From the NCBI GenBank assembly GCA_016704435.1, contig JADJAB010000018.1:3436-67435 (forward strand): a stretch of DNA of 64,000 nt, given 5' to 3'. Below are positions 1 to 64,000 of the stretch, one piece after another. How positions within the stretch are numbered: position 1 is the stretch's first letter; every line of letters starts with the position of its first letter. The notes beneath the pieces were generated by a model. It had not been told where the DNA came from. It made no database searches and saw nothing but the letters and a program-made list of their open reading frames with translations. The position numbers were made by a program, and so were the translations under genes. The stretch is from Rhodobacter sp. (GTDB taxonomy: Bacteria > Pseudomonadota > Alphaproteobacteria > Rhodobacterales > Rhodobacteraceae).

Positions 1-30
1 GGTTTTTGATGTCAGGCCGGGCAGCCTTCG

Positions 31-774
31 TCAACTTTTTTCGGTGGGGTCGGTGGAGCGCCGCATGGAATGACCGTCGAGTTCGAAGCGGTAAGCGTTG
101 TGGACCAGGCGGTCGAGGATGGCATCGGCGAATGTGGGTTCGTCGATGACGTCGCCATGCGGTAACCGGGAGCTGGCTGGTGATCAGGATCGAGCCTCGC
201 TCGTGGCGGTCCTCGACGATTTCCATGAGGTCCCGTCGCTGACCGGCGGTCAGGACGATCCGGACCCCAGTCGTCCAGTATGAGCAAGTCCACTTTCACG
301 AGGGATCGGAACAGGCGTGAAAGCGTCCGTCGCCATGGGCCAGTTCGAGATCGGCGAACAGACGGGGCAACCGCTGGTAGATGACAGTGCAGTTGTCGCG
401 GCAGGCTTTTTGCCCCAGCGCGCAGGCGATCCAGGTCTTTCCGACGCCGCAGGGACCGGTGATCATCAGGTTGCGGGCGTCTTTGATCCAGCGGCTGGTG
501 GCGAGTTGCTGGAACAGGGCCCGGTCCAGTTTACGCGGTGTGCGGAAGTCGACATCCTCAATAGCCGCCCCGATGTGGCGCAGTTTTGCCGCTCGCATGC
601 GGGTCTGGAACCGCCGGGTGTCGCGACTGGCGACTTCGCGGTCGACCAGAAGGCCGAGCCATTCGGCGTGGCTCAGCTCCACGGTGGCGTCTTGCGCCTG
701 CAAGTCGATGAATGCCTCGGCCATGCCGTCGAGCTTCATCTGGCGGAGCAGGTCCAGGTGGGGTGGGTCAACAT
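31..774 (-). pseudogene. istB: IS21 helper ATPase IstB with about 4 single-base indels (probably sequencing errors)
   Basis: Joining frames gives MLTHPTLDLLRQMKL...Walker A GPCGVGKT...LLILDDWG...ITSQLP...ADAILDRLVHNAYRFEL. ORF track pieces are 296-820 and 12-299. Confidence 0.88.
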
Positions 775-785
775 CGTTTGTCCTT

Positions 786-2315
786 TCAATGGAAGTAACC
801 GGGGCCGCGGATATTGCCATGCTGGATCGCGGGCCCGTCTGCGGCCGGTTCGGGCCGTTTGCGATGGAGGTTGTTCTTCAGGATCGAATTGACCGAGGAA
901 TAGGACCGCGCCCCGATCATGAGCGCCCGCTCGCAGGCTGCTTCCAGCGCCTCGGGGCCGTGCGGTTTGGCCAGGCGCATGATGCCGAGGCAGGAGCGGA
1001 ACCCCTGCTCGGGGTGGCTGCGGTCGCGCAGGATTACCTCAACCAGCGTCGCGGTATTGGGCCCGATCTTCGCAGCCCAGTTCTTCAGCCGCTCGGGCGA
1101 CCATTCGGAGTGGCGCTGATGGCTGGCCGGCATGTGATCGGCGATGGTGGTGTGCTTGCGATTGGACGAGGTCCTGGCGTGGGCGGCGACACGTTTGCCG
1201 TGGTGGAAAATCTCGACCGTCCGCGCCGTGAGTCGGACCCAGACCTTCTCCCGCAGCAGGCTGTGCGGGGCCGAGTAGTAATGCTTGTCCACCTCGACGT
1301 GGTAATCGAGGCCGACAGTGCACTGCTTCCATTCAGAGAAAACGTAGGGCTCCGCGGGCAAGGACCGCAGGGCGGATCGCTCGACCTGATTGAACAGGTC
1401 CCGGCGGCTGGCGCCGAGATGCCGGGTCACCCGGTCGTTCAGCCGGTCAAGGAGGACGCGGATGGCGGCGTTCAATTCCGCCAACGAGAAGAACCGCTGG
1501 TTGCGCAGGCGCGCCGCGATCCAGCGCTCTGCGATCTGGACGGCGACTTCCACCTTCGCCTTTGTCGCGGGCTTGCGCGGTCGGGCCGGCACGACTGCCG
1601 TGCCGTAATGCGCGGCCATGTCGGCGTAGGTCCGGTTCACTGCCGGTTCATAAAAGCAGGCCTTGGTCACGCCGGACTTCAGGTTGTCGCATACCACCTG
1701 CGCCGGGACGCCGCCGAAGTAGCTGAAAGCCCGGCAATGCGCGCCGATCCAGTCTGACAGGCTCTGGCTCCAGCTTGCCTCGGCATAGGTCAGGTTCGAG
1801 GCCCCCAGCGTGGCCACGAACAACTGCGCCTGACGAACCTCGCCAGTTGCCGCGTCAATGACGGCCAGCATGGTGCCGGCGTAATCAACGAAGACCCGTT
1901 CACCGGCAACATGGTGCTGGCGCATCACTGGCGTCAGGCGCCCTGTCCAGCGGCGGTGGAGATCGCAGAACCGGCTGTATCCATAGCCTTCCGGATGAAC
2001 GGCGCGGTATTCCTCCCACAGCAGGGACAGCGTCACGCCCGGGCGCTTGAGCTCGCGGTGGATCGCCGGCCAATCCGGTTGCGCCTCGACAAGCCGGATG
2101 GCGCCACCGATCGGATGAAACAGCAGCGCTTCCAACGCGGCGTCCGTCATCTCCGCTGCAAGCGGCCACGTGAGCGCGGCCCGTTCAATCCGCTTCAGAT
2201 ACTCACTGGCGGTGCTCTGCCCGACACCAAGGCTCGTCGCGATCTTCCGGGTCGACAATCCGCTGGCGTGAAGCCGCAGCGCTTCTCTGATCTTCCGCAT
2301 CGTCAGTCTCTTCAT
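786..2315 (-). CDS. istA: IS21 DDE transposase IstA
   Basis: 509-aa ORF with an N-terminal HTH, VFVDYAG, VVCDNLKSGV and KAKVEVAVQ motifs, and a GYFH C-terminus. Confidence 0.95.
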   Translation of the reverse strand: MKRLTMRKIREALRLHASGLSTRKIATSLGVGQSTASEYLKRIERAALTWPLAAEMTDAALEALLFHPIGGAIRLVEAQPDWPAIHRELKRPGVTLSLLWEEYRAVHPEGYGYSRFCDLHRRWTGRLTPVMRQHHVAGERVFVDYAGTMLAVIDAATGEVRQAQLFVATLGASNLTYAEASWSQSLSDWIGAHCRAFSYFGGVPAQVVCDNLKSGVTKACFYEPAVNRTYADMAAHYGTAVVPARPRKPATKAKVEVAVQIAERWIAARLRNQRFFSLAELNAAIRVLLDRLNDRVTRHLGASRRDLFNQVERSALRSLPAEPYVFSEWKQCTVGLDYHVEVDKHYYSAPHSLLREKVWVRLTARTVEIFHHGKRVAAHARTSSNRKHTTIADHMPASHQRHSEWSPERLKNWAAKIGPNTATLVEVILRDRSHPEQGFRSCLGIMRLAKPHGPEALEAACERALMIGARSYSSVNSILKNNLHRKRPEPAADGPAIQHGNIRGPGYFH

Positions 2316-2395
2316 GGGGCCGCCTGCTCTGTTTGAAAGAGCAAGCGTAGCCCGCCGCAGGACTGCCCAGCAGCGTCAGAACCTCACCCCGAAAG

Positions 2396-2490
2396 GGTGA
2401 CCGGATACCCCGGAATCGGTGACCGGATCAGATTGGAATCCCCGACCGGATCAAATCGGAATCCCCGACCGGATCACCCCGGAATGCGCA
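2396..2490. repeat. IS21 left-end array of transposase-binding repeats
   Basis: Four repeats of (t/c)gaccggat-N-ggaatc, for example ccgaccggatcaaatcggaatc and ccgaccggatcaccccggaat. Confidence 0.85.
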
Positions 2491-2586
2491 AATCACGCGG
2501 GCCGACCGCCCTCAAGCAGATCAATGGGTCCTGACCCTAGGGTATTTCTATAAATCAACCAACCGACGTGATCTGGCGGTAGTGTC

Positions 2587-3475
2587 TCAGTTTGAATTAT
2601 CTTTTTTCCGGTAGGGTCCGCGCGGCTTGGGTGCGGGTGCAGCGGCGTCAATGATCCCGACCAGCCAAGTCATGTCGTGCAGCGTCTTTGTTACGCCAGC
2701 GGCCATTGCCGGGGTCATCTTGAGCGTCTTGTGCATCCGCACGAAGTTATAATGCACGAAGTAGAGCGACAGCATGTGCAGGTGGTTTTGCAGCTTGCTG
2801 AAACCGTTGGTCAGGCGCGTGAAGCGGCGCATACCCATGCGCATGGTCAGGTTCTGGCGTTCCACATGCGACGTGCTGACCATTTCCTTAACCGGGTAGC
2901 CGCTTATCAGTTCTTTCCGCGCGCCGGTGCATTCGGCGGGGCTATACTTGCGCTCGTGTCCCTTAGCGCCCGTAGCATCGCCATACAGCTTGATCAGCAT
3001 GGCATAGTCCACATCGCCGCCGAACGCGCCTTCAACCGCTTCAAGGTAAGCCTTGTGCCCGTCCGTAGTCAGTTGGACGCGGTTTGCCAGACGGGCGCGC
3101 AGATCGTCCATGAACTCGATTGCGGTTGCGCCCGAACGGTCGCCGACCTCAAAAGACAGGATCATCTTGCTATCGCGGTCAATGGCGGTCCACGTCCACA
3201 CGTCGCCTGCACCAACCGGAGCGGATTTGGCGGTCGCCACATTCTTGTCTTTGCTGTAACAGAACGACCAGATTTCATCGCACTGGACCTGTTGCGCTTT
3301 CACATCGCGCACCGTCACGTCATGGTATGCAGCGCAAGCCTTGCCAGCGTCCTCAAGCAGCTTGGTCACTGTGTTGATCGAAACACCCGTGATGCGGCTA
3401 ATCGAACGCGTGGACGAACCCCTCAACGAGCATGTTGGAGGATGGTGACGCGGTTTTGATGTCTAGCTTGTTCAT
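2587..3475 (-). CDS. IS1-family DDE transposase (apparent indels in the first ~20 codons)
   Basis: QCDEIWSF, WTWTAID, QLTTDGHKAY and STSHVERQNLTMR motifs. The reconstructed start is MNKLDIKTRVTILNMLVEGSS at 3475. The stop codon lies inside the left IR. Confidence 0.85.
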
Positions 3476-3594
3476 GTTGATGAGATATGAACTTTATGCT
3501 TAGCGTCATATAATCACACATCGCCTTTCTGCTTGCACATAATTTCATGCAAACATGCTTGCTGTGTTCGTATAGCAAGCAGGAGTCCGCGAAG

Positions 3595-4644
3595 ATGGAT
3601 GACGACTTTCACTCTCGTGGTGGAGCGGCTCGCGCCATGCGGCTTTCCCCAGAAGAACGCAGTGCCATTGCCCGCAAGGCGGCTCTAGCGAGACACGGTA
3701 AGAAAATGCCTCATGCAGTAGCGGAGGGCACTCTGATTGTCGGAGACTTGCGCATCCCTTGCGCCGTCCTTGACGATGACCACGGCAACATGCGCGTCCT
3801 GACTCAGGAAGGCTTCCTAAACGCTATTGGTCGGGCGGGAAAAGCGAAGGGTGGAGAAGGCGCAGGGGTCGACGGGAAAGCCGCTTTCCTACGCGCAAAG
3901 AATCTAGAACCCTTCATTTCCAATGACTTGATAGTGTCGACAACTCCCATAGAGTTCGTGCCACTGCGCGGCCCTGGCTATCAAGGTCGCGCCTTTGGCT
4001 ACAAGGCATCCCTGCTACCTGATGTTTGCTGGGTGTATCAGGATGCAATGATCGCGCAAAAATTGCTGCCCAGCCAACGGCACATCGGCGAAGCATCGCG
4101 CGCCTTCCTGAAGGGGCTGACCAATCACGCTATTGAGGATTTGGTCGACCTTGCCACCGGATTCGGCGATCTTCGCAAGCGGCGCGCAATTGACCTGATC
4201 ATTGAGAAATACGTCTCCGCTGAACGTCTGCCTTACATGCAAATGTTTGATTTGGATTTCTACCGTAACGTCTACCGCTTGAATGGGTGGGCATTTGACC
4301 CGGAAAAATCCGCGCGACCCGGCGTTATCGGCCACTATACCAACGACATTTACGACCGCCTCGCGCCGGGAGTAAAGGATGCTCTACACTCAAAAGTGAA
4401 ACGGAACTCTAAGGGCCGACCTACGGAGAAGCTGACACAATACATGACGAAGGACGAAGGGAAATTGCGCCTGAAGGAACTGCTTGGCGGGGTCAAACTT
4501 CTCATGACTCAGTCACCAGACTGGCAGCACTTCAAGGTGCTACTGGACCAATACTACCCACGCTTCGGTGACACCATGCAGTTGCCCCTAGGGCACAACA
4601 TTTATGCACTGCCTCGGCCTAGCCAGAATGACCCCACCGTTTAG
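3595..4644 (+). CDS. P63C-domain protein (phage-associated) with an N-terminal basic helical motif
   Basis: AGGAG RBS at 3581. 349 aa. The C-terminal half has FDLDFYRNVYRLNGW...RPGVIGHYTNDIYDRLAPGV...KLTQY, characteristic of P63C. The CAVLDD...RVLTQEG segment is typical of these proteins. Confidence 0.72.
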   Translation: MDDDFHSRGGAARAMRLSPEERSAIARKAALARHGKKMPHAVAEGTLIVGDLRIPCAVLDDDHGNMRVLTQEGFLNAIGRAGKAKGGEGAGVDGKAAFLRAKNLEPFISNDLIVSTTPIEFVPLRGPGYQGRAFGYKASLLPDVCWVYQDAMIAQKLLPSQRHIGEASRAFLKGLTNHAIEDLVDLATGFGDLRKRRAIDLIIEKYVSAERLPYMQMFDLDFYRNVYRLNGWAFDPEKSARPGVIGHYTNDIYDRLAPGVKDALHSKVKRNSKGRPTEKLTQYMTKDEGKLRLKELLGGVKLLMTQSPDWQHFKVLLDQYYPRFGDTMQLPLGHNIYALPRPSQNDPTV

Positions 4645-4855
4645 CCGCCGCCTTCTTCGCAATCTCGGCCCGTCGCTCTGGCGTCATGCTTGCAGCGCGG
4701 GCCTTTCCGCCCTTCTTGCCCATAGCCTGAGCGGCCTTGTCCTTGCCGTCATCCTCCGGCGCGTCCTCGACCTCACCCGTGGCGATCTTGCCTATCAGCA
4801 CCGCCAGCCCCACCGCGTCGGCGGGGCGCTTTTCTCCGTTTGGTCCTTTAGGCAT
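4619..4855 (-). CDS. small basic hypothetical protein (78 aa, KGG-like motif), IS passenger
   Basis: GGAGG RBS upstream. MPKGPNGEKRPADAVGLAV...GKKGGKARAASMTPERRAEIAKKAAAKRW. This type of protein is seen next to IS1/IS1595 transposases. Confidence 0.75.
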   Translation of the reverse strand: MPKGPNGEKRPADAVGLAVLIGKIATGEVEDAPEDDGKDKAAQAMGKKGGKARAASMTPERRAEIAKKAAAKRWGHSG

Positions 4856-5005
4856 GGTGTCCTCCGTATGCTTACCGTCTAGCATATAGGAAGCGCGGGG
4901 CGATTGCGACACCTGTCAACCCCGCCCATTTTCAAACTGAGACACTACCGAGCAGCGAGGTCGCCAGTGGTGCTTCAGGGGCAGCCGAAGGTCTAATGCG
5001 GGCGG

Positions 5006-6901
5006 CCCAAGTTCGACAGTTAGCGGTAGGTTTTTGGGCCTGAGGGTTGCCTCGCTTGAGTGATTTCAATGGGTTGCGGGGTGCGCCGGTCGGGTTTGGG
5101 CGAAATCGTGTTGTAACACGCCATGATGTAAATTGCGTTGCGATACAGGCGAAAGCCGATGTATCGTTCGTCCAATGTATACGCGCATCTCAGAATCCGG
5201 CGGTCGTCGCTACCTGCAACTCGTCGAGGGGCATCGCGACGAGCTTGGGAAGGTGCGCATCAGGGTCGTCGCCAATTTGGGCCGGCTCGACAAACTCAGT
5301 CCCGGCCAGCTCGACCCTTTGATCAACGGCCTCAATCGCGCGGTAGGACGGCTCGAAAATACCGCTTCAGACATTGCCTATGAATCTTCGCTCTCCTACG
5401 GCGACGTCTTCGCCCTCCACGAACTCTGGAAGGACCTCGGCTTTGACCGCGCCCTCAGCCGTGCTTTGCGCTCGGGCCGGCGCGAGATCGATGCCGAGGC
5501 GCTGATCCGCGCCATGGTGTTCAACCGCCTCTGCGCTCCGGATAGCAAGCTGGGCTGTCTCCGTTGGCTGGAAACGGTAGCCATGCCCGCGATGCCCGAG
5601 GGCGTGACCCATCAGCATTTGCTGCGCGCCATGGATGCGCTGATGGATCATGCCGAGGTCGTGGAGATCGAACTTGCCCGTCAGATCCGCCCCCTCGTGG
5701 ATCAGGATCTGGCGATTGTCTTCTATGACCTGACGACGGTGCGCATCCATGGCGAGGGGGAGGTTGACGACGACCTGCGCGCCTTTGGGTTGAACAAGGA
5801 GACTGGCGGCATCGCCCGGCAGTTCGTGCTCGGTGTCGTGCAAACCGCCGAAGGGCTGCCGCTCATGCACACCGTTCACCCGGGCAACATGGCAGAGACC
5901 AAGACCATGCAGGCCATGCTGAAAACCGTGCTGCAGCGCTTTCCGGTGCAGCGCGTCATTCTGGTGGCCGATCGGGGGCTGCTGAGCTTTGAGAACATTG
6001 GCGAACTCACCGCGCTTGCCGATCAGGGCGGTCGCAAGCTTGAGTTCATCCTCGCCGTGCCGGCGCGGCGCTACGGCGAACTGGCTGAGACCTTCCGGGG
6101 GCTGTCTTTCTCCGAGGAGGGCCTGACCGAAGCCACCTTCGCTGGCCATCGGCTGATCGTGGCCCATGATCCGGCCCGCGCCGCCCTGCAATCCGCCCGG
6201 CGGCGGGCGCGGATCGCGGAACTGGACGCCATGGCCGAGAAGCTGGTGACACGGCTCGACGCCCAGGATGCCGGAGAGACCGCCCGGGGCCGCCGTGCCT
6301 CAGACCGGGGCGCCTACAGTCGCTTTGCCCGCGCCGTCGCCGAGGCCGAACTGACCCGCTTCCTCAAAGCCGATTACACCGCTGACCGGTTCTCCTGGGC
6401 GCTCGATGATGATGCTATTGCCGCCGCGGAACTCTTCGACGGCAAACTTGCCCTCCTGACCAACGCGCCCGACCTCACCCCCGCCGAGGCCGTCACCCGG
6501 TACAAGTCTCTCGCGGATATCGAACGTGGATTCCGAGTCCTTAAATCCGATATCGAGATAGCGCCGGTCCATCACCGTCTGCCGGATCGCATCCGCGCCC
6601 ACGCCTTGATCTGCTTCCTCGCCCTCGTGCTCTACCGCGTCATGCGCATGCGCCTGAAGGCAAAGGGACACACCGCGAGCCCGCGCACCGCGCTTGATCT
6701 GCTCGCCCGCATTCAGAAACACACCGCCCATGCCGGGAACCGATCCTTGCATGGCATCAGCAAAACCACTCCGGATCAACTCGATCTCTTTGACGCCATG
6801 AACCTGCCCAAACCTGCCCTCTGACGACCGTTGTTGTCATATTTTTGGCCATCCAGCCATAACAATAACAATCGCTTACGCGATTAACTGATGAACTTGG
6901 G
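5006..6901 (+). mobile_element. IS1634-family insertion sequence
   Basis: 17-bp IRs with 2 mismatches, CCCAAGTTCGACAGTTA (5006-5022) and TAACTGATGAACTTGGG (6885-6901), around one transposase ORF. Confidence 0.88.
5175..6824 (+). CDS. IS1634-family DDE transposase
   Basis: MYTRISESGGRRYLQLVE start, with FYDLTT, LVADRG and YKSLADIERGFRVLKS...RIRAHALICFLAL motifs. Confidence 0.93.
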   Translation: MYTRISESGGRRYLQLVEGHRDELGKVRIRVVANLGRLDKLSPGQLDPLINGLNRAVGRLENTASDIAYESSLSYGDVFALHELWKDLGFDRALSRALRSGRREIDAEALIRAMVFNRLCAPDSKLGCLRWLETVAMPAMPEGVTHQHLLRAMDALMDHAEVVEIELARQIRPLVDQDLAIVFYDLTTVRIHGEGEVDDDLRAFGLNKETGGIARQFVLGVVQTAEGLPLMHTVHPGNMAETKTMQAMLKTVLQRFPVQRVILVADRGLLSFENIGELTALADQGGRKLEFILAVPARRYGELAETFRGLSFSEEGLTEATFAGHRLIVAHDPARAALQSARRRARIAELDAMAEKLVTRLDAQDAGETARGRRASDRGAYSRFARAVAEAELTRFLKADYTADRFSWALDDDAIAAAELFDGKLALLTNAPDLTPAEAVTRYKSLADIERGFRVLKSDIEIAPVHHRLPDRIRAHALICFLALVLYRVMRMRLKAKGHTASPRTALDLLARIQKHTAHAGNRSLHGISKTTPDQLDLFDAMNLPKPAL

Positions 6902-6967
6902 TTGGCCAGATCATGACCGTTCAGTTTTTCCGGCATCACCACGTCGGAAAAGAATCAGATCAGGCCG
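6902..6967 (-). pseudogene. remnant of a response-regulator receiver domain
   Basis: With one indel the minus strand reads DLIL(S)DVVMPEKLNGHDLA, resembling the receiver phospho-Asp motif. It is cut by IS1634 on one side and the IS6 end on the other. Confidence 0.45.
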
Positions 6968-7141
6968 GGCTCTGTCAGAAAACGGCCTGAGCGGACCAGA
7001 GGTGCCGCCGAGCTTGGGAACATGACCAAACCCAGCCTTTTCCGCTATTTCAGGAAGTCGTCGGAGATCATCCGCTTGGCGGTGATGCCGTACGTTCTGT
7101 TCCCGCCGTGACTGTCAAACTGGAGAACTTGCCATGCAAAA
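6968..7141 (+). mobile_element. IS6-family remnant (left IR plus transposase N-terminus), truncated by IS5
   Basis: GGCTCTGTCAGAAAAC end at 6968. 7022-7111 encodes MTKPSLFRYFRKSSEIIRLAVMPYVLFP, matching the typical IS6 start (...IIRLAVMxYVRFPLS). Confidence 0.7.
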
Positions 7142-8118
7142 GGCGTTGTTGCAGAACTCTGACTGCCAAGGATTCACATGGTGAATCCATGCGGTCAGAC
7201 AAGCCACATGAGCAAGCCATCACCCGCCCGCTACCGCACCACGAACTGGTCCGGCTACAACGTGGCGCCAGGGAAGCGCGGGTCGTTGTTGATCCGTTGC
7301 CCGGCAACGCATGCCTGCATGCGTGAGAGGGTGGCTGGACAATGACATGACCTGGCTTGCGCCGCATGACGGCGGCCCCGGTCGACCTGCGGTGTTTTCC
7401 GATGCCGCGATCCGGTTTTGCCTGACGATCAAGGTCCTGTTCAAACTGCCGCTCAGGCAGACGACAGGCATGGTGGCCAGCATGCCGGGTTTGGCGAACC
7501 TCGATTGGACGGTGCCGGACTATTCGACCTTGTGTCGGCGGCAGAAAACACCGGCCGTCCAGATCCCTTGCAGGCGCGCCAACGGCCCTCTCAATCTGCT
7601 GGTGGACAGCACCGGGATCAAGTTCCTCGGCGGTGGCGCCCTCTCGTGGTTTGCCAGCAAACCGTGAGAGGGGGCGCAAGGTCCATCTGGCCATGGACAC
7701 GGCCACGTCGGACATCCGGGCGGTAGAGTTCACCTCCAGCAGCGATGGCGACAGCCCGGTCTTGCCTGAACTGCTGGATCAGAGCCCGGAGGGCGAAGTG
7801 ATCGGCACGGTGACCGCTGATGGCGCCTATGACACCGCGTCGCCGCCACACGGCCATCATCGACCACCGGGCCACCGCAATCATCCCCATCCGCAAGAAC
7901 GGCCGGCCCTCGGAAAGAAGATTGCCCGGCGGCAACGGCCAGGGAACGAAACGCTACGGGCCACAAGGCACCATGGCCGGGCATCCCGGAAACGCTGGAC
8001 CGGATATCACGTATGAAGTCGGATCGAGGCACTCGGCACCGCCGAGAACCTGCGCGTGAGCTAAACCCAAAGGGAAAAGGCGAAGTCACTCCTCAGGCTG
8101 CAGTTGCGCAACAATGCC
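7142..8118 (+). mobile_element. IS5-family (IS903-like) element, degenerate transposase, copy 1
   Basis: Ends GGCGTTGTTGCAGAACT and imperfect AGTTGCGCAACAATGCC. Frameshifted pieces read MSKPSPARYRTTNWSGYN, LPLRQTTG...PDYSTLCRRQK, LLVDSTGIKF, RKVHLAMD and VTADGAYDT. Confidence 0.9.
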
Positions 8119-8146
8119 CTTCGTGGGGGCCAGCCATGGTTTTCCG

Positions 8147-8178
8147 GGGAGGCCTGCATTTTGACCATGCGGCCTCCC
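8147..8178 (-). terminator. hairpin downstream of etfA copy 1
   Basis: GGGAGGCC-(GCAT..ATGC)-GGCCTCCC stem 10 nt after the etfA stop. The identical hairpin lies at 15685-15716. No clear U-tract. Confidence 0.55.
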
Positions 8179-8188
8179 TCGGTTGGTT

Positions 8189-9142
8189 TCAGAAGTGGTT
8201 TTGCAGTTCTTCGGCGATCTCGAACATGTCGCCGACGATGCCGTAGCGGGCGATGCTGAAGATCGAGGCTTCGGGGTCGGTGTTCACCGCCACGATGGTC
8301 TCGACATGCTTCATGCCCCACTGGTGCTGGACCGAGCCCGAGACGCCCATCGCGATATAGAGCTTGCAACTCGCCGCAAGCTGGCCCGACTGGCCGACCT
8401 GCCGCGCCTTGGGCAGCCAGCCGTTGTCGGCGATGGGCCGCGAGCAGCCGAGCGTGGCGCCCATGCCGCCGGCCAGTTCCAGGAACTGCTCGACATTGCT
8501 CTCGTCGCCAACGCCGCGCCCGATCGACAGGATGAATTCCGAGCCGGGAATGTCGATGCCGCCGGCATCGGCGGGCGGCTTCCAGCCCTCATGCGTGGTG
8601 GCGATATCAGCGGCCGGGGCTGCCATCTCGGTCACCTTGGGCGAACCCGAACCGGCGGCCGGCTCGAACACGTTGGTGCGGATGGTCAAGAGCACCGTCT
8701 CCTTGCCGGGGAAGTCGAGGTCGACCAGCACCTTCTCGGCATAGCCGGCACGGGTGGCGACCAGCGCGCCGTCCTCAAGCCGCAGCGCCTGCACATCGGT
8801 GGCCAGGCCGCAGCCCAGCTTGACCGCGGCAGCCGGCGCGAACGACCAGGCATCGACACCGTGCGCGGTGGCGATCAGCGCGGGCTTGCGCGCCTCGGCC
8901 AGCGCCAGGATCACCGCCTCGGTCAGGTCGGGCTGGAAGTCGTCGCTCGCCTTGATGGCGATCACCTCGTCCACCCCCTCGACCGAGAGCGCGCCGACAA
9001 GCGCCTGCGGATCGGCGGCGATCAGGGCAACCGCCAGCGTGTCGCCCGCCAGCTTGACGCTGCGTGCGGCGGCGATGGCCTCCAGCGACGCCGGGTGCAG
9101 TTCACCCGCGCGCTGTCCGGCAATGACAAGAAGTTCAGCCAT
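8189..9142 (-). CDS. etfA: electron transfer flavoprotein alpha subunit, TMADH-type (copy 1)
   Basis: 317 aa with GCSRPIAD, RQVGQSG and GVSGSVQH FAD motifs. It closely follows my recollection of Methylophilus methylotrophus ETF alpha (VDFPGK..VLLTIR, SIGRG). Confidence 0.95.
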   Translation of the reverse strand: MAELLVIAGQRAGELHPASLEAIAAARSVKLAGDTLAVALIAADPQALVGALSVEGVDEVIAIKASDDFQPDLTEAVILALAEARKPALIATAHGVDAWSFAPAAAVKLGCGLATDVQALRLEDGALVATRAGYAEKVLVDLDFPGKETVLLTIRTNVFEPAAGSGSPKVTEMAAPAADIATTHEGWKPPADAGGIDIPGSEFILSIGRGVGDESNVEQFLELAGGMGATLGCSRPIADNGWLPKARQVGQSGQLAASCKLYIAMGVSGSVQHQWGMKHVETIVAVNTDPEASIFSIARYGIVGDMFEIAEELQNHF

Positions 9143-9145
9143 GGA

Positions 9146-9931
9146 TCACATCCCCCGCAATTCTTTGATGATTTCGGCCAGACGGGCCGCCTGCTCGGCC
9201 GCCGATCCGGTGATCAGCTCGGCCTTGCCGCGCTCGGGCGCATACATCTTGCGCACCCGCGCAACCGGGGCGATGTCGGCCGCCGACAGCCCCAGATCGT
9301 CCAGAGACAGCTCGTCCACCGGCTTTTGCTTGGCCTGCTTGATGCCGCGCAGCGAGGCATAGCGCGGCTGGTTGATGCCCAGCTGGATCGACAAAACCGC
9401 CGGGCAGCGGATCGTCATGATCTCTTCCAGCCCGCCCTCCAACTCGCGCCGCAGCGTCGCGGTCTTGGCCCCCGGCGTGTAATCAAGGTTGCACACCACC
9501 GCGGCATGCGGCCAGCCCAGCAGGCCAGCCAACGCCATGCCGGTGACCGCCGAGCCGAAATCGGCCGATTGCGCGCCGGTAAAAACCATGTCCGGCTGTT
9601 CACGTTCCACCAGCCTGGCCAGAACCCGCGCAACCGCCACGCCATCGGCTTCGGCCAGCGCATCATCCCAGACCCGGATGCCGCGGTCGGCCCCCTTGGC
9701 CAGCGCGGTGCGCAGCGCATCATCGGCATCCTCGTCGCCGACGATGGCGATCACCACCTCGGCGGCGTCGCCTGCAGCCTCCTTGATCAGCATCGCCTCT
9801 TCGACCGAAAAGTGATCGAATTCGTTGAGATCCTTCTCGAAGAAATCCGCGTCGACATCGCGCCCGTCGGCGCGCATCTCGAACTCGTCATCAAGAAAAG
9901 CGGCCTGCTTGACCGCCACCAGTATCTTCAT
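9146..9931 (-). CDS. etfB: electron transfer flavoprotein beta subunit, TMADH-type (copy 1)
   Basis: MKILVAVKQ...ALAKGADR...RRELEGG...IQLGINQPRYASLRGIKQA, matching the methylotroph ETF beta type. Confidence 0.95.
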   Translation of the reverse strand: MKILVAVKQAAFLDDEFEMRADGRDVDADFFEKDLNEFDHFSVEEAMLIKEAAGDAAEVVIAIVGDEDADDALRTALAKGADRGIRVWDDALAEADGVAVARVLARLVEREQPDMVFTGAQSADFGSAVTGMALAGLLGWPHAAVVCNLDYTPGAKTATLRRELEGGLEEIMTIRCPAVLSIQLGINQPRYASLRGIKQAKQKPVDELSLDDLGLSAADIAPVARVRKMYAPERGKAELITGSAAEQAARLAEIIKELRGM

Positions 9932-10000
9932 CTCTGCTGCTCCATTTCCAGATCCTGTATCAATGCCGAACGCGCCAGATGCGCCGCGGCCGCATGGCGG
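9928..10000 (-). pseudogene. 3' remnant of an LRV/HEAT-repeat gene
   Basis: Reads RHAAAAHLARSALIQDLEMEQQR*, compared with the LRV protein C-terminus RFAAATRLARALLTHDQEWSS* (17469-). Its stop overlaps the etfB ATG (ATGA). Confidence 0.6.
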
Positions 10001-10001
10001 T

Positions 10002-10042
10002 GCCGTGCCCGGGGGGGGTCACCCTTGCGTTCCGGGCACGGC
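10002..10042 (-). terminator. GC-rich hairpin downstream of the GcvT-like gene
   Basis: Perfect 11-bp stem GCCGTGCCCGG / CCGGGCACGGC. No U-tract. Confidence 0.5.
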
Positions 10043-10068
10043 GGGATTGGCGAGCTGACGACGCCTGC

Positions 10069-11166
10069 CTACATGCGCATGCGCTTTTTCTCTTTGTCGT
10101 AGAACGGAAGGTCTTCGACCGTGACGTCCACGGCATCCGCGGCATTGCCGAGTTTCAGCTTGGTCCCTTCGGCGATGCCCGGGCGGATGTGGACCAGCGC
10201 GAGCGACCGTCCAAGACGGTGGGAATATTCAGAGCTGGTGACCGCCCCGACTTTCTCGCCCTTCAGAAAGAGGTCCGTGCCCCCCTCGATGATGCCTTTG
10301 CTGGAGGTGCAGGAAATACCGGTCAGCCTGACCTTTTCCTTGCCTTCCTTCTTCAGCACGGCCTCCCGGCCGAGGTAGGCGGGTTTCTTGCGGGAGATCG
10401 CCCAGCCCAGCCCCATCTCCCACGGCGTGACCTTGTCGTCCATGTCGAAGGGATAGAACAGCAGCCCGGCCTCCATTCGGCCCTTGTTCAGGCAGGTGAA
10501 AGAGCAAGGAACAACGCCATCCTCTTCGCCGGCCTTGAGGATGCTGTTCCACAGACCAACCGCATCCTTGCGATCAACAAAGATCTCATAGCCGCGCTCG
10601 CCCGAATAGCCGGTACGCGACACGATCGCCTTGTGGCCAAACAGCTCGGTCTGGATCAGCCCGAAAAATTCCACAGCTGCCACGTCCGCAGGGCAGTTCG
10701 CATCAAGCAGCTTCACCGCCTTGGGGCCCTGCAGCGACAGGGTGTGCAGCTCGTCGTCCTTCTCCAGCTTGACGTTCTTGCCTTTTGCCGCAAGGGCCAG
10801 ACGCTCATCGCCAGTGCCGGTGCCGTAGACGAAGAGATACTTGTCGTCTTCGACGCGATAGATGATGACGTCGTCACAGATCGTGCCTTCGTCGGTCAGG
10901 ATCGGGCAATAGGCCGATTTGCCCTTGGTGACCTTGCTCATGTCACGGGGCGAGACCATGTCGATGACGGCCGAAGCGTCAGGCCCCTTGACCCAGATCT
11001 TCTTGAGACCGGTAAGGTCGAACAGCCCGGCCGCTTCGCGCATGGCGTCCAGTTGGTTGTCGGCTGAGTTGGTATAGCTCCACGGCACGTCCATGTCGTT
11101 CCATGGTCCAAGCCCGGCGCCCAGGCCGCGGTGAATGTCCTCGAGTGCGGATGTTCGTTTGGCCAT
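10069..11166 (-). CDS. stand-alone GcvT-like aminomethyltransferase (THF-binding)
   Basis: 365 aa with GLFDLT, EGTICDDVIIYR, SRTGYSGERGYEI, RMEAG and LPFYD C-terminal motifs. No gcvH or gcvP nearby. Confidence 0.9.
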   Translation of the reverse strand: MAKRTSALEDIHRGLGAGLGPWNDMDVPWSYTNSADNQLDAMREAAGLFDLTGLKKIWVKGPDASAVIDMVSPRDMSKVTKGKSAYCPILTDEGTICDDVIIYRVEDDKYLFVYGTGTGDERLALAAKGKNVKLEKDDELHTLSLQGPKAVKLLDANCPADVAAVEFFGLIQTELFGHKAIVSRTGYSGERGYEIFVDRKDAVGLWNSILKAGEEDGVVPCSFTCLNKGRMEAGLLFYPFDMDDKVTPWEMGLGWAISRKKPAYLGREAVLKKEGKEKVRLTGISCTSSKGIIEGGTDLFLKGEKVGAVTSSEYSHRLGRSLALVHIRPGIAEGTKLKLGNAADAVDVTVEDLPFYDKEKKRMRM

Positions 11167-11404
11167 TCCCCTGTCCTTTCAATAGTGTCTCGGGGTTGAT
11201 CGCGCAAAGCCCGCGCGCGCCCCTTTGGTTGAACGTGAGTTTCGAACCGGGCCGCGATCGTGAACCCATCGCGGGCGGATGCCGTGGCGAGCAATCTTTA
11301 CAATCCTCGCCACGGTGTTGATGCGGAGCGGCGGCTATTGACGAACCGGCCGGGCTGCTGCCCGAACCATGGCCATCAAGCGCGATCCGGATCGCCCTTC
11401 AGGC

Positions 11405-13675
<2,271 letters not shown>

Positions 13676-14602
13676 TCAGAACAAAGGAAATTGCCATTAA
13701 GCAACGACACGACCGTTCATGCTTTCGAACATGGACAGCTTATCATCAATACTGGCTAGCTTCCCCGAAACATCCATCCTTGGGGGATTGAGGCTGAACT
13801 TATCCCAACCGTCAAAGAAACCCCGCATGGAGGATTTGAGCTTTCCGACCTCCCTTAACTTGACCCTAGGTACACCAAAATCAAGTTACAACGAAAAGAT
13901 GGCCCTGCGGCACCTTGTCTCGGGTGTCATCATATTTTTAATATTATCATTACCTTAACGTCCTTTCTGTTCTGCCAGGATTGCATCCCGAAGCGCTCGC
14001 CAGATAGAGGTGACTTGCCTTGACCGCTCCTGATTCGCATTTCCGAAATCCGTCTCTTTTCCAGATACCAAAGATCACTCCAAGACCCATTCAGCGACAT
14101 CAGGCGATCAAAAGGAATCGGAATTGGCGCATGGATGCAGGCATCCACTCCGATTCCGGCCGGTCGCCTTCCGCACCGCCGCCGCTGGCTATCGTTTGCG
14201 ATACAGGATCGCGTATTGCGCCCCTGAATCTCCGACGATCTTGTCGCGACCCTGGTGGGGCCACGTTCCTTCCCATTTCCCGTCCCCAGCAGCTGATTTG
14301 GAGACCGGGTTGTCACTAGACAGTGCGATGTGTTCTGCCCATGTCCTTTTTCCCCTTGAGGGTAACAAATGGCCAGATTCCCGCACTGCCTTATGAGTCG
14401 CCCATGTTTCATAAAAGTCAACAAATTTTCACGTCGCGGGCTTGGGACGGCAGAAATATGCGAAAAGCGCCGGCTCCGGAGCAAAGATCGAGGCGGCATG
14501 GCTCTGGCCCCGGATGCTGTCCGGACAAGCAGACGGGGCGCCTGATGCAACCGACCGTCCTTCGAATACCTGGCAGCTTTCAACGAGATCATCACGCCAC
14601 TC

Positions 14603-15279
14603 TCAATCGGAAGCCACCTTCCGGGAAATACCCGCGCTTTCGCCCCGCGGGCGCCGCCGGCTGAACCTTGCGATTGAACCAAGTGCGTCCAACGCTCCAG
14701 CGGATAGGATTATCGCCGTTCCGACCAGCTTCTCGCCGCCATAAGGCTCGCCGGCCCACAACGACGCGCTGACTGAGGCTGCAATCACTTCGAACATCAA
14801 CAGAAGCGACACCCGACCCGGATCAAGGCGTTGCGCGCCCCAGACCATTGCCCAGGTGATCGGAATCAAGATGAAAAGAGCCGCAGCCGTGGCAAAGGGA
14901 ACCACCGCAAGCAGCTGGTCGGCGTCAGGTGCGGGATATACCGGATTGACCACTATGAAGATTGCCGCGATTCCTGCGCCGAAGACGAAACTCAGCCAGG
15001 TCTTCTCGACCTCGTAGCTTCCCTTGACCTTGTGGGCGAAGGTCGCACCGACCGCAAAGGTGATGCCGGAGCCAAGCCCCATCCACTCGCCCAGCCCGGC
15101 GGCGCGAGGCAGATTGCTGCAATGCAGAGCACCACGACGCTTGCCCAGTCGCCGCGAAATCCGAACGCATCGATCGTCCGCAGCGGAATCCACCAGCAGC
15201 CCCAGGCGGCTGCCGACGCGACCACGACCGCTGACGCATGCAGGTTCGACGATGGGCTGGTCATCAGTTGCGCAGTCAT
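14603..15279 (-). pseudogene. DMT/EamA-family transporter, frameshifted and apparently internally shortened
   Basis: The N-part (VVVASAAAWGCWWIPLR) and C-part (WGAQRLDPGRVSLLLMFEVIAASVSA..LWAGE) are in different frames. Together they give ~225 aa against ~300 expected. Confidence 0.7.
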
Positions 15280-15282
15280 GGT

Positions 15283-15657
15283 TCACCGTCGCTGGTGTTC
15301 GTGGTGCAGAATGGACCGCGTGCCGGCCGAACGACGCCCGGCGCGGAATGGCCCCCCGGCCACGGGCAAGGGCGTTTTCCAATCGAAGATCGGCATTTTA
15401 TGGGCTGTGACATCCACCAACTGCGTGTCGCCCTTCAGCACCGTCGTGATCTTCTTGACCACTGCCAGCGCGTCGGGTCCCTTGATCCAGACGGTCTTGA
15501 ACCCGAGAGGGCGGGGAGGCCGGCGGCCCGGCGGCCGGGGCCGGGCCCCCCCGCCGCGGGGCGGGGAGCCCGGGGCCCGGGCCGGGCGGCGCCCCGGTCC
15601 GGGGGGGGCGCCGAATGCGCGGTGTTCGGTCTCAAGTTCGGATACACCTTTGCCCAT
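15283..15657 (-). pseudogene. second GcvT-like gene with a corrupted GC-only tract and a large internal deletion
   Basis: MGKGVSELETEHRAFGA and GFKTVWIKGPDA align to the N-terminus of the 10069-11166 protein. VDVTAHKMPIFD aligns to its C-terminus (VDVTVEDLPFYD). The middle ~250 aa are missing. Confidence 0.72.
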
Positions 15658-15684
15658 CTCACCGTCCCTTCTGTCGGGATTGAT

Positions 15685-15716
15685 GGGAGGCCTGCATTTT
15701 GACCATGCGGCCTCCC
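15685..15716 (-). terminator. hairpin downstream of etfA copy 2
   Basis: Identical to 8147-8178. Confidence 0.55.
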
Positions 15717-15726
15717 TCGGTTGGTT

Positions 15727-16680
15727 TCAGAAGTGGTTTTGGAGTTCTTCGGCGATTTCGAACATGTCGCCGACGATGCCGTAGCGGGCGATGCTGAAGA
15801 TCGAGGCCTCGGGGTCGGTGTTCACCGCCACGATGTTCTCGACATGCTTCATGCCCCATTGATGCTGGACCGAGCGCGAGACGCCCATCGCGATGTAAAG
15901 CTTGCAATTGGCCGCAAGCTGACCCGACTGGCCGACCTGGCGCGCCTTGGGCAGCCAGCCGTTGTCGGCGATGGGGCGCGAGCAGCCAAGCGTGGCGCCC
16001 ATGCCGCCGGCCAGTTCCAGGAACTGCTCGACATTGCTCTCATCGCCAACGCCGCGCCCGATCGACAGGATGAATTCCGAGCCGGGAATGTCGATGCCGC
16101 CGGCATCGGCGGGCGGCTTCCAGCCCTCATGCGTGGTGGCGATATCGGCGGCAGGGGCTGCCATCGCGGTCACCTTGGGCGCGCCCGAGCCGGCGGCCGG
16201 CTCGAACACGTTGGTGCGGATGGTCAGGAGCACGGTGGCCTTGCCGGGAAAGTCGAGGTCGACCAGCACCTTCTCGGCATAGCCGGCACGGGTGGCGACC
16301 AGCGCGCCGTCCTCAAGCCGCAGCGCCTGCACGTCGGTGGCCAGGCCACAGCCCAGTTTCACCGCGGCGGCCGGCGCGAACGACCAGGCATCGACGCCGT
16401 GCGCGGTGGCGATCAGCGCGGGCTTGCGCGCCGCGACCAGGGCGGTGATCACCGCCTCGGTCAGGTCGGGCTGGAAGTCGTCGCTCGCCTTGATGGCGAT
16501 CACCTCGTCCACCCCCTCGACCGAGAGCGCGCCGACAAGCGCCTGCGGATCGGCGGCGATCAGGACAACCGCCAGCGTGTCGCCCGCCTGCTTGACGCCG
16601 CGTGCGGCGGCGATGGCCTCCAGCGACGACGGGCGCAGCTCGCCCTCGCGCTGCCCGGCAATGACAAGAAGTTCGGCCAT
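15727..16680 (-). CDS. etfA: ETF alpha subunit (copy 2); G-to-R change in the FAD motif
   Basis: Near-identical paralog of 8189-9142. GVSRSVQH instead of GVSGSVQH, from a single base at 15876. Confidence 0.92.
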   Translation of the reverse strand: MAELLVIAGQREGELRPSSLEAIAAARGVKQAGDTLAVVLIAADPQALVGALSVEGVDEVIAIKASDDFQPDLTEAVITALVAARKPALIATAHGVDAWSFAPAAAVKLGCGLATDVQALRLEDGALVATRAGYAEKVLVDLDFPGKATVLLTIRTNVFEPAAGSGAPKVTAMAAPAADIATTHEGWKPPADAGGIDIPGSEFILSIGRGVGDESNVEQFLELAGGMGATLGCSRPIADNGWLPKARQVGQSGQLAANCKLYIAMGVSRSVQHQWGMKHVENIVAVNTDPEASIFSIARYGIVGDMFEIAEELQNHF

Positions 16681-16682
16681 GG

Positions 16683-17467
16683 TCACATTCCCCGCAATTC
16701 TTTGATGATTTCGGCCAGACGCGCCGCCTGTTCGGCCGCCGATCCGGTGATCAGCTCGGCCTTGCCGCGCTCGGGCGCATACATCTTGCGCACCCGCGCA
16801 ACCGGGGCGACGTCGGCCGCCGACAGTCCCAGATCGTCCAGCGACAGCTCGTCCACCGGCTTTTGCTTGGCCTGCTTGATGCCGCGCAGCGAGGCATAGC
16901 GCGGCTGGTTGATGCCAAGCTGGATCGACAAAACCGCCGGGCAGCGGATCGTCATGATCTCTTCCAGCCCGCCCTCCAGCTCGCGCCGCAGCGTCGCGGT
17001 CTTGGCCCCGGCGTGTAATCAAGGTTGCACACCACCGCGGCATGCGGCCAGCCCAGCAGTCCGGCCAGCGCCATGCCGGTGACCGCCGAGCCGAAATCGG
17101 CCGATTGCGCGCCGGTGAAGACCATGTCGGGCTGTTCACGCTCCACCAGCTTGGCCAGAACCCGCGCAACCGCCACGCCATCGGCTTCGGCCAGCGCATC
17201 ATCCCAGACCCGGATGCCGCGGTCGGCCCCCTTGGCCAGCGCGGTGCGCAGCGCATCATCGGCATCCTCGTCGCCGACGATGGCGATCACCACCTCGGCC
17301 GCGTCGCCCGCCGCCTCCTTGATCAGCATCGCCTCTTCGACCGAGAAGTGGTCGAATTCGTTGAGATCCTTCTCGAAGAAATCCGCGTCAACGTCGCGAC
17401 CGTCGTCGCGCATCTCGAATTCGTCATCAAGAAAGGCGACCTGCTTGACCGCCACCAGTATCTTCAT
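16683..17467 (-). CDS. etfB: ETF beta subunit (copy 2), one frameshift in a C-run
   Basis: Paralog of 9146-9931. It has 4 C at 17006-17009 where copy 1 has 5 C (9469-9473). Confidence 0.88.
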
Positions 17468-17468
17468 C

Positions 17469-18875
17469 TCAGCTGCTCCATTCCTGGTCATGTGTCAGTA
17501 AGGCGCGCGCAAGCCGTGTTGCGGCGGCAAAGCGCACCTGCGGCTCGGGATCGTCCAGCAGACGCTCCACCAACGGCAGCGCCAGGCCGCGATGCCCCGC
17601 GAGGATCGCGCGGTTCAACGGATACGGATCCTCGGCCAGATGCCCGAGAACGCCCGGCGGCGCGGCGCGGTTGAAGGCGACAGAGCGGCGCACATCCTTG
17701 TCCGGATGGCGGGCGATCACGTCCAGTTGTGCTGCGGGGGTGCGCGGATTGCGCCCCAGCGCGCCCAGCACGTCGCGATCTTCATCACCCGTCAGACGGG
17801 CGATGGCCGTGTCGGGTGCATCTTCACGCAGGGCCACTCCGGCGCGCACCCAGGGCTGCGGATCGGTGGCAAGCGCCACCAGCAGATCCGGCGGGCAAGC
17901 CGGATTGCGGGCCACGCTGCGCCGCACCTCCGTCTCTGGATCGGCCGCCAGCTGGCCTAGCAGGGCGCGCGGCAGGTCGGGATTGCGGGCGATCCAGCGC
18001 CGCACCCAGACATCCGGGTCGGTCGTCAGCCGTTCCATCAGAGACGACGAAAGCCGACTGCGCCTGGCAAACAGACGACGGACCCTGGCTGAAGGGTCGC
18101 CGGCCTCGTCGAGACAGTCGCCCGAGACGGCCGGATTGCGGACCGCCGCCGCACGCACTCGCTCATCTGGGTCGGCCAGCAGGTTCAGAAGCGCCGCCTC
18201 AGCGATGGCGGGGTTTGCGGCGCGTTTGCGGCGGATCAGCGGATCGGTCGCCGCCTCGGCCTCGGCAAGGATGTCGGGCGGGCAATTCGGGTGCGCCGCC
18301 ACCTCGGCGCGCACCCAGACATCGTCCGCGTTCCAAAGGTGGCGCAGGGTCGGCGCATTGGCCTGCGGTGCTGCGGCGGCGTTGCGCGCAATCTGGGCGT
18401 CATCTTCTGCCGCCAGCCGCGCGATCACCGCAGCGGGCGCATGGGCATTGCCCGAGACCGTGCGGCGCACCTCGACCGATCCGTCCTTTGCCAGCCGCGA
18501 CAGGATCGCGGCATCCGCCTGCGGATGGGCGGCGATGTAGCGGCGCAGGCGGTCATCCGGGCCGCCGCGCAGCAGACGGCCAAGGGCGGTGGTCGGTGTG
18601 GCCGGGTTCTTCACCAGCCGCAGCGCCAGCGGTGCCGAGGCCCCGCGCGACAGCCGGTCGAGCAGATCGGGCGGCGCATAGGGGGCAGAGGCCACGATCA
18701 GCCGCAGGCGCGGGGTTGCCAGGATGACCGGTTCCAGTTCCGACCGTGCCATGGCCCCGGCATGGGCATAGGCCCCAAGCGCCGCGTAGGGATCGCCGGC
18801 CTTCACGAGCCGGTCGATCAACGCGCTGGCGGCAGTCTCAGGCTCCATTTGCCGGTTTTCCGCCAAGCAGTTCAT
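17469..18875 (-). CDS. LRV/HEAT-like repeat solenoid protein (468 aa)
   Basis: About 16 repeats of ~24 aa, consensus VRxxVARNPxxPxxLLxxLAxDPD. ATGA overlap with the upstream Fe-S gene and a 1-nt gap to etfB. Confidence 0.85.
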   Translation of the reverse strand: MNCLAENRQMEPETAASALIDRLVKAGDPYAALGAYAHAGAMARSELEPVILATPRLRLIVASAPYAPPDLLDRLSRGASAPLALRLVKNPATPTTALGRLLRGGPDDRLRRYIAAHPQADAAILSRLAKDGSVEVRRTVSGNAHAPAAVIARLAAEDDAQIARNAAAAPQANAPTLRHLWNADDVWVRAEVAAHPNCPPDILAEAEAATDPLIRRKRAANPAIAEAALLNLLADPDERVRAAAVRNPAVSGDCLDEAGDPSARVRRLFARRSRLSSSLMERLTTDPDVWVRRWIARNPDLPRALLGQLAADPETEVRRSVARNPACPPDLLVALATDPQPWVRAGVALREDAPDTAIARLTGDEDRDVLGALGRNPRTPAAQLDVIARHPDKDVRRSVAFNRAAPPGVLGHLAEDPYPLNRAILAGHRGLALPLVERLLDDPEPQVRFAAATRLARALLTHDQEWSS

Positions 18876-21031
18876 GCCGTCGCTACCGGTTCGGTCGCAT
18901 CGGCATCTTCACCCAGGGACGGCGTGTTATGGGCCAGTCCCATGGCTTCCTGAACCAGTTCGATCAGTTCCATCACCTTGAACCTGCCTTCGTTTCCGGT
19001 GCCCTTGACGCCGTCTTCCATCATGTTCAGGCATTTCGGGCAGTTGACGACCAGCACGTCCAGCCCGGCGATCTCGGCCGCCTCGGCGGCGCGCAATTCA
19101 GCCGGCTTCTTCATTTCCGGGGGATCGGCCAGCCAGATCCGGCCACCACCCGCACCGCAGCAGAACGAGTTGTCGCGGCTGCGGCGCAGTTCCACCAGAT
19201 TGACGCCCAGCCGTTCCAGCACCTGACGCGGCGGCTCCGTCCCGTCGTTGATCCGGCCAAGGTGGCAAGGGTCATGATAGGTCACACGATACTTCAGGCT
19301 GACCGGCGTTGGCACGGTGCCCTCGCGGATCAGCCGCTCCAGCATCGCGCTTGCATGCTCGATCTGGTAGGTGCCGCCGAACTCGGGATATTCGTTCTTG
19401 ATGGTGTTGTAGGTGTGCGGATCGGTGGTGACGATCGACTTGAAGTCGCAGCTGTTCATCAACTCGATATTGGCCTCGGCCAGCGACTGGAACAGACCTT
19501 CTTCGCCAACGCGGCGGACGTCGTTGCCGGCGGTCTGCTCGTCCTCATAGAGGATGCCGAAGTCGATCCCGGCCGCATGCAGGATGCGGGCAAAGGCGAT
19601 CGTCACCTTTTGCGAGCGCGGATCGAATGAGGCGTAGTCACCGACATACCACAGCACGTCCACCGGCTCGGTCCGCGCGTCCTTGACCTCGAAGTCCAGA
19701 TCCTTGGTCCAGCGCGGCCGCTTGCGCTTGGACTCGCCCAGCGAGTTGCCGGATTTCTGCAGGCTCTTCAGCGTCGATTGCAACATCGGGTCGAACTCGC
19801 CCGCTTCCAGCAGCGCCCGGCGCATCTGCACGATCATCGGCAAGTGTTCGATCCCCACCGGGCAGATCTCGACGCAGGCGGCACAGGTCCGGCAGGACCA
19901 GACCGTTTCCGGACGGATCATGTTGACGCCGTCGCCAGAAATGGTGATCGGTCCTTCGGGCATGCTGGCGTGCGACAGCGTGTCGTTGGCCAACTCACGC
20001 AGGCTCAGCACCAGATCGCGCGGCGACAGCGGGTAGCCGGCGGCATTGGCCGGGCAGGCCTCATGGCAGCGCCCGCATTTGGTGCAGGCATCGACGTTGA
20101 CCATGTATTTGTCGGTGAAATCGGTAAGCAGGGAAAAGCCGATCCGCTCGCCCTCGACATCGGCCGTCGGCATGCGCCGCTTGGCCTCGGGGTCGCGCGC
20201 CATCAACGAGCCCATCGCGGTGAAGATGTGCTTCACCTTGGTGTAGGGAACCAGCGAGATGAACAGCAGCGCCAGCATCCCGTGGAACCACCACAGGCTC
20301 ATGCGCAGTTCCGCCGCCCCGTCAGGACCAAGGCCCAGCGCCTTCATCAGATAGGCGGTCGCGGTGCCCACCGGCGCGAACCAGCGGTAATCCCAGACCG
20401 ACGGGTCGCCCTGAAGCCAGACCACGCGCGACGCTTCCAGCAGATAGCCGGTGAACGCAATCGTGATCAGCGTCCAGAGAAAGGCCCAATCCTCGCGCCG
20501 ATAGCCCGAGCGGTCATAGTCCGGGTCGCCGGGCGAGCGGTCGGGGCGGGTATAGTCAAGCCGGGGCAATGCCAGCCATTTGCGCCGATACATCATGTAG
20601 AGCAGCCCGCCGATCAGCGCGACGCCCGCCAGATCCATCACCGTCCCGAAGGCCAAATAGAACCAGCCATACCAGAAGTGGATGCCAAACGGGCCCAGGA
20701 TGTCCTGGTCCAGCGTGATGGTGCTGGTACCGATGAAGAGCAGCGCAAAGCCGAAGAACAGCCAGCTGTGGCTGATGCCCGCCGCCCGCGCGCGCCGTTT
20801 GATGGTGCGATGGGACAGCACCGTCGTCACCATCTGACTGAGCCGCGGCCAGAATGGCGACCAGGCACCCGAGCGCACACCGCGACGGTATTTGCGGATA
20901 TGCGTCCAGACCCCGTAGAGGAAAACACCGATCGCCAGAAATCCGACTATGTAGAAGCTGACGATCATCCAGGTCGGGAAATCCTGAAACAGGATACGTG
21001 TCACGTCCTTTGGGTTGTGTTCGGGAAACAT
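18872..21031 (-). CDS. membrane-bound Fe-S oxidoreductase, FadF/YwjF/EMO type (NarI-like TM domain, two 4Fe-4S, two CCG domains)
   Basis: N-terminal TM helices, CTKCGRCHEACP and CRTCAACVEICP, YHDPCHLGR, CCGAGGG and NCPKC. Confidence 0.88.
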   Translation of the reverse strand: MFPEHNPKDVTRILFQDFPTWMIVSFYIVGFLAIGVFLYGVWTHIRKYRRGVRSGAWSPFWPRLSQMVTTVLSHRTIKRRARAAGISHSWLFFGFALLFIGTSTITLDQDILGPFGIHFWYGWFYLAFGTVMDLAGVALIGGLLYMMYRRKWLALPRLDYTRPDRSPGDPDYDRSGYRREDWAFLWTLITIAFTGYLLEASRVVWLQGDPSVWDYRWFAPVGTATAYLMKALGLGPDGAAELRMSLWWFHGMLALLFISLVPYTKVKHIFTAMGSLMARDPEAKRRMPTADVEGERIGFSLLTDFTDKYMVNVDACTKCGRCHEACPANAAGYPLSPRDLVLSLRELANDTLSHASMPEGPITISGDGVNMIRPETVWSCRTCAACVEICPVGIEHLPMIVQMRRALLEAGEFDPMLQSTLKSLQKSGNSLGESKRKRPRWTKDLDFEVKDARTEPVDVLWYVGDYASFDPRSQKVTIAFARILHAAGIDFGILYEDEQTAGNDVRRVGEEGLFQSLAEANIELMNSCDFKSIVTTDPHTYNTIKNEYPEFGGTYQIEHASAMLERLIREGTVPTPVSLKYRVTYHDPCHLGRINDGTEPPRQVLERLGVNLVELRRSRDNSFCCGAGGGRIWLADPPEMKKPAELRAAEAAEIAGLDVLVVNCPKCLNMMEDGVKGTGNEGRFKVMELIELVQEAMGLAHNTPSLGEDADATEPVATA

Positions 21032-21130
21032 CCGGAGCGTTCCTTTGCGTTTATATCGGCGCCGTACTGGCACCGGATGTCAGGGAAATGGCGGCCAGGC
21101 ACTCTCTCGCATGGCCGCCAGAGTGTCAGA

Positions 21131-23344
<2,214 letters not shown>

Positions 23345-23372
23345 TTATCGCCGAGTCTGGCGGCGTGTCGTG

Positions 23373-23945
23373 TCAGCTATTCGTTGCGGTCGGATCCTGC
23401 GTGGCGAGCAGAAGCGCCGCGCCAAGAAACTTGCGCATGTCGTCGAAGACGGCCGGCTTCTCGCCGCGCCAGCGGTCGTGCAGCCGGAAGGGCGCGGAGG
23501 CGCCGTTGGCCGCAGCATCAAGGCAGGCGGCCGCTTCGCGCGCAAAATTCAACGTCCGGCGGCGCATGTTGGCCTGATAGGTGTCCCAATGCTTGGCCTC
23601 CATCCGCAGATGGAACAGCGAACTGCGGGCACGCCGGGCAATGGTCATGCCCTCGACCCAGTCCGGCACTGCGCCCCACAAACGAAGGGCATGGGCATAG
23701 CGCCGCCGCGCCAGGGCCTCGTTCCCGGTCAGCCGTGCCGCCATCCCGGCATTGGCAAGGCTGGTCGCATAGCGCGGATCGCTGCGCGAAAGCCGCAACA
23801 TCGCCAACCACCAGGCGCGCCGCCACAGGCGCGCGGCGCGGTGGCTGTCGCCGTTGCGCAGCGCGGCATGCGCCTGCTCCTGCAGCCGTTCCCAGCCCAG
23901 GTCACAGCCACGCCACCCCGCAGCACGCGCTGCGGCAAGCCCCAT
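23373..23945 (-). CDS. conserved hypothetical TPR-like protein (start uncertain: 23945, 23981 or 23993)
   Basis: Helical segments RAARLWRRAW, DPRYATSLANAG and ARRRYAHALRLW. It sits between the ABC ATPase and tmd on the same strand. Confidence 0.65.
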   Translation of the reverse strand: MGLAAARAAGWRGCDLGWERLQEQAHAALRNGDSHRAARLWRRAWWLAMLRLSRSDPRYATSLANAGMAARLTGNEALARRRYAHALRLWGAVPDWVEGMTIARRARSSLFHLRMEAKHWDTYQANMRRRTLNFAREAAACLDAAANGASAPFRLHDRWRGEKPAVFDDMRKFLGAALLLATQDPTATNS

Positions 23946-23952
23946 ATCGGGC

Positions 23953-24658
23953 TCAGGCGCCAAGATAAGCACGTCGGACATGGTCGTTCTCATGAAGATC
24001 CCTCGCTTTCCCCTCAAGCACGAGGTCACCGGTTTCGAGCACATAGGCGTGGTCCGCCAGTTCCAGCGCCAGCTCGGCGTTCTGTTCCACCAGGATCACC
24101 GCAACGCCCTGCTTGCTGATTTCCTCGATGATCACCGCGATCTCTTCGACGATGACCGGGGCGAGGCCCATCGACGGCTCGTCAAGCAGCAGCAGTCTGG
24201 GCTTGGCCATCAGCGCGCGGCCGATCGCCAGCATCTGCTGCTCGCCGCCGGACATGGTCTTGGCAAACTGGGTGCGCCGTTCGCGCAGGCGGGGGAAGCG
24301 CTGAAACACTGCCTCCAGATCGGCGGCAACCTGCACCTTGTCGCGCCGCAGGAAGGCACCGGTGCGCAGATTTTCCTCAACGGTAAGGTCGGGGAATACC
24401 CGCCGCCCTTCGGGCATGGGCGATGCCGCGGGCGACAATTTTCTCGGGCGGCAGCCGGTCGATCCGCTGACCATCAAACCAGATCTCGCCGCCTGACAGT
24501 TTCGCAAGACCCGAGATCGCGCGCAGCGTCGTGGTCTTGCCGGCGCCATTGCCGCCGATGATCGTGACGATCCCGCTTGCCGGGGCCTGCAGCGTGATAT
24601 TCCGGATCGCCGAAACCTTCTGGTAGTTTACCGATGCGTCCTTGACCTCAAGCAACAT
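23953..24658 (-). CDS. HAAT-family ABC ATPase (LivF-like), frameshift near 24415
   Basis: GGNGAGKTT, MSGGEQQMLAIGRALM and LLLLDEPS motifs, split over two frames. Confidence 0.9.
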
Positions 24659-25442
24659 GGCGCGCACCTCCAAGATAGGCCTCGATCACCTTGGGATCGT
24701 TGCGGATATCCTTTGGCGCGCCTTCGACCAGAAGCTGGCCGAAGTTCATCACCGTGATCCGGTCGCACAGGCCCATGATCGCCTGCATGTCATGTTCGAC
24801 CAGAAGGATGGTGACACCACGGTCACGGACCTTGAACATCAGGTCCATCATCTGCCTGGTCTCTTCGGGGTTCATGCCGGTGAAGGGTTCGTCCAGCAGC
24901 AGCATGTCGGGTTCGGCCGCCAGTGCCACGGCCATGCCAAGCGCCCGTTGGTGCCCATGCGAAAGCTCGGCCGCCAGTTCGTGCGCGCGCAGTTGCAGGC
25001 CAAAGAAGGCCAGCGTTTCGCGTGCCTTCGCCTCGTTCTCACGGGCGGCCTTCGCCCCGGTGCCCAGGATCGCGCCCAGCAGCGTGGGGCGTTGGTGCAT
25101 GTAGCGACCGACCATGACGTTTTGCAGCAGTGAGAACTCCTGAAACAGGGTCGAGTGCTGGAAGGTCCGCACCAGCCCCCGCGCCGCCACCTGGGGCATG
25201 GTCAGCCCCGAGATGTCCTGCCCCTTGTAGAGCACCCGCCCCTCGGTCGGCGTGTAGTAGCCGCTGACAACGTTGAACGTTGTGGTCTTGCCGGCACCAT
25301 TGGGGCCGATCAGCCCGTGGATGGTGCCGGGCTGGACCGAGAAGCTGAGGTTGTTGATCGCCGTCAGCCCGCCGAAGCGCATCGTCAGGCCGTTGACCTC
25401 CAGCAGCGGTCGCGCGCCGGCATTTGTCCGGTCATCCTTCAT
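24648..25442 (-). CDS. HAAT-family ABC ATPase (LivG-like)
   Basis: FGGLTAI, GPNGAGKTT, LLLDEP and VEHDM motifs. Confidence 0.93.
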   Translation of the reverse strand: MKDDRTNAGARPLLEVNGLTMRFGGLTAINNLSFSVQPGTIHGLIGPNGAGKTTTFNVVSGYYTPTEGRVLYKGQDISGLTMPQVAARGLVRTFQHSTLFQEFSLLQNVMVGRYMHQRPTLLGAILGTGAKAARENEAKARETLAFFGLQLRAHELAAELSHGHQRALGMAVALAAEPDMLLLDEPFTGMNPEETRQMMDLMFKVRDRGVTILLVEHDMQAIMGLCDRITVMNFGQLLVEGAPKDIRNDPKVIEAYLGGARHVA

Positions 25443-26434
25443 TTGTTGCCCCCTTGGTCTTGGACACCACAGGAACGGCGGGCTTGCGCCCGAAGATCGC
25501 GCCGGATCTCGGCACCAGGCTTTCAAGGCCCTTTGGCAGGAACAGGACCGATGCAATCAGGATCAGGCCGTAGATCAGCGGCCGGACCTGATCCATCCCC
25601 AGTTCGCGCAAGACAACGTCGTTGAGGATCGTCAACACGATCACGCCCAGGATCGGGCCGTAGAACGTGACCGTACCCCCGACGATCGCCCAGGTCAGAA
25701 CAAAGACCATCTCTTCGACATTGAAGCGGTTGGGATTGACGGTTCCGATGTAATGCGCCAGCAGCCCGCCCGACAAACCGGCAAAGCAAGAGGCGATGAC
25801 AAAGGCCAGCGTGCGGTAATGGCGCGCCTTGACCCCCCACCGACTCAGCCAGCTTGTCCTGCCAATGGACGGCGTGGAAGATCAGCCCCACCGGCGAGCG
25901 TTCAACCCGCCATATGATCCAAAGCGAGACCGCGACCACAATCAGCGCCAGGAAGTAATAGTTGACCGGTTCGAAGAAATCGATCTTCAGCCCGCCGATC
26001 TCGATGGTGTCAAAGCCCGGTATCAGCTTGATCCCCTTCGGGCCACCGAACGGGTCGCGGAACTTGATCCAGATCAGGCGCATGATTTCGCCTGCTGCAA
26101 AGGAGCCGATCAGGAAATAGAACCCCTTCATCCGAAACAGCGGAAAGCTGAGAATAAGGGCGAAAACCCCGGCCACTGCGGCCCCTGACAGCATTGCCAG
26201 CGGCACGGGGAAGCCCGCACTCTTGGTCAGAAGCGCGCTGGCGTAGGCGCCGACGCCCATGATGACGACATGCGCCAGCGACCACTCGCCGGTCAGCGTC
26301 AGCAGCCGGTAGCTGGACACCACCAGGACGTTGATGGTCAGAAAGACCAGCACCTCTTGCTGCGAATAGCTCAGAACAAAGGGCAGCACGACCAGCGCGG
26401 CTGCAAGCAGGATCCATGCGATTATCTTCAGCAT
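25432..26434 (-). CDS. HAAT-family ABC permease (LivM-like), frameshift near 25835
   Basis: Hydrophobic protein with GEWSLAH, GGPKGI and AIVGGTVTFYGPILG. The indel lies in a C6 run. Confidence 0.88.
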
Positions 26435-26448
26435 CCGCCTGCCCCCCC

Positions 26449-27318
26449 CTACGCCCGCTCACGGGTGCCGAAAAGCCCGGTGGGCTTCACGATCAGCACC
26501 AGCAGCATCAGCGTCAGCCCGACGATGTCAGCCATCACGCCGTCGACGAACGTCGTGACGAACGTGTGGACAAAGGCGTAGACGACCGCCGCCACCACGG
26601 CCCCCTCAAGGCTGCCGACACCACCGACGATGATGATGATGAAGGCGGTGACGATGACCGAATGGCCCATGTAGGGATAGGTTCGCACCAGTGGCGCGGT
26701 CAGCGCGCCGGCCACACCCGCCAGCGCCGCGCCGATGAACATCGCGATCCGCGCCGTCTGGTTGATCGAGATGCCCTGCAGCGCCGCCGCTTCAGGATCC
26801 TGGGCGCTGGCCCGCAAGGCCCAGCCGAACCGGGTCTTCTTCAGGAACAGCCAGAGGGCGAAAAGCAGCCCGATCGTCGCCACGATCACATAGAGCCGCT
26901 GGAGCGGCAGGCTGACGCGGTCGGAGAACTGGATGATCTCCTGCGTCGAGGGCGGGATGTTCTCCATCCGCACACCGAAGATCAGCGCCGCCGATGCCTG
27001 AAGCACCAGAAGAAAACCGATCGACGCGACGAGACCGCCAAGCGGGTTGTCTCGGAGCGGCCGGAAGAGCGCCCACTCCATCAGGATGCCGACGAGGCCG
27101 ACGAACACCAGACCGGCGGCAACGGCGACCAGGAAGGGCATGTTCCAGTCACCGTAAACGGCTACCACCGCATAGGCGCCCAGCATGTAAAGCTCGCCAT
27201 GGGCGAAGTTGATCACCCCCATGACGCCGAAGATCAGGACCAGACCGACCGCGACCAGCGCCATGTAGCTGGCCGCATAGGTAGCGTTCAGAATCGTCTG
27301 GGCAAAAAGATCCACCAT
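26449..27318 (-). CDS. HAAT-family ABC permease (LivH-like)
   Basis: GLVLIFGVMGVINFAHGE, ALRASAQDPEAA and IIVGGVGS motifs. Confidence 0.93.
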   Translation of the reverse strand: MVDLFAQTILNATYAASYMALVAVGLVLIFGVMGVINFAHGELYMLGAYAVVAVYGDWNMPFLVAVAAGLVFVGLVGILMEWALFRPLRDNPLGGLVASIGFLLVLQASAALIFGVRMENIPPSTQEIIQFSDRVSLPLQRLYVIVATIGLLFALWLFLKKTRFGWALRASAQDPEAAALQGISINQTARIAMFIGAALAGVAGALTAPLVRTYPYMGHSVIVTAFIIIIVGGVGSLEGAVVAAVVYAFVHTFVTTFVDGVMADIVGLTLMLLVLIVKPTGLFGTRERA

Positions 27319-27405
27319 CAGGCGCCCCCCCCCCGTTTGGCGGAAAAGCGGCCGCTCCGGTGGCGGCACCGGACCGAAGCGGCTGTTGACCTGCGAGCCT
27401 GGGGA

Positions 27406-28710
27406 TCAGGCACGCTGGTAGTACATCGGGCCGAGGGCATCCATGTGCTTGATCAGAAGGTCGCCATGCTTGTCGTACCACTCGGGGATGCTCTTGAAAT
27501 CCTTGATGACCGCCTTGCCGTCTTCGATCACCACCACCGGCCAGTTGCCGACCAGAGCGTTGTCGATCCCGAACAACTCCTTGCCCCACCAGTCGGCTTC
27601 ACCGAAGGCATGCAGACCCTTGCCGCCCTCCTTCATCGCCGCCAGGACGTCGCCGGGTTCCACCGACCCCGCCTTCTCGGCCGCCGCCTTCCACAGATCC
27701 ATGACCGAGGCGTATTCCCACGACACGGCACCCCATTGGTTGGGATGGCGCTTGCTGTACTCGGCGTAGAACTCGTTCGGCTTCTGGAAGTTGATGAAAT
27801 CGGCATTGAGCCCCGGATCGTCGAAATCGGGGAACTGGAAGAGGAACCCTTCCATGAACTCCTTCGACGTCTTGGCGACGATCTGGTCGTAGAAATCGGC
27901 CGTGCAGGAGATGATCTGCCCCTTGTAACCCTGCTGGAACAGCTGTTCACAGATCGGATGGACGTAGTCTGAATAGCAGGTGTCAAGGCAGATGATCTGC
28001 GGATTGCTTGACATCAGCCGGGTAACGATCGGCGCGAAGTCGGTCGTTGCCGGATCGAAGAACAGGGTGTCGTCAAGCATCTCGATGCCGGCCGCCTCGA
28101 ACGCGGCGAGATAGGTCGCGACCGACGGCAGGCCAAGCGCATCCTCCTGCGCGCACATCACCGCGGTTTTCAGCTCGGGCTTGTTCTCGGCCAGCCACTG
28201 GATGCCGGTGACGTTGTAGATCGGGTGCACCTCGCACGGGGCCAGCAGCGTTGCCGTTTCGGGCGACAGGTCCGACGGCAGCAGCGTCGTGCACAGCATC
28301 CCCTCGCGCTCAGCCAGTTGCTGGACACCGGGCCACGGATCCCCGCCCAGCATCATGATCATCTTGACGCCGTCTTCTTTGATCAGCTTGGTCGCGCCGG
28401 CGCGCCTTGCCCGCATCGTATTCGTCGTCATAGGGGAACGGAATTCGACCATATGGGCCTCGCCGGCGATATTGACGCCGCCGGCCGCATTGACCCACTC
28501 GGCCCAGATGAGGCAGCCGTCGAGACCGGGCTTGCCCCAGGCGGCGACTTCGCCGGTCAGCGGCGCGAGAAAGCCGATCTTCACGGTCTTGTCGGCGGCG
28601 CGGGCAGCGCGCGGTACCAGCGATGTCGCCGCCGCCGTTCCCGCAAGCGCGGCCGCTCCGCGCAACACCCTGCGTCGGGTCAGACCATTCTTGAACATGT
28701 TCGCAAGCAT
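27406..28710 (-). CDS. HAAT-family substrate-binding protein with Tat signal
   Basis: GGAGG RBS, TRRRVL twin-arginine leader and KIGFLAPLTG. Two compensating indels near 28400-28445 scramble YDDEYD. Confidence 0.9.
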   Translation of the reverse strand: MLANMFKNGLTRRRVLRGAAALAGTAAATSLVPRAARAADKTVKIGFLAPLTGEVAAWGKPGLDGCLIWAEWVNAAGGVNIAGEAHMVEFRSPMTTNTMRARRAGATKLIKEDGVKMIMMLGGDPWPGVQQLAEREGMLCTTLLPSDLSPETATLLAPCEVHPIYNVTGIQWLAENKPELKTAVMCAQEDALGLPSVATYLAAFEAAGIEMLDDTLFFDPATTDFAPIVTRLMSSNPQIICLDTCYSDYVHPICEQLFQQGYKGQIISCTADFYDQIVAKTSKEFMEGFLFQFPDFDDPGLNADFINFQKPNEFYAEYSKRHPNQWGAVSWEYASVMDLWKAAAEKAGSVEPGDVLAAMKEGGKGLHAFGEADWWGKELFGIDNALVGNWPVVVIEDGKAVIKDFKSIPEWYDKHGDLLIKHMDALGPMYYQRA

Positions 28711-28750
28711 TTCATCTCCTCCCTCTTCTGCAGTCCGGTTAGTCCGGATG

Positions 28751-28786
28751 ACCAGTTTGAACCAATTCGCGACCAAATTAGACCAA
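28751..28786. promoter_or_regulatory. candidate FadR/GntR operator array (four phased half-sites)
   Basis: ACCAG/ACCAA at 28751, 28761, 28772 and 28782. A further AATTGGTCTA at 28911. Located between the divergent ABC operon and the regulator. Confidence 0.5.
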
Positions 28787-28989
28787 GATCAAACTCCACA
28801 GCCTGAACCCCGCCATTGGCAGATGGCTCAATGCCCAATGTAGCGCCAGATTTCGCCAATCTCAACACAAACGACATAAAGTTGCTAAGTTTGGCTTGAT
28901 GGCGAAATATAATTGGTCTATTTTGGGTGAAATTGATACAAGCGAAAATGAATCAAGTGTTGATTTCAGAGGCTTGGGAGATCGCACCA

Positions 28990-29892
28990 ATGACCAATCA
29001 TCCCGCACCGTTCCCGCGGACGACCCGATTTCGGACCGATTGCAGGCCACTTCCCAGCCAGTTCGGCCGCGATTCCGGCCTCACGCGGACTTCGATCGCG
29101 CGCGGCCTCGGGGGCAGACCATCGCCAGATCGGCCGATTCCCCCGCCATGGGACGCGGACGGCGAAATACCCAAGCCGGTCTCGGCCAGGACGCGGCAAC
29201 TGGCCGACCGCCTGTTCGCCGAGATCGTCAGCGGTGCACACAGTTTCGGAACCCGCCTCCCGGCTGAGCGCCTGCTGTCCGAGCAGCACGGCCTGTCGCG
29301 CAACACGGTCCGTCAGGCGCTGGGGTTGCTAGAGCAATTCGGGGTCGTCCAGCGCCGCATCGGCAGCGGCTCGGTGGTCCGCTACCGGCCCGAGCCGCAG
29401 GCCGATCCGCCCCCGGCTCTCGCGCCGAGGCTGCCCAACGCGCTGGACCTCAGTGAGCTCGGCGACATCACCAGCCCTCTGGAGCTAGGCGTCGTCCGCT
29501 CGATCATCGAGCCCGAGATTGCCCGCCTTGCCGTGCTCAACATGACCTCACGCGACATCCAGAGAATCAAGGACACACAGTCCGAGATCGACCAGGTCAC
29601 GGTCGACGGCGAAAGGTTCTCGGCGCTCGATGATTCTTTCCGGATGCAGCTTGCCGAGGGCACGCACAACCCGCTCCTCGTGGCGATCTATACGATGATC
29701 AATCGCGTCAGCAATGACGCCGGCTGGTCGGTGCAGCGGCGTCGGCGGCTGACGCCCGCACGGATCAGGGAATACAAGCTGCAGAACCTGTCACTCTGCG
29801 AGGCGATTGAAAGCCGCGACATCGATTCGGCCGTTGAATTCATGCGGTTGTTGCTGGCCGAGTTCCATCAGGACCTGATGCGCGGCGCGTGA
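28990..29892 (+). CDS. GntR/FadR-family transcriptional regulator (start uncertain)
   Basis: wHTH LPAERLLSEQHGLSRNTVRQAL plus a C-terminal FCD domain (LAEGTHNPLL). Confidence 0.88.
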   Translation: MTNHPAPFPRTTRFRTDCRPLPSQFGRDSGLTRTSIARGLGGRPSPDRPIPPPWDADGEIPKPVSARTRQLADRLFAEIVSGAHSFGTRLPAERLLSEQHGLSRNTVRQALGLLEQFGVVQRRIGSGSVVRYRPEPQADPPPALAPRLPNALDLSELGDITSPLELGVVRSIIEPEIARLAVLNMTSRDIQRIKDTQSEIDQVTVDGERFSALDDSFRMQLAEGTHNPLLVAIYTMINRVSNDAGWSVQRRRRLTPARIREYKLQNLSLCEAIESRDIDSAVEFMRLLLAEFHQDLMRGA

Positions 29893-31178
29893 TCCTCGAA
29901 TGTAGACGCGCCGCTGGCCTGCCGGTCCAAACGCTGGTCCCACATCTGACCGCAGGCCCGCATGTGACTCAGCAGCAGGTCGCCGTGCTTCTCCCACCAG
30001 CCGAGGATCGAGCGGATTTCGACGATCCGGGCGCGCCCGTCCTGAATGCGCACCACCGGCCAGGAGCCGACCAGCGCGTGGTCGATACCGAACAGCTCGC
30101 GCCCCCACCACCGCGCCTCGCCGAACACATTGCGACCGACCCCGCCCAGCTTCATCGCCGACAGGACAACCGTCGGCTCGACGGTCTGGATGCGCTCAAC
30201 GGCCTTGCGCCACATCTCGAGAATGGCGCAATATTGCCACGACACCGCGCTCCACTCGCCCGGAAAGCGGCGATTGAATTCGGCGTAGAACTCGGCCGGG
30301 CGCGGGAAGTCCACGCTGGTATCGCTCAGCGCCGGATCGTCAAAGTCCGGGAACTGGAAGATGAAACCCTCCATGAACTCGCGGCTGGTGCGCTCGATCA
30401 GCGCTGGATAGTTGTCGCAGGTGCAAGACAGGATCTGCCCCTTGAAGCCTTTGCGGTAGGCGGCTTCGGTCAGGGCGTGGACGAAGGGCTCATAGGCGGT
30501 GTCCCAGCAAAGGATGTCGGGCTCGGCGCTCAGCAGCGCATCGACCATGGCATCAGGATCCTCCGGCGCGCCGGTATAGAGTAGCTCCTTCACGACGGTC
30601 ATCCCCGCCGCCGCAAATGCAGCCCGATAGGTGGCAAGCGAGGGCAGCCCCAGCGCGTCGCGTTGCGCGCACAGCGCCACGCGACGCAGTTCGGGCCGGT
30701 TCTCGGACAACCAGTCGACGCCCGTCACGACATAGATCGGATGCACCTCGCAGGGTGCGATAAGGTAGGGGGTGTCCGGCGACAGGTCACTTGGCAGCAG
30801 AGTGGTCGCCAGGATCCGCGACCGGGTCAGGAAATCGCTGATCGCCGGAACGGGATCACCGCCCAGCATGAGAATCATCTTGACCCCCTGCTCCAGCACC
30901 AGGTGCTTGGCACCCAGCAAAGCGCAGGCTGGGTCATACTGGTCGTCATAGGCGACAATCTCGACCCGACGGCGTTGGTCGCCGATCCGCAGGCCACCCT
31001 CGGCATTAAGCCGATCGGCCCAGATCCGGCACCCCTCAAAACCCGGACGCCCCCAGGCCGAAGCGGCACCCGTCAGCGGCGCCAGCACGCCGACCTTGAC
31101 CGCCTCGCGCGCGCGCATGGCATACTTGGGAAGGCTCGCGGAAACCGCGAGATCGGCGCCAAAGGAATAGATGCTCAT
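29868..31178 (-). CDS. substrate-binding-protein paralog without a signal peptide
   Basis: GAGG RBS. Paralog of 27406-28710 (shared APCEVHPIY, CAQxDALGLPS and FMEGFxFQFPDFDDP). The N-terminus MSIYSFGADLAVSASLPKY has no Tat or Sec features. Confidence 0.85.
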   Translation of the reverse strand: MSIYSFGADLAVSASLPKYAMRAREAVKVGVLAPLTGAASAWGRPGFEGCRIWADRLNAEGGLRIGDQRRRVEIVAYDDQYDPACALLGAKHLVLEQGVKMILMLGGDPVPAISDFLTRSRILATTLLPSDLSPDTPYLIAPCEVHPIYVVTGVDWLSENRPELRRVALCAQRDALGLPSLATYRAAFAAAGMTVVKELLYTGAPEDPDAMVDALLSAEPDILCWDTAYEPFVHALTEAAYRKGFKGQILSCTCDNYPALIERTSREFMEGFIFQFPDFDDPALSDTSVDFPRPAEFYAEFNRRFPGEWSAVSWQYCAILEMWRKAVERIQTVEPTVVLSAMKLGGVGRNVFGEARWWGRELFGIDHALVGSWPVVRIQDGRARIVEIRSILGWWEKHGDLLLSHMRACGQMWDQRLDRQASGASTFEDHAPRIRS

Positions 31179-31333
31179 GATATCCTCGTGGTATCGATGG
31201 CGCGGGGTGTGGTTGTGGCAGGCTCGGCCATCAACATCGTTCGGTTGCCGGCTTCGGAATAGGGGACGGTCGCAGGTGCGCATGAACGCCTGCCGGCGTC
31301 GTGTCAACTGGCAGTTTGGACGGGACTATTGCA

Positions 31334-31363
31334 GGCTCTGTCGCAAACTTTGCTTCTTGACGC
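31334..31363 (-). mobile_element. probable IS6 right-end remnant
   Basis: GGCTCTGTCGCAAAC, sharing 9 terminal bases with the IS6 end at 6968. It abuts IS5 copy 2. Confidence 0.5.
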
Positions 31364-32336
31364 GGCGTTGTTGCAGAACTGCCGCGTCAAGCGTGACTTC
31401 GCCTTTCCCTTTGGGTTTAGCTCACGCGCAGGATCTCGGCGGTGCCGAGTGCCTCGATCCGACTTCATACGTGATATCCGGTCCAGCGTTTCCGGAATGC
31501 CCGGCCATGGTGCCTTGTGGCCCGTAGCGTTTCGTTCCTGGCCGTTGCCGCCGGGCAATCTTCTTTCCAGGGCCGGCCGTTCTTGCGGATGGGGATGATT
31601 GCGGTGGCCCGGTGGTCGATGATGGCCGTGTGGCAGCGACGGGTGTCATAGGCGCCATCAGCGGTCACCGTGCCGATCACTTCGCCCTCCGGGATCTGAT
31701 CCAGCAGTTCCGGCAAGACCGGGCTGTCACCGTCGCTGCTGGAGGTGAATTCCACCGCCCGGATGTCCGACGTGGCCGTGTCCATGGCCAGATGCACCTT
31801 GCGCCCCCTCTCACGGTTTGCTGGCAAACCACGAGAGGGCGCCACCGCCGAGGAACTTGATCCCGGTGCTGTCCACCAGCAGATTGAGAGGGCCGTTGGC
31901 GCGCCTGCAAGGGATCTGGACGGCCGGTGTTTTCTGCCGCCGACACAAGGTCGAATAGTCCGGCACCGTCCAATCGAGGTTCGCCAAACCCGGCATGCTG
32001 GCCACCATGCCTGTCGTCTGCCTGAGCGGCAGTTTGAACAGGACCTTGATCGTCAGGCAAAACCGGATCGCGGCATCGGAAAACACCGCAGGGCGGCCAG
32101 GGCTCCCGTCATGCGGCGCAAGCCAGGTCATGTCATTGTCCAGCCACCCTCTCACGCATGCAGGCATGCGTTGCCGGGCAACGGATCAACAGCGACCCGC
32201 GCTTCCCTGGCGCCACGTTGTAGCCGGACCAGTTCGTCGTGCGGAAGCGGGTAGGTGATGGCTTGCTCATCCACCCCGTCTAACCGCATGGATTCACCAT
32301 GTGAATCCTTGGCAGTCAGAGTTCTGCAACAACGCC
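31364..32336 (-). mobile_element. IS5-family (IS903-like) element, degenerate, copy 2 (inverted relative to copy 1)
   Basis: Perfect 17-bp IRs GGCGTTGTTGCAGAACT / AGTTCTGCAACAACGCC. The interior is nearly identical to 7142-8118, including shared frameshifts. Confidence 0.92.
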
Positions 32337-32450
32337 CAACAAACCCAAGAACTCTCGTCATGACCGAGGGACGAATGGGGGGCAGGGCACACTGGATCTA
32401 CAAGATGAACCCCGTCACCCGTTCTTGCGCCAGAGCCCCGCCAAACCAAG

Positions 32451-32486
32451 GGACTTGCGCCGGCAGGCGCGCAATTGCTTCACCGC
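32451..32486. repeat. intergenic repeat family B, copy 1
   Basis: GGACTTGCG...GCGCAATTGCTTCACCGC, also at 60869-60904 (reverse) and 61085-61117. Confidence 0.7.
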
Positions 32487-32508
32487 ACAAACCCGGCGCG
32501 CCGCCCGA

Positions 32509-34023
32509 TCAGAACCCCACGTCCGGCCCACCGTCGCCCTGCCAGGCCCGCGCAAGGTTGCCGAAGCGGGTAAAGCGGCCCTCGAACGACAGTTCCACCG
32601 TGCCGATCGGCCCGTGGCGCTGCTTGCCGATGATCACCTCGGCCTTGCCGTGGCATTGCTCCATCATCTGCTGCCAGGCAGCCATCTTGTCCATCTCGTG
32701 ATCCGCCGGCTTTTCCCGTTCGCGGTAGTATTCCTCGCGGAACACGAACATCACCACATCGGCATCCTGCTCGATCGACCCGGATTCGCGCAGGTCGCTC
32801 AGCTGCGGCCGCTTGTCCTCGCGGCTTTCCACGGCGCGGCTCAGCTGACTCAGCGCGATCACCGGGATGTTCAACTCCTTGGCGATCGCCTTCAGCCCCT
32901 GGGTGATCTCGCTGACTTCCTGCACCCGGTTGGCTTCCGACGATTTGGCGGTGCCCTTCAGCAACTGCAGGTAGTCGATCACCAGCACATCCAGCCCATG
33001 GGTCCGCTTCAGCCGCCGCGCCCGTGCTGCGACCTGGCTGATCGGCAGCGCCGGCGTGTCGTCGATGTAGAGCGGGCAGGTCTCCAGCTGCTTGGCGGCA
33101 TCGACGAAACGGCGGAATTCGCCTTCGGTCATATCGCCGCGACGAATTTGTTCCGATGGCACTTCGGAGGCCTCGGACAGCACGCGGGCCGCCAGCTGCT
33201 CGGCACTCATCTCCAGAGAGAAGAATCCCACGCAGCCGCCTTCGACTGCGCCTTCGCTGCCGTCGGGCTTGCGGCCGCGGCGGTAGGCCTTGGCGATGTT
33301 GAAGGCAATGTTGGTCGCCAGCGAGGTCTTTCCCATCGACGGCCGCCCGGCCAGGATCAGTAGGTCGCTTTCGTGCAACCCGCCCAGCTTCTTGTCCAGG
33401 TCGGCCAGCCCGGTCGCGATGCCCGCCAGCCCGCCGCCGCGCTGATAGGCCGCGTTTGCCACATTAACCGCGTCCGTCACTGCCTTGAGAAAGCTCTGAA
33501 ATCCGCGCTCGGCAACGCCCTGCTCGCCCAAGCGGTAGAGCCGCTGCTCGGCTTCGGTGATCTGTTCGCGCGGCTCGGATTCCATGTCCACCTTGGCGGC
33601 GCGATCGGAAATGTCGCGCCCCAGCTGGATCAGTTCGCGCCGCACCGCGAGATCGTAGATCATCTGCGCATAGTCGCGCGCCGCGAAAGAGGAAATCGCC
33701 GATCCGGCAAGCCTCACCAGATAGGCCGGGCCGCCCAGATCCCTGAGCCCGGAGTCGTCCTCCATGAAGGCTTTCAGCGTGACCGGCGAGGCAAGCGCGT
33801 TCTTCTGGATGCGGGCTGAAGCGATCTCGAAGATGCGGGCATGGACAGGATCGAAGAAATGCTCGGATCTCACCAGAGCCGCAATCCGGTCATAGATGTC
33901 GTTATTGACCAGAATGGCTCCCAGAAGCTGTTGTTCTGCCTCGATATTATTGGGCAGCGCTTCGGCCCCGCCGCCGTCTTGCGTGGCCGGAACCGTTGGC
34001 CGCAGTGTTGCAATCTCACTCAT
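32509..34023 (-). CDS. dnaB: replicative DNA helicase
   Basis: PNNIEAEQQLLG, GRPSMGKT, IDYLQL, LSQLSR and DLRESGSIEQDADVVMF motifs. Confidence 0.98.
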   Translation of the reverse strand: MSEIATLRPTVPATQDGGGAEALPNNIEAEQQLLGAILVNNDIYDRIAALVRSEHFFDPVHARIFEIASARIQKNALASPVTLKAFMEDDSGLRDLGGPAYLVRLAGSAISSFAARDYAQMIYDLAVRRELIQLGRDISDRAAKVDMESEPREQITEAEQRLYRLGEQGVAERGFQSFLKAVTDAVNVANAAYQRGGGLAGIATGLADLDKKLGGLHESDLLILAGRPSMGKTSLATNIAFNIAKAYRRGRKPDGSEGAVEGGCVGFFSLEMSAEQLAARVLSEASEVPSEQIRRGDMTEGEFRRFVDAAKQLETCPLYIDDTPALPISQVAARARRLKRTHGLDVLVIDYLQLLKGTAKSSEANRVQEVSEITQGLKAIAKELNIPVIALSQLSRAVESREDKRPQLSDLRESGSIEQDADVVMFVFREEYYREREKPADHEMDKMAAWQQMMEQCHGKAEVIIGKQRHGPIGTVELSFEGRFTRFGNLARAWQGDGGPDVGF

Positions 34024-34103
34024 CTGATACCCCCAAGGCACACTCCCGAGAACCCCGGTTCCCTATGGCAAAGCCGGGTGCGGGCTGGCAAGTCTGATAG
34101 GTC

Positions 34104-34112
34104 TGTGGATAA
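34104..34112 (-). promoter_or_regulatory. DnaA box upstream of dnaB
   Basis: TGTGGATAA is a perfect reverse complement of TTATCCACA. A weaker TTATCCATG lies at 34224. Confidence 0.5.
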
Positions 34113-34266
34113 GGCCTGTATGGCGCCAAGGATAACCGAAAGCCGCGCAAGACGCTACAATGCAATGTGGCGATGGCCGGGCGAGCAGCTAGATGTAGGT
34201 CGGTTCAGAGCCGCGAATCGCAGTTATCCATGGGCAGTCCACAGGATTATTCCCCCTGACGTAGGG

Positions 34267-34946
34267 TCAAGCCTTGGCCCGCGCCGCCTGCCATGCGCGG
34301 GGATCGGTCAGGAACGCCTCCACCTCGGCCAGGGTACGCGCATCAAAGGCGGCACTGGCGCGGGCCTCGGCCAGCACGTCCCACCAGGTGCACAGATGAT
34401 GCAATGCCACGCCATGCGCGGCCAGACGCTCGGTCGTTTCAGGAAGATGCCGTAGGAGAAGATCACCGCGGTGTGGCCGCAGGTGGCGCCAGTCTCGCGG
34501 ATGGCATCGACGAAGCTGAGCTTCGAGCCGCCGTCGGTGGTCAGATCCTCGACCAGCAGCACGCGCTGGCCTTCGGTCATCGCACCTTCGATGCGGGCGT
34601 TGCGGCCGTAGCCTTTCGGCTTCTTGCGCACATAGGTCATCGGCAGGGCCAGCCGTTCGGCCACCAAAGCGGCGAAGGGAATGCCGGCGGTCTCGCCCCC
34701 GGCGATGTTGTCGAAGGCCTCGAACCCCGCCTCGCGCAGCACGGTGACCGACAGGAAATCCATCAGGACCGAGCGGATGCGCGGATAGCTGATCAGCTTG
34801 CGGCAGTCGATATAGGTCGGGCTGGGCAGGCCGGAGGCCAGGGTGAACGGCGTTTCGGCGTTGAAATGCACCGCCTTGATCTCCAGCAAGGCGCGGGCGG
34901 TCAGGCGACTGATTTCCTCTTTGGGCGGAAAGCTGGCGGCGATCAT
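34267..34946 (-). CDS. pyrE: orotate phosphoribosyltransferase (one-base indel near 34443)
   Basis: [15 protein letters not shown] and [10 protein letters not shown] motifs. Adding one C restores the conserved tail [19 protein letters not shown]. Confidence 0.95.
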
Positions 34947-34963
34947 GAGAGGCTCCTCAGGCG

Positions 34964-35047
34964 CTTCATCTTGGTCCAAATACTCCCGCCGGAGGCACGC
35001 ACGGCCGGATGCGGACGCTCCGCGGGGAGTATTTCTGCCAAGATGAA
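34964..35047. repeat. intergenic repeat family A, inverted pair
   Basis: CTTCATCTTGGTCCAAATACTCCCGCCGGAGGCA ... GGGGAGTATTTCTGCCAAGATGAA. Confidence 0.8.
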
Positions 35048-35048
35048 A

Positions 35049-36089
35049 TCAGCTTTCCACATGCCAATGCACGGGAAAGCCGGGGTTGAAGACGGTGACG
35101 GGGCCTGCCTCGGTAAAGATCTTGTCCGGGAAGGCGTGGGGCTGATCGCGTTTCACCAGCCGCAGGCGGGTCTCGTTGACGGGCAGGCGGTAGAAGGCGG
35201 GGCCGTTGAGCGACGCAAAAGCCTCCAGCCGGTCCAGCGCGCCCTCTTGCTCGAAGACATGCGCCAGAAGGGCCATGGTGTTGGTTGCCGTGAAACAGCC
35301 CGCGCAGCCGCAGGCATGCTCCTTCAGCGCATCCACATGCGGCGCCGAATCCGTGCCCAGGAAATAGCAGCCCTTGCCCGAAACCGCCGCACGGCGCAGG
35401 GCAAGGCGGTGCTTTTCGCGCTTGGCCACGGGCAGGCAGTAGTAATGCGGCTTGATGCCGCCGACCAGGATGTGGTTGCGGTTGATGATCAGGTGATGCG
35501 TGGTGATCGTGGCGCCGAGGTTCGGCCCGCCGGCGGCGGCGTAGTCGGCGCCCTCCCTGGTCGTGATATGCTCCATCACCACGCGCAGCTCGGGCAGCCG
35601 GCGGCGCAACGGATCAAGCACGGTGTCGATGAACACCGCCTCGCGGTCGAAGATGTCGACCTCTGCCGCCGTCACCTCGCCATGGGTGCAAAGCGGCAGG
35701 CCGATCTCGGCCATCTTTTCCAGCACCGGCATCACGCCGGTCAGATCGCGCACGCCGGATTGCGAATTCGTGGTGGCGCCGGCGGGGTATAGCTTTACCG
35801 CCTTGACCAGCCCGGAGGCCGCCGCCGCCGCCACATCGGCCGGATCGGTGCCTTCGGTCAGGTAAAGCGTCATCAGCGGCTCGAACGCGGCACCCTCGGG
35901 CAGGGCGGCCAGGATGCGGTCGCGGTAGGCGGCGGCCTGTTCGCCCGTCACCACCGGCGGCACCAGATTGGGCATGATGATCGCGCGGGCGAAATGGCGC
36001 GAGGTTTCCGGCAGGACACCCTTCAGCATCGCGCCGTCGCGCAGATGCAGGTGCCAGTCGTCGGGGCGGCGGAGGGTGATCTCTTGCAT
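35049..36089 (-). CDS. pyrC: dihydroorotase (class II)
   Basis: [36 protein letters not shown] and LGTDSAPH motifs. Confidence 0.98.
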
Positions 36090-36227
36090 GGCTTCGCCCT
36101 AGCGCATCCGCAGGCGCGGTGCCAGTGGCCAGTTGGCCTTGCGGTGGCAGCTGGCGAGGGCTGGCATTCCCCCCTTTGCGGGCAGGCCCCGATGCGTCAC
36201 AAGGAAGCAATGCCATCGGAGACCGCT

Positions 36228-36638
36228 ATGAACCACACCCTTCTTTCCCCTCTTCTTGCCCTGCTGCTGTCCAGCCTTCCCGCCACCGCGCAAGAGGTTG
36301 ATTGCGCCAATGCCATGTCGCAGAGCGACATGAACCTCTGCGCCCATGACGATTGGCAGGCACAGGACGCGGCTCTGAACGATGCCTATGCCAAGGCGGT
36401 CCTGATGCTGGAGGAATGGGATGCCAACCTGCCGCAGGCCGAGCGTGGCGCGGTTCAGGCGCTGAAAGAGGGCCAGCGCGCCTGGGTCACCTTTCGCGAC
36501 AAGGCCTGCGAGGCCGAAGGCTATGCCATGCGTGGCGGCAGCGCCGAGGGGTTTCTTGTCTATGGCTGCATGGCGCGGCTGACCGAAGACCGCGCCCGAC
36601 AGCTTTCCTGGATGATCGAGGCCTACGGCAGCTTCTGA
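36228..36638 (+). CDS. LprI/DUF1311-family secreted protein
   Basis: Signal peptide, then DCANAMSQSDMNLCA, QRAWVTFRDKAC and a terminal C-x-ARLT. Confidence 0.85.
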   Translation: MNHTLLSPLLALLLSSLPATAQEVDCANAMSQSDMNLCAHDDWQAQDAALNDAYAKAVLMLEEWDANLPQAERGAVQALKEGQRAWVTFRDKACEAEGYAMRGGSAEGFLVYGCMARLTEDRARQLSWMIEAYGSF

Positions 36639-36644
36639 CGGCGG

Positions 36645-37562
36645 TCAGCTCTCGGCCCCGGTCAGTTCCGCCAGTCGGGCCGCAAAGCGCGGCGCTTTCA
36701 TCCGCCGGGTGACCGAGCGGCAGATCCGCAGTTCCAGATCCGGGCGTTTCTGCGCGGCTGCGGCATTGAGGATGGATTTCAGATAGAAGGCATAGGACCG
36801 CCGCGACCGCCAGTGCCGGGCAAAGCCCGCAGCGGTCAGCGTGCCGGCCATCGCGTCTTCCAGCACCTTGTCCAGAATGCCCGCACCGGCCAGCGCGCGT
36901 TCCGTCACCTCGCCGGTGCGGCGCGCCTTCAGGGGCGTCACCCAGGGGTTGCGGAACAGCGCGGCGTGCATCGCGTCAACCGGGTTCAGCGGGTCATGCA
37001 CCAGCCAGACATGGGCGGCCCCCTCGGTCATGTCGGGCGCATAGCCATAGCGCGAGGTGAAGTCGAAGCGCCGCGCCGCCATGTGGCGCCGGTCCCATCC
37101 CGCCACTTCGGGGTCAAGCGTCGCGCGCGGCGCCACCGCCAGCACCCGCGCGCCCGGCGCGGCCACGGCATAGGCGCAGGCGGCACAGCCCGCCGCCCCT
37201 GCGCCATGAAACAGCACCTGGTCGAAATCGTCGAAGAAAGCGTCATCCACCAGCCGGTCGAAATAGCCCCAGACCGCGCGGTCGCGCCACCAGGTCTCGC
37301 CCTCGGCAATCAGCGTCAGCAGCGACCAGCCGCGCGCCTTGCACATGGCATAGGCTGCCGGCAGCTGGTCGTCGCGGGCGCGGATCGTCTCGGCCCGCTC
37401 GAAGGTCACCAGAAGGTTCGGCCGGTCCTCGGCGAAAAACGCCCAGTGGCGGGCGCCGACCCGTTCCAGATACCCGTCATCCTCGGCGATGGCATCCATG
37501 GCGGTCAGCCACTCCTGCCCCTCGGGAAGGGGCGGGGCGGCAAGTGCGGTGGTTTCGGCCAT
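36645..37562 (-). CDS. conserved hypothetical protein, alpha/beta-hydrolase-like
   Basis: LLVTFE, FHGAGAAGCAAC (nucleophile-elbow-like, no Ser) and RYGYAPDM. Typical gene near pyrC in this family. Confidence 0.7.
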   Translation of the reverse strand: MAETTALAAPPLPEGQEWLTAMDAIAEDDGYLERVGARHWAFFAEDRPNLLVTFERAETIRARDDQLPAAYAMCKARGWSLLTLIAEGETWWRDRAVWGYFDRLVDDAFFDDFDQVLFHGAGAAGCAACAYAVAAPGARVLAVAPRATLDPEVAGWDRRHMAARRFDFTSRYGYAPDMTEGAAHVWLVHDPLNPVDAMHAALFRNPWVTPLKARRTGEVTERALAGAGILDKVLEDAMAGTLTAAGFARHWRSRRSYAFYLKSILNAAAAQKRPDLELRICRSVTRRMKAPRFAARLAELTGAES

Positions 37563-37727
37563 GACGAAAGGCCCCCTCGGCATGGGTTGCGGAACAGAGG
37601 CGGCCATTGTCGCGCGATCAAGGCCGCGCGGCAAGGAACGAGGACGCGATTTCCCCTCCCGGCGCGGCAACAGTCTGTTGCGAAAGCTTCACACCTCGCC
37701 CTTGCGCCCGATCATGGCGCCCCGCAC

Positions 37728-38762
37728 TTACGCCCTGTCCGGCTGCCCGGCGCCATGCGCCCAGACCAGCCGGGCCTCCGTGGCGGTCAGCAGCCTGGTC
37801 GGCGGACACATCAGAAGCCGCCCGAAAAAGGCGCGCCAGGGTTCTTCGGTCATCAGATGCCGGAAGCGGTCCTTGCGCCATTGCACGGCCCGGTCATGCA
37901 GCGGCCCCAGCACCGGATCGGCGCGCAGGCCTTCACGCAAGGTCCGGCTGTCCAGCGCAAGGATCGTCCGGTCCTCGATATCGCAGAAGTTCCGCTCCAC
38001 CCAATAGCCGACATCCGCCACCGAGGCCTCGCGGTTCGCCCGCCCGCGGTCGGCCTTGACCAGAAAGCCCTCGATCGAGCCAAGCGCGTAATGGTTCAGC
38101 TGCACCATCCCGTAGTGATCCTGCCCGAGGTCCGAGAATATCCGCGTGGTCAGGAACGCCGGGGCCAGATCGACGCCCGAGCCTGAGACCCATCGCTGCC
38201 CCGCCATCCGGTCGCGGTCGGGCGCGCGCGGGCGGTGAACGCCCAGCTTGCCGTAGCTGCCGTCGTTGCGGAAAAGGGTCTTGAACAGCATCGCCCGCCA
38301 CGGCCAGTTCAGCACTGCGGGTGCCGCGCGGGTGAAGGTCGCGGTTACCGGGCGGTCGGCGCATTCGACCACGCCGGCATTGCCGAACAGCCGCCAGGTC
38401 AGCGGAATGGCGGTGGCGCGGGGCAGGGCGGCCAGCAGCGCCTGCACCGTGCGGTCGCCGACATGGACGTTGACGAATTCGTCGACGTCGGCAAACAGCA
38501 CCCAATCGGCCGCCTTGACCAGCGGATGCCGGTCCGCCGCCTTCAGGGCCGCCCATTGCGGGCCTGCCTCATGCGGCCCGTCGTTGCGGACATGGGTCAG
38601 CCAGCCCATTGCCTGCAGCCGGTCCAGCAGCAGGTCGGTGCCATCGGTGCAATCATTGGAAAACACAAGGAAGTCCGTGAACCCGCAAGCCCGGTGATGG
38701 GCCAGCCATTCCAGCACGAACGCGCCCTCGTTCTTCACCGTCATCACTGCCAGAACCCGCAT
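37728..38762 (-). CDS. glycosyltransferase family 2 (Glyco_tranf_2_4 type)
   Basis: TVKNEGAFVLEWLAHH, SNDCTDGT, DVDEF, LGVHRP and QLNHYA motifs. TGA/ATG overlap with the upstream gene. Confidence 0.9.
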   Translation of the reverse strand: MRVLAVMTVKNEGAFVLEWLAHHRACGFTDFLVFSNDCTDGTDLLLDRLQAMGWLTHVRNDGPHEAGPQWAALKAADRHPLVKAADWVLFADVDEFVNVHVGDRTVQALLAALPRATAIPLTWRLFGNAGVVECADRPVTATFTRAAPAVLNWPWRAMLFKTLFRNDGSYGKLGVHRPRAPDRDRMAGQRWVSGSGVDLAPAFLTTRIFSDLGQDHYGMVQLNHYALGSIEGFLVKADRGRANREASVADVGYWVERNFCDIEDRTILALDSRTLREGLRADPVLGPLHDRAVQWRKDRFRHLMTEEPWRAFFGRLLMCPPTRLLTATEARLVWAHGAGQPDRA

Positions 38763-39709
38763 CACGCCGCCCCCTCGCCGATCACCGCCCACAGCGCCGC
38801 CATCCCCGGATCGGCCCGCAGGGCCGCGATCCGCGCCCGGTGCCAGGTCACCGCCCTTGCGTGCAACTCCGCCAGCGCCGCCTCCGCCATCATCAACGCC
38901 CGCCAGTCAGCCGCCGCGGCATCATAGCGCCGGATCGCGTGGCATTCGACCTCTGCCAGATCGAACCGCCGCCAATAGTCCAGCCCGATATCCTCGCCGA
39001 CATGGTTCACCCGGCCGCGGTCGCGCTTGACCAGAAAGCTTTCGGCAGAGCGCAGCGCGTAATGGTTGACCTGCGCCACGTCATAGCGCGCCCGGACCAT
39101 CATCGGCTGGCCGTCCCGCGCCGGGCGCCCGCCCGGCGCCTCTCGCAGATAGGGCGCGGCACCCTCGGGCGGCAACGGCGCATGCACCCCGATCCGCCCC
39201 ACGCCGCCGGGGTCGTGCAGCAGCGACTTGGCGAAGACCGGCTTGCCGATCCCCCGCCGCGCCCCGCATTCGGCCAGCACGAATTGCGCGCCGACCGGCC
39301 GGTCCTCATAGCTTGCCCGCCCCGCCGGGCCGAACACCCGCCAGGGCACCGAGATCACCTCCACCCCCGGCGACCCCGCCGCCACCAGAGCGCGGGCCGA
39401 GCCATCGCCGACATGCACCACCAGAAACTCGTCGGCATCGCAAACCCACAGCCATTCCGCCGCCGCCACCTCCGGCCGCTTGCGCGCCTGCCGGAACGCC
39501 GCGCGCTGGATCGACGTCCCCGCCTTCATCGTCGCATGATGCCGCGCCAGCCCCAGCGCCTGCAGCCGCAGCACCATGGCATCGGTGCCATCGGCGCAAT
39601 CGTTGGTGCAGATCACCAGATCGTCGAACCCCAGCGCCTTGTGATGCGCCACCCATTCCAGCACGAACGCGCCTTCGTTCTTCATCGTGGTCAAGACCGC
39701 GAAGGTCAT
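38762..39709 (-). CDS. glycosyltransferase family 2 (Glyco_tranf_2_4 type)
   Basis: TTMKNEG, TNDCADGT, DADEF, NHYALRSAESFLVKRDRG motifs. Confidence 0.9.
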   Translation of the reverse strand: MTFAVLTTMKNEGAFVLEWVAHHKALGFDDLVICTNDCADGTDAMVLRLQALGLARHHATMKAGTSIQRAAFRQARKRPEVAAAEWLWVCDADEFLVVHVGDGSARALVAAGSPGVEVISVPWRVFGPAGRASYEDRPVGAQFVLAECGARRGIGKPVFAKSLLHDPGGVGRIGVHAPLPPEGAAPYLREAPGGRPARDGQPMMVRARYDVAQVNHYALRSAESFLVKRDRGRVNHVGEDIGLDYWRRFDLAEVECHAIRRYDAAAADWRALMMAEAALAELHARAVTWHRARIAALRADPGMAALWAVIGEGAA

Positions 39710-39714
39710 GGCCG

Positions 39715-39736
39715 CTTCATCTCGGCAGAAATACTC
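39715..39736. repeat. intergenic repeat family A, partial copy
   Basis: CTTCATCTCGGCAGAAATACTC. Confidence 0.65.
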
Positions 39737-39754
39737 AGTTCCGCGGTCGGCATC

Positions 39755-42001
39755 TCAATGCTCCGCATCCCCGTCGAACTCGACGGTAAAGAAGAAATCC
39801 GCCGGCACCTCGCGCTCGTGCAGATCAGGCGGAATGACCGAGGGCCCGGCATTGAACACGGCAGAGCCGAAATGCTGCTGCATCCGGCACAGGCGCTCCA
39901 TCCGTGCCCCGGTCAACTCGTCATAGAAGCGCTGGTAGTTCTCGGTCCCGCGCAGCTCCGCAATCTTTTCCCGGTGACAGGCCACCGAATGGGCATGCGC
40001 GGCGGCAATCTCCGGGTCCGCCATCAGCCGGTCGAATTCGGCCCGCAGGGCAGGGATCATCCGCTGGATCGAGCGGTCCTCGGCGAAATTGTGGTTCATC
40101 CGGAACCAGTAGTTCAGCCCCTGGTCACGATCGACATGGTTCACCCGGCCGCGGTCGCGCTTGACCAGAAAGGACTCGGCGCTGCGCACCGCGTAGTGGT
40201 TCAACTGCACCCAGTCATAGCCATATGTCTCGAATGTCGAACGCCAGCCATTGCGGAACATCTCTTTCGGCATCGGCTTGCCGGACCCGTTCAGCCAGCG
40301 CACCTGATCCCACAGGTCCGGCTTCAACCCCTTCGGCCGATGCACGCCCAGCTTCTTGTAGATCTCGATATTGCGGAACAGCGTCTTGAAGCCCCAGGCC
40401 TGATGCGGCTTCCTGACCACTTCCGGCGCGCAGGAGGTGAACTGGTCCAGCAGGAATTCATCAGCATAGTCATGCACTTCGTTGTTGCCGAACAGCCGCC
40501 AGGTCAGCGCGATCATGTTGGCGCCGGGCATCATTGCCTCCATCGCCGCATAGAGCGCTGTCAGCGTGCCGTCGCCGATCTTGATGTCGATGAACTCATC
40601 CACATCCATGCAGATGCCCCAGGCGCAGTCGCGCATGATCGGCTCGTCCTCCGCCGCTTGCAGGGCGGCATGCTGCGGCTTCAGGTCCATTTCGCGGAAC
40701 GGGTTTTCGCGCCACTGGCACAGGCCCTTGCGCTCCAGCATCTGCAACATGGTGTCGGTGCCGTCCGTGCAGTCGTTGGTGTAGATCAGGAAATCCTCCA
40801 CCCCGATGGCGCGGTGATAGGCGATCCATTCCAGGATGAACGGGCCTTCGTTCTTCATCGTGGTGACGATTGCCGTCCGCCCTGCCTGGTGTGCGTGCGC
40901 GCTGGCGGGCCTGGCCTTCGAGGCCGGCGGCCGCACCGGCTTTGCGCCCAGCACCTCGGCCAGCGCCACCAGCCCCTCATCCTCGATCAGCGCGGTCTTG
41001 GGCGCCAGGGTAGAGGCGGTATCGCCCTGCACCCGCAGCGCCATGGCACGGTAGAAGGGCAGGGCAAGCTTTGGATTCGTATAGGAAATCCGTGTCTGCC
41101 TCCAGGTCTTCTCCAGCCCCAGAACCGCCGGGGCACAGGCCCAGCGGGCCGAGCCGCGGCTGGCATCGAACGGCCGGCAGACATGATCGCCGAAGGACAC
41201 CTCGCGCCCCGGCCGCACCCGCCACGGATAGACGCGCCGGCCCGCCAGCATCACGATGCCGCTTTCCTGCGCCAGATCAAACACATCGGCGTCGTTCTTG
41301 ACACGAACCGGCAGGATGTCGCAGGCCTCCAGCGACAGCACCGCGCGGGCCTGCGACAGATGCCGCCACTTCATCCATTCGTAAAGGATCGCCTCGCCCA
41401 GTGGCGCCAGCCATTCATCCGGTCCGGGCACCTCCATCCGGTCCTTGCCCGGCGCGTCCGGTGCCAGATAGGGATGCGTCTCCGGCCCCTGATCCGGCCT
41501 GCCCGAGGGCAGTGCCAGCGCCACCACCCGGCACCGAACCCGGCCTTCCAGTGCGGCGAGCAGATCGGCCTCGAATCCCGGCCCCGCGGCCGGCGCGCGG
41601 TTCACCACCAGCGCTGCCCCGGCCCCATGGTGCTGCGCGTGGTAAAGGATGCCTTCCGCCACCTGCGCCGCCGTTTCGGCCACCCGCATCAGCATCAGCA
41701 CGTTGCGGCCGGCAAACTCCGCCGCCTGCGCCCCGGCCACCGGCACCACCAGCGCGCCACCATCCGCCAGCGGCAGTCGGAAATCGCCCGCACGCCCCGG
41801 CAGCACCACCATCAGGCCACCGGAAACCTCGCGCAGTTCCGCCACGCCCTGCGTCGCCACCGCCGCCGCATCGCAACTGCCGCCGAAGAACAGCCGCACC
41901 CGGCCGTCATCGCAGAGCAGCCCGTCGAGAAACCGGGGCAGCCCCGCCACCCCCGTCAGCCTCGACGGCACGCCGCCCTGATGTTCACCGCTGAAGCCCA
42001 T
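39755..42001 (-). CDS. two-domain glycosyltransferase (degenerate GT-like N-half plus GT2 C-half)
   Basis: The C-half has TTMKNEG, TNDCTDGT, MDVDEF and NHYAVRSAESFLVKRDRG. The N-half is 400+ aa with AEGILYHAQHHG. Confidence 0.85.
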   Translation of the reverse strand: MGFSGEHQGGVPSRLTGVAGLPRFLDGLLCDDGRVRLFFGGSCDAAAVATQGVAELREVSGGLMVVLPGRAGDFRLPLADGGALVVPVAGAQAAEFAGRNVLMLMRVAETAAQVAEGILYHAQHHGAGAALVVNRAPAAGPGFEADLLAALEGRVRCRVVALALPSGRPDQGPETHPYLAPDAPGKDRMEVPGPDEWLAPLGEAILYEWMKWRHLSQARAVLSLEACDILPVRVKNDADVFDLAQESGIVMLAGRRVYPWRVRPGREVSFGDHVCRPFDASRGSARWACAPAVLGLEKTWRQTRISYTNPKLALPFYRAMALRVQGDTASTLAPKTALIEDEGLVALAEVLGAKPVRPPASKARPASAHAHQAGRTAIVTTMKNEGPFILEWIAYHRAIGVEDFLIYTNDCTDGTDTMLQMLERKGLCQWRENPFREMDLKPQHAALQAAEDEPIMRDCAWGICMDVDEFIDIKIGDGTLTALYAAMEAMMPGANMIALTWRLFGNNEVHDYADEFLLDQFTSCAPEVVRKPHQAWGFKTLFRNIEIYKKLGVHRPKGLKPDLWDQVRWLNGSGKPMPKEMFRNGWRSTFETYGYDWVQLNHYAVRSAESFLVKRDRGRVNHVDRDQGLNYWFRMNHNFAEDRSIQRMIPALRAEFDRLMADPEIAAAHAHSVACHREKIAELRGTENYQRFYDELTGARMERLCRMQQHFGSAVFNAGPSVIPPDLHEREVPADFFFTVEFDGDAEH

Positions 42002-42197
42002 GACGATCTTCCGCCGTCCCCTTTGACCCTTGCTAGCACGAAGCCCGCGCCCTGCCCACCGCCGCCCCGCCGGGCCGCCGCAAAGTGTTGCCCGTCCGAC
42101 TCGCCCCGGACCCGACGCAAGAAACCCCCCTTCGCGGCAGCATCCTGACCGGCTAATGTTGCCGGAACGGAAACGAACCCCGCAGGTGGACGCAGAC

Positions 42198-43070
42198 ATG
42201 ACCCCGGAATATCAGGTTGCCGCCCTTTGGATCGGTGGCCGGCTCAGCTATCTGGAACAGCTTTGCCTGATCTCCTTCGTCCACGCCGGCCAGCACATCC
42301 GGCTTTACACCTATGAGGACATCCCCAACGTCCCCCCCGGTGTCGAGGTCGCCGACGCATCCGAGATCATGCCCCGGCGCACGCCGGTGGTCCACAAGGT
42401 CTCGGGCAGCCCTGCGCCGCAGGCCGACGCCTTCCGCTACCGGATGCTGGCGCAACTGGACCGCACGATCTGGGCCGATACCGACGCCTATTGCGTGAAA
42501 CCCTTCACCACGGCGAACGGCCATTTCCACGGCTGGGAAACGGAAAAGACCATCAACAACGGCGTGCTCGGGCTGCCGCAGGACAGCGAGACGCTGCGCC
42601 TGCTGATCGAACTGACCTCGGACCCGTATCGCATCCCGCCCTACCTGACCCGCGTGCAGACGAGTGAGTTGGAAGCAGCCGCAGCGCGCGGCGAGCCGAT
42701 GCACGCCGGCGAGATGCCCTGGGGGGTTTGGGGGCCGAAGGCGTTGACCCATTTTCTGCATGTCACCGGCGATGAACGCCATTCGCTGCCGCCGGTCGCA
42801 CTCTATCCGTTGCATTTCCGCGACCGGCGGCTGCTGCTGCGCCCGAACTGGGACGGCTCCGAATGCATTACGGACGAAACCTTCTCGATCCACTTCTATG
42901 GCCGCCGGATGCGTCGCCGGCTGGTGACCCATGAAAACGGCATCCCGCGCCCGCGCAGCCTGTTCGGCCAATTGCTGAAGCGCCACGGCATCGACCCGCG
43001 TCTGGCGCCGATTCCGCTGAAACCCGGCGATCCGGGCTTTGGCAGCGATGATGACGACGACGAGGATTGA
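42198..43070 (+). CDS. DXD-motif glycosyltransferase (GT32-like)
   Basis: ALWIGGRLSYLEQLCLISF, ADAFRY, WADTD, INNGVLGLP and WGPKALT motifs. Confidence 0.85.
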   Translation: MTPEYQVAALWIGGRLSYLEQLCLISFVHAGQHIRLYTYEDIPNVPPGVEVADASEIMPRRTPVVHKVSGSPAPQADAFRYRMLAQLDRTIWADTDAYCVKPFTTANGHFHGWETEKTINNGVLGLPQDSETLRLLIELTSDPYRIPPYLTRVQTSELEAAAARGEPMHAGEMPWGVWGPKALTHFLHVTGDERHSLPPVALYPLHFRDRRLLLRPNWDGSECITDETFSIHFYGRRMRRRLVTHENGIPRPRSLFGQLLKRHGIDPRLAPIPLKPGDPGFGSDDDDDED

Positions 43071-43280
43071 TCCGATTCGGCGGCAGTCAGGGTCGCGCCG
43101 GCGGTTTTCCTGCCCGACGGTTGCCATACGCATGCCAGACGTTTGCCAGCCTATCGTTTTCGCTGCGGCAGGCAGACGGATCGCGGCTGATCCATGACCG
43201 GGTGGAATGGTTGACAGCGCGCGCGCAGCTGTCCGGACGGTGCAGATGCGCGGGGCTGGCGAACCCCGCGCGCGCCAAGT

Positions 43281-43320
43281 CTTCTGGAAAAGATCTGCAA
43301 ATTCCTTCGAAGGAATTCGA
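43281..43320. repeat. intergenic palindromic repeat family C, copy 1
   Basis: Perfect palindrome AATTCCTTCGAAGGAATT (43300-43317). A related copy lies at 56757-56800. Confidence 0.65.
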
Positions 43321-43334
43321 CCCCGGCGCAGCCC

Positions 43335-44555
43335 TCAGAAGAACGCCTGCAACCCGGTGATCGCCCGGCCCAGGATCAGCGCATGCACGTCATGCGTGCC
43401 CTCATAGGTGTTCACAGTCTCCAGGTTCACCATGTGGCGCATGATCTGGAAGTCTTCCTGGATGCCGTTGCCGCCATGCATGTCGCGCGCCCAGCGGGCC
43501 GCCTCCAGCGCCTTGCCGCAGTTGTTGCGCTTGATGATCGAGATCATCTCGGGCGCCGCATTCGCCTCGTCCATCAGCCTTCCCACCCGCAGGCAGGCCT
43601 GCAGTCCCAGGCTGATTTCGGTCATCATATTGGCCAGCTTCAGCTGGAAAAGCTGTGTCTGTGCAATGGGTTTGCCGAACTGCTTGCGGTCCAGCCCATA
43701 GCCTCGCGCCGCCTGCATGCAGAACTCCGCCGACCCCATAACCCCCCAGGCAATGCCATAGCGCGCCCGGTTCAAACAGCCGAACGGACCCTTCAGCCCC
43801 TCGACATGCGGCAGCAGCGCGTCCTCGCCGACTTCCACATTGTCCATCACGATCTCGCCGGTGATCGAGGCCCTGAGCGACAGTTTGCCCCCCACTTTCG
43901 GCGCCGACAGTCCCTTTGTGCCCTTGTCCAGCACGAAGCCCTTGATCTTGCCGCCATGCGCCTCCGACTTGGCCCAGACCACGAAGACATCCGCGATCGG
44001 TGCGTTCGAGATCCACATCTTGGCGCCGTTCAGCACATATCCAGAAGCGGTCTTCTTCGCCGTGGTCTTCATGCCCGCCGGGTCCGACCCCGCGTCCGGC
44101 TCGGTCAGGCCGAAACAACCGATCCACTGACCGGACGCCAGCTTCGGCAGGTATTTTTTGCGTTGTTCTTCCGTGCCATAGGCATAGATCGGATACATCA
44201 CCAGGCTGGACTGCACGCTCATCATGCTGCGATAGCCCGAGTCGACCCGCTCCACCTCGCGCGCCACCAGGCCGTAGGCGACATAGGACGCGCCAAGCCC
44301 GCCGTATTCCTCGGGCACGGTCACGCCCAGAAGCCCCATCTCGCCCATCTCGGCAAAGATGCCGGGGTCGGTCTTTTCCTCGCGGTAGGCGGCAATCACG
44401 CGCGGCTGCAGCTTTTCCTGCGCATAGGCCCGCGCGCCGTCGCGCAGCATCCGCTCTTCCTCGGTCAGCTGGTCGTTCAGCCGGAACGGGTCTTCCCAGT
44501 CAAAACGGCCCAGATCGGGGGCATCCTTGGCTTTCAGCTTGGGCCTGTCAGTCAT
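43335..44555 (-). CDS. gcdH: glutaryl-CoA dehydrogenase
   Basis: [38 protein letters not shown] and [17 protein letters not shown] motifs. Confidence 0.93.
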
Positions 44556-44665
44556 GGCGGAATTCCTTTGCGTTCGCGGTGGCAACCAATTCTTCAGCAT
44601 CCTTGCATGAAATCGCCAAATCCCCTATCGAAACGGCGTAAGGAAAATATGAGGAAACCTCATAA

Positions 44666-45577
44666 ATGCTTCCCCGCCGCTACCTGCCCTCGATCCCCTC
44701 TCTGCTGGCCCTCGAGGCGCTGGACCGCCTCGGCACCGCCTCTTCCGCCGCAGCAGAGCTGTCGCTGACACAAGGCGCGATATCCAAGCAATTACAAGTG
44801 CTTGAAGGCCAGCTTGGGGTTTCCTTGCTGATCCGCGAAGGCAAGCGGCTGATCCTGACCCCCGCCGCCCGGGATTTCGTCTTGCAGGCCCGCAACGCCT
44901 TAAAAACGCTTACAGACGCCTCACTCACCTTGCGCGCCAATCCCAGGGGCGGGGCGCTGAACCTGGCTATATTGCCCGCCTTCGGGATGCATTGGCTGGC
45001 GCCCCGTCTCGCCGCCTTTTCGCGCGCCCATCCGGAGGTGACGATCAACCTGTCCACCCGGCTGCGCCCGTTCGATTTCGCCGCCACCGCCTTTGACGCC
45101 GCCATCCACTATGGCCGCCAGGATTGGCCCGGCGTTTCATATCTGAAACTCATGGATGAAGAGATCATGGCCGTTGCCGCGCCCCGGCTTCTGCCCAAAC
45201 CCCTGCCCAGCGCCGCCGCAGTCCTCGACCACCCGCTGATGCAGCTGGAAAGCCGCACCGGCGACTGGTCGCGCTGGCTGGCCCGTCACGGCCATCTCGG
45301 CCTGCGCCCCCCGGCCATGCTCTTCGACCAGTTCGCCACCATGGCCCAGGCGGCGGTGCACGGGCTTGGCCTTGCGCTGCTGCCAGGGTTCCTGATCGGC
45401 GACGATCTGGCTTCCGGCCGGCTGATCCCGGCCTTCGGCCCGCCCGTCCGTGCGCTGGGCAGCTATTACCTGGTCTGGCCGCAGCACCGCCCGGAACGCG
45501 CGCCGCTGGCCTCGTTCCGCGCCTGGCTGACGGATCAGGCAGTGGACCTTGGTCGCAAGAACGGATCGCCCGCTTGA
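44666..45577 (+). CDS. LysR-family regulator (GcvA-like), divergent from gcdH
   Basis: HTH LSLTQGAISKQ and WLAPRL motifs. Confidence 0.92.
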   Translation: MLPRRYLPSIPSLLALEALDRLGTASSAAAELSLTQGAISKQLQVLEGQLGVSLLIREGKRLILTPAARDFVLQARNALKTLTDASLTLRANPRGGALNLAILPAFGMHWLAPRLAAFSRAHPEVTINLSTRLRPFDFAATAFDAAIHYGRQDWPGVSYLKLMDEEIMAVAAPRLLPKPLPSAAAVLDHPLMQLESRTGDWSRWLARHGHLGLRPPAMLFDQFATMAQAAVHGLGLALLPGFLIGDDLASGRLIPAFGPPVRALGSYYLVWPQHRPERAPLASFRAWLTDQAVDLGRKNGSPA

Positions 45578-45625
45578 CCCGCACGCCCTCGCGCCGCAGC
45601 ATCGGCGGACCATGAAGGACACGCC

Positions 45626-46537
45626 ATGACCGCACTGCCCGACACGATCGACGCTGTCGAAACCCTGCTTGCCGGGCAGGATTACCTCGCTTCCCGCGCC
45701 CTTGCCACGGTGGTCTTCCTGTCGCTCAAACTCGGCCGGCCGCTGTTTCTGGAAGGCGAGGCCGGCGTCGGGAAGACCGAAATCGCCAAGGCCATCGCCG
45801 CGGCATTGGGTCGCCGCCTGATCCGCCTGCAATGCTACGAAGGCCTCGACGCCGCCTCGGCCGTGGCCGAATGGAACTTTGCTGCGCAGATGATCGCCAT
45901 CCGCACCGCCGAAGCGCAAGGCGGCGCCGACCGCGACGCTCTGAAATCCGAGCTTTTCACCGAAGACTACCTGATCGCGCGCCCGCTTCTGGAAGCCATG
46001 CGTCCGCAACCGGGCGGCGCCCCGGTTCTTCTGATCGACGAACTTGACCGCACCGATGAGCCGTTCGAAGCCTTCCTGCTCGAAGCCCTCTCCGACTTCC
46101 AGGTCACCATCCCCGAGCTTGGCACGATCCGCGCCCCCGAACCCCCGATCGTCATCCTGACTTCGAACCGCACCCGCGAGGTGCATGACGCGCTGAAACG
46201 CCGCTGCCTCTACCATTGGGTCGACTACCCCGCCTTTGCCCGCGAACTGGCCATCCTGAAGGCCCGCGCGCCCGAAGCGCAAGACCAGCTCTCACGCGAA
46301 GTCGTCGCCTTCGTCCAGCGCCTGCGGCACGAAGACCTGTTCAAGAAACCCGGTGTCGCGGAAACCATCGACTGGGCCAAATGCCTGCTTGCCCTCGACG
46401 TGATCGCGCTTTCCCCCGAAGTCATCTCCGACACCCTTGGCGCGATCCTGAAATACCAGGACGACATCCAGAGGATCGAAGGCGCGGAAGCCGGGCGCCT
46501 CTTGGAAGAGGTCAGGCGCGACCTCACCCCGGCATGA
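45626..46537 (+). CDS. MoxR-family AAA+ ATPase (CoxD-like)
   Basis: LEGEAGVGKT, LQCYEGLD, LLIDELDR and LKRRCLYHW motifs. Confidence 0.92.
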   Translation: MTALPDTIDAVETLLAGQDYLASRALATVVFLSLKLGRPLFLEGEAGVGKTEIAKAIAAALGRRLIRLQCYEGLDAASAVAEWNFAAQMIAIRTAEAQGGADRDALKSELFTEDYLIARPLLEAMRPQPGGAPVLLIDELDRTDEPFEAFLLEALSDFQVTIPELGTIRAPEPPIVILTSNRTREVHDALKRRCLYHWVDYPAFARELAILKARAPEAQDQLSREVVAFVQRLRHEDLFKKPGVAETIDWAKCLLALDVIALSPEVISDTLGAILKYQDDIQRIEGAEAGRLLEEVRRDLTPA

Positions 46538-46539
46538 TG

Positions 46540-46593
46540 CTTCATCTTGGCGGAAATACTCCACAGGGGGTCCGGGGGGTGTGAAACCCCCCG
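46540..46593. repeat. intergenic repeat family A copy plus hairpin
   Basis: CTTCATCTTGGCGGAAATACTCC followed by the stem CCGGGGGG-TGTGAAA-CCCCCCGG. Confidence 0.75.
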
Positions 46594-46602
46594 GTTGCAA
46601 CA

Positions 46603-47853
46603 ATGGCCGAATACGCCGATCTCAGCCTTCCCGAAGACGGCAAACTGGCCGAGAACATCGCCCATTTCGCCCGTGCCCTGCGCAAGGCGGGCCTGCCGGT
46701 CGGCCCCGGCCGCACTCTGGACGCCGTCCGCGCCGTCGCCGCCGCCGGCTTCGACCGGCGCGAGGATTTCTTCCACACCTTGCAGGCCGTCTTCGTCTCG
46801 CGCCCCGAAGAACGCCTGGTCTTCGCCCAGATCTTTCGTCTCTTCTGGCGCGACCCGCGCTATCTTGACCATATGATGAGCCTGCTGTTGCCGCAGATCA
46901 GCGGCGTACAGGAGGACCGCGCCGCGCAGGCGGCCGAAAAACGCGCCGCCGAGGCGCTGCTGGACGGCCAGTTGCCACCGCCGCCCGAGGACACCGAAGA
47001 GGCCGCGAAGATCGAGGTCGACGCCACTTCCACCATGTCCACCGAGGAACGGCTGAAAACGCTGGACTTCGAGCAGATGTCCACCCGGGAAATCGACGAG
47101 GCCAAGCGGATGCTCGCCCGGCTTGCCCTTCCGGTGAAACCGCTGGTTACCCGCCGCACCCGCGCCGCCAGCCTTGGCACCGGCATCGACAGTCGCCGCA
47201 CTCTGCGCGAGGCTTTGCGCCGCGGCGGCGAGATCGCCCGGCTTGCGCGGAAAAAGCCCGTCACCCGCTGGCCCAACCTGATCGTCCTGTGCGACATTTC
47301 CGGCTCGATGTCGGATTACTCCCGCATGGTGCTGCACTTCGTCCATGCCGTCGCCAACCGCAAGGGTCAGGGCTGGGCGCGCGTCCACGCCTTCACCTTC
47401 GGCACGCGGCTGACCAACATCACACGCCATCTGCGCGCCCGCGATGTCGATGCGGCGCTGAAGGCTGCTGGCGCCGAGGCGCAGGACTGGTCCGGCGGCA
47501 CACGGATCGGCGCCAGCCTTCATGCCTTCAATCGCGACTGGTCGCGCCGGGTGCTGGGGCAGGGGGCGGTGGTGCTGCTGATCACCGATGGCCTCGACCG
47601 TGACGATACCGGGCAGTTGTCGCGGGAAATCGACCGGCTGCACCTGTCGTGCCGCCGGTTGATCTGGCTGAACCCGCTCTTGCGCTGGACCGGCTTCGCG
47701 CCAAAAGCCGCCGGCATCCGCGCCATGCTGCCGCATGTCGACAGCTTTCGCGCCGGCCATTCCATCGCCTCGCTGGAGGCGCTGGGCCGGGCGATCTCGG
47801 ACCCCGGCGATGGCGGCGAGAAGGCCCGACTGATGGCGCTGATCGCGGATTGA
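46603..47853 (+). CDS. VWA-domain protein (CoxE-like)
   Basis: LCDISGSM MIDAS, FTFGTRLT, WSGGTRIG and ITDGLD motifs. Confidence 0.92.
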   Translation: MAEYADLSLPEDGKLAENIAHFARALRKAGLPVGPGRTLDAVRAVAAAGFDRREDFFHTLQAVFVSRPEERLVFAQIFRLFWRDPRYLDHMMSLLLPQISGVQEDRAAQAAEKRAAEALLDGQLPPPPEDTEEAAKIEVDATSTMSTEERLKTLDFEQMSTREIDEAKRMLARLALPVKPLVTRRTRAASLGTGIDSRRTLREALRRGGEIARLARKKPVTRWPNLIVLCDISGSMSDYSRMVLHFVHAVANRKGQGWARVHAFTFGTRLTNITRHLRARDVDAALKAAGAEAQDWSGGTRIGASLHAFNRDWSRRVLGQGAVVLLITDGLDRDDTGQLSREIDRLHLSCRRLIWLNPLLRWTGFAPKAAGIRAMLPHVDSFRAGHSIASLEALGRAISDPGDGGEKARLMALIAD

Positions 47854-48011
47854 GCGTCCGGTGACGCCCCGCGTCGGCGGAACCCCACCCGGTTTTCGGC
47901 GTTGATATGGCATAACGACCGCCCGATCCCCTAGTGTCGTGGCAATCGTGACGGCGGCAGGGGCGGGAATCGGCCCGCCCCGGGACCGTCGCGCAAAGAA
48001 AAGGACCTGGA

Positions 48012-50060
48012 ATGCGCAAGCTTCTGACCTGCTCGACCGCCCTTTCGCTGGCGCTGTCATCCTTCCACACGCTTCCTGCCCAGGCCCAGACGCTGGCCGA
48101 AGACGGCTCGGTCATGGGTCCGGACGGAAGCGTCCTCTGCGTGCCGACGGCCGAAGCGGCCTGCGATCTGGAGGCGATCACAAAGGCGTTGCAAGCCGTC
48201 GCCGCGCAGGAAGAAGCCGAAGCCGCGGCCGCCGCCGCCGCCGAGGAAGCCGCAAGGGCCGAGGCTCAGGCTGCCGCAGATGTCGCCGCGGCCGCCGCTG
48301 CCGAGGAAGCCGCAAAGGCCGAGGCTCAGGCTGCCGCTGATGCCGCCGCGGCCGCCGCTGCCGAGGAAGCCGCAAAGGCCGAGGCGGAGGCTCAGGCCGC
48401 TGCCGTTGCTGCCGCCGAGGAAGCCGCGAATGCCGAGGCCGAAGCTCAGGCCGCTGCCGCTGACGCCGCCGCTGAGGAAGCCGCAAAGGCCGAGGCGGAG
48501 GCTCAGGCTGCTGCCGTTGCTGCCGCCGAGGAAGCCGCGAAGGCCGAGGCCGAGGCTGCTGCTGACGCCGCTGCCGCTGCCGAGGAAGCTGCGAAGGCCG
48601 AGGCCGAGGCTCAGGCTGCCGCCAACGCTGCCGCAGCGGAGGAAGCTGCGAAGGCCGAAGCTCAGGCTGCTGCTGACGCCGCTGCCGCCGAGGAAGCCGC
48701 GAAGGCCGAGGCCGAGGCCGAGGCTCAGGCCGCCGAGGAACCGACCGCAACGGAAGAGGCCGTCCCGGAGGAAACCGTCGCCGAGGTGCCGGTCGAGGTG
48801 GCCGAGCCTGTAGCCGAGCCTGTAGCCGAGCCTGTGGACGTGCCGGAAGTGAGCGCGGAAGCAGCGGAAAGCCTGGCCGGCATCCTTGGCACGCCTTCGG
48901 TCAGCGAAGAGATCGCCGACGGCGCGGCCGCCGACGATACCGCCGAAGCGACGGCTGAAGAGGTCCCGGTGGTTCCTGTCGCCGCCGCGGCAGCCGAGGA
49001 AGCCGCAGGCGAGACGACCAAGGCAACCTCGGACGCGGCTTTCGCCGAACCTGTCGCGGTGATCGAGGAAATCGTCTCGGAAGAAACCGCGCGCTCGTCG
49101 GACGAGGAATTCGCCGCCGCCCCCGTCGCGGTCTCGAACGGCAAGAAATCCGGCCTTTCGGACCTTGAAAAGGTCGGCCTGCTGGCGCTTGGCGCACTGG
49201 TTGTCGGCGCAATCATCAACGAGGGCAAGAAGGACGAACGCCGGGTCGTGTCGAACTCCGGCGACCGGGTGGTGGTGGAAAATCCCGACGGCAGCTATGT
49301 CGTCTACAAGGACGATGACGCCATCCTGCGCCGCCCCGGTGTGCGCACGGTGACCGAAACCTACAGCGACGGCTCCACCCGCACCGTGGTGCAGCGCGCC
49401 GACGGCACCGAAGTGGTGACGATCCGCGATGCCTCGGGCCGGGTGCTGCGCCGCGCGCATTATGACCGCAACGGCAACGAGATGGTGCTGATCGACGACC
49501 TCTACCCCGAAGAGCGCATCGACATCACCGAATTGCCGGCACCGCGTCCGGGCCGGGTGACGATCTCGACCGCCGACGGCGATGCGGCGCTGAAGGCCGA
49601 GATGGCGGCGCTGGAGGCCGAAAGCCTGGGCCGCAAGTTCAGTCTGCGCCAGATCCGCGAGATCCGCGAAGTACGCGCGCTGTCGGCGACGATCGAGGTG
49701 GACAGCATCACCTTCGACACCGGATCGGCCGCGATCAAGGCGACCGAGGCGCGCAAGCTGGCCGATATCGGCCGGTTGATGGAGGAACTGCTGGCGGCGA
49801 ACCCGGCCGAGGTCTTCCTGGTCGAGGGCCATACAGATGCGGTCGGGTCAGCCGCTTCGAATCTGTCGTTGTCCGACCGAAGGGCGGAATCCCTGGCGCT
49901 GGCTCTGACCGAATATTTCGGCATCCCACCCGAGAATCTGGTGATCCAGGGCTATGGCGAATCAGAGCTGAAGGTGGAAAGCGCCGGCGACGAGCGTGCA
50001 AACCGGCGCGTGGTGGTGCGGCTGATCACGCCCCTGATGCGGGTGGCCGATCTGCGCTGA
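48012..50060 (+). CDS. OmpA-family periplasmic protein with a long Ala/Glu/Lys repeat linker
   Basis: Signal peptide, tandem EEAAKAEAQAAA repeats and a C-terminal OmpA domain (VEGHTDAVG, LSDRRA, GYGE, NRRV). Confidence 0.9.
   Translation: MRKLLTCSTALSLALSSFHTLPAQAQTLAEDGSVMGPDGSVLCVPTAEAACDLEAITKALQAVAAQEEAEAAAAAAAEEAARAEAQAAADVAAAAAAEEAAKAEAQAAADAAAAAAAEEAAKAEAEAQAAAVAAAEEAANAEAEAQAAAADAAAEEAAKAEAEAQAAAVAAAEEAAKAEAEAAADAAAAAEEAAKAEAEAQAAANAAAAEEAAKAEAQAAADAAAAEEAAKAEAEAEAQAAEEPTATEEAVPEETVAEVPVEVAEPVAEPVAEPVDVPEVSAEAAESLAGILGTPSVSEEIADGAAADDTAEATAEEVPVVPVAAAAAEEAAGETTKATSDAAFAEPVAVIEEIVSEETARSSDEEFAAAPVAVSNGKKSGLSDLEKVGLLALGALVVGAIINEGKKDERRVVSNSGDRVVVENPDGSYVVYKDDDAILRRPGVRTVTETYSDGSTRTVVQRADGTEVVTIRDASGRVLRRAHYDRNGNEMVLIDDLYPEERIDITELPAPRPGRVTISTADGDAALKAEMAALEAESLGRKFSLRQIREIREVRALSATIEVDSITFDTGSAAIKATEARKLADIGRLMEELLAANPAEVFLVEGHTDAVGSAASNLSLSDRRAESLALALTEYFGIPPENLVIQGYGESELKVESAGDERANRRVVVRLITPLMRVADLR
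48215..48735 (+). repeat. intragenic tandem repeats (~9 units, AAAAEEAAKAEA(E)AQA)
   Basis: Repeated gccgaggaagccgcaaaggccgagg units. A 12-bp EPVA repeat x3 lies near 48804-48836. Confidence 0.9.
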
Positions 50061-50326
50061 ACTGACCTTGATCAATGCGGCGTGGGGGCGGCGCGTCAAG
50101 GATCGCGTCAGGGATGCCGCCCCTTCCCTGGCGGTGCCCCTGATCCGGCGAAACTCTCCGTCGTTCGCCGGGCCCATGGCCCGGTCCGAAGCCCTGCCTT
50201 CGTGGCGGTGCCCTGATCTTCTTTCCGTGGTTTTGCGGCCCTGGGTCACCTCACCCTGGCGTTCGACCTTTTGCGCTGGCCGAAGGGCCGCCCGCGCGGC
50301 ATCATCCGCAGGCAGGAGGATTTGCG

Positions 50327-51315
<989 letters not shown>

Positions 51316-51316
<1 letters not shown>

Positions 51317-52089
51317 TGGGGTTCGGCCCGGCCCCGCAGTCTGCGGCGGAAGGCGCGACCCTGGCGAATTCGGCGCCGCGGCGAGACAGGCGGCTGCGCG
51401 CGGCCGCTGTGGCCGAGGTGACGCTGGCCTGGTCGGGGCGGGTGGATGCTCTGGAGGATGCCGCCGACACCCGGTTGGCGGCGGCGCCGGGCGCCGTTCC
51501 GGCCGGGCAGCGGCTTGCCGTGACGGCGGCCTTTGCCGGGCGGGTGAACCTTGGGGCAACGCGGCCGGGGATGATGCGGATCGACGTGGCGGCGATCAGC
51601 GCGCCGAACCGGGTGCATCCGGCGATCACGCTGGCAACCTTGCCTCCGCTGATGCGGGTGGCGCCGGGCTCGCTGTGCGGGACGGCGAAGATCATCTTCC
51701 CTGTCGTGCCTGAGTCAGAGAGGCGGGCGGACGGCACGGCGGGGGCGGCGGGGGCGGCGGCGAAGGTGCTGATCCTGACCGGCTCGGTCGGGCCAGACCT
51801 GCACGATGCCGCGCGCAAGGCGCTGCGCCGGGACGGCGGGCAGGTCCTGCGCTTTGGCATGCCGGTCGATCCGCGCAACCTGCCGTTCCCTGGCCGGCAG
51901 ACCGACCGGCGCCCGGTGATCGGCCGGCCCGGATGTGCCAGCGGCCCGGCGCTGACCGGTGCCGGCCGGGTGCCGGAGCGGCTGGCCTGGGGCCTGGAGG
52001 GGATGGCTGACGACATCTCGGCCACAGGCATGGCCGGGTTGCTGAAGAAGACCGCGATCCGCCCGCAACCGCGCAGGCCCCGGCCATGA
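51316..52089 (+). pseudogene. degenerate molybdopterin-binding (MoeA/CoxI-like) protein, in-frame but eroded
   Basis: MGFGPAP..AEGATLA start, then AFAGRVNL, ITLATLP, VLILTGS, RFGMPVDP and GRPGCA. 257 aa with in-frame gaps and changed conserved residues. Confidence 0.65.
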
Positions 52090-53048
52090 CGCGCCGTTGG
52101 CTTGCCGCATTGGCCGCGCTTGCGCTGGCCGCGCCGCCCCTCGCAGCCGACCCGCCGCCGCTGTCGGGGCAGAGCGACCCCGCCTTCCAGGCCGCACGCG
52201 ACCTGTGGCTGGACGGCAAGGAGGCCGAGGCATTGCCGGCGCTGGCCGGGCTGGCCGCAGGCGGGAATGCGGCAGCGCAGGTGCTGCTGGGCCTGATCGA
52301 CACCACGCCGCAGTATCAGGGGCCCTGGTTGTCCGCCCAGCCGCGGGCCGAGCGGATCGCACTTCTGCGCGCGCCGGGCGGGCTTTCGGGGCGGAACTGG
52401 ATGCGCGAGGCCGCACTGACCGAGCCGCTGGCCCAGGCCTGGCTGCGGCTGTGGGATGGCGACGCCGATGTGCAGGTGATGCTCGATTTCGCCGCGATGG
52501 ACGAGGTGCATGCCGCCCATGTCGCGGCCAAGCGGCTGGCCCGGCGCGACCGCAAGGGTTTTGGCGCGGTGGCGGATGATCCGGACTTCCCCGCCTTCGC
52601 GCGGGCGCTTGCCATCCGCGACTGGCAGACCGGCGATCCGGCGCGGGCAGAGGCCGCGCTGGCGGCCTTGCCTGGCGCCGATCCGGGCCGCGCGCTGCTG
52701 GGCCGCCACGATCCGGCGCCCGATGCGCTGCTGGACCTTGCCGCCAGCGATCCGGCGCTGGGTCTTCTGGACCTGCACCTGCGCGTGGTCTGCCCCGGCC
52801 CCGATGGCCGCGCCGAGCGGCTGGCCACGGCGTTGAAGATGATCGGCGGCTGGTGGGGGCTTGCCGACCTCGGTCCGCCCGCCGAGACGCTGGTGGACCG
52901 GCAGACCTGGGTAGCCTCGGCGCAAGGCATCACGGCCTTCATCAACGTCCTGCCGGACATCGCCCCGACGGCGGACCCGCCCGGCGACGACCTCTGCCTG
53001 GGCCATCTGGCCGGTCTCTCGACGATCCGGCGGCAGGGCGGCGAATGA
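52086..53048 (+). CDS. hypothetical secreted protein
   Basis: Signal peptide MTRRWLAALAALALAAPPLAA. ATGA overlap with the upstream gene. Codon usage is gene-like. Confidence 0.65.
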   Translation: MTRRWLAALAALALAAPPLAADPPPLSGQSDPAFQAARDLWLDGKEAEALPALAGLAAGGNAAAQVLLGLIDTTPQYQGPWLSAQPRAERIALLRAPGGLSGRNWMREAALTEPLAQAWLRLWDGDADVQVMLDFAAMDEVHAAHVAAKRLARRDRKGFGAVADDPDFPAFARALAIRDWQTGDPARAEAALAALPGADPGRALLGRHDPAPDALLDLAASDPALGLLDLHLRVVCPGPDGRAERLATALKMIGGWWGLADLGPPAETLVDRQTWVASAQGITAFINVLPDIAPTADPPGDDLCLGHLAGLSTIRRQGGE

Positions 53049-53105
53049 AGAAGGGGGCCGCAAGGCACCCTTTGTCCAGGCACCGCCGGAGACGGGCCAG
53101 GCCGC

Positions 53106-53648
53106 CTAGCGCGGCCCGATCATCATCACCATCTGGCGGCCTTCCAGCCGTGGCATCGACTCGACCTTGCCATTCTCGCCCACATCGGCGGCGACCCGGT
53201 TCAGCAACTCCAGCCCCAGTTCCTGGTGCGCCATCTCGCGCCCCCGGAACCGCAGCGTGACCTTGACCTTGTCACCTTCGCCCAGGAACTTCAGCACCGA
53301 GCGCATCTTCACGTCATAATCATGCGTGTCGGTGCCGGGGCGGAACTTGATTTCCTTGATCTCGATGACCTTCTGCTTCTTGCGGGCCTCGGCCTCTTTC
53401 TTCTGGGTCTCGTACTTGAACTTGCCGAAGTCCATGATCTTGCAGACCGGTGGCTCGGCATTGGGCGAGATCTCGACAAGGTCCAGCCCCGCCTCTTCTG
53501 CCATCTGCATGGCGCGGGCAGGGGTCACGACCCCGACGTTCTCGCCATCGGCGCCGATCAGGCGGATTTCATTGGAACGGATGCGGTCATTGATGCGCGG
53601 GCCGGAATCGCGGTTAGGCGGCGGCGCATTGTGCGGTCTGCGGGCTAT
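53106..53648 (-). CDS. infC: translation initiation factor IF-3, ATA start codon
   Basis: [10 protein letters not shown]...PRINDRIR...[26 protein letters not shown]...EIKFRP. In-frame ATA at 53648 after GAAGGGA. Confidence 0.95.
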
Positions 53649-53874
53649 GGTGATGGTCCCTTCGGCTGTTGATGGAATGGCGCGCGCAATCTACGCGCAA
53701 GGGCGGGCCGGTTCAACCCCGGCAAAGCTGTCCCGGCAAAAGCGGCAGGCGAGCCTTGCGGGAAAGCGCCAAGCGGCGGGCTGGCATGGGAATTCGGGCC
53801 AGAGTCCCTTTTCATTCCGCCGCTTCAGTGCCATATCGCATTCATCCGGTTCTCTGCCGGCAAGGGAGAATGAC

Positions 53875-54369
53875 ATGAACAAGAACGTTATCATTGGTGC
53901 CGTGGTGGTTCTTCTTGCCGCTGGCGGCTACTATCAGTTCAGCTACAAGCCGGCGCAGGAAGCTGCGGCCATGGTAGAGGCTGCCAAGGTGAAGGCCGAG
54001 GCCGATGCCAAGGCCGCCGAAGAGGCCGCCGCTGCCGCAAAGGCCGCCGAGGAAGAGCTCGCGAAAGCCGCTGAAGCTACCGCTGCCGCTGTGACCGAAG
54101 GTGCAGCCGCTACCGTCGAAGCTGCCGGCGATGCAGTTGCCGACACCACCGCTGCCGCGGGCGATGCCGCGACCGGAGCGACGGAGGGCGCCATGGCCGC
54201 GCTGGACCCGGCCAACTTCAACGCCGATGCCGTTGTCGCGCTGATCGACGGCTCGACGCTGGATGACGCGATCAAAGGCACGCTGAAGACCGCGGTCGAG
54301 GCTGCCAAGGCCAATCCGGCGCTGGTCGCCGACACCATTGCGCAGGTCAAGGCCGCACTGGGCATGTGA
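53875..54369 (+). CDS. Ala-rich membrane-anchored hypothetical protein
   Basis: AGGGAG RBS, N-terminal TM helix and conserved-looking tail LDPANFNADAVVALIDGS. Confidence 0.75.
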   Translation: MNKNVIIGAVVVLLAAGGYYQFSYKPAQEAAAMVEAAKVKAEADAKAAEEAAAAAKAAEEELAKAAEATAAAVTEGAAATVEAAGDAVADTTAAAGDAATGATEGAMAALDPANFNADAVVALIDGSTLDDAIKGTLKTAVEAAKANPALVADTIAQVKAALGM

Positions 54370-54462
54370 TCGCGCCGCGCGGCTGGGTGAAGAACCTTCC
54401 GCAAGGCATTGAATCAAGGGGTCGCGGGGGAAAACCTCTGCGGCCCCTTTGGGTTCTGCGGG

Positions 54463-54969
54463 TCAGGCCAGACGCCCTTCGCTGTCGATCACCCGCAACG
54501 CCCCGTCCCACTGCCACAGCACCAGATTGCGCGCGCCGGGTTTCACGCCTCTGGCGAACGAGGGCACGATCATCCCCACCCAGCCCGTGCCGATCAGCCG
54601 CTCTGCCAGAAGCTGCCCGGCCGAGGCCCCATCCTCGCGCGCCCGGATCCGCCAGTCGTCGGCCGACAGAACCGCCGGATCAATGCCAAGCGCGTCCAGC
54701 GCAGCCGCATCGCAGCCATCCAGCACCGGGCCGAGGTCCGCCTCATAGGCGACCAGGGTGACCGGCTCGAACGGGCGGCCGGCCTGATTGGCCTCTGCAA
54801 TCGCGCCCTCGGGCGTCAACGCGGTATAAAGCGCCGACGTGCCCTTGCGGTTGAACCGCCCGCCATGCCGACGCGCGCCTTCGCCCGACAGCGGCTGGCG
54901 CATCCACAAGGGGTTCAGCGCGCGGTAAAGCACGCCCTGAAAGCGCGGCTCGGCGGCAAGCTCAGGCAA
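54463..54969 (-). CDS. RES-domain toxin
   Basis: LYRA, GGRFN..G..ALYTA, AIAE and GMIVPS (R-E-S residues). Overlaps the antitoxin stop. Confidence 0.88.
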   Translation of the reverse strand: MPELAAEPRFQGVLYRALNPLWMRQPLSGEGARRHGGRFNRKGTSALYTALTPEGAIAEANQAGRPFEPVTLVAYEADLGPVLDGCDAAALDALGIDPAVLSADDWRIRAREDGASAGQLLAERLIGTGWVGMIVPSFARGVKPGARNLVLWQWDGALRVIDSEGRLA

Positions 54970-55312
54970 AGCCGCCCGCGTCGATCTCGTCGATATACTC
55001 CATCACCGCCTCGGCCTGGCCATCCTGCACCAGCCGCGCCGCCGTCATGCCGCCAAAGCCGGGCAGCGGTTCCGAGCGATACCAGGCATAGGCCACCAAG
55101 GCCGAGCCGAAGCGCGGCGTCAGCCGGTTCACCACCTCGATCATCTCGCGCAGGCGGGTCTGGGTGCGGGCCGACCCCAGCCGGTCCTTGCGCGCAATCG
55201 CATCGCGCCCCAGACCGGCGGTGCGGGCGATCTCGTCCTGCGTGGTCAGCAGTTCCTCGGCCAGAAGGCGCGGCGAGAACAGCGATTTCTCGGTGAAAGC
55301 GGCGATGTTCAT
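54962..55312 (-). CDS. Xre/MbcA/ParS-type antitoxin
   Basis: N-terminal HTH (TQDEIARTAGLG) and C-terminal AYAWYRSEPLPGFGGMTAARLV. Confidence 0.88.
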   Translation of the reverse strand: MNIAAFTEKSLFSPRLLAEELLTTQDEIARTAGLGRDAIARKDRLGSARTQTRLREMIEVVNRLTPRFGSALVAYAWYRSEPLPGFGGMTAARLVQDGQAEAVMEYIDEIDAGGFA

Positions 55313-55388
55313 TGCGGGTCTCCACAAATACTGACGGTAATATACGTCAATCCGTGTGGGTTTTCAAGGCTGGCGATTCGCCCTTGCG

Positions 55389-56225
55389 TCAGATGCCGTC
55401 GCCGACGAACGCCTTTTCGACGACAAATTCCTTCGGATCGGAATTCGCCCCCTCGCGCAGGCCGAAGCCTTCGAGAATCGCCTTGACATCGACGTTGAAG
55501 GCCAGCGATCCGCAGACCATGGCGCGGTCATCGACCGGGTTCATCTGGCGAAGGCCCAGATCGGCAAAGACCTTTCCGCTGGCCAGGTTGTCCGTCACCC
55601 GACCCATATGGGGGGAAGCCTCGCGCGTGGTCGTCGGATAATACAGCAGCTTTCCCGCCACCATCTCGCCGATCAGCGGGTCGTTCTGCAGCCCCTCGAC
55701 CAGCTGTCGGCCATATTCCAGCTCCGCCACCTCGCGGCAGGTGTGCATCATGATGACCTGGTCGAACTTCTCATAGACCTCCGGGTCGCGCATCAGCGAG
55801 GCAAAGGGCGCCAGTCCGGTGCCGGTGGCCAGGAACCAGATGCGCTTGCCCGGCATCAGCGCATCCACCACCAGCGTGCCCACGGGCTTGGGCCGCAGGA
55901 TGATCTCGTCGCCCACCTTGATATGCTGCAAACGGCTGGTCAGCGGGCCATCCGGCACCTTGATCGAATAGAACTCCAGCTCTTCGTCCCAGGACGGCGA
56001 GGCGATGGAATAGGCCCTGAGCAGCGGCTTGCCCTTGTCATCCATCAGCCCGATCATCACGAATTCGCCCGAGCGGAAGCGCAAGCTTTGCGGCCGCGTC
56101 ACCCGGAACGAAAACAGCCGGTCGGTCCAATGGGTGACCTCCTTGACCACCTGCGCATCCGGCAGATGCGGTTTCGCGGGGCGCGTGTTCACTTCGGGGG
56201 CATTCATCGCGGCAAGCTCCGTCAT
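55389..56225 (-). CDS. fpr: ferredoxin-NADP+ reductase
   Basis: HWTDRLFSF, RAYSIAS, GPLTSRL, TGTGLAPF and FVVEKAFV motifs. Confidence 0.95.
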   Translation of the reverse strand: MTELAAMNAPEVNTRPAKPHLPDAQVVKEVTHWTDRLFSFRVTRPQSLRFRSGEFVMIGLMDDKGKPLLRAYSIASPSWDEELEFYSIKVPDGPLTSRLQHIKVGDEIILRPKPVGTLVVDALMPGKRIWFLATGTGLAPFASLMRDPEVYEKFDQVIMMHTCREVAELEYGRQLVEGLQNDPLIGEMVAGKLLYYPTTTREASPHMGRVTDNLASGKVFADLGLRQMNPVDDRAMVCGSLAFNVDVKAILEGFGLREGANSDPKEFVVEKAFVGDGI

Positions 56226-56331
56226 GGCCATCGGCCCTTCCTAGACGACTGGGCCGCAGAGGAAAACCCGTTCCCGCTGCGGCGGATGTTCATATGTGTG
56301 CATACAAGAACTGCGCCGCCGCGTCCAGCGA

Positions 56332-56736
56332 TCAGGCGCGCAGCCGGGCCTGGTAGTCATGCACGCGCCAGTCGGCACGCGCTTTCCACTGCTCCCAGGG
56401 CTGGCGGGCGGCGATCTCGTCGGGGATCTCGGCGCCGTCGAACCCGACACGGCGCAGCATCGCATACTGGTCTGCGATCACCGGCCCAAGGGCCAGCAAC
56501 TGCCCGGCATATCCCAGCATCCGCAGCCGCCGCGCGATGGTGAAGGCGCGGCCGTCGCTGAAGGCCGGAAAGGCCACCCGGATCAGCGCCAGCTTCCCCA
56601 GAACGCCCTGCAGCGCCTCGGGGTCGTCGGTCTGCGCCAGATCCACGGCAGTATCTTCCGGTCCAAGATCGGCCAAAGCCCTGATCTCGCGGGCGGGGGC
56701 GGCGGCAAAGCCGGTGTCAGTGACGATCACGCTCAT
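56332..56736 (-). CDS. DUF934-family protein
   Basis: FPAFSDGRAFTIARRLR and DQYAMLRRVGFD motifs, within the cys operon. Confidence 0.9.
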   Translation of the reverse strand: MSVIVTDTGFAAAPAREIRALADLGPEDTAVDLAQTDDPEALQGVLGKLALIRVAFPAFSDGRAFTIARRLRMLGYAGQLLALGPVIADQYAMLRRVGFDGAEIPDEIAARQPWEQWKARADWRVHDYQARLRA

Positions 56737-56756
56737 CCCCGGCCTCCTCTCCGCAT

Positions 56757-56800
56757 CGAAATCCGTTCGAACGAATTTGCGAATTCCTTCGAAGAAATCT
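56757..56800. repeat. intergenic palindromic repeat family C, copy 2
   Basis: TCGAAATCCGTTCGAACGAATTTGCGAATTCCTTCGAAGAAATCT. Confidence 0.65.
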
Positions 56801-56809
56801 GGCTCCTGT

Positions 56810-57559
56810 TCATGCCGCGCTCTCCTTCTGTGGTCTCACGGCCTTGCCGTCGATGAAATGGATGCCGCATTCGGTTTTCGCCTGCCCGCGCCAGCGTCCG
56901 GCGCGCGGGTCTTCCCCAGGCGCAACGGGGCTGGTGCAGGGCGTGCAGCCGATCGAGGGGTAGCCCTTGGCCACCAGAGGGTGACGGGGCAGGCGGTTAT
57001 TGACGATGTAATCGGCAATATCCTCGCGGCCCCAATGCGCCAAGGGGTTCACCTTGATGCGGAAATCGTCTTCGTTCTCGAAGAAGTCCAGCGCGCCGCG
57101 GTCGGCATTCTGAAACCGTTTCCGCCCGGTGATCCAGCCGTCAAAACCCGCCAGCGCACGTTCCAGCGGCTCGATCTTGCGGACCGCGCAGCAGGCATCG
57201 GTGTTGAACTGGTGCAGCGTGTTGTCGGGGTCTTCAAAAGCCACCTTCGGCTGGGTCGCCCGGATGGTGCGGACGTCGCACAGGTGCAGGGACTCGGCCA
57301 GTTGGCGCTGATAGTCCAGCGTTTCGGCAAACAGCATGCGGGTATCGATGAACAGCACCGGGGTTTCAGGGGCCATCACCGAGACCAGATGCAGCAGAAC
57401 CACCGATTCCGCCCCGAACGAGCTGACCAGCGCCACCCGCCCCAGATCGGCGTCCTTCAGGGCATGTTCCAGCACCGCAGTGGCCGAATGATGGCGATAG
57501 CGCGCGTTCAGCGCGGCCACGCGATCCGCCACGGGGCCGGAATGCAGGTCACGCGGCAT
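56810..57559 (-). CDS. cysH: (P)APS reductase
   Basis: SSFGAES, CCAVRK, ITGRKRFQ, GYPSIGC and KTECGIH motifs. Confidence 0.95.
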   Translation of the reverse strand: MPRDLHSGPVADRVAALNARYRHHSATAVLEHALKDADLGRVALVSSFGAESVVLLHLVSVMAPETPVLFIDTRMLFAETLDYQRQLAESLHLCDVRTIRATQPKVAFEDPDNTLHQFNTDACCAVRKIEPLERALAGFDGWITGRKRFQNADRGALDFFENEDDFRIKVNPLAHWGREDIADYIVNNRLPRHPLVAKGYPSIGCTPCTSPVAPGEDPRAGRWRGQAKTECGIHFIDGKAVRPQKESAA

Positions 57560-59216
57560 CGCGCGCCGCCTCGCCATAAAGCGCGTGCTTGAAAGGCTCC
57601 ATCCCGACGCGCCTGAACGCCTGCAGGAAGGTTTCCTCGACCGACAGCCGCAAGCCCAGATAGGCCCGCAAGATACGCTCCACCGCGCCCGTCACCTGAT
57701 CATAGGCAAAACCGGGACCAGTCTTGTCGCCGACCACCGCATCTTCGGTGCCGTCGCCGCCCAGGGTGATCTGGTAGTTCTCCACCCCGGCACGGTCCAG
57801 ACCCAGGATGCCGATATGGCCGACATGATGGTGCCCGCAGGCGTTGATGCAGCCCGAGATCTTGATCTTCAGCGGCCCGACTTCTTCCTCCAGCCCGACC
57901 TCGCGCAGCCGCAGCGCGATTTCCTGCGCCACCGGGATCGAGCGGGCCGTGGCCAGCGCGCAGTAATCCATCCCCGGGCAGGCGATGATGTCGCTGACCA
58001 GGCCGACATTCGCCGTCGCCAGCCCGGCCTGCATCAGTGCTGCATGCAGGGTGGGCAGGTCGGACTTGTGGACATGCGGCAGGATGACATTCTGCTCATG
58101 GCTGATGCGGATTTCGTTGTGGCCATAACGTTCCGCAAGATCGGCGATCAGCCGCATCTGTTCGGCCGTGGCATCGCCGGGTGTCGTGCCATGCGCCTTC
58201 AGGCTGATGGTGACGATGGCATGGGCTGCGTCGCGGTGGGCGGCAAGGTTGGTGTCGGCCCAGGCACGGAAGGTCGGGTCGGCCTTGTGAAACGCGTCAA
58301 ACGCCCCGACAGGCGCATCGCGCAAGACGGGTGCCGCAAAGGCCGCGCGGATGTCGTCCAACAGCCGCTGATCCGCCCCGCCGAACTGGCTGCGCAGCTC
58401 AGCAAACCGCTCTTCGATCATCCGGGAAATCTCTGCCTTCCCAGTCTCATGCAGGGTGATCTTGATGCGTGCCTTGTACTTGTTGTCGCGCCGCCCCAGC
58501 GTGTTGTAGACGCTGAGAACCGCCTCGACATAGGGCAAGAGATCGGCCACCGGCAGGAACTCTCGCACCACCATCCCCACCATCGGCGTGCGGCCAAGCC
58601 CGCCGCCGACCAGAACGGTGAAGCCCGGCTCGCCAGCCGCATTCCGCACCATCCGCAGCCCGATGTCATGCGCTCCGGTCACCGCGCGGTCATTCGGCGC
58701 CCCGGTGATGGCGATCTTGAACTTGCGCGGCAGGAACTGGAATTCGGGGTGGTCGGTGGACCATTGGCGGAGGAGTTCGGCGTAAGGACGCGGGTCTTCG
58801 ATCTCATCCGCCGCAGCGCCGGCGAAATGATCTGCCGTGACGTTCCTCACGCAATTGCCGGAGGTCTGGATCGCGTGCATCCCCACATCGGCCAGAAGGC
58901 CCAGAATGGCCGGCACATCGGGCAGATTCGGCCAGTTGAACTGGATGTTCTGCCGGGTGGTGAAATGGCCGTAGCCCTTGTCATGGGTCTCGGCGATATG
59001 GGCCAGCTGCCGCATCTGGCGCGGATTGATCGTGCCGTAAGGAATGGCGACACGCAGCATGTAGGCGTGCAGTTGCAGGTAAAGCCCGTTCATCAGGCGC
59101 AAGGGGCGGAACTCTTCCTCGGTCAAGCTGCCATCCAGCCGCCGCTCCACCTGGTCCGAGAACTGGGCCACGCGGGCGCGGACGAATGCGTCGTCGAAGT
59201 CGGTATAGTCATACAT
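57549..59216 (-). CDS. cysI: sulfite reductase hemoprotein (ferredoxin-dependent type)
   Basis: RLMNGLYLQLHAYMLR, TTRQNIQ, TSGNCVRN, LPRKFKI, ACPGMDYC and SGCINACG motifs. Confidence 0.93.
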   Translation of the reverse strand: MYDYTDFDDAFVRARVAQFSDQVERRLDGSLTEEEFRPLRLMNGLYLQLHAYMLRVAIPYGTINPRQMRQLAHIAETHDKGYGHFTTRQNIQFNWPNLPDVPAILGLLADVGMHAIQTSGNCVRNVTADHFAGAAADEIEDPRPYAELLRQWSTDHPEFQFLPRKFKIAITGAPNDRAVTGAHDIGLRMVRNAAGEPGFTVLVGGGLGRTPMVGMVVREFLPVADLLPYVEAVLSVYNTLGRRDNKYKARIKITLHETGKAEISRMIEERFAELRSQFGGADQRLLDDIRAAFAAPVLRDAPVGAFDAFHKADPTFRAWADTNLAAHRDAAHAIVTISLKAHGTTPGDATAEQMRLIADLAERYGHNEIRISHEQNVILPHVHKSDLPTLHAALMQAGLATANVGLVSDIIACPGMDYCALATARSIPVAQEIALRLREVGLEEEVGPLKIKISGCINACGHHHVGHIGILGLDRAGVENYQITLGGDGTEDAVVGDKTGPGFAYDQVTGAVERILRAYLGLRLSVEETFLQAFRRVGMEPFKHALYGEAARDAA

Positions 59217-59517
59217 TGCGGTAGTCCGCCTGCTTGCCATGGGCATAGTTGGAGGGGCCACGGGTGCGGAACGCCTCGCGGAAATGGGTGGGCTCTGGGC
59301 CCTTCGGGCCGGGTCTTGCGTCCGCCAGATAGGCCCCGACGACGACCAGCTTCTGCGCATTGGCGTGCAGTAGCCGCATCTGGGCATGCGCCTCGTCCTC
59401 GATCAGCTCGGCCTCGTGGTGATGCGGGGTCCAGCGATCATCGGCGGCAAGGTAGACCACATCGCCCGCGCGCAGGGCATTGGCGGTGACGACCTTGGGG
59501 GTGAATGCACGGCTCAT
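59209..59517 (-). CDS. DUF2849-family protein
   Basis: VTANALRAGDVVYL and HFREAFRTRGPS motifs, in the cys operon. Confidence 0.9.
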   Translation of the reverse strand: MSRAFTPKVVTANALRAGDVVYLAADDRWTPHHHEAELIEDEAHAQMRLLHANAQKLVVVGAYLADARPGPKGPEPTHFREAFRTRGPSNYAHGKQADYRNV

Positions 59518-60266
59518 GCTTGCGCCTCCTTCAGCGGGCCCAGGGCAGGGGCGGCCGCGCGTGGGGCAAGGCCGTATAGCAGGATGGCGGGGCCGGTGGC
59601 ATCGGCCACGATGGCGGGCAGGGTGGCAAGTGAGGCGGCCAGAATGCGCTGATCGGCGCGGGAAGCGTTTTCAACCACGGTCACCGGCGTGGCCGGGTCG
59701 GCACCATGCATCATCAGCCGGCCCTGCAGGAAACGTGCGGATTTCTTGCCCATGTAGATCGCGGCGACCTCGCCGCTGCGGGCCAGGCCCTTCCAGTCCT
59801 GCTCGGCAAAGCCCTCCATCACATGGCCCGTGAGGATTCGCAGACCTGCGTTCCGACCCCGCCGTGTCAGGCTTTGGCCGATGGCGGCAGCGGCCGCCGA
59901 GGCCGTTGTCAGCCCCGGCAGGACGGCAAACGCCAGCCCCGCAGCCTCCAGCGCTGCGATTTCCTCATCCAGCCGCCCGAAGACGCCGCAGTCGCCGCCC
60001 TTCAACCGCACCACGCGGGCGCCGGTCCGCGCTTGCGCAACCAGAAGCGCATTGATCGCGGCTTGCGTGGTGGTCGGGCCGAACCCCTCCTTGCCGACAT
60101 CGACGCGCCGCACATGGTCCGGGATCAGCGCCAGCACCTCGTCCCCGACCAGCCGGTCGTGCAGGACGACTTCGGCCTCTTGCAGGGCTCTGGCGGCACC
60201 CAAGGTCAGGTGATCGGCCGCACCGGGGCCGGCACCAACGAACAGAACGGGAGAGGGCAGGGTCAT
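59514..60266 (-). CDS. cysG: uroporphyrinogen-III C-methyltransferase (CysG/CobA SUMT domain)
   Basis: VGAGPG, HDRLV, VGKEG, RLKGGD..VFGR and YMG motifs. Confidence 0.9.
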   Translation of the reverse strand: MTLPSPVLFVGAGPGAADHLTLGAARALQEAEVVLHDRLVGDEVLALIPDHVRRVDVGKEGFGPTTTQAAINALLVAQARTGARVVRLKGGDCGVFGRLDEEIAALEAAGLAFAVLPGLTTASAAAAAIGQSLTRRGRNAGLRILTGHVMEGFAEQDWKGLARSGEVAAIYMGKKSARFLQGRLMMHGADPATPVTVVENASRADQRILAASLATLPAIVADATGPAILLYGLAPRAAAPALGPLKEAQA

Positions 60267-60400
60267 GGCAGGGCCTTTCGCTTGTGCGGAATATAGGACA
60301 TTTTCCCGGATATTCGCCAGATACCCTTGCGGATAAGGACAAATGCTCCGATGCTGCGCCGAGCAGGAACAACGGTTCCGCAAATGAAGGATTTTCAGGA

Positions 60401-60862
60401 ATGGCCGCCGCGCTGGACGAACTCGACCGGAAAATTCTGTCCGAACTGCAAAAGGACGCCGAGCAATCGCTTGATGAAATTGCCCGCCGGGTGGGTTCGT
60501 CCAAGACCCCGGTCTGGAACCGCATCCGCAAGATGAAAGACCAGGGCGTCATCACCCGCACCACCGCGATCCTCGACCCCGAGGCGCTGGGGCTGGAGGC
60601 CTGCTTCTTCGTGCTGATCCGCACTTCGGAGCACGAGGCCGAATGGCAGCGCAAGTTCCTGAAGGCCCTCAAGGAACGCCCCGAAGTGATGGAAGCGCAC
60701 CGTCTGGCCGGCGACATCGATTATATCCTGAAGGTCCGGGTGAAGAACGCCCGCGCCTACGACACCTTCTACCAGGCGCTGATCTCGGAAGTGCGCATCT
60801 ACAACGTGACGGCCCTTCTGAGCATGGAAGAGATCAAGTCGACCACAACCCTTCCGCTCTGA
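60401..60862 (+). CDS. Lrp/AsnC-family regulator, divergent from the cys operon
   Basis: LDELDRKIL..LQKDA, WNRIRKM and HRLAGDIDYILKV motifs. Confidence 0.92.
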   Translation: MAAALDELDRKILSELQKDAEQSLDEIARRVGSSKTPVWNRIRKMKDQGVITRTTAILDPEALGLEACFFVLIRTSEHEAEWQRKFLKALKERPEVMEAHRLAGDIDYILKVRVKNARAYDTFYQALISEVRIYNVTALLSMEEIKSTTTLPL

Positions 60863-60868
60863 CCCCGA

Positions 60869-61117
60869 GCGGCGCAGCAATTGCGCGGCTTGCGCCGCAA
60901 GTCCTTCTTCTCGGCTCTGGCGTGCCGCCAACCGCCTCGGGCGTTGCCTCCGGCGGGAGTACTTCGACCAAGATGAAGTCCGAAACCCTTTGTCCTGGCT
61001 GATGCATCCCGGGGAGTTTGAGGGGCGGCGCCCCTCATCAGCCACGTCTGGATGCGGGTGCCACCGGCGGGGAACAAAAGACGCCTTGCGGCGGTAGCCG
61101 CGCAATTGCTTCACCGC
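60869..61117. repeat. cluster of intergenic repeats (family B at 60869-60904 and 61085-61117, family A at 60945-60978)
   Basis: Copies of GCGCAATTGCTTCACCGC and TGCCTCCGGCGGGAGTACTTCGACCAAGATGAAG between the convergent lrp and P450 genes. Confidence 0.75.
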
Positions 61118-62292
61118 GCGACCATCAGGCGGCCGACGCCGTGGAAATGATAGACGTCGGCATAGGTGGGCGGTTCGCTCAGGCGCAGGCCGGGACAGCG
61201 CTGGAACAGGATCGGCAAGGCGATCTGCAGTTCCAGCCGTGCCAGCGGCGCACCGACGCAAAAGTGCAGTCCGGCGCCGAACGTCGCCAGCGGCATTGCC
61301 GGGCGCTCGGGGCGGAAGGTCGCGGGCCTTTCCCATTGGCCGGGATCGCGGTTGGCTGCGGCCAGCAACAGCCCCACCCTGTCGCCGCGACGAAAACTCT
61401 GGCCCATCACCTCGACGTCCTCATAGGCCCAGCGCGTGAACATGTGCAGCGCCGGGTCGAAGCGCAGGATCTCTTCCACCGTCCGCTCTATCTGCGCGAT
61501 CCCCAGCGCTTCGGGCGGTGTTCGATGCTCCAGCAGCGCCTTCACGCCATTGCCGAACGTATGCACTGTCGCCTCGTGCCCGGCGTTCAGGAGCAGGATA
61601 CAGGTCGAGATCAGTTCATCGCTCGACAGGCGCTCGCCTTTCTCCTCGGCGGCGATCAGGTGGGTGATCAGGTCATCCGCCGGCCGCGCCCGCCGCTCTT
61701 CGACATAGCCGCGCAGGAAGGCCGCGAAAGCCAGCGCGGCGGCCGCGGCGCGGTCTTCGGTCTCGCGCGTGCGGTTGGCCATGTACATGCCGACCATGGC
61801 GTTCGACCAGCGCAGGAGATCGGGCGCCATCTCCTCGGGCACGCCTAGAAGGCGGGCGATGATGCGTACTGGCAGCGGGGCGGCAAAGGCGGCCAGCAGG
61901 TCGAACGGGCCGTCAGGAAACCCCGCCGCCAGATCTTCGGCCAGGACTGCGATCTCGGGCGCCAGCGCCGCGATCCGGCGCGAGGTGAAGGCGCGCAGAA
62001 CCAGGCTGCGAAGGCGGGTATGGCGGGGCGGCTCCAGCTCCAGCATGGAATGCGCCTCGATGGCATGGAAGGGCGCCAGATGCGCCGGCAGTTCGGGCGC
62101 CAGTTCGGCCGGCACCTCGCGGCCGAAGCGGCGGTCGCGGAAGATCGCGTTCACGGCGGCAAAGCTGCCGGTGCAGGTCAGCCCGTAGTCGCGCCAATGG
62201 AAGAATGGCCCGGCCTTGCGGACACGTTCGTAGAACGGATAGGGGTTCTGGACGAAGCCCGGATCGGTCGGCGATTGCGACAGACCCTTCAC
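61111..62292 (-). CDS. cytochrome P450
   Basis: GTG start overlapping the EamA stop. AGHEAT, EILR and FGAGLHFCVG motifs. 393 aa. Confidence 0.93.
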   Translation of the reverse strand: MKGLSQSPTDPGFVQNPYPFYERVRKAGPFFHWRDYGLTCTGSFAAVNAIFRDRRFGREVPAELAPELPAHLAPFHAIEAHSMLELEPPRHTRLRSLVLRAFTSRRIAALAPEIAVLAEDLAAGFPDGPFDLLAAFAAPLPVRIIARLLGVPEEMAPDLLRWSNAMVGMYMANRTRETEDRAAAAALAFAAFLRGYVEERRARPADDLITHLIAAEEKGERLSSDELISTCILLLNAGHEATVHTFGNGVKALLEHRTPPEALGIAQIERTVEEILRFDPALHMFTRWAYEDVEVMGQSFRRGDRVGLLLAAANRDPGQWERPATFRPERPAMPLATFGAGLHFCVGAPLARLELQIALPILFQRCPGLRLSEPPTYADVYHFHGVGRLMVAR

Positions 62293-63241
62293 CTGCGCCC
62301 TCCGAAGGGCAGCGGCAGGATGCCTTGCGCCACCAGCACGCCCAGGCCCACCACCGTTGCCGCCAGCGCCTGCGACCAGTCCCATGCCTGGCCCAGAGCG
62401 AACAGGATCAGCATCACGTAGAAGGGTGCGGCATTGATATGCAGCGCCGACAGGCCGATCCCCAGCCGCTCGACCGACATGATCCACATCACCTGGCTGA
62501 CCCCCAGCGCGCCGACGCTGAGCAGCAGCATTGCCCCCACCTCGGCCCAGCCCCAGCCGGCAAATTGCGGCGCCGGGCCGCCCAGGCCCCATTGCAGCCC
62601 CGAAGCCGCCAGCACGGCCACCGCTGCCCCCGTCAGCGTCACCGCCGTGCGGCCCAGCGGCGTCTCGCGCGGAAAGGCCGTGACCGTCAGCCGCGACCCC
62701 AGGGCAAAGGCCACGACCGAGGCAAAGCACAAAAGCGCCCCGAGCCCCAGATTCATCCCGCCCGCGCCAAGGTCCAGCGCCATCACTCCTCCCGCCAACG
62801 AGAGCAACAGCCCGAGGATCAGCGCCAGCGTCAGCCTGCGCCCGTCCAGCATCACCTCAAGCGTGATGCCGACAACCGGCAAGGTCGAAGCGATCACCGC
62901 CGCCGTCACCGCCCCGCCGCGCGCCTGTCCCAGGATCAGGAACCAGGCCCCCAGCCCGATCAGGCTGCCGACCGCGATGCCCCTGGGCCAGTTCACGGCT
63001 TGCAGCGGTGCAATCCCCTCGCGCAGCACCCAGAATGGTACCAGCGCGCCAGCGGCCAGCGCCATGCGCAGCGCGGCCAGCTGGTCGCCAGGCAGAAGCG
63101 GGATCAGCCGGTCCGCCGCCGGCAGCCCCGACGCCCAGATCAACATCGAGATCATGCAGATCAGATTGGCCGCCAGCAGGCCGTTGGCGGGGCGCGCGGG
63201 CAGGGGGGCAGCGGCGGCAGGGGGGTGGAAGACAGGCTCAT
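62289..63241 (-). CDS. EamA/DMT-family transporter (probable indel in the first ~15 codons)
   Basis: Ten-TM pattern with LIWASG. The ATG at 63241 with an AGGAAGG RBS is out of frame by one base across a C-run. Confidence 0.85.
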
Positions 63242-63317
63242 CCCGCCTTCCTGCCCCACCAGACCCGTCCGGTCTGGCCCAGCCGCGACACCCCAAGGTC
63301 GCCGGGGGGCCGGGGAC

Positions 63318-64000
63318 TCAGGCCGACAGTGCCGCGATGATGGCGCCGAAATCGACGGCCTTCAGGCTGGCACCGCCCACCAGCGCACCATCGACATGCG
63401 CCACGGCAAAGATCTCGGCCGCGTTCGAGGGCTTGACCGAGCCGCCGTACAGAAGCCGCATCCCCGCAGCCTCGGCCCCGAACCTGCGTGTCAGCGTGGC
63501 GCGAATGGCTGCATGAACCTCGGCAATCTCGCCCAGGGTCGGCGTCCGGCCGGTGCCGATGGCCCAGACCGGCTCATAGGCGATGACGCAATTCTCCGCA
63601 CTCGCCTCTTCGGGCACCGATCCGGCCAGTTGCGCCCGCACGACGTCCAGCGTCTTGCCGGCGTCGCGCTGCGCCTCGGTCTCGCCAACGCAGATCACTG
63701 CAACCAGCCCCGCGCCCCAGGCCGCTTGCGCCTTTGCTGCAACCAGCGCATCGGCTTCGCCATGGTCTGCGCGACGTTCGGAATGACCCAGGATCACATG
63801 GCTGGCCCCGGCATCGGCCAGCATCGCGGCCGAGATGTCGCCGGTATGGGCGCCGGCCGCCTTCGGGTGGCAATCCTGCCCGCCCACCTTCAGGGCGCTT
63901 CCCTTGGCGGTCCAGGCCATCTGCGCGATCAGGGTCGCCGGCGGGCACAGAAGCACCTCGCAGCCCGGCGCCGGATGCGCTGCCAGCAACGCCTTCACCT
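63318..64000 (-). CDS. tpiA: triosephosphate isomerase (5' end outside the window)
   Basis: [32 protein letters not shown] and LVGGASL motifs. Confidence 0.97.

Follow-up and report, generated by a model that had tools for sequence, protein, structure and literature searches.

A mainly alphaproteobacterial IS1-family clade with exchangeable cargo, and the P63C cassette carried by one probably worn member

Results

The 64,000-nucleotide stretch of Rhodobacter sp. DNA analysed here (hereafter the window) contains a 2,372-bp member of a large clade of IS1-family elements, most of them alphaproteobacterial, which bear passenger genes and are in this sense transporter IS. The explanation that we consider likely for the locus as a whole is a passenger-carrying IS1 clade with two core genes, occupied here by a P63C cassette, regulated through a shared basic arm, and represented in the window by a copy that probably no longer moves on its own. 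This copy is one, probably worn, member of a widespread family, and taken alone it adds little.

Boundaries and transposase of the element

Terminal inverted repeats that match each other perfectly lie at positions 2578–2596, on the side of the transposase 3′ end, and 4931–4949, on the small-gene side, bearing out a first-pass annotation of the window that had described an IS1-family element within perfect repeats. A repeat search returned arms of 20 nt at 2577–2596 and 4931–4950 (100% complementary, with the core GGTAGTGTCTCAGTTTGAA at 2578–2596), and no second perfect inverted-repeat pair in the region around the element. The pairing is not due to chance, since identical ends of 18–19 nt delimit 55 of 57 related elements. 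Enclosed by these repeats are an IS1-family transposase gene, the gene of a 349-aa P63C protein and a 78-aa gene; the latter two are convergent, and their 3′ ends share 26 nt.

The transposase gene (2587–3474, end approximate, reverse strand) is of the single-ORF DDE type and matches Pfam DDE_Tnp_IS1 with 27.8 bits against a cut-off of 24.1. For an intact relative the top match was NCBIfam transpos_IS1 (E 1.5e-21), with a score of 77 bits that lies under the equivalog cut-off of 100. Plasmid homologues are annotated as 'IS1 family transposase', and the element has both the type of DDE transposase and the GGT-starting terminal repeats that mark the IS1 family. The transposases of relatives are encoded by a single uninterrupted ORF of 292–309 aa; the intact 296-aa protein of the elements G023 and L033 is 94–95% identical to that of the window, where the frame is open for 279 aa only and is broken near the 5′ end of the gene. 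Alignment with relatives located three 1-nt indels (−1, +1, +1) at about 3425–3455, and because every one of them falls in a homopolymer run, the breaks could be errors of assembly or consensus. A programmed −1 frameshift, as in the classical insA/insB′ arrangement of IS1, was rejected: the breaks are three scattered indels with no slippery site, and the relatives have single ORFs.

In this clade the transposase gene sits behind a conserved promoter, a block at 3482–3509 of the window (reverse strand) whose clade consensus TTGACGCTAAGCATAAAAGTTCATAT contains the word CGCTAAGCATA. In an alignment of 17 elements, the conserved sequence reaches back about 45 nt from the transposase ATG, and no conservation is seen beyond that. 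The window's copy has an altered −35 (ATGACG) and a spacer shorter by 1 nt. No target-site duplication was found at this copy (flanks gatctggc and gagcagcg). A search for GAGCAGCG beyond the neighbouring IS21, whose end at 2490 is 87 bp away from that of the IS1 element, gave no displaced duplication either. A 9-mer that is the reverse complement of the left flank occurs at 6905–6913, within chance expectation (about 0.08 expected). The element is present in a single copy in the genome, amid a stack of other IS elements; an Rfam scan of 2300–5200 found no RNA family, and a scan for consensus promoters and terminators gave nothing exceeding shuffled sequences. Given the absent target duplication, broken transposase frame and weakened −35, this copy is probably no longer autonomous.

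A fixed small gene beside exchangeable cargo

The core of the clade consists of two genes on the same strand, one for a three-helix protein of 74–81 aa just inside one end and the single-ORF transposase gene at the other. Three segments vary: between the end and the small gene, between the small gene and the transposase gene, and between the transposase gene and the other end. In the window only the middle slot is occupied, by a self-contained P63C (phrog_2384) cassette. Related elements with a full transposase range from 1.77 to 4.8 kb, and 55 of the 57 have inverted-repeat pairs. The P63C gene of the window lies inside the inverted repeats, and target duplications border whole cargo-bearing relatives: 43 of 55 have a perfect 8-bp duplication and three more have a match of 7/8. 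Whole units, cargo included, therefore transpose and make 8-bp target duplications.

The small gene of the window (4619–4855, reverse strand) encodes a 78-aa protein of three helices. A search run from a five-sequence alignment found at least 463 relatives in genome contigs, and we surveyed the best 80 of these at least 463 loci, taking one genome per species. In 65 of the 76 evaluable alphaproteobacterial loci among them the small gene adjoins a downstream IS1 transposase gene, whatever the cargo, and most of the other 11 still have an IS end upstream of it. It is also found in a minimal element (L110, 1,768 bp) whose middle slot is empty, with just 259 bp between the small gene and the transposase gene. 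The small gene is thus a fixed core gene of the IS clade and not, as the first-pass annotation had it, a piece of cargo.

The content of the middle slot varies independently. Between elements with the same ends, transposases are 83–95% identical in the nearest pairs and about 60–75% in distant ones (G016, G048), and small proteins 88–95% and 41–62%, respectively; the middle genes are either different or only 30–34% identical. In comparison with G023, the small protein of the window is 93% identical and its P63C 34%. Placing cargo labels on the transposase tree required 31 changes versus 30.4 when labels were shuffled, and so cargo type is scattered at random on this tree. Collecting elements with the same ends, as had been proposed for the window, shows a shared transposase and small gene around cargo-slot genes that differ, and confirms P63C, lying between the two core genes, as genuine cargo. 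Conservation breaks off immediately after the small gene's Trp codon on one side of the cargo and, on the other, about 10 nt upstream of the −35 of the transposase promoter, so that the cargo breakpoints fall where the functional core stops; site-specific recombination sites were sought at the cargo junctions and not found. Such breakpoints are compatible with recombination inside the conserved core and with illegitimate joins that selection has trimmed.

In relatives this slot is taken by Rosmer (RmrT/RmrA), HEC-04, STAND ATPases, SDH proteases or MazF, and PD-T4-5 occupies a neighbouring one, in line with the earlier suggestion that this position serves genes that interact with phages. RmrA (E 5.6e-63) and RmrT (E 1.1e-89) occur in 19–21 elements; further matches were HEC-04 (E 2.7e-52), PD-Lambda-2_B (E 4.6e-39) and PD-T4-5 (E 4e-12), together with the domains nSTAND1, SDH protease, PemK and AAA_21. 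P63C, present in 19 of about 57 elements, ranks among the two most frequent occupants of the slot. It is a candidate defence gene only through guilt by association. Literature searches returned no paper on IS1 with defence cargo and no ISMhu11 paper.

The P63C protein and its operator array

The cargo gene (3595–4644, forward strand) encodes a full-length member of PF10546 (P63C) and PHROG 2384, a family that takes its name from p63 of the Myxococcus phage Mx8. The family assignment in the first-pass annotation withstood an HMM check, as the 349-aa protein scored 69.9 bits on PF10546 against a cut-off of 26.1, and its residues 6–332 align with positions 8–333 of the 338 in phrog_2384 (E 5.2e-76). 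An AlphaFold2 (AF2) model with a pLDDT of 74 suggests an N-terminal basic helical hairpin (residues 5–34), a beta domain (40–137) and a helical domain (140–320). Foldseek matched P63C to p63 of phage Mx8, with weak Bro-N similarity at residues 40–137 (E about 0.1); against the PDB it found no solved structural relative (all E above 3) and detected no enzyme fold. Bro-N, KilA-N and ANT domains of Pfam were not matched at E ≤ 0.01, and neither P63C, the small protein nor a second P63C had a match in PADLOC-DB v2 at that threshold. No paper mentioning PF10546 was found in a literature search.

We found 919 homologues of P63C. Comparison with the P63C of locus L112 gave pN 0.056 and pS 0.75, with identities of 90%, 96% and 46% at codon positions 1, 2 and 3, and pairs with unsaturated dS gave dN/dS of 0.06–0.11. 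Judged from these substitution patterns, the P63C family is functional and under strong purifying selection, the opposite of the relaxed selection on cargo that the first-pass annotation had named as counting against its reading. In the window, the P63C and small ORFs are full length and intact, with every family-invariant residue present; those of P63C include R67, D185 and T188/G189.

Upstream of P63C lies a putative operator array (3530–3581, forward strand), with two TGCTTGC boxes (3530, 3556), a degenerate GCAAACA box between them (3549) and a GCAAGCA box (3575) that immediately precedes the RBS. In the 160–170 nt upstream of P63C genes that encode the N-terminal arm, these 7-mers are clustered, typically 3 to 5 together, against a background of 0.23 per kb; the array is missing from both arm-less genes (L068, L108), so that arm and operator co-occur across P63C genes. 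Loci without an IS context (L113–L116) have the array as well. In these loci P63C of the same subfamily occurs without the small gene, in a prophage-like region and in a genomic island, and in L114 it sits in a prophage early-region context beside an HTH repressor.

The small protein has a pI of 9.75 overall, with an acidic N-terminal and a very basic C-terminal half. Homology to the N-terminal arm of P63C is seen in its C-terminal arm (GGKARAxxMTPERRAEIAKKAAAKRW), and residues 44–76 of the small protein match positions 6–38 of phrog_2384 (E 2.2e-6). An AF2 model reached a pLDDT of 81. In the structure searches proposed for both proteins, P63C found Mx8 p63 but no solved relative, and the small protein gave nothing usable with Foldseek against the PDB and no match when its profile HMM was run against solved structures. 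In the leader or promoter of the small gene lies an inverted repeat TATGCT-N8-AGCATA (4867–4886, reverse strand; clade consensus TATGCTTAGCGnnAAGCATA). Elements in which the small gene comes straight after the terminal repeat conserve this TATGCT repeat immediately before the RBS (L034, L051, L098; partly elsewhere). Both this leader and the P63C operator sites are partly degenerate in the window's copy.

Discussion

One explanation for these observations is that the basic helical hairpin which the small protein has at its C-terminus and P63C at its N-terminus is a DNA-binding arm, which we regard as probable. The small protein would bind sites of the CGCTAAGCATA type, in the spacer of the transposase promoter and in its own leader, and would act as the regulator of the element, placed like InsA in IS1. 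P63C would repress itself by occupying its own array of four TGCTTGC/GCAAGCA boxes, and the remainder of the protein (a Bro-N/KilA-N-like beta domain and the helical domain) would be the effector; the genes with which P63C keeps company suggest a role in phage exclusion or abortive infection. Site conservation and co-occurrence are the grounds for both the putative regulatory role of the small protein and the putative self-repression of P63C, and CGCTAAGCATA may be conserved in the transposase promoter simply as part of the promoter.

Other readings of the locus have to be weighed against this one. The first-pass annotation had taken the IS to bear a cargo module of two genes, P63C and the small basic protein, as a defence, anti-defence or addiction pair. 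Their adjacency, convergent orientation and overlapping 3′ ends fit such a pair, and the homologous arms could mean interaction or a common target, but distribution largely refutes a dedicated partnership and leaves it highly improbable: the small gene accompanies Rosmer, STAND, protease and unknown cargo alike, as well as an empty slot, P63C is found in either orientation relative to it, the same subfamily lacks any small gene in the prophage-like region and island, and the two proteins differ sharply in their identity to those of G023. Alternatively, P63C may be an accessory factor of transposition or IS regulation, acting in target choice or in cross-control of the transposase promoter through its arm, and not directed at phages. 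Its frequency in the slot and the DNA-binding-like arm that it shares with the core protein would suit this role, which nevertheless seems very unlikely to us, because elements without P63C have perfect target duplications and so transpose without it. In addition, unrelated defence genes replace P63C between near-identical transposases, and the same subfamily occurs with the same operator away from any IS.

A role as a phage-derived antirepressor or Bro-type regulator, employed in conflicts between mobile elements to induce or silence rival prophages and not in abortive infection, is a further, if doubtful, possibility. It would accord with the full-length match to a phage family, the Foldseek matches to Mx8 p63 and weakly to Bro-N, the early-region setting beside an HTH repressor and the lack of a detected enzyme fold; the Pfam searches for Bro-N, KilA-N and ANT nonetheless came back empty, the slot partners are defence and toxin–antitoxin genes rather than regulators, and the evidence does not separate this role from a BstA-like defence role. 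The copy in the window may also be a dead relic, an immobile element with genes that idle in the host. We think this somewhat unlikely, even though the missing target duplication, the three frame-breaking indels, the altered promoter, the partly degenerate operator and leader, and the single copy amid stacked IS elements all lean that way, given that the P63C and small ORFs retain their full length and all family-invariant residues and that the indels, located in homopolymers, could be consensus errors. Our preferred reading remains the passenger-carrying clade with two core genes and a P63C cassette.

IS1 of Escherichia coli has a DDE transposase, terminal repeats starting with GGT and target duplications of 8–9 bp; its repressor gene insA lies upstream of the transposase gene, InsA combines a zinc finger with an HTH, and InsAB′ is made through a programmed −1 frameshift. 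The clade resembles IS1 in its IS1-type DDE transposase, GGT ends and 8-bp duplications, and in the small gene that, like insA, precedes the transposase gene on its strand. It differs in that a single ORF, read without a programmed frameshift, encodes the transposase together with an N-terminal HTH of its own, in that the small protein, with three helices and a basic arm, is unrelated to InsA, and in the 0.26–2.4 kb of swappable cargo between the two genes.

Transporter IS (tIS) are IS derivatives with passenger genes inside their ends (PMC9330008). The clade likewise has passengers between terminal repeats that move with the element, and 8-bp duplications around whole units, but it has in addition a second, conserved core gene and three set positions for cargo, and its cargo consists mostly of phage-defence and toxin–antitoxin genes. 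Tn7-like transposons also carry defence systems (PMC8649781), and the clade is similarly a transposon lineage with variable cargo rich in such systems; its elements are far smaller (1.8–4.8 kb), with one transposase, one or two cargo genes and no targeting machinery. BstA is a prophage-encoded single protein of abortive infection with a KilA-N-like DNA-binding domain at residues 32–147 (PMC8585504). Proteins of this type combine that N-terminal domain with a C-terminal BstA domain, and an aba element confers self-immunity. P63C may resemble it by analogy of working only, as a single protein with an N-terminal and a second domain found on mobile elements, and the modelled beta domain at residues 40–137 appears weakly Bro-N-like; P63C has in addition an N-terminal basic arm and an operator array.

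These strands can be joined in a broader proposal, which we put forward tentatively as possible rather than probable. The very common IS1 clade would be a miniature shuttle of anti-phage cassettes of one or two genes, exchanged so frequently as to leave cargo random with respect to transposase phylogeny; P63C, with a slot share about equal to that of the proven Rosmer, would be a new self-repressed, single-protein system of phage exclusion or abortive infection; and the shared hairpin would be an undescribed DNA-binding module tying cargo control to transposase control. The analysis identifies an unnamed core IS protein and a DNA-binding-like arm that it shares with P63C, and nominates P63C, an abundant family of phages, prophages and IS, as a defence candidate. 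If the proposal is true, IS1, the simplest class of transposon, would join the known vehicles of defence genes, and this would explain the spread and turnover of small systems such as Rosmer within Alphaproteobacteria.

Structure of the IS1-type unit

A repeat search of the region identified a perfect inverted repeat with arms at 2577-2596 and 4931-4950, the core of which (GGTAGTGTCTCAGTTTGAA) lies at 2578-2596, confirming the enclosure of a transposase gene and two further genes that the first-pass annotation had described. The transposase gene (2587-~3474, minus strand) encodes an IS1-family protein that matches Pfam DDE_Tnp_IS1 above the cut-off. The second gene (3595-4644, plus strand) had been read as P63C-type, and its 349-aa product indeed matches the PF10546 P63C profile at 69.9 bits, above the cut-off. 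The small gene (4619-4855, minus strand) is an ORF between the inverted repeats whose 78-aa product has no match in Pfam, NCBIfam or PADLOC; the P63C and small genes overlap at their 3' ends by 26 nt.

A two-gene core shared across a clade

We searched 60 related genomes at the DNA level for elements with the same ends and found them in several, with transposase and small genes that match the window but an intervening stretch that does not. When the ORFs of six same-end elements were compared with the window copy, transposase identity was 83-95% in the nearest elements and 59-75% in the more divergent G016 and G048, with corresponding small-protein identities of 88-95% and 41-62%. The middle gene was P63C in two of the six, at just 30-34% identity, and elsewhere this slot contained a 312-aa unknown, an SDH-type ClpP-like protease, a HARE-HTH protein, or an HTH-XRE/ImmA-IrrE protein with a 152-aa partner. 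Target duplications of 8 bp surround the whole unit in all six relatives (matching at 7/8 positions in the element G019).

A wider survey, which used the small-protein alignment as query and one genome per species, yielded more than 463 confirmed stretches, of which the best 80 were kept; all 80 come from Alphaproteobacteria or broadly labelled Pseudomonadota MAGs, bar one Silvibacterium MAG. Downstream sequence was long enough for evaluation at 76 loci; in 65 of them an IS1 transposase gene follows the small gene at 0.26-2.4 kb on the same strand, and in most of the remaining 11 an IS end still precedes the small gene. Full-length transposase genes are present in 57 elements (1,768-4,808 bp long). 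Inverted-repeat pairs bound 55 of these, and the 8-bp target duplication is perfect in 43 and matches at 7/8 positions in a further 3. Length varies in three segments, which run from the end to the small gene (82-1,879 nt), from there to the transposase gene (259-2,393 nt), and on from the transposase gene to the opposite end (12-1,369 nt). The minimal element (L110:5629-7396; 1,768 bp, with a perfect 8-bp target duplication) contains the small and transposase genes alone, 259 bp apart. As the small gene accompanies the transposase in 65 of 76 loci and is present even in this minimal element, it is a core gene of the clade and not cargo. The first-pass annotation had taken both additional genes as cargo, which holds for P63C, in a defence-type slot, and fails for the small protein.

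Two surveyed loci depart from this layout. At L035:5905-8026 two IS1-type ends ~2.1 kb apart enclose the small gene but no transposase gene; this locus may represent a non-autonomous derivative of the clade that carries cargo only. At L025:1028-5942 (the element G016) another IS, with a 425-aa DDE ORF, interrupts the transposase gene, and an SDH-type protease that forms part of the cargo is duplicated.

Exchange of cargo between elements

The first-pass annotation had placed P63C in a cargo slot, and across same-end elements that slot is occupied by Rosmer, P63C, STAND, HEC-04, SDH protease and PemK/MazF genes. Clustering of middle-slot ORFs across the surveyed elements revealed two dominant families. 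One, present in 21 elements, pairs an HTH-XRE + Peptidase_M78 protein with a variable partner of ~200 aa, and PADLOC assigns the two to Rosmer (RmrA, E 5.6e-63; RmrT, E 1.1e-89); the other is P63C, with 19 sequences including that of the window, at 25-71% identity to the window protein and in both orientations. Less frequent occupants are nSTAND1/AAA ATPases (4 elements), SDH proteases (2 elements, G016 and L070), and, in one element each, a HEC-04-like ABC ATPase (E 2.7e-52), a PemK/MazF toxin and an MqsA-like HTH protein. At L088:6341-7923 a PemK/MazF-type toxin gene adjoins a P63C gene in the same slot. Cargo can occupy two positions besides the middle slot: the stretch that follows the transposase stop and runs to the end (up to 1,369 nt), and the stretch from the opposite end to the small gene (up to 1,879 nt). 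The former carries in G019 (L022:716-4140) a gene for an Abi_2 protein matching PD-T4-5 (E 4e-12); in the latter, small ORFs have a stop that overlaps the small-gene start.

We estimated a maximum-likelihood tree from the transposases of 54 elements and counted changes of cargo label against shuffled labels. The tree tracks host taxonomy, and the cargo labels show no clustering at all (31 changes versus a shuffled mean of 30.4); near-identical transposases are accompanied by P63C, by Rosmer or by STAND genes. Sequence conservation across elements ends directly 3' of the small-gene Trp codon; it restarts, inside a conserved block (TTGACGCTAAGCATAAAAGTTCATAT), ~10 nt before the transposase -35. 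The few residues past this W go with the cargo. The elements at L045 and L082, which share the same Rosmer cassette, also have the post-KRW residues in common (here AKPE*), placing the cargo junction within the final small-gene codons. No dedicated recombination sites were seen at the cargo junctions of the compared elements.

The P63C cassette

P63C homologues number 919 at E <= 1e-5, and the window's subfamily is widespread at ~70% identity, with one metagenomic protein 92% identical. Subfamily members occur in an IS1-type element (L112), in a Cereibacter island with neighbouring SIR2 and primase genes (L113), and in prophage-like early regions with an HTH repressor, GapR and SSB (L114-L116); given these differing contexts, the P63C gene is a free-standing cassette. 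Its G+C content is 55%, versus 65% for the window. Selection on P63C is strongly purifying: identity to the L112 homologue is 90%, 96% and 46% at codon positions 1, 2 and 3 (pN 0.056; pS 0.75, which is saturated), and dN/dS is 0.06-0.11 in other P63C pairs.

An AlphaFold model (pLDDT 74) places a helical hairpin at the N-terminus (residues 5-34), followed by a beta domain (40-137) and then a helical domain (140-320). Foldseek recovered no P63C relative among solved structures (all E above 3); against viral models it recovered p63 of phage Mx8 (E 4e-6) and, weakly, Bro-N proteins (E about 0.1). The phage family phrog_2384, of unknown function, matches P63C over its full length (E 5e-76), and PADLOC returned no match. 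We consider a defence role for P63C a tentative hypothesis, and a somewhat doubtful one.

A shared arm and its candidate DNA sites

At its C-terminus (GGKARAxxMTPERRAEIAKKAAAKRW) the small protein is homologous to the P63C N-terminus (GGAARAMRLSPEERSAIARKAALARH); its residues 44-76 match phrog_2384 positions 6-38 (E 2.2e-6), and structure models predict a helical hairpin for both arms. Among all slot cargo proteins, only P63C has the arm motif. Arm-bearing P63C genes are preceded by clusters of TGCTTGC/GCAAGCA, typically 3-5 copies within 160-170 nt against a background of 0.23 per kb for these 7-mers, usually ordered as a site, ~12 nt, a back-to-back pair, ~12 nt and a last site, followed by the RBS. 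This array is found alike in IS, island and prophage contexts, and the two P63C genes without the arm also lack the sites. The window copy has sites at 3530, 3556 and 3575, with a degenerate central pair. Clade-wide, CGCTAAGCATA lies within the transposase promoter spacer, and TATGCTTAGCGnnAAGCATA is present in the small-gene leader of elements in which this gene comes directly after the IS end. These sequence patterns suggest a scheme in which the arm would bind AAGCA-type sites, P63C would act as a self-repressor, and the small protein would control the transposase and its own gene, making it a putative positional analogue of IS1 InsA.

State of the window copy

Aligned against its relatives, the window's transposase gene has three 1-nt indels near the 5' end that break the frame three times. 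Comparison of the flanks revealed no target-site duplication, the transposase -35 is ATGACG with a spacer 1 nt short, and both the operator sites and the leader sites show partial degeneracy. Together these features point to decay, but all the indels sit in homopolymers, where either decay or assembly error could have produced them. We interpret the window copy as an ordinary family member that is possibly dead.

The genome, in 39 contigs, holds one copy of the unit, which lies between an IS21 element (ending at 2490) and an IS4/IS1634-type element. The IS21-family element is complete (window 1-2490 plus ~94 bp upstream in the same contig), with terminal repeat TGCGCATTCC... / ...GGAATGCGCA; several internal repeats lie at 2387-2485, and istB reads as two separate ORFs (296-820 and 2-226), perhaps through a further frameshift or a consensus error. 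Just past the IS4/IS1634-type element, 6905-6913 is the reverse complement of the 9-nt left flank of the IS1-type unit (TGATCTGGC), a recurrence that could be chance (~0.08 expected) or the remnant of an IS-mediated inversion.

Relationship to known elements

The transposase type and GGT ends of the element, and the 8-bp duplications of its relatives, are those of the IS1 family, although it is not of the frameshifted InsA/InsAB' type of classical IS1. Defence-rich cargo has been documented in Tn7-like transposons (PMC8649781); we found nothing comparable for IS1 in the literature, and nothing on PF10546. The nearest functional analogy to P63C may be BstA, a single-protein system of KilA-N-like type borne on a mobile element (PMC8585504). 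The element fits the concept of a transporter IS (PMC9330008), and the IS1-type cargo family is apparently an undescribed variant of this known kind of element.

Follow-up and report, generated by a model that had tools for sequence, protein, structure and literature searches.

A probable island of catabolic genes in Rhodobacter sp. for oxidative demethylation of trimethylamine and dimethylamine without a need for O2

Does the 23-kb gene block at positions 8189–31178 of the window (the whole 64,000-nucleotide stretch of Rhodobacter sp. DNA analysed here) encode a route for the oxidation of trimethylamine (TMA) and dimethylamine (DMA) that can run without O2, and what do the genes surrounding the dehydrogenases contribute to it? 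A first-pass annotation had read the block as a mobile system leading from import through two dehydrogenases and an electron-transfer flavoprotein (ETF) to quinone, with folate-linked capture of the released carbon. All the components it had named were recovered in place by searches of Pfam, NCBIfam and the PDB, and its block limits coincide with the stop of etfA1 and the start of SBP2. All listed genes of the block are on the minus strand, with the exception of the FCD/GntR regulator. Anoxic operation is known biochemistry for trimethylamine and dimethylamine dehydrogenases (TMADH and DMADH). In PMC12162431 the anaerobic route is already presented as an established pathway, with reference to Kim et al. 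2001, a study of a denitrifying isolate. The two genes on which the reading turns are the following.

11405–13663, minus strand: dmd, DMADH-clade paralogue of TMADH (match to PDB 1DJN; Q60/T74/F105)
21131–23329, minus strand: tmd, trimethylamine dehydrogenase (full-length match to PDB 1DJN; Y60/S74/W105)

The tmd product aligned with 1DJN at 1290 bits, residues 5–732 falling on 2–729 without a gap (728 residues), and the dmd product matched the same structure over its full length at 1132 bits. The true start of dmd is likely near 13618, which would make the product 737 aa long, like those of its relatives; P0078, a 736-aa protein of Hyphomicrobium, shares 82% identity with it. Residues C30, Y169, H172, D267, W264 and W355 are kept in both products, as are the ligands of the 4Fe-4S cluster (Cys345/348/351/364). 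A comparison of 15 sequences showed the tmd clade to be marked by Y60/S74/W105; in the dmd clade, which takes in the 736-aa Hyphomicrobium protein, Q60/T74 was found in eight of eight sequences and F105 in seven, with W105 in P0092. A rule linking positions 60, 74 and 105 of TMADH to DMA specificity is reportedly due to Basran et al. 1997.

It was considered whether the two flavoproteins act instead on other amines (histamine, N-methylated amino acids, polyamines), the island then being a different catabolic pathway. Histamine dehydrogenases match at E 1e-141 to 1e-159 (6DE6, 3K30), N-methylproline and dimethylglycine demethylases are also family members, and in public databases the relatives are annotated in generic terms, as “FAD-dependent oxidoreductase”. 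TMADH, however, scores over twice as high as histamine dehydrogenase, and the tmd product has, in addition to its ungapped alignment, the same aromatic bowl (Y60/W264/W355) and the same S74/W105 as TMADH. Together with a partner ETF of the TMADH-specific type and the presence of the same operon in Methylophilus methylotrophus (L061), this makes such a reading very improbable, and we retain TMA and DMA as the likely substrates.

Two NCBI assemblies encode a protein identical to the tmd product, as do contigs from wastewater. Contigs of wastewater metatranscriptomes, matching at ≥97% identity, cover both dmd and tmd, i.e. the two genes are transcribed in situ. The TMADH of Paracoccus aminovorans is 81% identical to the tmd product, and this species has a syntenic cluster. 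The denitrifying isolate of Kim et al. is reportedly a Paracoccus. According to published work, P. aminovorans BM109 degrades TMA both aerobically and, with nitrate, anaerobically, which supports the proposed ability of the system to work anoxically. Electrons leaving the dehydrogenases would be handled by the products of five further genes.

8189–9142, minus strand: etfA1, alpha subunit of W3A1/TMADH-type ETF (PDB 1O94_D/3CLU_D; Pfam ETF, ETF_alpha)
9146–9931, minus strand: etfB1, beta subunit of W3A1-type ETF (PDB 1O94_C)
15730–16680, minus strand: etfA2, duplicate alpha subunit (95.3% amino acid identity to etfA1)
16686–17467, minus strand: etfB2, duplicate beta subunit, frameshifted here (split into two frames by tblastn)
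18872–21073, minus strand: etfD, EtfD/FadF/DgcB-family membrane haem-b/Fe-S protein, predicted ETF:quinone oxidoreductase (PDB 9OJN; Pfam CCG, Fer4)

In the PDB search, etfA1 matched 1O94_D/3CLU_D at E 2e-102 (next ETF 4e-34) and etfB1 matched 1O94_C at E 2e-92 (next ETF 6e-40), the latter retaining the recognition-loop motif PRYASLRGIKQA. Each subunit thus stands much nearer to the TMADH-specific W3A1 ETF than to the other solved ETFs. The second pair is a recent duplicate of the first, the DNA at 8147–9962 and 15685–17497 being 95.3% identical. The etfD product matched the structure of M. smegmatis EtfD (9OJN) at E 9e-72. His102 and His282 align with the haem ligands of EtfD (the haem ligands and clusters of the family are described in PMC13083937), and the cysteines of clusters D2, D3 and D4 are kept, five for the non-cubane D2 and eight for the two cubane clusters, whereas none of the four ligands of EtfD's linear 3Fe-4S cluster D1 is present.

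Further genes of the block are those of a putative importer, a regulator, a second binding protein and a protein paired with dmd, together with a transporter remnant.

23953–27369, minus strand: HAAT-family ABC genes, livF/G/M/H-like (ABC_tran, BCA_ABC_TP_C, BPD_transp_2)
24648–25556, minus strand: livG-like gene of the importer
26449–27369, minus strand: livH-like gene of the importer
27406–28710, minus strand: SBP1, predicted periplasmic LivJ-type binding protein of the importer (Peripla_BP_6, 5e-38)
28927–29892, plus strand: GntR-family regulator with an FCD (FadR-type) ligand domain (GntR 2e-14, FCD 3e-19)
29868–31178, minus strand: SBP2, LivJ-type binding protein, predicted cytoplasmic (Peripla_BP_6, 4e-44)
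10069–11166, minus strand: stand-alone GcvT-fold, DmmD-like protein, predicted to bind tetrahydrofolate, paired with dmd (GCV_T, GCV_T_C)
14603–15382, minus strand: remnant of a DMT/EamA transporter gene (weak EamA match)

The two binding proteins differ at their N-termini: that of SBP1 (...GLTRRRVLRGAAALAGTAAATSLVPRAARA) is a twin-arginine signal peptide, while that of SBP2 (MSIYSFGADLAVSASLPK...) is conserved in eight orthologues, all of them without a signal sequence, and in all orthologues examined SBP1 carries the Tat signal and SBP2 none. The regulator gene is divergent from the importer operon and convergent with the SBP2 gene, which it overlaps. It is always accompanied by SBP2 in alphaproteobacterial loci, and the two are kept also in loci that lack ABC transporter genes (L001, L002, L010–L012). 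As for folate capture, tblastn gives one GcvT-like gene in the block, and not several as the first-pass annotation had it. Its product matched GCV_T (2e-66) and GCV_T_C in Pfam but falls under the NCBIfam cut-offs for GcvT; in the PDB, it matched GcvT at 4e-51 and the C-terminal, tetrahydrofolate-binding domain of Tdm at 8e-44. It is 79–82% identical to the dmd-adjacent gene of L010–L012 and, from these matches, would belong with the tetrahydrofolate-binding DmmD/Tdm proteins; a formaldehyde/tetrahydrofolate role has been proposed for stand-alone DmmD (PMC5520151, PMC4543880). The decayed DMT/EamA remnant is an extra gene, absent from the earlier list. It is 62% identical to the DMT gene following gcvT in L005, L008 and L009; in the relatives L082 and L097 the gene is intact (301 aa, after a 90-aa ORF), and compared with L082 the window has a deletion and an insertion.

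Several genes are interrupted in this sequence, which raises the question of whether the island is a decaying relic, with importer, one ETF copy and DMT exporter as pseudogenes, rather than a working pathway. A 1-nt frameshift lies in etfB2 at about 17005 (a run of four C, against five in copy 1), livF-like is split at about 24414 and livM-like at about 25833, SBP1 has a 13-residue frame excursion, and to these can be added the DMT remnant and the broken IS transposases described below. Genuine lesions in livF and livM would leave this sequence without a functional importer. A 98.9%-identical genome, however, carries undamaged versions of the affected genes, as do Illumina-derived metagenome contigs of four sequencing runs. 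The livF and livM indels were seen against both the metagenome contigs and L082 (the genes are intact in L082–L086), and in GCA_964268705.1 an intact etfB2 has the same product as etfB1. The differences from the 98.9%-identical genome are mostly in G or C homopolymer runs, a signature of long-read consensus errors, so the frameshifts in etfB2, livF and livM, which are peculiar to the present assembly, are probably assembly errors or strain-specific lesions. Moreover, tmd, dmd, etfD, the LRV gene, etfBA1 and gcvT are all intact, and most genomes make do with a single ETF pair. A relic is accordingly improbable, and a working pathway remains the preferred reading.

Two further proteins consist of helical repeats.

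17469–18875, minus strand: LRV alpha-solenoid, 468 aa, about 17 repeats (PF01816, 9e-36)
23373–23993, minus strand: TPR-like protein, 206 aa, all-helical (AF2 fold; no Pfam match over threshold)

The LRV protein matched 1LRV at 1e-8, and the closest folds to its AF2 model (pLDDT 93.9) are the scaffold A subunit of PP2A and 1LRV; its sequence contains no signal peptide and no metal-binding motif, and its close homologues are all unnamed. The TPR-like protein gave nothing above threshold in Pfam, and matches of its AF2 model (pLDDT 90.9) to TPR folds were weak, with none at E ≤ 0.001; its 413 homologues are named “TPR-containing” or hypothetical. Its gene lies upstream of tmd in L001, L002, L004, L005 and L008–L012 and is restricted to alphaproteobacterial tmd clusters. 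Among 60 informative TMADH loci (those with enough sequence) from Alpha-, Beta- and Gammaproteobacteria, the order tmd-etfD-LRV-etfB-etfA is colinear in 55, M. methylotrophus DSM 46235 included, and coordinates place 4-nt overlaps at the junctions between genes; in the window, the LRV start and the etfD stop share 4 nt. The accessory genes are thus a conserved part of the classical system and not a peculiarity of the window; the first-pass annotation had named an absence of such co-occurrence as speaking against its reading, and these loci show the opposite.

Every LRV orthologue looked up sits in a cluster of the tmd-etfD-LRV-etfB-etfA type. The gene is, however, missing from otherwise complete tmd-etfD-etfBA clusters of Zoogloea and one Rhodospirillales MAG, so it is not obligatory for electron transfer. 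We consider it less likely than not that LRV and the TPR-like protein serve in maturation or assembly (for cofactor insertion into TMADH, ETF or EtfD, or for membrane targeting), outside the working electron-transfer complex. In favour of this role, both are pure helical repeats without catalytic or cofactor motifs, such as chaperones commonly contain (TPR and HEAT repeats), LRV is dispensable in three lineages, and the TPR-like gene is confined to Alphaproteobacteria. Against this, LRV lies between etfD and etfB, to which it is translationally coupled, and has maintained its position in three proteobacterial classes, which suggests stoichiometric co-production. TMADH flavinylation and ETF assembly in E. 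coli are not known to need such factors. A scaffold or adaptor docking ETF or a dehydrogenase at EtfD is the role we find most likely for LRV. The first-pass annotation had called the accessory parts functionally undescribed, which stands for LRV, the TPR-like protein and SBP2; the FadF/EtfD-type and DmmD-type partners already have functional precedents.

As to mobility, the block lies exactly between two insertion sequences.

7142–8118, plus strand: left IS5-family copy (DDE_Tnp_1_5 2e-39 and DDE_Tnp_1 6e-9, on separate ORFs)
31364–32336, minus strand: right IS5-family copy, in opposite orientation to the left one, adjoining dnaB (repeat match to the left copy)

The copies are inverted 977-bp repeats, 96% identical, and the left one has terminal inverted repeats of 17–19 bp (GGCGTTGTTGCAGAACT). 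Inverted copies at both ends, an IS-rich left flank and a truncated remnant of the left copy in a related genome (L098) would fit an active composite transposon with a recent history of transfer between genomes, as would the identity of the TMADH, which is 83% to proteins of Hyphomicrobiales, Rhodobiaceae and Kiloniellaceae against 79–82% to several Rhodobacteraceae. We nevertheless regard this as unlikely. The transposase genes of both copies are fragmented (the left copy has three additional single bases compared with the metagenome contigs), a target-site duplication was sought beside each copy and the composite and not found, and the block occupies the same chromosomal site by dnaB in every near-identical assembly found; the same IS adjoins dnaB in L082 and L083. 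A search of plasmids for the block at >80% identity found it on none. The earlier description of the block as mobile is therefore not demonstrated.

We consider it likely that the block is a catabolic island for O2-independent oxidative demethylation of TMA and DMA; for the chain from import to quinone with folate capture, support comes from homology, synteny, wastewater metatranscripts and the anaerobic degradation of TMA by P. aminovorans. TMA or DMA would be imported by the HAAT-type ABC importer, with SBP1 exported via the Tat pathway, after which TMADH would convert TMA to DMA and formaldehyde, and the DMADH-clade paralogue DMA to methylamine and formaldehyde; no methylamine oxidation pathway is encoded within the window. 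Single electrons from the [4Fe-4S] cluster of each dehydrogenase would pass to the dedicated W3A1-type ETF, itself re-oxidised at the membrane by the EtfD/DgcB-type protein via its non-cubane 4Fe-4S cluster, two cubane 4Fe-4S clusters and haem b. As this protein is predicted to reduce quinone, any respiratory acceptor (O2, nitrate) would be usable. Formaldehyde may be captured as methylene-tetrahydrofolate by the DmmD-like GcvT-fold protein, and expression would be governed by the FCD/GntR regulator, possibly aided by SBP2, a cytoplasmic paralogue of SBP1, as the amine sensor.

In most Beta- and Gammaproteobacteria, the partners of tmd are an APC permease and O2-dependent dmmDABC, whereas the window combines tmd with an ABC importer and dmd, so the “fully anoxic” set is just one variant of the system. 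The enzymes of the block are textbook ones, but its conserved helper proteins are not.

Open reading frames were called in six frames and filtered by third-position GC, after which Pfam, NCBIfam and PDB searches were run. The island carrying the trimethylamine/dimethylamine (TMA/DMA) genes (window 8189-31178) consists of an unbroken minus-strand array at 8189-28710, followed by a divergent regulator gene and one further minus-strand gene.

Genes of the island, with window coordinates and strand
8189-9142, minus strand, etfA1
9146-9931, minus strand, etfB1
10069-11166, minus strand, gcvT-like gene
11405-13663, minus strand, dmd, the DMADH-clade paralogue
14603-15382, minus strand, remnant of a DMT/EamA gene
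15730-16680, minus strand, etfA2
16686-17467, minus strand, etfB2
17469-18875, minus strand, LRV solenoid gene
18872-21073, minus strand, EtfD-like membrane haem/Fe-S protein
21131-23329, minus strand, tmd, the TMADH gene
23373-23993, minus strand, TPR-like gene
23953-27369, minus strand, livF/G/M/H-like genes
27406-28710, minus strand, SBP1, a LivJ-type binding protein
28927-29892, plus strand, FCD/GntR-family regulator
29868-31178, minus strand, SBP2, a second LivJ-type binding protein

To the right of the island, dnaB is followed by ordinary chromosomal genes (infC, sulfite and PAPS reductase, glycosyltransferases). The gene inventory of the first-pass annotation was correct overall and needed amending in two points. 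It had listed several GcvT-like genes, of which tblastn turned up one only, and of the two TMADH-type ETFs that it had described, both are present, the second being a 95.3% DNA duplicate of the first. A search of the approximately 2-kb gap at 13663-15727 and of the transcribed dmd leader for a regulatory RNA or small ORF found none that is conserved: Rfam gave 0 matches across 7000-32500, no promoter-like site was seen upstream of dmd, and neither the DNA of the gap nor its translation resembles the corresponding regions of ten relatives, the only content of the gap being the DMT remnant. A metatranscriptome contig (13376-14257, run X27, depth ~20) reaches ~600 nt upstream of the dmd start, which implies a long leader. 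On an ENA metagenome contig (L099), the genes are arranged as gcvT-etfB-etfA-(93 aa)-DMT. This arrangement suggests that the layout of the window came about by fusion of a tmd module and a dmd module, each ending in etfBA, which would account for the ETF duplication.

The tmd product (732 aa) aligns over residues 5-732 with residues 2-729 of TMADH from Methylophilus methylotrophus (PDB ID: 1DJN), gap-free and with 1290 bits, whereas histamine dehydrogenases reach under half of that score. It has the full-length three-domain architecture of TMADH (OYE-type FMN barrel, ADP-binding domain and second alpha/beta domain), with Pfam domains Oxidored_FMN, Pyr_redox_2 and OYE-like_second_a-b, and keeps Cys30, Cys345/348/351/364, the Y169/H172/D267 triad and the Y60/W264/W355 bowl. 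We take Cys30 to be the 6-S-cysteinyl-FMN site, Cys345/348/351/364 to be the [4Fe-4S] ligands, and Y60/W264/W355 to form the cation-pi bowl. Judged by these residues and the alignment, tmd is an orthologue of trimethylamine dehydrogenase (EC 1.5.8.2), for which a preference for TMA and an ETF acceptor are predicted. The closest GTDB representative by TMADH is a Rhodobacteraceae MAG (88% identity).

The dmd product scores 1132 bits against 1DJN and is 64-65% identical to the tmd product. The ORF is 752 aa long, the true start probably being an internal Met that gives 737 aa, as in relatives. In a 15-sequence alignment, both dehydrogenases keep Cys30, Tyr169, His172, Asp267, Trp264, Trp355 and the four cluster Cys. 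The same alignment separates the tmd clade, with Tyr60/Ser74/Trp105, from the dmd clade, with Gln60/Thr74/Phe105 (one exception, P0092, has Trp105), and this split of the two clades at positions 60/74/105 is a result of the present alignment. These are reportedly the positions which Basran et al. used in 1997 to turn TMADH towards DMA specificity, and the Q60/T74/F105 triad presumably comprises the residues setting DMADH apart from TMADH. The dmd product is 82% identical to a 736-aa protein of Hyphomicrobium zavarzinii with the same Q60/T74/F105; the characterised DMADH (EC 1.5.8.1) is that of Hyphomicrobium X. A third DMADH-like clade (protein P0106, loci L095/L096), 71% identical, also carries Q60/T74/F105, and its gene is solitary, with no ETF, EtfD or LRV neighbours.

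The ETF of the island matches that of M. methylotrophus W3A1 with E-values of 2e-102 (alpha) and 2e-92 (beta), the next solved ETFs following at 4e-34 and 6e-40, and the recognition-loop motif of the beta subunit (PRYASLRGIKQA) is identical to that of W3A1 ETF. By these matches, it is an ETF of the W3A1 type (TMADH-specific) and not of the housekeeping kind. The EtfD-like protein (733 aa) reaches an E-value of 9e-72 against M. smegmatis EtfD as solved by cryo-EM (PDB ID: 9OJN), and its residue roles were assigned after PMC13083937. His102 and His282 align with the EtfD haem-b ligands His78 and His241, hydrophobic segments lie within residues 32-276, the cubane [4Fe-4S] Cys are 330/333/336/340 and 394/397/400/404, and those of the non-cubane D2 cluster are 603/638/639/678/681; the Pfam CCG domain is matched twice. 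Membrane ETF:quinone oxidoreductases related to HdrDE are known as EtfD in M. smegmatis and M. tuberculosis, as FadF in B. subtilis and as DgcB in P. aeruginosa, DgcB being homologous to the EtfD family (PMC13083937), and the protein of the island shares with that family the N-terminal helices with bis-His haem b, the two cubane [4Fe-4S] clusters and the two CCG domains. The ligands of the linear [3Fe-4S] cluster D1 (EtfD Cys503/538/581/584), a trait specific to the actinobacterial EtfD subtype, are replaced by Asp, Thr, Asp and Thr. Since FadF and DgcB, which are proposed to take electrons from ETF at D2, also lack the D1 ligands (PMC13083937), the EtfD-like protein is placed in the FadF/DgcB subtype; as described for these two in the same paper, it has no long disordered tail. 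Its partners are an amine dehydrogenase and its ETF, not acyl-CoA dehydrogenases, and it is accompanied by LRV. DgcB-like proteins from Burkholderia, Ralstonia and Azospirillum replicons match residues ~264-711 only (33-38% identity), and this limitation to the C-terminal two-thirds indicates that the membrane domain differs and that the tmd-linked proteins form their own subfamily. Given its homology and the unvarying place of its gene between tmd and etfBA, we infer that the EtfD-like protein would oxidise reduced ETF and reduce quinone, which is probably ubiquinone rather than menaquinone. The dimethylglycine module DgcA-DgcB-ETF of P. aeruginosa, where we assume DgcA to be of the TMADH family and the ETF genes to lie in the same dgc locus, follows the same logic (N-demethylase, EtfD-family Fe-S protein and ETF) for another substrate, the N-terminal domain of DgcB differing from that of the island protein. 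To our knowledge, the dgc locus has no LRV gene.

The survey of one genome per GTDB species yielded TMADH orthologues of at least 71% identity at 80 loci, 60 of which were informative, i.e. had at least 8 kb downstream of tmd, and colinearity was scored within 9 kb. In 55 of these 60 loci, among them M. methylotrophus DSM 46235, Methylotenera, Methylophaga, Paraburkholderia, Xanthobacter and Aromatoleum, the order tmd-etfD-LRV-etfB-etfA is colinear, so that the expected co-occurrence of accessory genes with tmd in other genomes is borne out for the core. The same core is found on a Hyphomicrobium metagenome contig retrieved separately, and Tabrizicola soli has dmd-gcvT between LRV and etfB. 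Further LRV orthologues, obtained by a separate retrieval from marine and other metagenomes, also belong to this operon, while longer and more distant LRV proteins lie outside it. Three clusters, L036, L039 (Zoogloea) and L074 (Rhodospirillales MAG), have no LRV gene, with an etfD-etfB gap of ~110 bp, and LRV is therefore dispensable. These three are otherwise complete tmd-etfD-etfBA clusters, in effect natural "LRV deletions" that lend themselves to comparison. The classical TMADH system has a DgcB-type EtfD everywhere and an LRV solenoid nearly everywhere. The variable shell of the loci, defined by clustering all locus ORFs, consists in the Beta- and Gammaproteobacteria mostly of an APC permease (59 loci) together with dmmDABC, whose dmmD is the GcvT-like gene of these loci, and in the Alphaproteobacteria of the HAAT importer, the TPR-like gene and the FCD/SBP2 pair.

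The LRV product has the tandem 24-residue repeats in a right-handed alpha/3-10 superhelix that characterize the LRV family, matching PF01816 at 9e-36 and 1LRV at 1e-8 by sequence and 1e-5 by fold. Its AF2 model is one uninterrupted solenoid of 34 short helices (pLDDT 94), which in fold comes nearest to the PP2A scaffold subunit and 1LRV. The latter, from A. vinelandii, presumably has an N-terminal [4Fe-4S] domain, which is lacking in the island protein; no Cys cluster, conserved Cys or metal motif was found in 64 orthologues, across which conservation is confined to the repeat skeleton. In the related, 98.9%-identical genome, the start of the LRV gene overlaps etfD and its stop overlaps etfB, by 4 nt each. 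LRV is read as an adaptor or scaffold. The TPR-like protein is modelled as helical hairpins (pLDDT 91), and since the fold search gave weak TPR matches only, none at E <= 0.001, no function can be assigned to it; none of its 413 homologues is characterised.

The importer has the composition of the HAAT (LivJHMGF) family, with an exported Peripla_BP_6 protein, two BPD_transp_2 permeases and two ATPases (one with BCA_ABC_TP_C); two of its genes are frameshifted in the window and intact in relatives. SBP1 carries a twin-arginine signal. SBP2, which shares 64% nucleotide identity with SBP1 (their orthologues cross-match at ~50-54% at the protein level), begins MSIYSFGADLAVSASLPK without a signal, as do all orthologues examined, and remains paired with the FCD regulator even at loci without the ABC transporter. 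We assume AmiC, of the P. aeruginosa amidase regulon, to be a cytoplasmic LivJ-fold sensor, and SBP2 can be likened to it, by analogy only, in its LivJ fold, its missing signal peptide and its pairing with a regulator, which is a GntR/FCD DNA-binding protein for SBP2 and an antiterminator for AmiC. A comparison with AmiC and other solved cytoplasmic sensors gave no AmiC match at E <= 1e-5 and only distant LivJ/LIVBP ones. The pairing without a transporter, together with the AmiC analogy, suggests that SBP2 may be a cytoplasmic sensor. It is a speculative and rather doubtful extension that LRV would serve as a PP2A A-like scaffold holding the ETF, and perhaps TMADH/DMADH, on EtfD as an amine:quinone supercomplex, with SBP2 as a cytoplasmic methylamine sensor that would control the FCD/GntR repressor through contact between the two proteins.

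The product of the gcvT-like gene is similar to GcvT and also to the H4F domain of the TMAO demethylase Tdm. GcvT proper was rejected for it, since its scores lie below the equivalog cut-offs (243 bits for PRK00389, cut-off 300, and 199 for TIGR00528, cut-off 235.85) and its gene neighbours dmd and etfBA, not gcvHP. It is a stand-alone GCV_T and GCV_T_C protein whose gene adjoins that of a DMA-demethylating enzyme. DmmD, of the dimethylamine monooxygenase DmmDABC, is likewise stand-alone and encoded next to such an enzyme, and at other tmd loci the homologues of the gcvT-like gene are found immediately upstream of dmmABC. DmmD and the C-terminal domain of Tdm likewise have the GcvT fold binding H4F, with a proposed formaldehyde-H4F conjugation, and published genetics gave the stand-alone DmmD a formaldehyde/H4F role (PMC5520151). 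The protein of the island differs in partnering the O2-independent DMADH instead of DmmABC, and is 37-41% identical to dmmD of the Beta-/Gammaproteobacterial tmd loci. Exact-protein look-ups gave no record for the gcvT-like or etfA1 products.

Compared with the TMADH-ETF system of M. methylotrophus W3A1 (PDB IDs: 1DJN, 2TMD, 1O94-1O97), the dehydrogenase of the island is orthologous and ~70% identical over its full length, with the 6-S-cysteinyl-FMN Cys, [4Fe-4S] ligands, ADP-binding domain and substrate bowl in common; the ETF, too, is an orthologue and shares its recognition loop, and the M. methylotrophus genome has the same tmd-etfD-LRV-etfBA order. In contrast, the host of the island is alphaproteobacterial and GC-rich, and the island adds dmd, the GcvT-like gene, the ABC importer, the TPR-like gene, FCD/SBP2 and the second ETF copy, whereas the Methylophilaceae loci have an APC permease and often dmmDABC. 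In Hyphomicrobium, dmd adjoins an APC permease and, unlike in the island, has no adjacent gcvT-like gene. Plasmid IV of Paracoccus aminovorans JCM 7685 (JCM7685_RS17130-17175) is syntenic (SBP2-FCD-TPR-tmd-etfD-LRV-etfBA-gcvT-DMT), with 78% nucleotide and 81% TMADH identity, but lacks both dmd and the ABC importer, carries only one ETF pair and has a gcvT of the other paralogue group (58% identity). All of its accessory genes are annotated as "hypothetical" or generically.

The island lies between inverted 977-bp repeats (7142-8118 and 31364-32336, 96% identical) which encode IS5-family transposase fragments and end in 17-19 bp inverted repeats. Two IS copies are thus present, as in a composite transposon; a functional transposase is not, the ORFs being fragmented in both copies, and no target-site duplication was found around either IS copy or the composite, the outer flanks (...CAAAA vs CAAC...) being different. 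The first-pass annotation had called the system mobile; with both transposases broken and no target duplication visible, mobility is a plausible part of its history rather than a demonstrated activity. In the related genome, the left IS5 copy is reduced to a 57-bp remnant beside IS21, indicating that the two-IS bracket is ancestral in the lineage. A plasmid origin was rejected, as no plasmid matched above 80% identity and near-identical copies lie beside dnaB on 0.7- and 2.1-Mb contigs. The transposase frame switch from the DDE_Tnp_1_5 ORF to the DDE_Tnp_1 ORF coincides exactly with an imperfect palindrome of 16 bp (CCCTCTCGTGGTTTGC / GCAAACCGTGAGAGGG) at 7635-7675, which has its mirror image in 31364-32336. 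The palindrome could be a hairpin that stimulates frameshifting, or else an insertion of a REP-like element.

The left flank (1-6824) is IS-dense and of lower GC (0.58).

Features of the left flank, with window coordinates
296-2315, IS21 istA/istB (istB truncated)
2587-3426, IS1-like fragment
3547-4644, P63C-domain ORF
5133-6824, IS4/5-type DDE transposase

On the other side, an OmpA-family ORF (47952-50060) contains internal DNA repeats (48200-48760, 75-78% identical) at offsets that are multiples of ~114-170 bp. Three adjacent Glyco_tranf_2_4 glycosyltransferase genes (37728-42211) share DNA segments 75-85% identical, which makes them paralogues by local duplication; two of these ORFs overlap by ~145 bp, which may be another frameshift.

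An identical TMADH is found in GCA_964268705.1 (2.1-Mb contig), GCA_016711185.1 and wastewater contigs, loci which are 98.9% identical to the window at the DNA level and have the same layout, including both ETF pairs. All of these loci have undamaged livF, livM and DMT genes; an intact etfB2 is present in GCA_964268705.1, and none was called in GCA_016711185.1. Most indels of the window lie in G or C homopolymers and intact alleles occur in Illumina-derived contigs of four metagenomes, so the frameshifts are regarded as assembly errors or strain-specific lesions and not as a trait of the element. Compared with the 98.9%-identical genome, SBP1 has three indels (28400-28440) that compensate one another and leave a local frame excursion of ~13 residues. 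The island is held by many wastewater and sludge metagenomes, and four wastewater metatranscriptomes have contigs at 97% identity or above, with cover strongest on dmd, then on tmd, and thin elsewhere; the depth of contigs reflects expression poorly, and metatranscriptomes may contain carried-over DNA. The denitrifying isolate of Kim et al. 2001 is said to be a Paracoccus. The TMADH/DMADH route is treated as the known anaerobic pathway in PMC12162431, with Kim et al. 2001 cited there for a denitrifying isolate, and a 2026 preprint describes that P. aminovorans BM109 removes TMA with O2 and, on nitrate, anaerobically.

The explanation given by the first-pass annotation, a chain from import through dehydrogenase and ETF to quinone with folate-linked C1 capture, able to work anoxically, is the best one and now has residue-level and synteny evidence behind it. 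For electron transfer between proteins, TMADH and its ETF serve as textbook models. Full-text searches of the literature found no paper linking TMADH with an EtfD-type protein or LRV, nor a description of the electron acceptor of the TMADH ETF or of the genes accompanying tmd. The contribution of the window itself is modest, as it adds another alphaproteobacterial member to the classical TMADH/DMADH-ETF system. Of wider use is the comparative result, i.e. the conserved placement of EtfD and LRV between tmd and etfBA, including in the species of the model organism, which offers a concrete and testable path from methylated amines to the quinone pool. The set tmd, etfD, LRV, etfBA (with or without dmd) can serve as a marker for O2-independent TMA/DMA oxidation in wastewater, sediments and gut, settings in which removing TMA is of interest for applications, and the importer together with the SBP2/FCD pair may provide TMA uptake and sensing. 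If true, the LRV-EtfD supercomplex would be the physiological re-oxidation route of the classical TMADH ETF.

Follow-up and report, generated by a model that had tools for sequence, protein, structure and literature searches.

A stand-alone GcvT-like gene in trimethylamine and dimethylamine dehydrogenase clusters encodes a candidate THF-binding partner of these enzymes

Introduction

The flavoprotein trimethylamine dehydrogenase (TMADH) is a classic model, and both TMADH and dimethylamine dehydrogenase (DMADH) are always drawn as enzymes that release free, toxic formaldehyde. In Tdm, dimethylglycine oxidase/dehydrogenase and sarcosine oxidase, a fused GcvT-like domain takes over the C1 unit once an N-methyl group has been oxidised or cleaved and converts it into 5,10-methylene-THF, and in these enzymes an internal cavity joins this covalently attached domain to the catalytic one.

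A GcvT domain is also found as a separate polypeptide. DmmD, a stand-alone protein with a GcvT domain that is encoded in the dimethylamine monooxygenase operon dmmDABC, is not required for DMA turnover in E. coli and is needed for cells to grow normally on methylated amines; the conjugation of formaldehyde and H4F has been proposed as its role, by way of hypothesis (PMC5520151, PMC4543880). Another stand-alone GcvT-fold enzyme is the DMSP demethylase DmdA of marine/alphaproteobacterial C1 metabolism, the chemistry of which consists of methyl transfer to yield 5-methyl-THF.

Here, we describe a stand-alone GcvT-like gene situated next to a DMADH gene in Rhodobacter sp. DNA, and examine how its product compares with these systems and how widely the gene accompanies TMADH and DMADH genes elsewhere.

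Results

The region 7,000–31,300 on the (–) strand of the window (i.e., the whole 64-kb stretch of DNA that was analysed) is an island for methylated-amine oxidation, and IS elements are located at 786–6824. All island features given below lie on the (–) strand. Read in that direction, the island opens with a Liv-type ABC transporter, two substrate-binding proteins and a GntR/FCD regulator (23953–31307), next to which lies a gene for a small conserved protein (23373–24044) that belongs to no Pfam or NCBIfam family and, as judged by synteny, always precedes tmd. A 167-nt "skip" in an RNA contig (24249–24417) had been considered as an insertion in the livF-like gene, but was attributed to a frameshift on the basis of tblastn.

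The tmd gene (21131–23329) encodes a product of 732 aa that aligns without gaps to PDB entry 1DJN (1290 bits) and is 71% identical to TMADH of M. methylotrophus W3A1 over 728 aa, with Cys30, Tyr60, Ser74 and Trp105 retained and, in the alignment to 1DJN, the 4Fe-4S cysteines kept as well. The dmd gene (11405–13663) is an ORF of 752 aa, the true start of which probably lies at Met14 or Met16. Its product (1132 bits to the TMADH of 1DJN) is 65% identical to W3A1 TMADH, and displays Cys30 and the CxxCxxC...C 4Fe-4S motif together with Gln, Thr and Phe at TMADH positions 60, 74 and 105. The active-site signatures read CYSW for tmd and CQTF for dmd. We take Q/T/F at these positions to be the DMADH signature, in line with Y60Q/S74T/W105F engineering work in which these three substitutions reportedly distinguish DMADH from TMADH. 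The full-length 1DJN alignments further revealed, for both products, the Cys30 site for 6-S-cysteinyl-FMN, the 4Fe-4S Cys motif, the ADP-binding domain and the bowl residues 60/74/105 that mark TMADH/DMADH. The labels tmd and dmd, which an earlier reading of this DNA from its letters alone had assigned (hereafter the sequence-only reading), are borne out by these identities and active-site residues. A DgcAB-type dimethylglycine demethylase, suggested by the Pfam architecture of an OYE-like flavoprotein, a CCG/Fe-S protein and an ETF, was likewise considered and discarded, as both flavoproteins are 65–71% identical to crystallised TMADH and carry TMADH/DMADH signatures.

Downstream of tmd lies the gene of a membrane Fe-S/CCG protein (18872–21073) that resembles heterodisulfide reductase, with Pfam CCG and Fer4 matches, a weakly QmoC-like N-terminus (NCBIfam) and conserved synteny; this protein is likely the link from ETF to quinone. 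The adjacent LRV/HEAT-repeat protein gene (17469–18875; Pfam LRV, 9e-36) is by synteny kept between the Fe-S protein gene and etfB in tmd clusters. A first copy of the ETF beta gene (16686–17467) is frameshifted at ~17010, where it has a C4 run vs. C5 in copy 2, and this frameshift may be an assembly error. The first copy of the ETF alpha gene (15730–16680) is 95% identical to copy 2. The stretch from 13664 to 15700 is degenerate and includes a broken EamA/DMT transporter gene (14681–15279; tblastn, with a weak Pfam EamA match), with which the tmd cluster usually ends and of which the pieces corresponding to aa 1–60 and aa 146–293 were recovered in different frames with an Aurantimonas EamA query in tblastn.

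The same degenerate stretch holds the remnant of a tmd-linked GcvT-like gene (15283–15657), as identified by tblastn with tmd-type homologues. It comprises approximately aa 1–17, 53–73 and 336–359 of a tmd-type GcvT-like protein in one frame (in tblastn, aa 1–73 were matched at an E-value of 2e-6, and aa 335–357 at 15444–15382), so that the N- and C-terminal pieces now adjoin each other, with the folate-binding core between them deleted or scrambled. The damaged second GcvT copy that the sequence-only reading had placed after the tmd module was thereby located just after etfA copy 1. Since tmd has remained intact in the window although its own GcvT-like copy was lost, the function of the latter appears to be either dispensable or shareable.

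The intact GcvT-like gene (10069–11166) is an ORF of 365 aa with an ATG start, preceded at 7 nt by the ribosome-binding site (RBS) GAAAGGA. As had been proposed, it directly follows dmd: its start lies at 11166 and the stop of dmd at 11405, so that an unusually long spacer of 238 nt separates the two. Intact second copies of etfB (9146–9931; Pfam ETF, 2.3e-36) and etfA (8189–9142; Pfam ETF and ETF_alpha) come after the GcvT-like gene, a feature that had previously escaped mention.

The spacer between dmd and the GcvT-like gene (11167–11404) contains one strong hairpin (11282–11315). A riboswitch (THF or ZTP) or other conserved RNA was considered for this spacer and rejected, as it had no Rfam match and a fold z-score of only –1.06, and a comparison of nine orthologous spacers revealed no conservation apart from the RBS. 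No sigma-70-like promoter was found in the region 7900–14000. The window sequence is present both in metagenomes of wastewater and sludge and in metatranscriptomes of the same sample kind. Wastewater metatranscriptome contigs cover both dmd, strongly, and the GcvT-like gene, the latter at approximately ten-fold lower depth, although contig depth measures expression poorly and metatranscriptome contigs may include DNA carry-over. One RNA-derived contig (10762–11503) extends from within the GcvT-like gene across the spacer and into dmd, which would agree with transcriptional read-through in a strain closely related to this one.

Both Pfam domains of the GcvT fold were recognised above their gathering thresholds in the 365-aa protein, with GCV_T matched over the full model (2e-66, 224 bits vs. 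a cut-off of 25.6) and GCV_T_C at 1.3e-14 (54 bits vs. a cut-off of 25.9). The AlphaFold model, built on 30 homologues (pLDDT 89.7), showed the three-domain T-protein fold, with a TM score of 0.92 to the T. maritima T-protein (1WOS) and of 0.83–0.92 to T-proteins overall, placing the protein within the GcvT-fold superfamily. A structural comparison of this superfamily has defined a canonical THF set, i.e., Met56, Asp101, Tyr197 and Glu204 of HsGcvT, and has singled out Arg233 as GcvT-specific (PMC9551070). The counterparts in the window protein are L54, D99, Y187 and E194. The catalytic D99, whose E. coli counterpart in the alignment is the Asp that was mutated in PDB 3A8K (D97N), and the pterin-binding Y187 and E194 are invariant among 30 homologues, so that these canonical THF-binding residues are kept. 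The Met56 position is occupied by Leu54, as it is by Leu in Tdm and DmmD; this replacement was counted against THF capture, though it occurs in the THF-binding Tdm as well.

The GcvT fold is also that of YgfZ and Iba57, which have a part in the maturation of 4Fe-4S proteins (PMC9551070). Given that TMADH, DMADH and the CCG protein are all Fe-S proteins, the window protein could by analogy be a THF-independent maturation or assembly factor for Fe-S flavoproteins. Its structural match to YgfZ/Iba57 was, however, limited to TM scores of 0.58–0.65 vs. 0.83–0.92 for T-proteins, and the canonical THF residues that are lost in Iba57/YgfZ are retained in the window protein. Moreover, relatives of the protein that are not linked to TMADH are paired with enzymes not known as Fe-S proteins (i.e., the MttB family). 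Such a maturation role is therefore very unlikely.

The resemblance to T-proteins extends over the overall fold, the THF-binding residues and the catalytic Asp, and an ordinary paralogue of the glycine-cleavage T protein that ended up in the island by chance would account for the best NCBIfam score coming from a GcvT subfamily model and for the best structural matches being T-proteins. Nevertheless, every NCBIfam GcvT model scored below its cut-off (NF001567, 243 vs. 300 bits; TIGR00528, 199 vs. 236 bits; NF010093, 178 vs. 459 bits), and identity to E. coli GcvT amounts to 30%. The GcvT-specific Arg (in the "GARD" motif of E. coli) is aligned with Leu226 in the window protein, Leu also being present in Tdm and DmmD, where the equation of Arg233 with the "GARD" column relies on our own count along the human sequence and is slightly uncertain. 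Because of these sub-cut-off scores, the low identity and the replaced Arg, we conclude from sequence comparison that the window protein is not a glycine-cleavage T protein.

The genomic and phylogenetic context points the same way. While the partner genes of GcvT are those of the H and P proteins, the window protein has TMADH/DMADH as its genomic partner, and tblastn with E. coli GcvH and GcvP returned no gcvH or gcvP anywhere in the 64-kb window (best E-values of 0.86 and 0.68, respectively), in agreement with what had been claimed beforehand. In neighbour-joining (NJ) trees, which are quick distance trees that carry no support values, the TMADH-linked clades grouped together, with DmmD as the outgroup, the Tdm C-terminal domain next and E. 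coli GcvT far off. A placement with true GcvT proteins would, by the sequence-only reading, have spoken against its proposal; the protein branched with DmmD instead. Together with a position beside TMADH-family genes that is conserved across dozens of genomes (see below), this leaves a chance T-protein paralogue extremely unlikely.

The nearest characterised relative is indeed DmmD of P. aminophilus pAMI6, with 39% identity at full length over 368 residues (264 bits). Like the window protein, the DmmD proteins of Methylocella silvestris, Paracoccus aminophilus and Ruegeria pomeroyi are ~370 aa long, stand alone and consist of GCV_T plus GCV_T_C. Also in common are a gene position adjoining that of a methylated-amine demethylating enzyme, the Leu residues in place of Met56 and of the GcvT-specific Arg, and an accessory rather than catalytic part in amine turnover, which in the case of the window protein is a prediction. 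In contrast, the partner of DmmD is the NAD(P)H/O2-dependent DmmABC, whereas that of the window protein is an FMN/4Fe-4S dehydrogenase that passes its electrons to ETF, and no dmmABC genes adjoin the window GcvT-like gene according to Pfam annotation of its neighbours. The window protein moreover sits in clades of its own, with DmmD branching outside the TMADH-linked clades in the NJ trees. The Tdm C-terminal domain was matched at 217 bits (NCBIfam) and 153 bits (PDB). Tdm, dimethylglycine oxidase/dehydrogenase and the alpha subunit of heterotetrameric sarcosine oxidase have the same fold, catalytic Asp and pterin-binding Tyr/Glu as the window protein, which differs from them in being a separate polypeptide.

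To survey the linkage from the side of the GcvT-like gene, a scan with one genome per species returned 80 loci encoding a protein 46–95% identical to that of the window, each of which was probed with the tmd, dmd, etfA, etfB, Fe-S and LRV proteins of the window. A TMADH-family gene was present within 10 kb in 41 of these 80 loci. At an identity of at least 79%, dmd lay immediately upstream in all four loci. Within the 54–61% identity band, the GcvT-like gene formed the end of a tmd-FeS-LRV-etfB-etfA-gcvT(-EamA) row in 8 of 12 loci, and two further loci were cut upstream with LRV-etfBA kept. This tmd-FeS-LRV-etfBA-gcvT row was encountered in P. aminovorans plasmid IV, Aurantimonas (where it adjoins genes of the N-methylglutamate pathway), Hoeflea, Pseudogemmobacter and others. 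In Tabrizicola soli, the genes hyp-tmd-FeS-LRV-dmd-gcvT-etfB-etfA follow each other in a single line, and strains QY30 and AG16 each possess a dmd-type as well as a tmd-type GcvT-like copy, ~15 kb apart and ~60% identical. A further large clade is positioned directly after a TMADH-family gene whose product is 58% identical to that of the window tmd with the TMADH signature kept. Clades without TMADH follow genes of MttB-family methyltransferases or a GBBH/TauD-like dioxygenase gene.

The reverse scan, run on metagenomes with the window tmd as query, also returned 80 loci. Sixteen contigs carried a TMADH orthologue of at least 70% identity, and in 11 of them a GcvT-like gene was located in or beside the cluster. 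Among these 11 are clusters with a TMADH 83–86% identical to the M. methylotrophus W3A1 enzyme. In six contigs (GC 0.39–0.48), this identity is 85–86% and the order is tmd-FeS-LRV-etfBA followed by the GcvT-like gene, the product of which belongs to the same stand-alone superclade as the window protein and not to true GcvT. A single GcvT-like copy serves as the only one next to both enzymes in three contigs (L022, L087 and L110) and in Tabrizicola. Within the DNA available, the GcvT-like gene was missing from four TMADH clusters (L095, L099, L101 and L119) and from three contigs with the DMADH signature (L102, L103 and L111), which fits an accessory role for a partner that is not universal. 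The two-way synteny, the kept THF residues, the lost GcvT-specific Arg and the sub-threshold GcvT and DmdA scores together indicate a functional tie to TMADH/DMADH rather than to glycine cleavage or DmdA. On this comparative evidence, the GcvT-like gene is a real and widespread partner of TMADH/DMADH, and the product of 10069–11166 is the dmd-linked paralogue, a stand-alone GcvT-fold protein of predicted THF-binding type.

Linkage of this kind could also reflect mere co-regulation with dmd/tmd of a DmdA-like, THF-dependent demethylase that takes a methyl group straight from a methylated ammonium compound to form 5-methyl-THF. Direct methyl transfer is possible in the GcvT fold, and DmdA, LigM and DesA were among the profile and structure matches, while the occurrence of TMADH-unlinked relatives beside MttB-family or GBBH/TauD-like genes indicates a family that is not confined to a single chemistry. 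These matches were nevertheless weak: the DmdA model NF009133 scored 147.7 bits vs. a cut-off of 410, placing the window protein outside DmdA, the match to the DmdA structure PDB 3TFH reached 100 bits, and the LigM and DesA models scored ~57–60 bits. The closer relatives (i.e., DmmD and the Tdm C-terminal domain) are modules that capture formaldehyde or an iminium, and no variation is seen in the Asp that is used when N10 attacks a methylene carbon. By chemical reasoning, moreover, TMA and DMA donate methyl groups poorly when set against sulfonium or quaternary ammonium compounds. A DmdA-like demethylase is thus an improbable explanation for the gene.

Discussion

The GcvT-like protein moderately likely acts as an accessory THF-binding partner of DMADH/TMADH that moves the C1 unit to 5,10-methylene-THF, where both the binding of THF and the product are predicted from the conserved residues and the relatives described above. 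The dehydrogenase would oxidise an N-methyl group on its 6-S-cysteinyl-FMN, and its electrons would travel via the 4Fe-4S cluster to the ETF encoded alongside, which would probably hand them on to quinone via the co-encoded membrane Fe-S/CCG protein. The C1 unit would leave as an iminium, a carbinolamine or formaldehyde, upon which the GcvT-like protein with bound THF, in which Asp99 would activate N10, would turn it into 5,10-methylene-THF. In this way, free formaldehyde would be kept low, and the THF-linked oxidation and serine pathways would be fed. This proposed job equals the one proposed for DmmD alongside dimethylamine monooxygenase, and the one that the GcvT-like domains fused into Tdm, dimethylglycine oxidase/dehydrogenase and sarcosine oxidase perform.

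Purified TMADH and DMADH are active as homodimers, so the GcvT-like protein would be accessory at most. Likewise, formaldehyde and THF condense spontaneously, so any benefit from an enzyme at this step is an assumption of the proposal.

A more far-reaching version, which we regard as rather doubtful, has the GcvT-like protein dock on the dehydrogenase and intercept the iminium or carbinolamine before free formaldehyde arises, so that TMADH and DMADH would in vivo be two-component THF-dependent demethylases. As the window protein is a separate polypeptide, any channelling would indeed need docking; the protein may instead scavenge formaldehyde that has been set free. If docking occurs, the tmd-type and dmd-type paralogues that are kept apart in QY30 and AG16 would suggest partner-specific docking. 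With regard to such specificity, the retention of distinct tmd-type and dmd-type copies side by side within a genome speaks for it, while the clusters with a single copy (i.e., the three contigs and Tabrizicola) and the window itself, with its tmd-type copy lost and tmd intact, speak against a strict form.

In a literature search that left most subscription journals outside its reach, no pairing of TMADH/DMADH with a GcvT-like, aminomethyltransferase or THF-binding protein was found, and it goes unmentioned in publications about P. aminovorans BM109 and Gemmobacter. The sequence-only reading had presented THF coupling by a separate subunit as a new arrangement. That the protein belongs with TMADH/DMADH is upheld by the two-way synteny and the THF residues, but the concept itself was already known in the form of DmmD (PMC5520151, PMC4543880). 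What is new here is the partner, i.e., an FMN/4Fe-4S dehydrogenase working with ETF, next to the known cases of DmmD and of the fused Tdm, DMGO/DMGDH and SoxA domains.

The presence of a conserved THF-type partner in these clusters, including those whose TMADH is close to the classic Methylophilus enzyme, suggests that in many bacteria C1 may go straight to methylene-THF. Pathway schemes for TMA-degrading Paracoccus route the formaldehyde from TMADH solely via glutathione-linked steps (bioRxiv 10.64898/2026.04.15.718846), and the proposed partner is therefore relevant to the use of such strains. If the proposal is true, carbon-flux models for wastewater, soil and sea would change where methylated amines serve as growth substrates, and a large family annotated just as "aminomethyltransferase family protein" would obtain a specific function. 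Under the docking reading, the family of DmmD and the TMADH-linked proteins would moreover constitute a portable "C1-to-THF" module for unrelated amine-demethylating enzymes (i.e., Dmm, TMADH, DMADH, MttB-like and GBBH-like).

Conservation and disruption of the tmd gene neighbourhood

Several genes of the island are kept together with the TMADH gene tmd, i.e., those for a membrane Fe-S/CCG protein and an LRV/HEAT-repeat protein (window 17469-21073) and for a small protein without a family match (23373-24044), and this conservation extends from alphaproteobacteria to low-GC contigs near the Methylophilus enzyme. The membrane Fe-S/CCG protein looks like a link from ETF to quinone. On the metagenomic contigs L093, L094, L098, L141, L167, and L168 (about 10001-19000; GC 0.39-0.48), which encode a TMADH 85-86% identical to that of M. 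methylotrophus W3A1, the next gene after the row tmd-FeS-LRV-etfBA is GcvT-like and belongs to the stand-alone clade.

Some genes of the island are, or may be, broken. The EamA/DMT transporter gene, usually the final gene of the tmd cluster, is disrupted (14681-15279), with residues 1-60 and 146-293 lying in different frames and the middle absent, and no gene was recognisable beyond it at 13664-14600. Upstream of tmd, a livF-like ABC ATPase gene (23959-24658) is divided over two frames near 24416-24444, which is possibly a further pseudogene or an assembly error. The etfB-etfA pair is present twice (15680-17488 and 8140-9950), as a repeat of ca. 1.8 kb with ca. 95% identity. The first etfB copy, in the tmd cluster, misses one base in a C run at ca. 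17010 (C4 vs. C5 in the second copy), and this may be either a genuine frameshift or a homopolymer assembly error.

Setting of the dmd-gcvT-etfBA module

The module comprising the DMADH gene dmd, the GcvT-like gene, and the second etfB-etfA pair is flanked by a mobile-element block (786-6824; Mu-type transposase/integrase, IS1-like and DDE transposases, and a P63C-domain protein), a setting that fits gain or rearrangement of the module through recombination. The spacer between dmd and the GcvT-like gene holds a strong hairpin with a 10-bp stem (11282-11315, minus strand). Only L009, the closest relative, shares this hairpin, and no T tract follows it. Metatranscriptome depth was ca. ten-fold lower downstream of dmd.

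On the contigs L102, L103, and L111, a gene with the DMADH signature (Gln/Thr/Phe) is 78% identical to the dmd of the window, and no GcvT-like or ETF genes were found within 7-10 kb of it. The partnership between DMADH and the GcvT-like protein is therefore lineage-dependent.

In L023-L026 (a small Paracoccaceae/Amylibacter clade; around 9261-11098 in L023), the GcvT-like gene immediately follows the genes for the small conserved "pre-tmd" protein and the ABC ATPase, with the tmd, Fe-S, LRV, and ETF genes all absent in between, an arrangement that resembles a cluster with its central part deleted. Other GcvT-like relatives that do not adjoin TMADH (L007, 7430-10077; L045, 8355-11095; L079, 8305-11089; L067, 7677-11092) sit after genes for MttB-family (non-methanogen) methyltransferases or gamma-butyrobetaine-hydroxylase-like dioxygenases. 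These neighbours suggest that amine-demethylating enzymes of several kinds have in the GcvT-like family a portable partner for C1 handling.

Follow-up and report, generated by a model that had tools for sequence, protein, structure and literature searches.

The 64,000-nucleotide stretch of Rhodobacter sp. DNA analysed here (the window) carries a gene for a repeat protein placed between the gene for a membrane Fe-S protein and those for ETF, the electron acceptor of trimethylamine dehydrogenase (TMADH), and the question raised by this locus is what such a protein does at that junction. The TMADH-ETF pair is a textbook model of electron transfer between proteins; the genes that connect this pair with the respiratory chain have received little attention. 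Bacterial removal of trimethylamine (TMA) is also of practical interest in wastewater and in gut TMA/TMAO work, and a complete parts list of the pathway would make its transfer into other hosts easier.

The gene (17469..18875, minus strand; hereafter the LRV gene) is an open reading frame (ORF) of 468 amino acids (aa) built from 17 units of 26 aa. As originally predicted, its product is an LRV/HEAT-like solenoid: it matched the Pfam families LRV (PF01816; E=9e-36, 120.3 bits, cut-off 21.6), LRV_2 (PF25591; 53.8 bits, cut-off 27) and, over the single stretch 433-456, HEAT (PF02985; 46 bits, cut-off 23.5), and its AlphaFold2 model was an all-helical solenoid of 34 helices with a pLDDT of 93.8. 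BLOSUM autocorrelation of the sequence gave peaks at lags 26, 52, 78 and 104, with a value of 0.50 at lag 26 compared with a best value of -0.28 among 300 shuffles, and residues 26 to 467 formed an unbroken 26-aa register of 17 units, made up of about 16 two-helix repeats and a C-terminal cap. Of the about 16 repeats of about 24 aa that had been proposed, the number therefore stands, but the period is 26 aa, which also differs from the repeat length of HEAT proteins (about 37-47 aa). Neither the sequence nor the model gave evidence of a signal peptide or transmembrane segment, and Pfam searches of the protein detected no DNA-binding or signalling domain and no Fer4-type match, the N-terminal 4Fe-4S cluster domain being absent.

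The four cysteines of the protein are scattered (positions 3, 198, 253 and 327), and the conserved His, Asn and Cys positions of the orthologs recur on the repeat ladder every 26 aa. A metal or cofactor site formed by the invariant His117 and His195 and the near-invariant Cys198 was considered and rejected, since these residues occupy equivalent positions in repeats separated by 26 x 3 residues and are better read as part of a structural ladder. Charge complementarity between the protein (pI 8.4, net charge +2) and ETF (pI 4.6) was likewise set aside as too weak an argument. Metatranscriptome contigs map onto the LRV gene, one of them crossing the junction with the Fe-S gene with 0 mismatches; contig depth, a weak measure, was lower over the LRV gene than over tmd. 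With its length and invariant residues kept among the orthologs and its confidently predicted fold, the LRV gene is a real, constrained protein gene.

The adjoining upstream gene (18872..21073, minus strand; true start probably the ATG near 21034) was identified by Pfam, its QmoC-like part and EtfD homology as encoding an EtfD/DgcB-type membrane Fe-S protein. The product has a 4Fe-4S dicluster domain and two CCG domains (Pfam) following a QmoC-like N-terminal membrane part, and is a homolog of M. smegmatis EtfD (PDB 9OJN; E=8.7e-72). In the alignment with 9OJN the noncubane D2 ligands are kept (equivalents of Cys637/672/673/709/712 and His583), and the linear 3Fe-4S (D1) ligands of mycobacterial EtfD, Cys503/538/581/584, are replaced by D, T, D and T; judged by sequence, the protein is of the DgcB/FadF subtype as described in PMC13083937. 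Its gene was adjacent to etfBA in all homologs inspected, and the product is a putative ETF-oxidising quinone reductase homolog. Further upstream lies tmd (21131..23329, minus strand), encoding a 732-aa trimethylamine dehydrogenase (EC 1.5.8.2) orthologous to the Methylophilus methylotrophus enzyme (1DJN), with which it aligned end-to-end (1290 bits, residues 5-732), conserving both the 6-S-cysteinyl-FMN Cys ('PHCIGAG') and the CxxCxxC...C motif of the 4Fe-4S cluster; Pfam recognised an Oxidored_FMN domain and an OYE-like second domain. Upstream of tmd is a conserved hypothetical gene (23373..24044, minus strand; 223 aa) with no Pfam or NCBIfam match; the corresponding position in Paracoccus aminovorans holds a gene 59% identical to it.

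Downstream of the LRV gene are etfB copy 1 (16683..17467, minus strand) and etfA copy 1 (15727..16680, minus strand; Pfam ETF and ETF_alpha). One base is missing from a G run of etfB copy 1 near 17005-17009, an apparent deletion that divides the gene into two overlapping frames; this was the single gap in its alignment with etfB2 (96.3% nucleotide identity), and metagenome contigs over etfB copy 1 carry the extra base, but together with the differences and flanks of etfB2. The second ETF copy (8189..9931, minus strand; etfB2 at 9146..9931 and etfA2 at 8189..9142) is intact, as judged from Pfam, NCBIfam and alignment with copy 1, the two etfA copies sharing about 95% nucleotide identity. Between the two ETF copies, also on the minus strand, are a second TMADH-family gene, dimethylamine-dehydrogenase-like (11405..13663; 752 aa, 65% identical to tmd), and a GcvT-like aminomethyltransferase gene (10069..11166; Pfam GCV_T and GCV_T_C, NCBIfam). 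DMT/EamA and small-protein genes, found 3' of etfA in other loci, had no ortholog in the window.

A fossil second copy of the LRV gene had been proposed to precede etfB2, within the 137-nt gcvT-etfB2 spacer (9932..10068, minus strand), and this proposal was not confirmed. The spacer clearly matched the 3' end of the LRV gene only in the last ~20 nt adjoining etfB2 (17/20), a segment comprising the ribosome-binding site and the final few codons of LRV; beyond 45 nt upstream of etfB2, DNA similarity was at chance level (p about 0.23-0.26), and a tblastn search of the window with the LRV protein gave only 15/32 aa at 10041..9946 (E=0.07). What the two sites have in common is thus a leader of ~20 nt. 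The spacer also holds an 11-bp inverted repeat, GCCGTGCCCGG...CCGGGCACGGC, which Tabrizicola soli shares at the corresponding position.

The LRV start codon (ATG) and the stop codon (TGA) of the preceding Fe-S gene share bases in an ATGA overlap (GGCATGAAC), and at the other end of the LRV gene a single G separates its TGA from the ATG of etfB (AGCTGAGATGAAG). Both junctions are as originally predicted, and they support translational coupling between the Fe-S protein and ETF genes. The ATGA overlap is retained in the closest relatives (loci L012, L013, L015 and L019), and in the loci compared the Fe-S stop and the LRV start overlap or abut; the distance from the LRV stop to the etfB start has a median of 21 nt and is at most 5 nt in 11 of 39 loci. 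A promoter and terminator scan inside the operon returned nothing meaningful.

Orthologs of the LRV protein (P0001-P0029) share 33-73% identity, have kept their length (about 455 aa) and retain many invariant residues, repeats 10-16 (residues 260-441) being among the conserved ones, and a global search gave at least 30 full-length clusters at 50% identity. About 45 loci from the Alpha-, Beta- and Gammaproteobacteria have the order FeS-LRV-etfB-etfA. A genome scan based on a 9-sequence alignment and two peptide patterns yielded 32 of these, a list that is incomplete because the two patterns miss betaproteobacterial orthologs; the same order occurs in P. aminovorans (JCM 7685, plasmid IV; LRV ortholog WP_074966978.1), Azoarcus KH32C, Cupriavidus, Aromatoleum sp., an Arenicellales contig, marine contigs and Hyphomicrobium D-2. 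The loci include a contig resembling Methylophilus, the classic model genus for TMADH-ETF; its TMADH is 93% identical to that of M. methylotrophus, and it carries tmd-FeS-LRV with an LRV ortholog, the contig ending inside the LRV gene, so that etfBA lie beyond view. Position and coupling persist in three proteobacterial classes, even among orthologs of as little as 35% identity, which argues for a dedicated role in the module.

Within these loci the LRV gene lies between the Fe-S gene and etfB and never adjoins tmd. It stays with the Fe-S gene in L012 although etfBA are elsewhere, and does so in Tabrizicola with etfBA 4.5 kb off; one Hyphomicrobium locus (L039) has a FeS-LRV-etfBA set without tmd. 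The tightest partner of the LRV gene is therefore the EtfD/DgcB-type Fe-S gene and not tmd. Among plasmids, TMADH orthologs of at least 71% identity occurred in 7 records, and precisely these 7 carried the close Fe-S gene and the LRV gene, the latter not accompanying TMADH-family enzymes of 40-47% identity. Co-occurrence with tmd and etf, which had been put forward as a check, was incomplete: LRV is absent where etfBA precedes the Fe-S gene (actinobacterial-type loci), from loci encoding FeS::EtfB fusion proteins and from one betaproteobacterial-type tmd-FeS-etfBA locus with a TMADH sharing 83% identity with the M. methylotrophus enzyme, and TMADH orthologs of 66-83% identity exist without it. 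LRV is therefore an accessory part and not a general requirement of TMADH. No fusion of LRV with an Fe-S protein, ETF or TMADH was present among 213 LRV-type proteins, and no LRV-specific extension was found on the Fe-S proteins of the loci compared. In a small sample, the acidic C-terminal tails of the Fe-S proteins were 13-22 aa long in the presence of LRV and 3-11 aa in its absence.

From these data we infer, with a probability of roughly 0.45, that the LRV protein is a non-catalytic adaptor or assembly subunit working at the step between ETF and the membrane Fe-S protein. It would be a soluble alpha-solenoid accessory to a proteobacterial respiratory module for methylated amines, in which TMADH (or dimethylamine dehydrogenase, DMADH) oxidises the amine and passes electrons to ETF, from which they would go to the EtfD/DgcB-type membrane Fe-S/haem protein and finally to quinone. 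Translational coupling ties production of the solenoid to that of the Fe-S protein and ETF, and the solenoid would most likely act through protein-protein binding, either keeping ETF, and perhaps the dehydrogenase too, on the cytoplasmic side of the Fe-S protein, or stabilising or assembling the Fe-S protein itself. In purified form, M. methylotrophus TMADH associates with ETF in a complex, and electrons pass between the two with no further protein present (PDB 1O94/1O95), so the solenoid is not needed for the TMADH-to-ETF step. At the next step, the presence of FeS::EtfB fusions at the same junction in loci without LRV shows that the attachment of ETF to this Fe-S protein is a recurrent solution. 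Docking, however, is not strictly LRV-dependent, since DgcB/FadF types elsewhere use ETF without LRV, as does one close tmd-FeS-etfBA locus; the lack of FeS-LRV or LRV-ETF fusions among the 213 proteins and of an LRV-specific Fe-S extension also speaks against an adaptor. A bolder and unlikely version is that the solenoid is a stoichiometric third component, uniting TMADH/DMADH, ETF and the EtfD-type protein in one membrane-bound supercomplex. Were this true, the 'soluble' amine dehydrogenase system would work as a tethered respiratory complex, and LRV would be the trans-acting counterpart of the ETF-holding EtfD tail and of the FeS::EtfB fusions.

Gene order by itself fits a stable subunit and a transient assembly factor alike, and the tight FeS-LRV linkage and the coupling would be equally expected if LRV were a chaperone that transiently helps the membrane Fe-S/haem protein, or ETF, to assemble or mature, remaining outside the working complex and assisting in cluster, haem or FAD loading or in membrane insertion. 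HEAT-like solenoids act as cofactor-delivery adaptors in other systems, and the lower contig depth of LRV relative to tmd, weak measure though it is, points the same way. Close Fe-S homologs, however, mature without LRV (in L048 and in the fusion and actinobacterial loci), and the ladder of conserved His, Asn and Cys residues contains no conserved metal- or cofactor-binding motif, making such a chaperone possible but rather doubtful. Maturation could instead be directed at TMADH/DMADH, with LRV holding the apo-enzyme for covalent 6-S-cysteinyl-FMN formation, 4Fe-4S insertion or ADP binding, as might be suggested by the restriction of plasmid LRV genes to true TMADH orthologs and by the largely deflavo state of recombinant TMADH made in E. 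coli. This is quite improbable, given that TMADH orthologs of 66-83% identity do without LRV, that LRV sits between the Fe-S gene and etfB and never beside tmd, and that L039 retains FeS-LRV-etfBA with no tmd.

The huge and functionally undefined LRV superfamily (25,122 representatives at E<=1e-3), together with the lineages in which the module works without LRV, would also accommodate a passenger or regulatory protein (a sensor or decoy) with no direct electron-transfer role, kept by chance or polarity, but the persistence of position and coupling down to 35% identity in three classes and the lack of a DNA-binding or signalling domain leave this slightly less probable still. That the reading frame is no gene has a chance close to nil: high GC content does generate many long ORFs on both strands, but a chance ORF is refuted by the Pfam match, the dozens of orthologs, the confident fold, the synteny and the transcripts.

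We found no paper linking LRV or HEAT repeats with TMADH, DMADH, ETF or DgcAB, in keeping with the original prediction of a role not known to have been described. If the adaptor reading holds, the protein would provide the first functional context for one member of a large family that has lacked a clear role ever since its structure of 1996. The lineages with a covalent fusion or without LRV offer natural controls. A dedicated solenoid at the FeS-ETF junction is, moreover, a concrete candidate for the means of ETF docking on EtfD-type oxidoreductases, an open point in PMC13083937.

Comparison with known systems places the protein among several partial relatives. The Azotobacter vinelandii LRV protein (1LRV), with 244 aa, about 8 repeats and an N-terminal 4Fe-4S domain, shares the same short helix-pair repeat: the ortholog profile matched it at E=4e-13 (hmmsearch), and Foldseek aligned it with our model at E=1.2e-5 (TM 0.53 on the 1LRV length, 29% identity). 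The window protein differs in having 468 aa and 17 units without a cluster-binding domain, and in forming, with its orthologs, a separate group linked to FeS-etfBA. The best Foldseek matches of the model were HEAT-repeat scaffolds such as PR65, the A subunit of PP2A (E about 1e-7, probability 1.0), although superposition gave TM values of only 0.25-0.43 with rmsd of 13-20 A. HEAT scaffolds of the PR65 type are likewise elongated all-helical solenoids and work by binding partner proteins; their repeat, however, is about 39 aa as against 26 aa here, and the sequence relation is limited to the repeat pattern.

With respect to the pathway, window tmd is an ortholog of the TMADH in the M. methylotrophus W3A1 TMADH-ETF complex (1DJN, 1O94), and to our knowledge the in-vitro system studied contains TMADH and ETF only. 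In Pseudomonas dimethylglycine demethylation (DgcA-DgcB), one cluster encodes a TMADH-family flavoenzyme, a DgcB-type Fe-S protein and a dedicated etfBA. Burkholderia and Ralstonia have DgcB-like matches whose alignment with the window Fe-S protein is confined to residues 264-711 of the latter; unlike window tmd, the enzyme in these records is only about 40% identical to TMADH, and the records contain no match to LRV. DgcB is also treated in PMC13083937, where the ETF docking site of mycobacterial EtfD (PDB 9OJN; EMBO J 2026) is stated as open, the C-terminal disordered region of EtfD is predicted to hold ETF and DgcB/FadF-type proteins are described as being without that region. The non-catalytic appendage of EtfD is encoded right after the CCG domains, and the LRV gene occupies the equivalent place; the appendage is a disordered extension of the EtfD chain itself, whereas LRV is a separate folded solenoid for which ETF binding is only proposed. 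FeS::EtfB fusion proteins, present in two distant lineages (Shinella sp. PSBB067 and the planctomycete-like contig L051), belong to the same module of TMADH-family enzyme, EtfD-type Fe-S protein, EtfB and EtfA, and there too the junction is filled by a non-catalytic element, although in this case a ~105-aa helical and Pro/Ala-rich linker within one polypeptide, with no similarity to LRV.

The LRV gene (17469..18875, minus strand) is an ATG-to-TGA open reading frame of 468 codons whose product, rich in Ala (19.9%), Leu (12.4%), Arg (12.0%) and Pro (9.2%) and with a pI of 8.4, belongs to the Pfam LRV family (E=9e-36; 120 bits versus a cut-off of 21.6); the LRV_2 and HEAT models likewise exceeded their Pfam cut-offs, and no NCBIfam model matched. 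BLOSUM autocorrelation had maxima at lags 26, 52, 78 and 104, with a value of 0.50 at lag 26 compared with a best of -0.28 among 300 shuffled sequences, and residues 26-467 could be written in rows of 26 in a single register throughout, with no insertion or deletion, giving 17 units with the rough consensus D-P-x-x-x-V-R-R-x-[VI]-A-x-N-P-x-x-P-x-x-x-L-x-x-L-A-x. The original prediction of about 16 repeats of about 24 aa was thus correct in its count, but the period is 26 aa. An AlphaFold2 model built with 24 orthologs (pLDDT 93.8, pTM 0.84) contained 34 short, paired helices and is therefore an all-alpha solenoid, which, together with the Pfam LRV and HEAT matches, bears out the LRV/HEAT-repeat solenoid that had been proposed. 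The ortholog profile matched PDB 1LRV (E=4e-13); in Foldseek, PP2A A-subunit HEAT scaffolds ranked at the top (E about 1e-7) with TM scores of only 0.25-0.43, and 1LRV was matched at TM 0.53, normalised on its own length. No catalytic or cofactor motif was found in the protein, and its invariant His, Asn and Cys residues occupy one repeat position at 26-aa spacing, suggesting a structural ladder. Conservation peaks in repeats 10-16, which would be compatible with a binding platform.

A search of 5.8 billion proteins found orthologs of about 455 aa and 33-56% identity, all nameless or labelled hypothetical. An exhaustive profile search returned 25,122 representatives, so the LRV superfamily is a very large one; of the 150 best matches, about 30 were full-length proteins of 450-530 aa matched in a single stretch, and these we took to be the orthologous group. 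On plasmid IV of Paracoccus aminovorans, the order tmd-FeS-LRV-etfB-etfA-gcvT was found at 78.7% nucleotide identity, FeS being the gene for the EtfD/DgcB-type membrane Fe-S protein and LRV being annotated as a hypothetical protein; FeS-LRV-etfB-etfA was also present in an Arenicellales chromosome, an Aromatoleum sp. contig, marine contigs and plasmids of Azoarcus KH32C and Cupriavidus. A genome scan revealed 32 orthologous LRV loci in Rhodobacterales, Hyphomicrobiales, Kiloniellaceae, Rhodospirillales and several gammaproteobacterial lineages, with FeS immediately upstream and etfBA immediately downstream as far as the contigs extend. Two departures from the usual arrangement, in Tabrizicola soli and in a Hyphomicrobium MAG, are instructive. 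In the former, LRV still overlaps FeS, with etfBA 4.5 kb off behind DMADH (dimethylamine dehydrogenase)-gcvT; in the latter (locus L039, 6700..12192), there is a TetR-FeS-LRV-etfB-etfA set, and the 6.8 kb upstream of it contain no TMADH gene. Since LRV keeps FeS without adjacent etfBA or tmd, FeS-LRV is the constant core, and the FeS-LRV-etfBA sink module may serve other dehydrogenases too. A gene for a 699-aa DAO-family flavoprotein lies near the Hyphomicrobium set on the opposite strand. In some MAG loci (L028, L042 and L043), FeS or LRV was matched by tblastn in two overlapping pieces, and etfB was truncated as well in L043; these may be decayed copies or assembly errors.

The predicted junctions were both confirmed: the LRV ATG shares bases with the FeS stop codon TGA (GGCATGAAC), an ATGA overlap conserved in the four closest relatives, and one G separates the LRV TGA from the etfB ATG. 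In 39 loci, the median distance from the LRV stop to the etfB start was 21 nt, and in 11 of these it was 5 nt or less or the genes overlapped. Wastewater and sludge metagenomes of 2015-2025 contain DNA near-identical to the locus, and wastewater metatranscriptome contigs mapped to tmd, FeS, LRV and etfBA; one, corresponding to 18682..18987 with zero mismatches, spans the FeS/LRV junction, and another spans the tmd/FeS junction. This pattern fits co-transcription, with the caveats that the evidence consists of contigs and that DNA carry-over is possible.

The gene tmd (21131..23329) encodes a true trimethylamine dehydrogenase, matching Methylophilus methylotrophus 1DJN end-to-end with 1290 bits and retaining the FMN-linking Cys and the 4Fe-4S motif. 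The product of FeS (18872..21073, minus strand) combines a membrane part with a 4Fe-4S dicluster domain and two CCG domains, and is homologous to mycobacterial EtfD (PDB 9OJN, E=8.7e-72). Alignment with EtfD showed that the ligands of noncubane cluster D2 are retained, whereas each of the four Cys that ligate the linear 3Fe-4S cluster D1 is replaced (ligands per PMC13083937), which places the protein in the DgcB/FadF type, a subtype also without the long C-terminal tail (PMC13083937). From these neighbours we infer the electron chain TMADH to ETF to EtfD-type protein to quinone. In a small sample, the acidic C-terminal FeS tails (18875..~18980 in the window, and homologs) were 13-22 aa long with LRV versus 3-11 aa in three LRV-less loci; such a tail could be a ligand of the Arg-rich solenoid. 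Upstream of tmd, a 223-aa ORF (23373..24044, minus strand) had no Pfam or NCBIfam match but is 59% identical to the gene in the same place in P. aminovorans, and so adds a further conserved hypothetical gene to the locus.

Among the plasmids collected, seven records encode a TMADH of at least 71% identity, and these were the very seven that carried a close FeS (at least 57%) and LRV; the next in the TMADH family, at 47% or less, came with neither LRV nor a close FeS. Further tmd loci were sought with the M. methylotrophus TMADH sequence as anchor. A Methylophilus-like contig (TMADH 93% identical) carries tmd-FeS and, 2 nt farther on, the start of an LRV ortholog, within which the contig ends, and Hyphomicrobium sp. 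D-2 has the complete set including LRV. Locus L048 (10001..16072), with a TMADH 83% identical to that of M. methylotrophus, has tmd-FeS-etfB-etfA with a 4-nt FeS/etfB overlap and no LRV, and is a natural 'deletion' control. LRV was also absent from two actinobacterial-type loci (tmd-etfBA-FeS-gcvT) and from a planctomycete-like contig (L051, 11333..14500), in which tmd is followed by a 1055-aa FeS::EtfB fusion protein; two further anchored loci had no FeS nearby. A similar fusion, again without LRV, was found in Shinella sp. PSBB067 (NZ_CP069303.1; locus L009, 7767..11069). These fusions, from two distant lineages, share a homologous linker of about 105 aa, helical plus Pro/Ala-rich, and both adjoin a TMADH-family gene. 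Farther afield, homologs in haloarchaea and Agrobacterium are arranged as etfBA-FeS, again with no LRV. Across the surveyed loci, therefore, the solenoid is close to universal in proteobacterial tmd-FeS-[ ]-etfBA arrangements, L048 being an exception, and is missing from the other arrangements.

Purified TMADH and ETF alone make a productive complex (PDB 1O94/1O95). The remaining step is that from ETF to the membrane protein. For EtfD, the ETF docking site was stated to be open and ETF did not co-purify; AlphaFold3 pointed to the disordered C-terminal tail, a region missing from DgcB/FadF-type proteins (PMC13083937). The place directly after the CCG domains is thus filled in three ways: mycobacteria have the tail there, Shinella and L051 carry a linker that joins FeS covalently to EtfB, and proteobacterial tmd modules encode the solenoid as a separate, translationally coupled protein. 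Because these three arrangements fill the same place, we favour, with a probability of roughly 0.45, an adaptor or accessory subunit at the FeS-ETF step, a role that, like the two that follow, is inferred from anatomy and gene context. A protein that helps only transiently to assemble the Fe-S protein or ETF ranks second and is rather unlikely. A TMADH-specific maturation factor ranks lower still and is improbable, since close TMADH orthologs exist without LRV and LRV never adjoins tmd.

The window contains a second set, consisting of a DMADH-like gene (11405..13663; 65% identity to tmd), a GcvT-like gene and an intact etfB2/etfA2 copy (8189..9931). The DNA identities of etfB1 with etfB2 (96.3%) and etfA1 with etfA2 (about 95%) indicate that the ETF genes were recently duplicated or homogenised. 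A fossil second LRV copy had been proposed in the gcvT-etfB2 spacer (9932..10068), but we rejected it. The sequence 5' of etfB2 matches the LRV 3' end at 17 of the last 20 nt and then at 50-65%; beyond 45 nt, similarity does not exceed that of shuffles or random window segments (p 0.23-0.26), and the protein-level match is 15/32 aa (E=0.07). At most, the leader and last few LRV codons moved along with etfB. The spacer instead holds an 11-bp inverted repeat (GCCGTGCCCGG ... CCGGGCACGGC), present in the same place in T. soli (L012, about 14790..14950), which may form an RNA hairpin between gcvT and etfB. Relative to etfB2, etfB1 (16683..17467, minus strand), the copy that follows LRV, lacks one G from a G5 run near 17005-17009 and is therefore read in two frames, so that it is a pseudogene unless the missing base is a homopolymer sequencing error; metagenome contigs over the indel carry the extra base, but with the differences and flanks of etfB2. 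The TMADH/ETF module looks mobile. A Mu-type transposase (rve, Mu-transpos_C_2; 786..2375, minus strand) and a DDE_Tnp_1 transposase (5133..6824, plus strand) lie a few kb from the second cluster, and the Paracoccus, Azoarcus, Cupriavidus and Paraburkholderia relatives are on plasmids or megaplasmids.

We found no description of the LRV component in the literature searched, and public records that name its orthologs call them 'hypothetical protein'; the gene is a solid, testable lead in a classic system, with a role that is predicted only. By sequence and fold the protein belongs to the LRV repeat family, but the type protein has an Fe-S domain, whereas the protein in the window is without it and forms its own orthologous group. 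It would resemble HEAT-type scaffolds in function, although its repeat, at 26 aa, departs from the canonical HEAT unit. The whole module is a variant of the DgcAB-EtfAB and EtfD-EtfBA systems, plus one extra conserved component.
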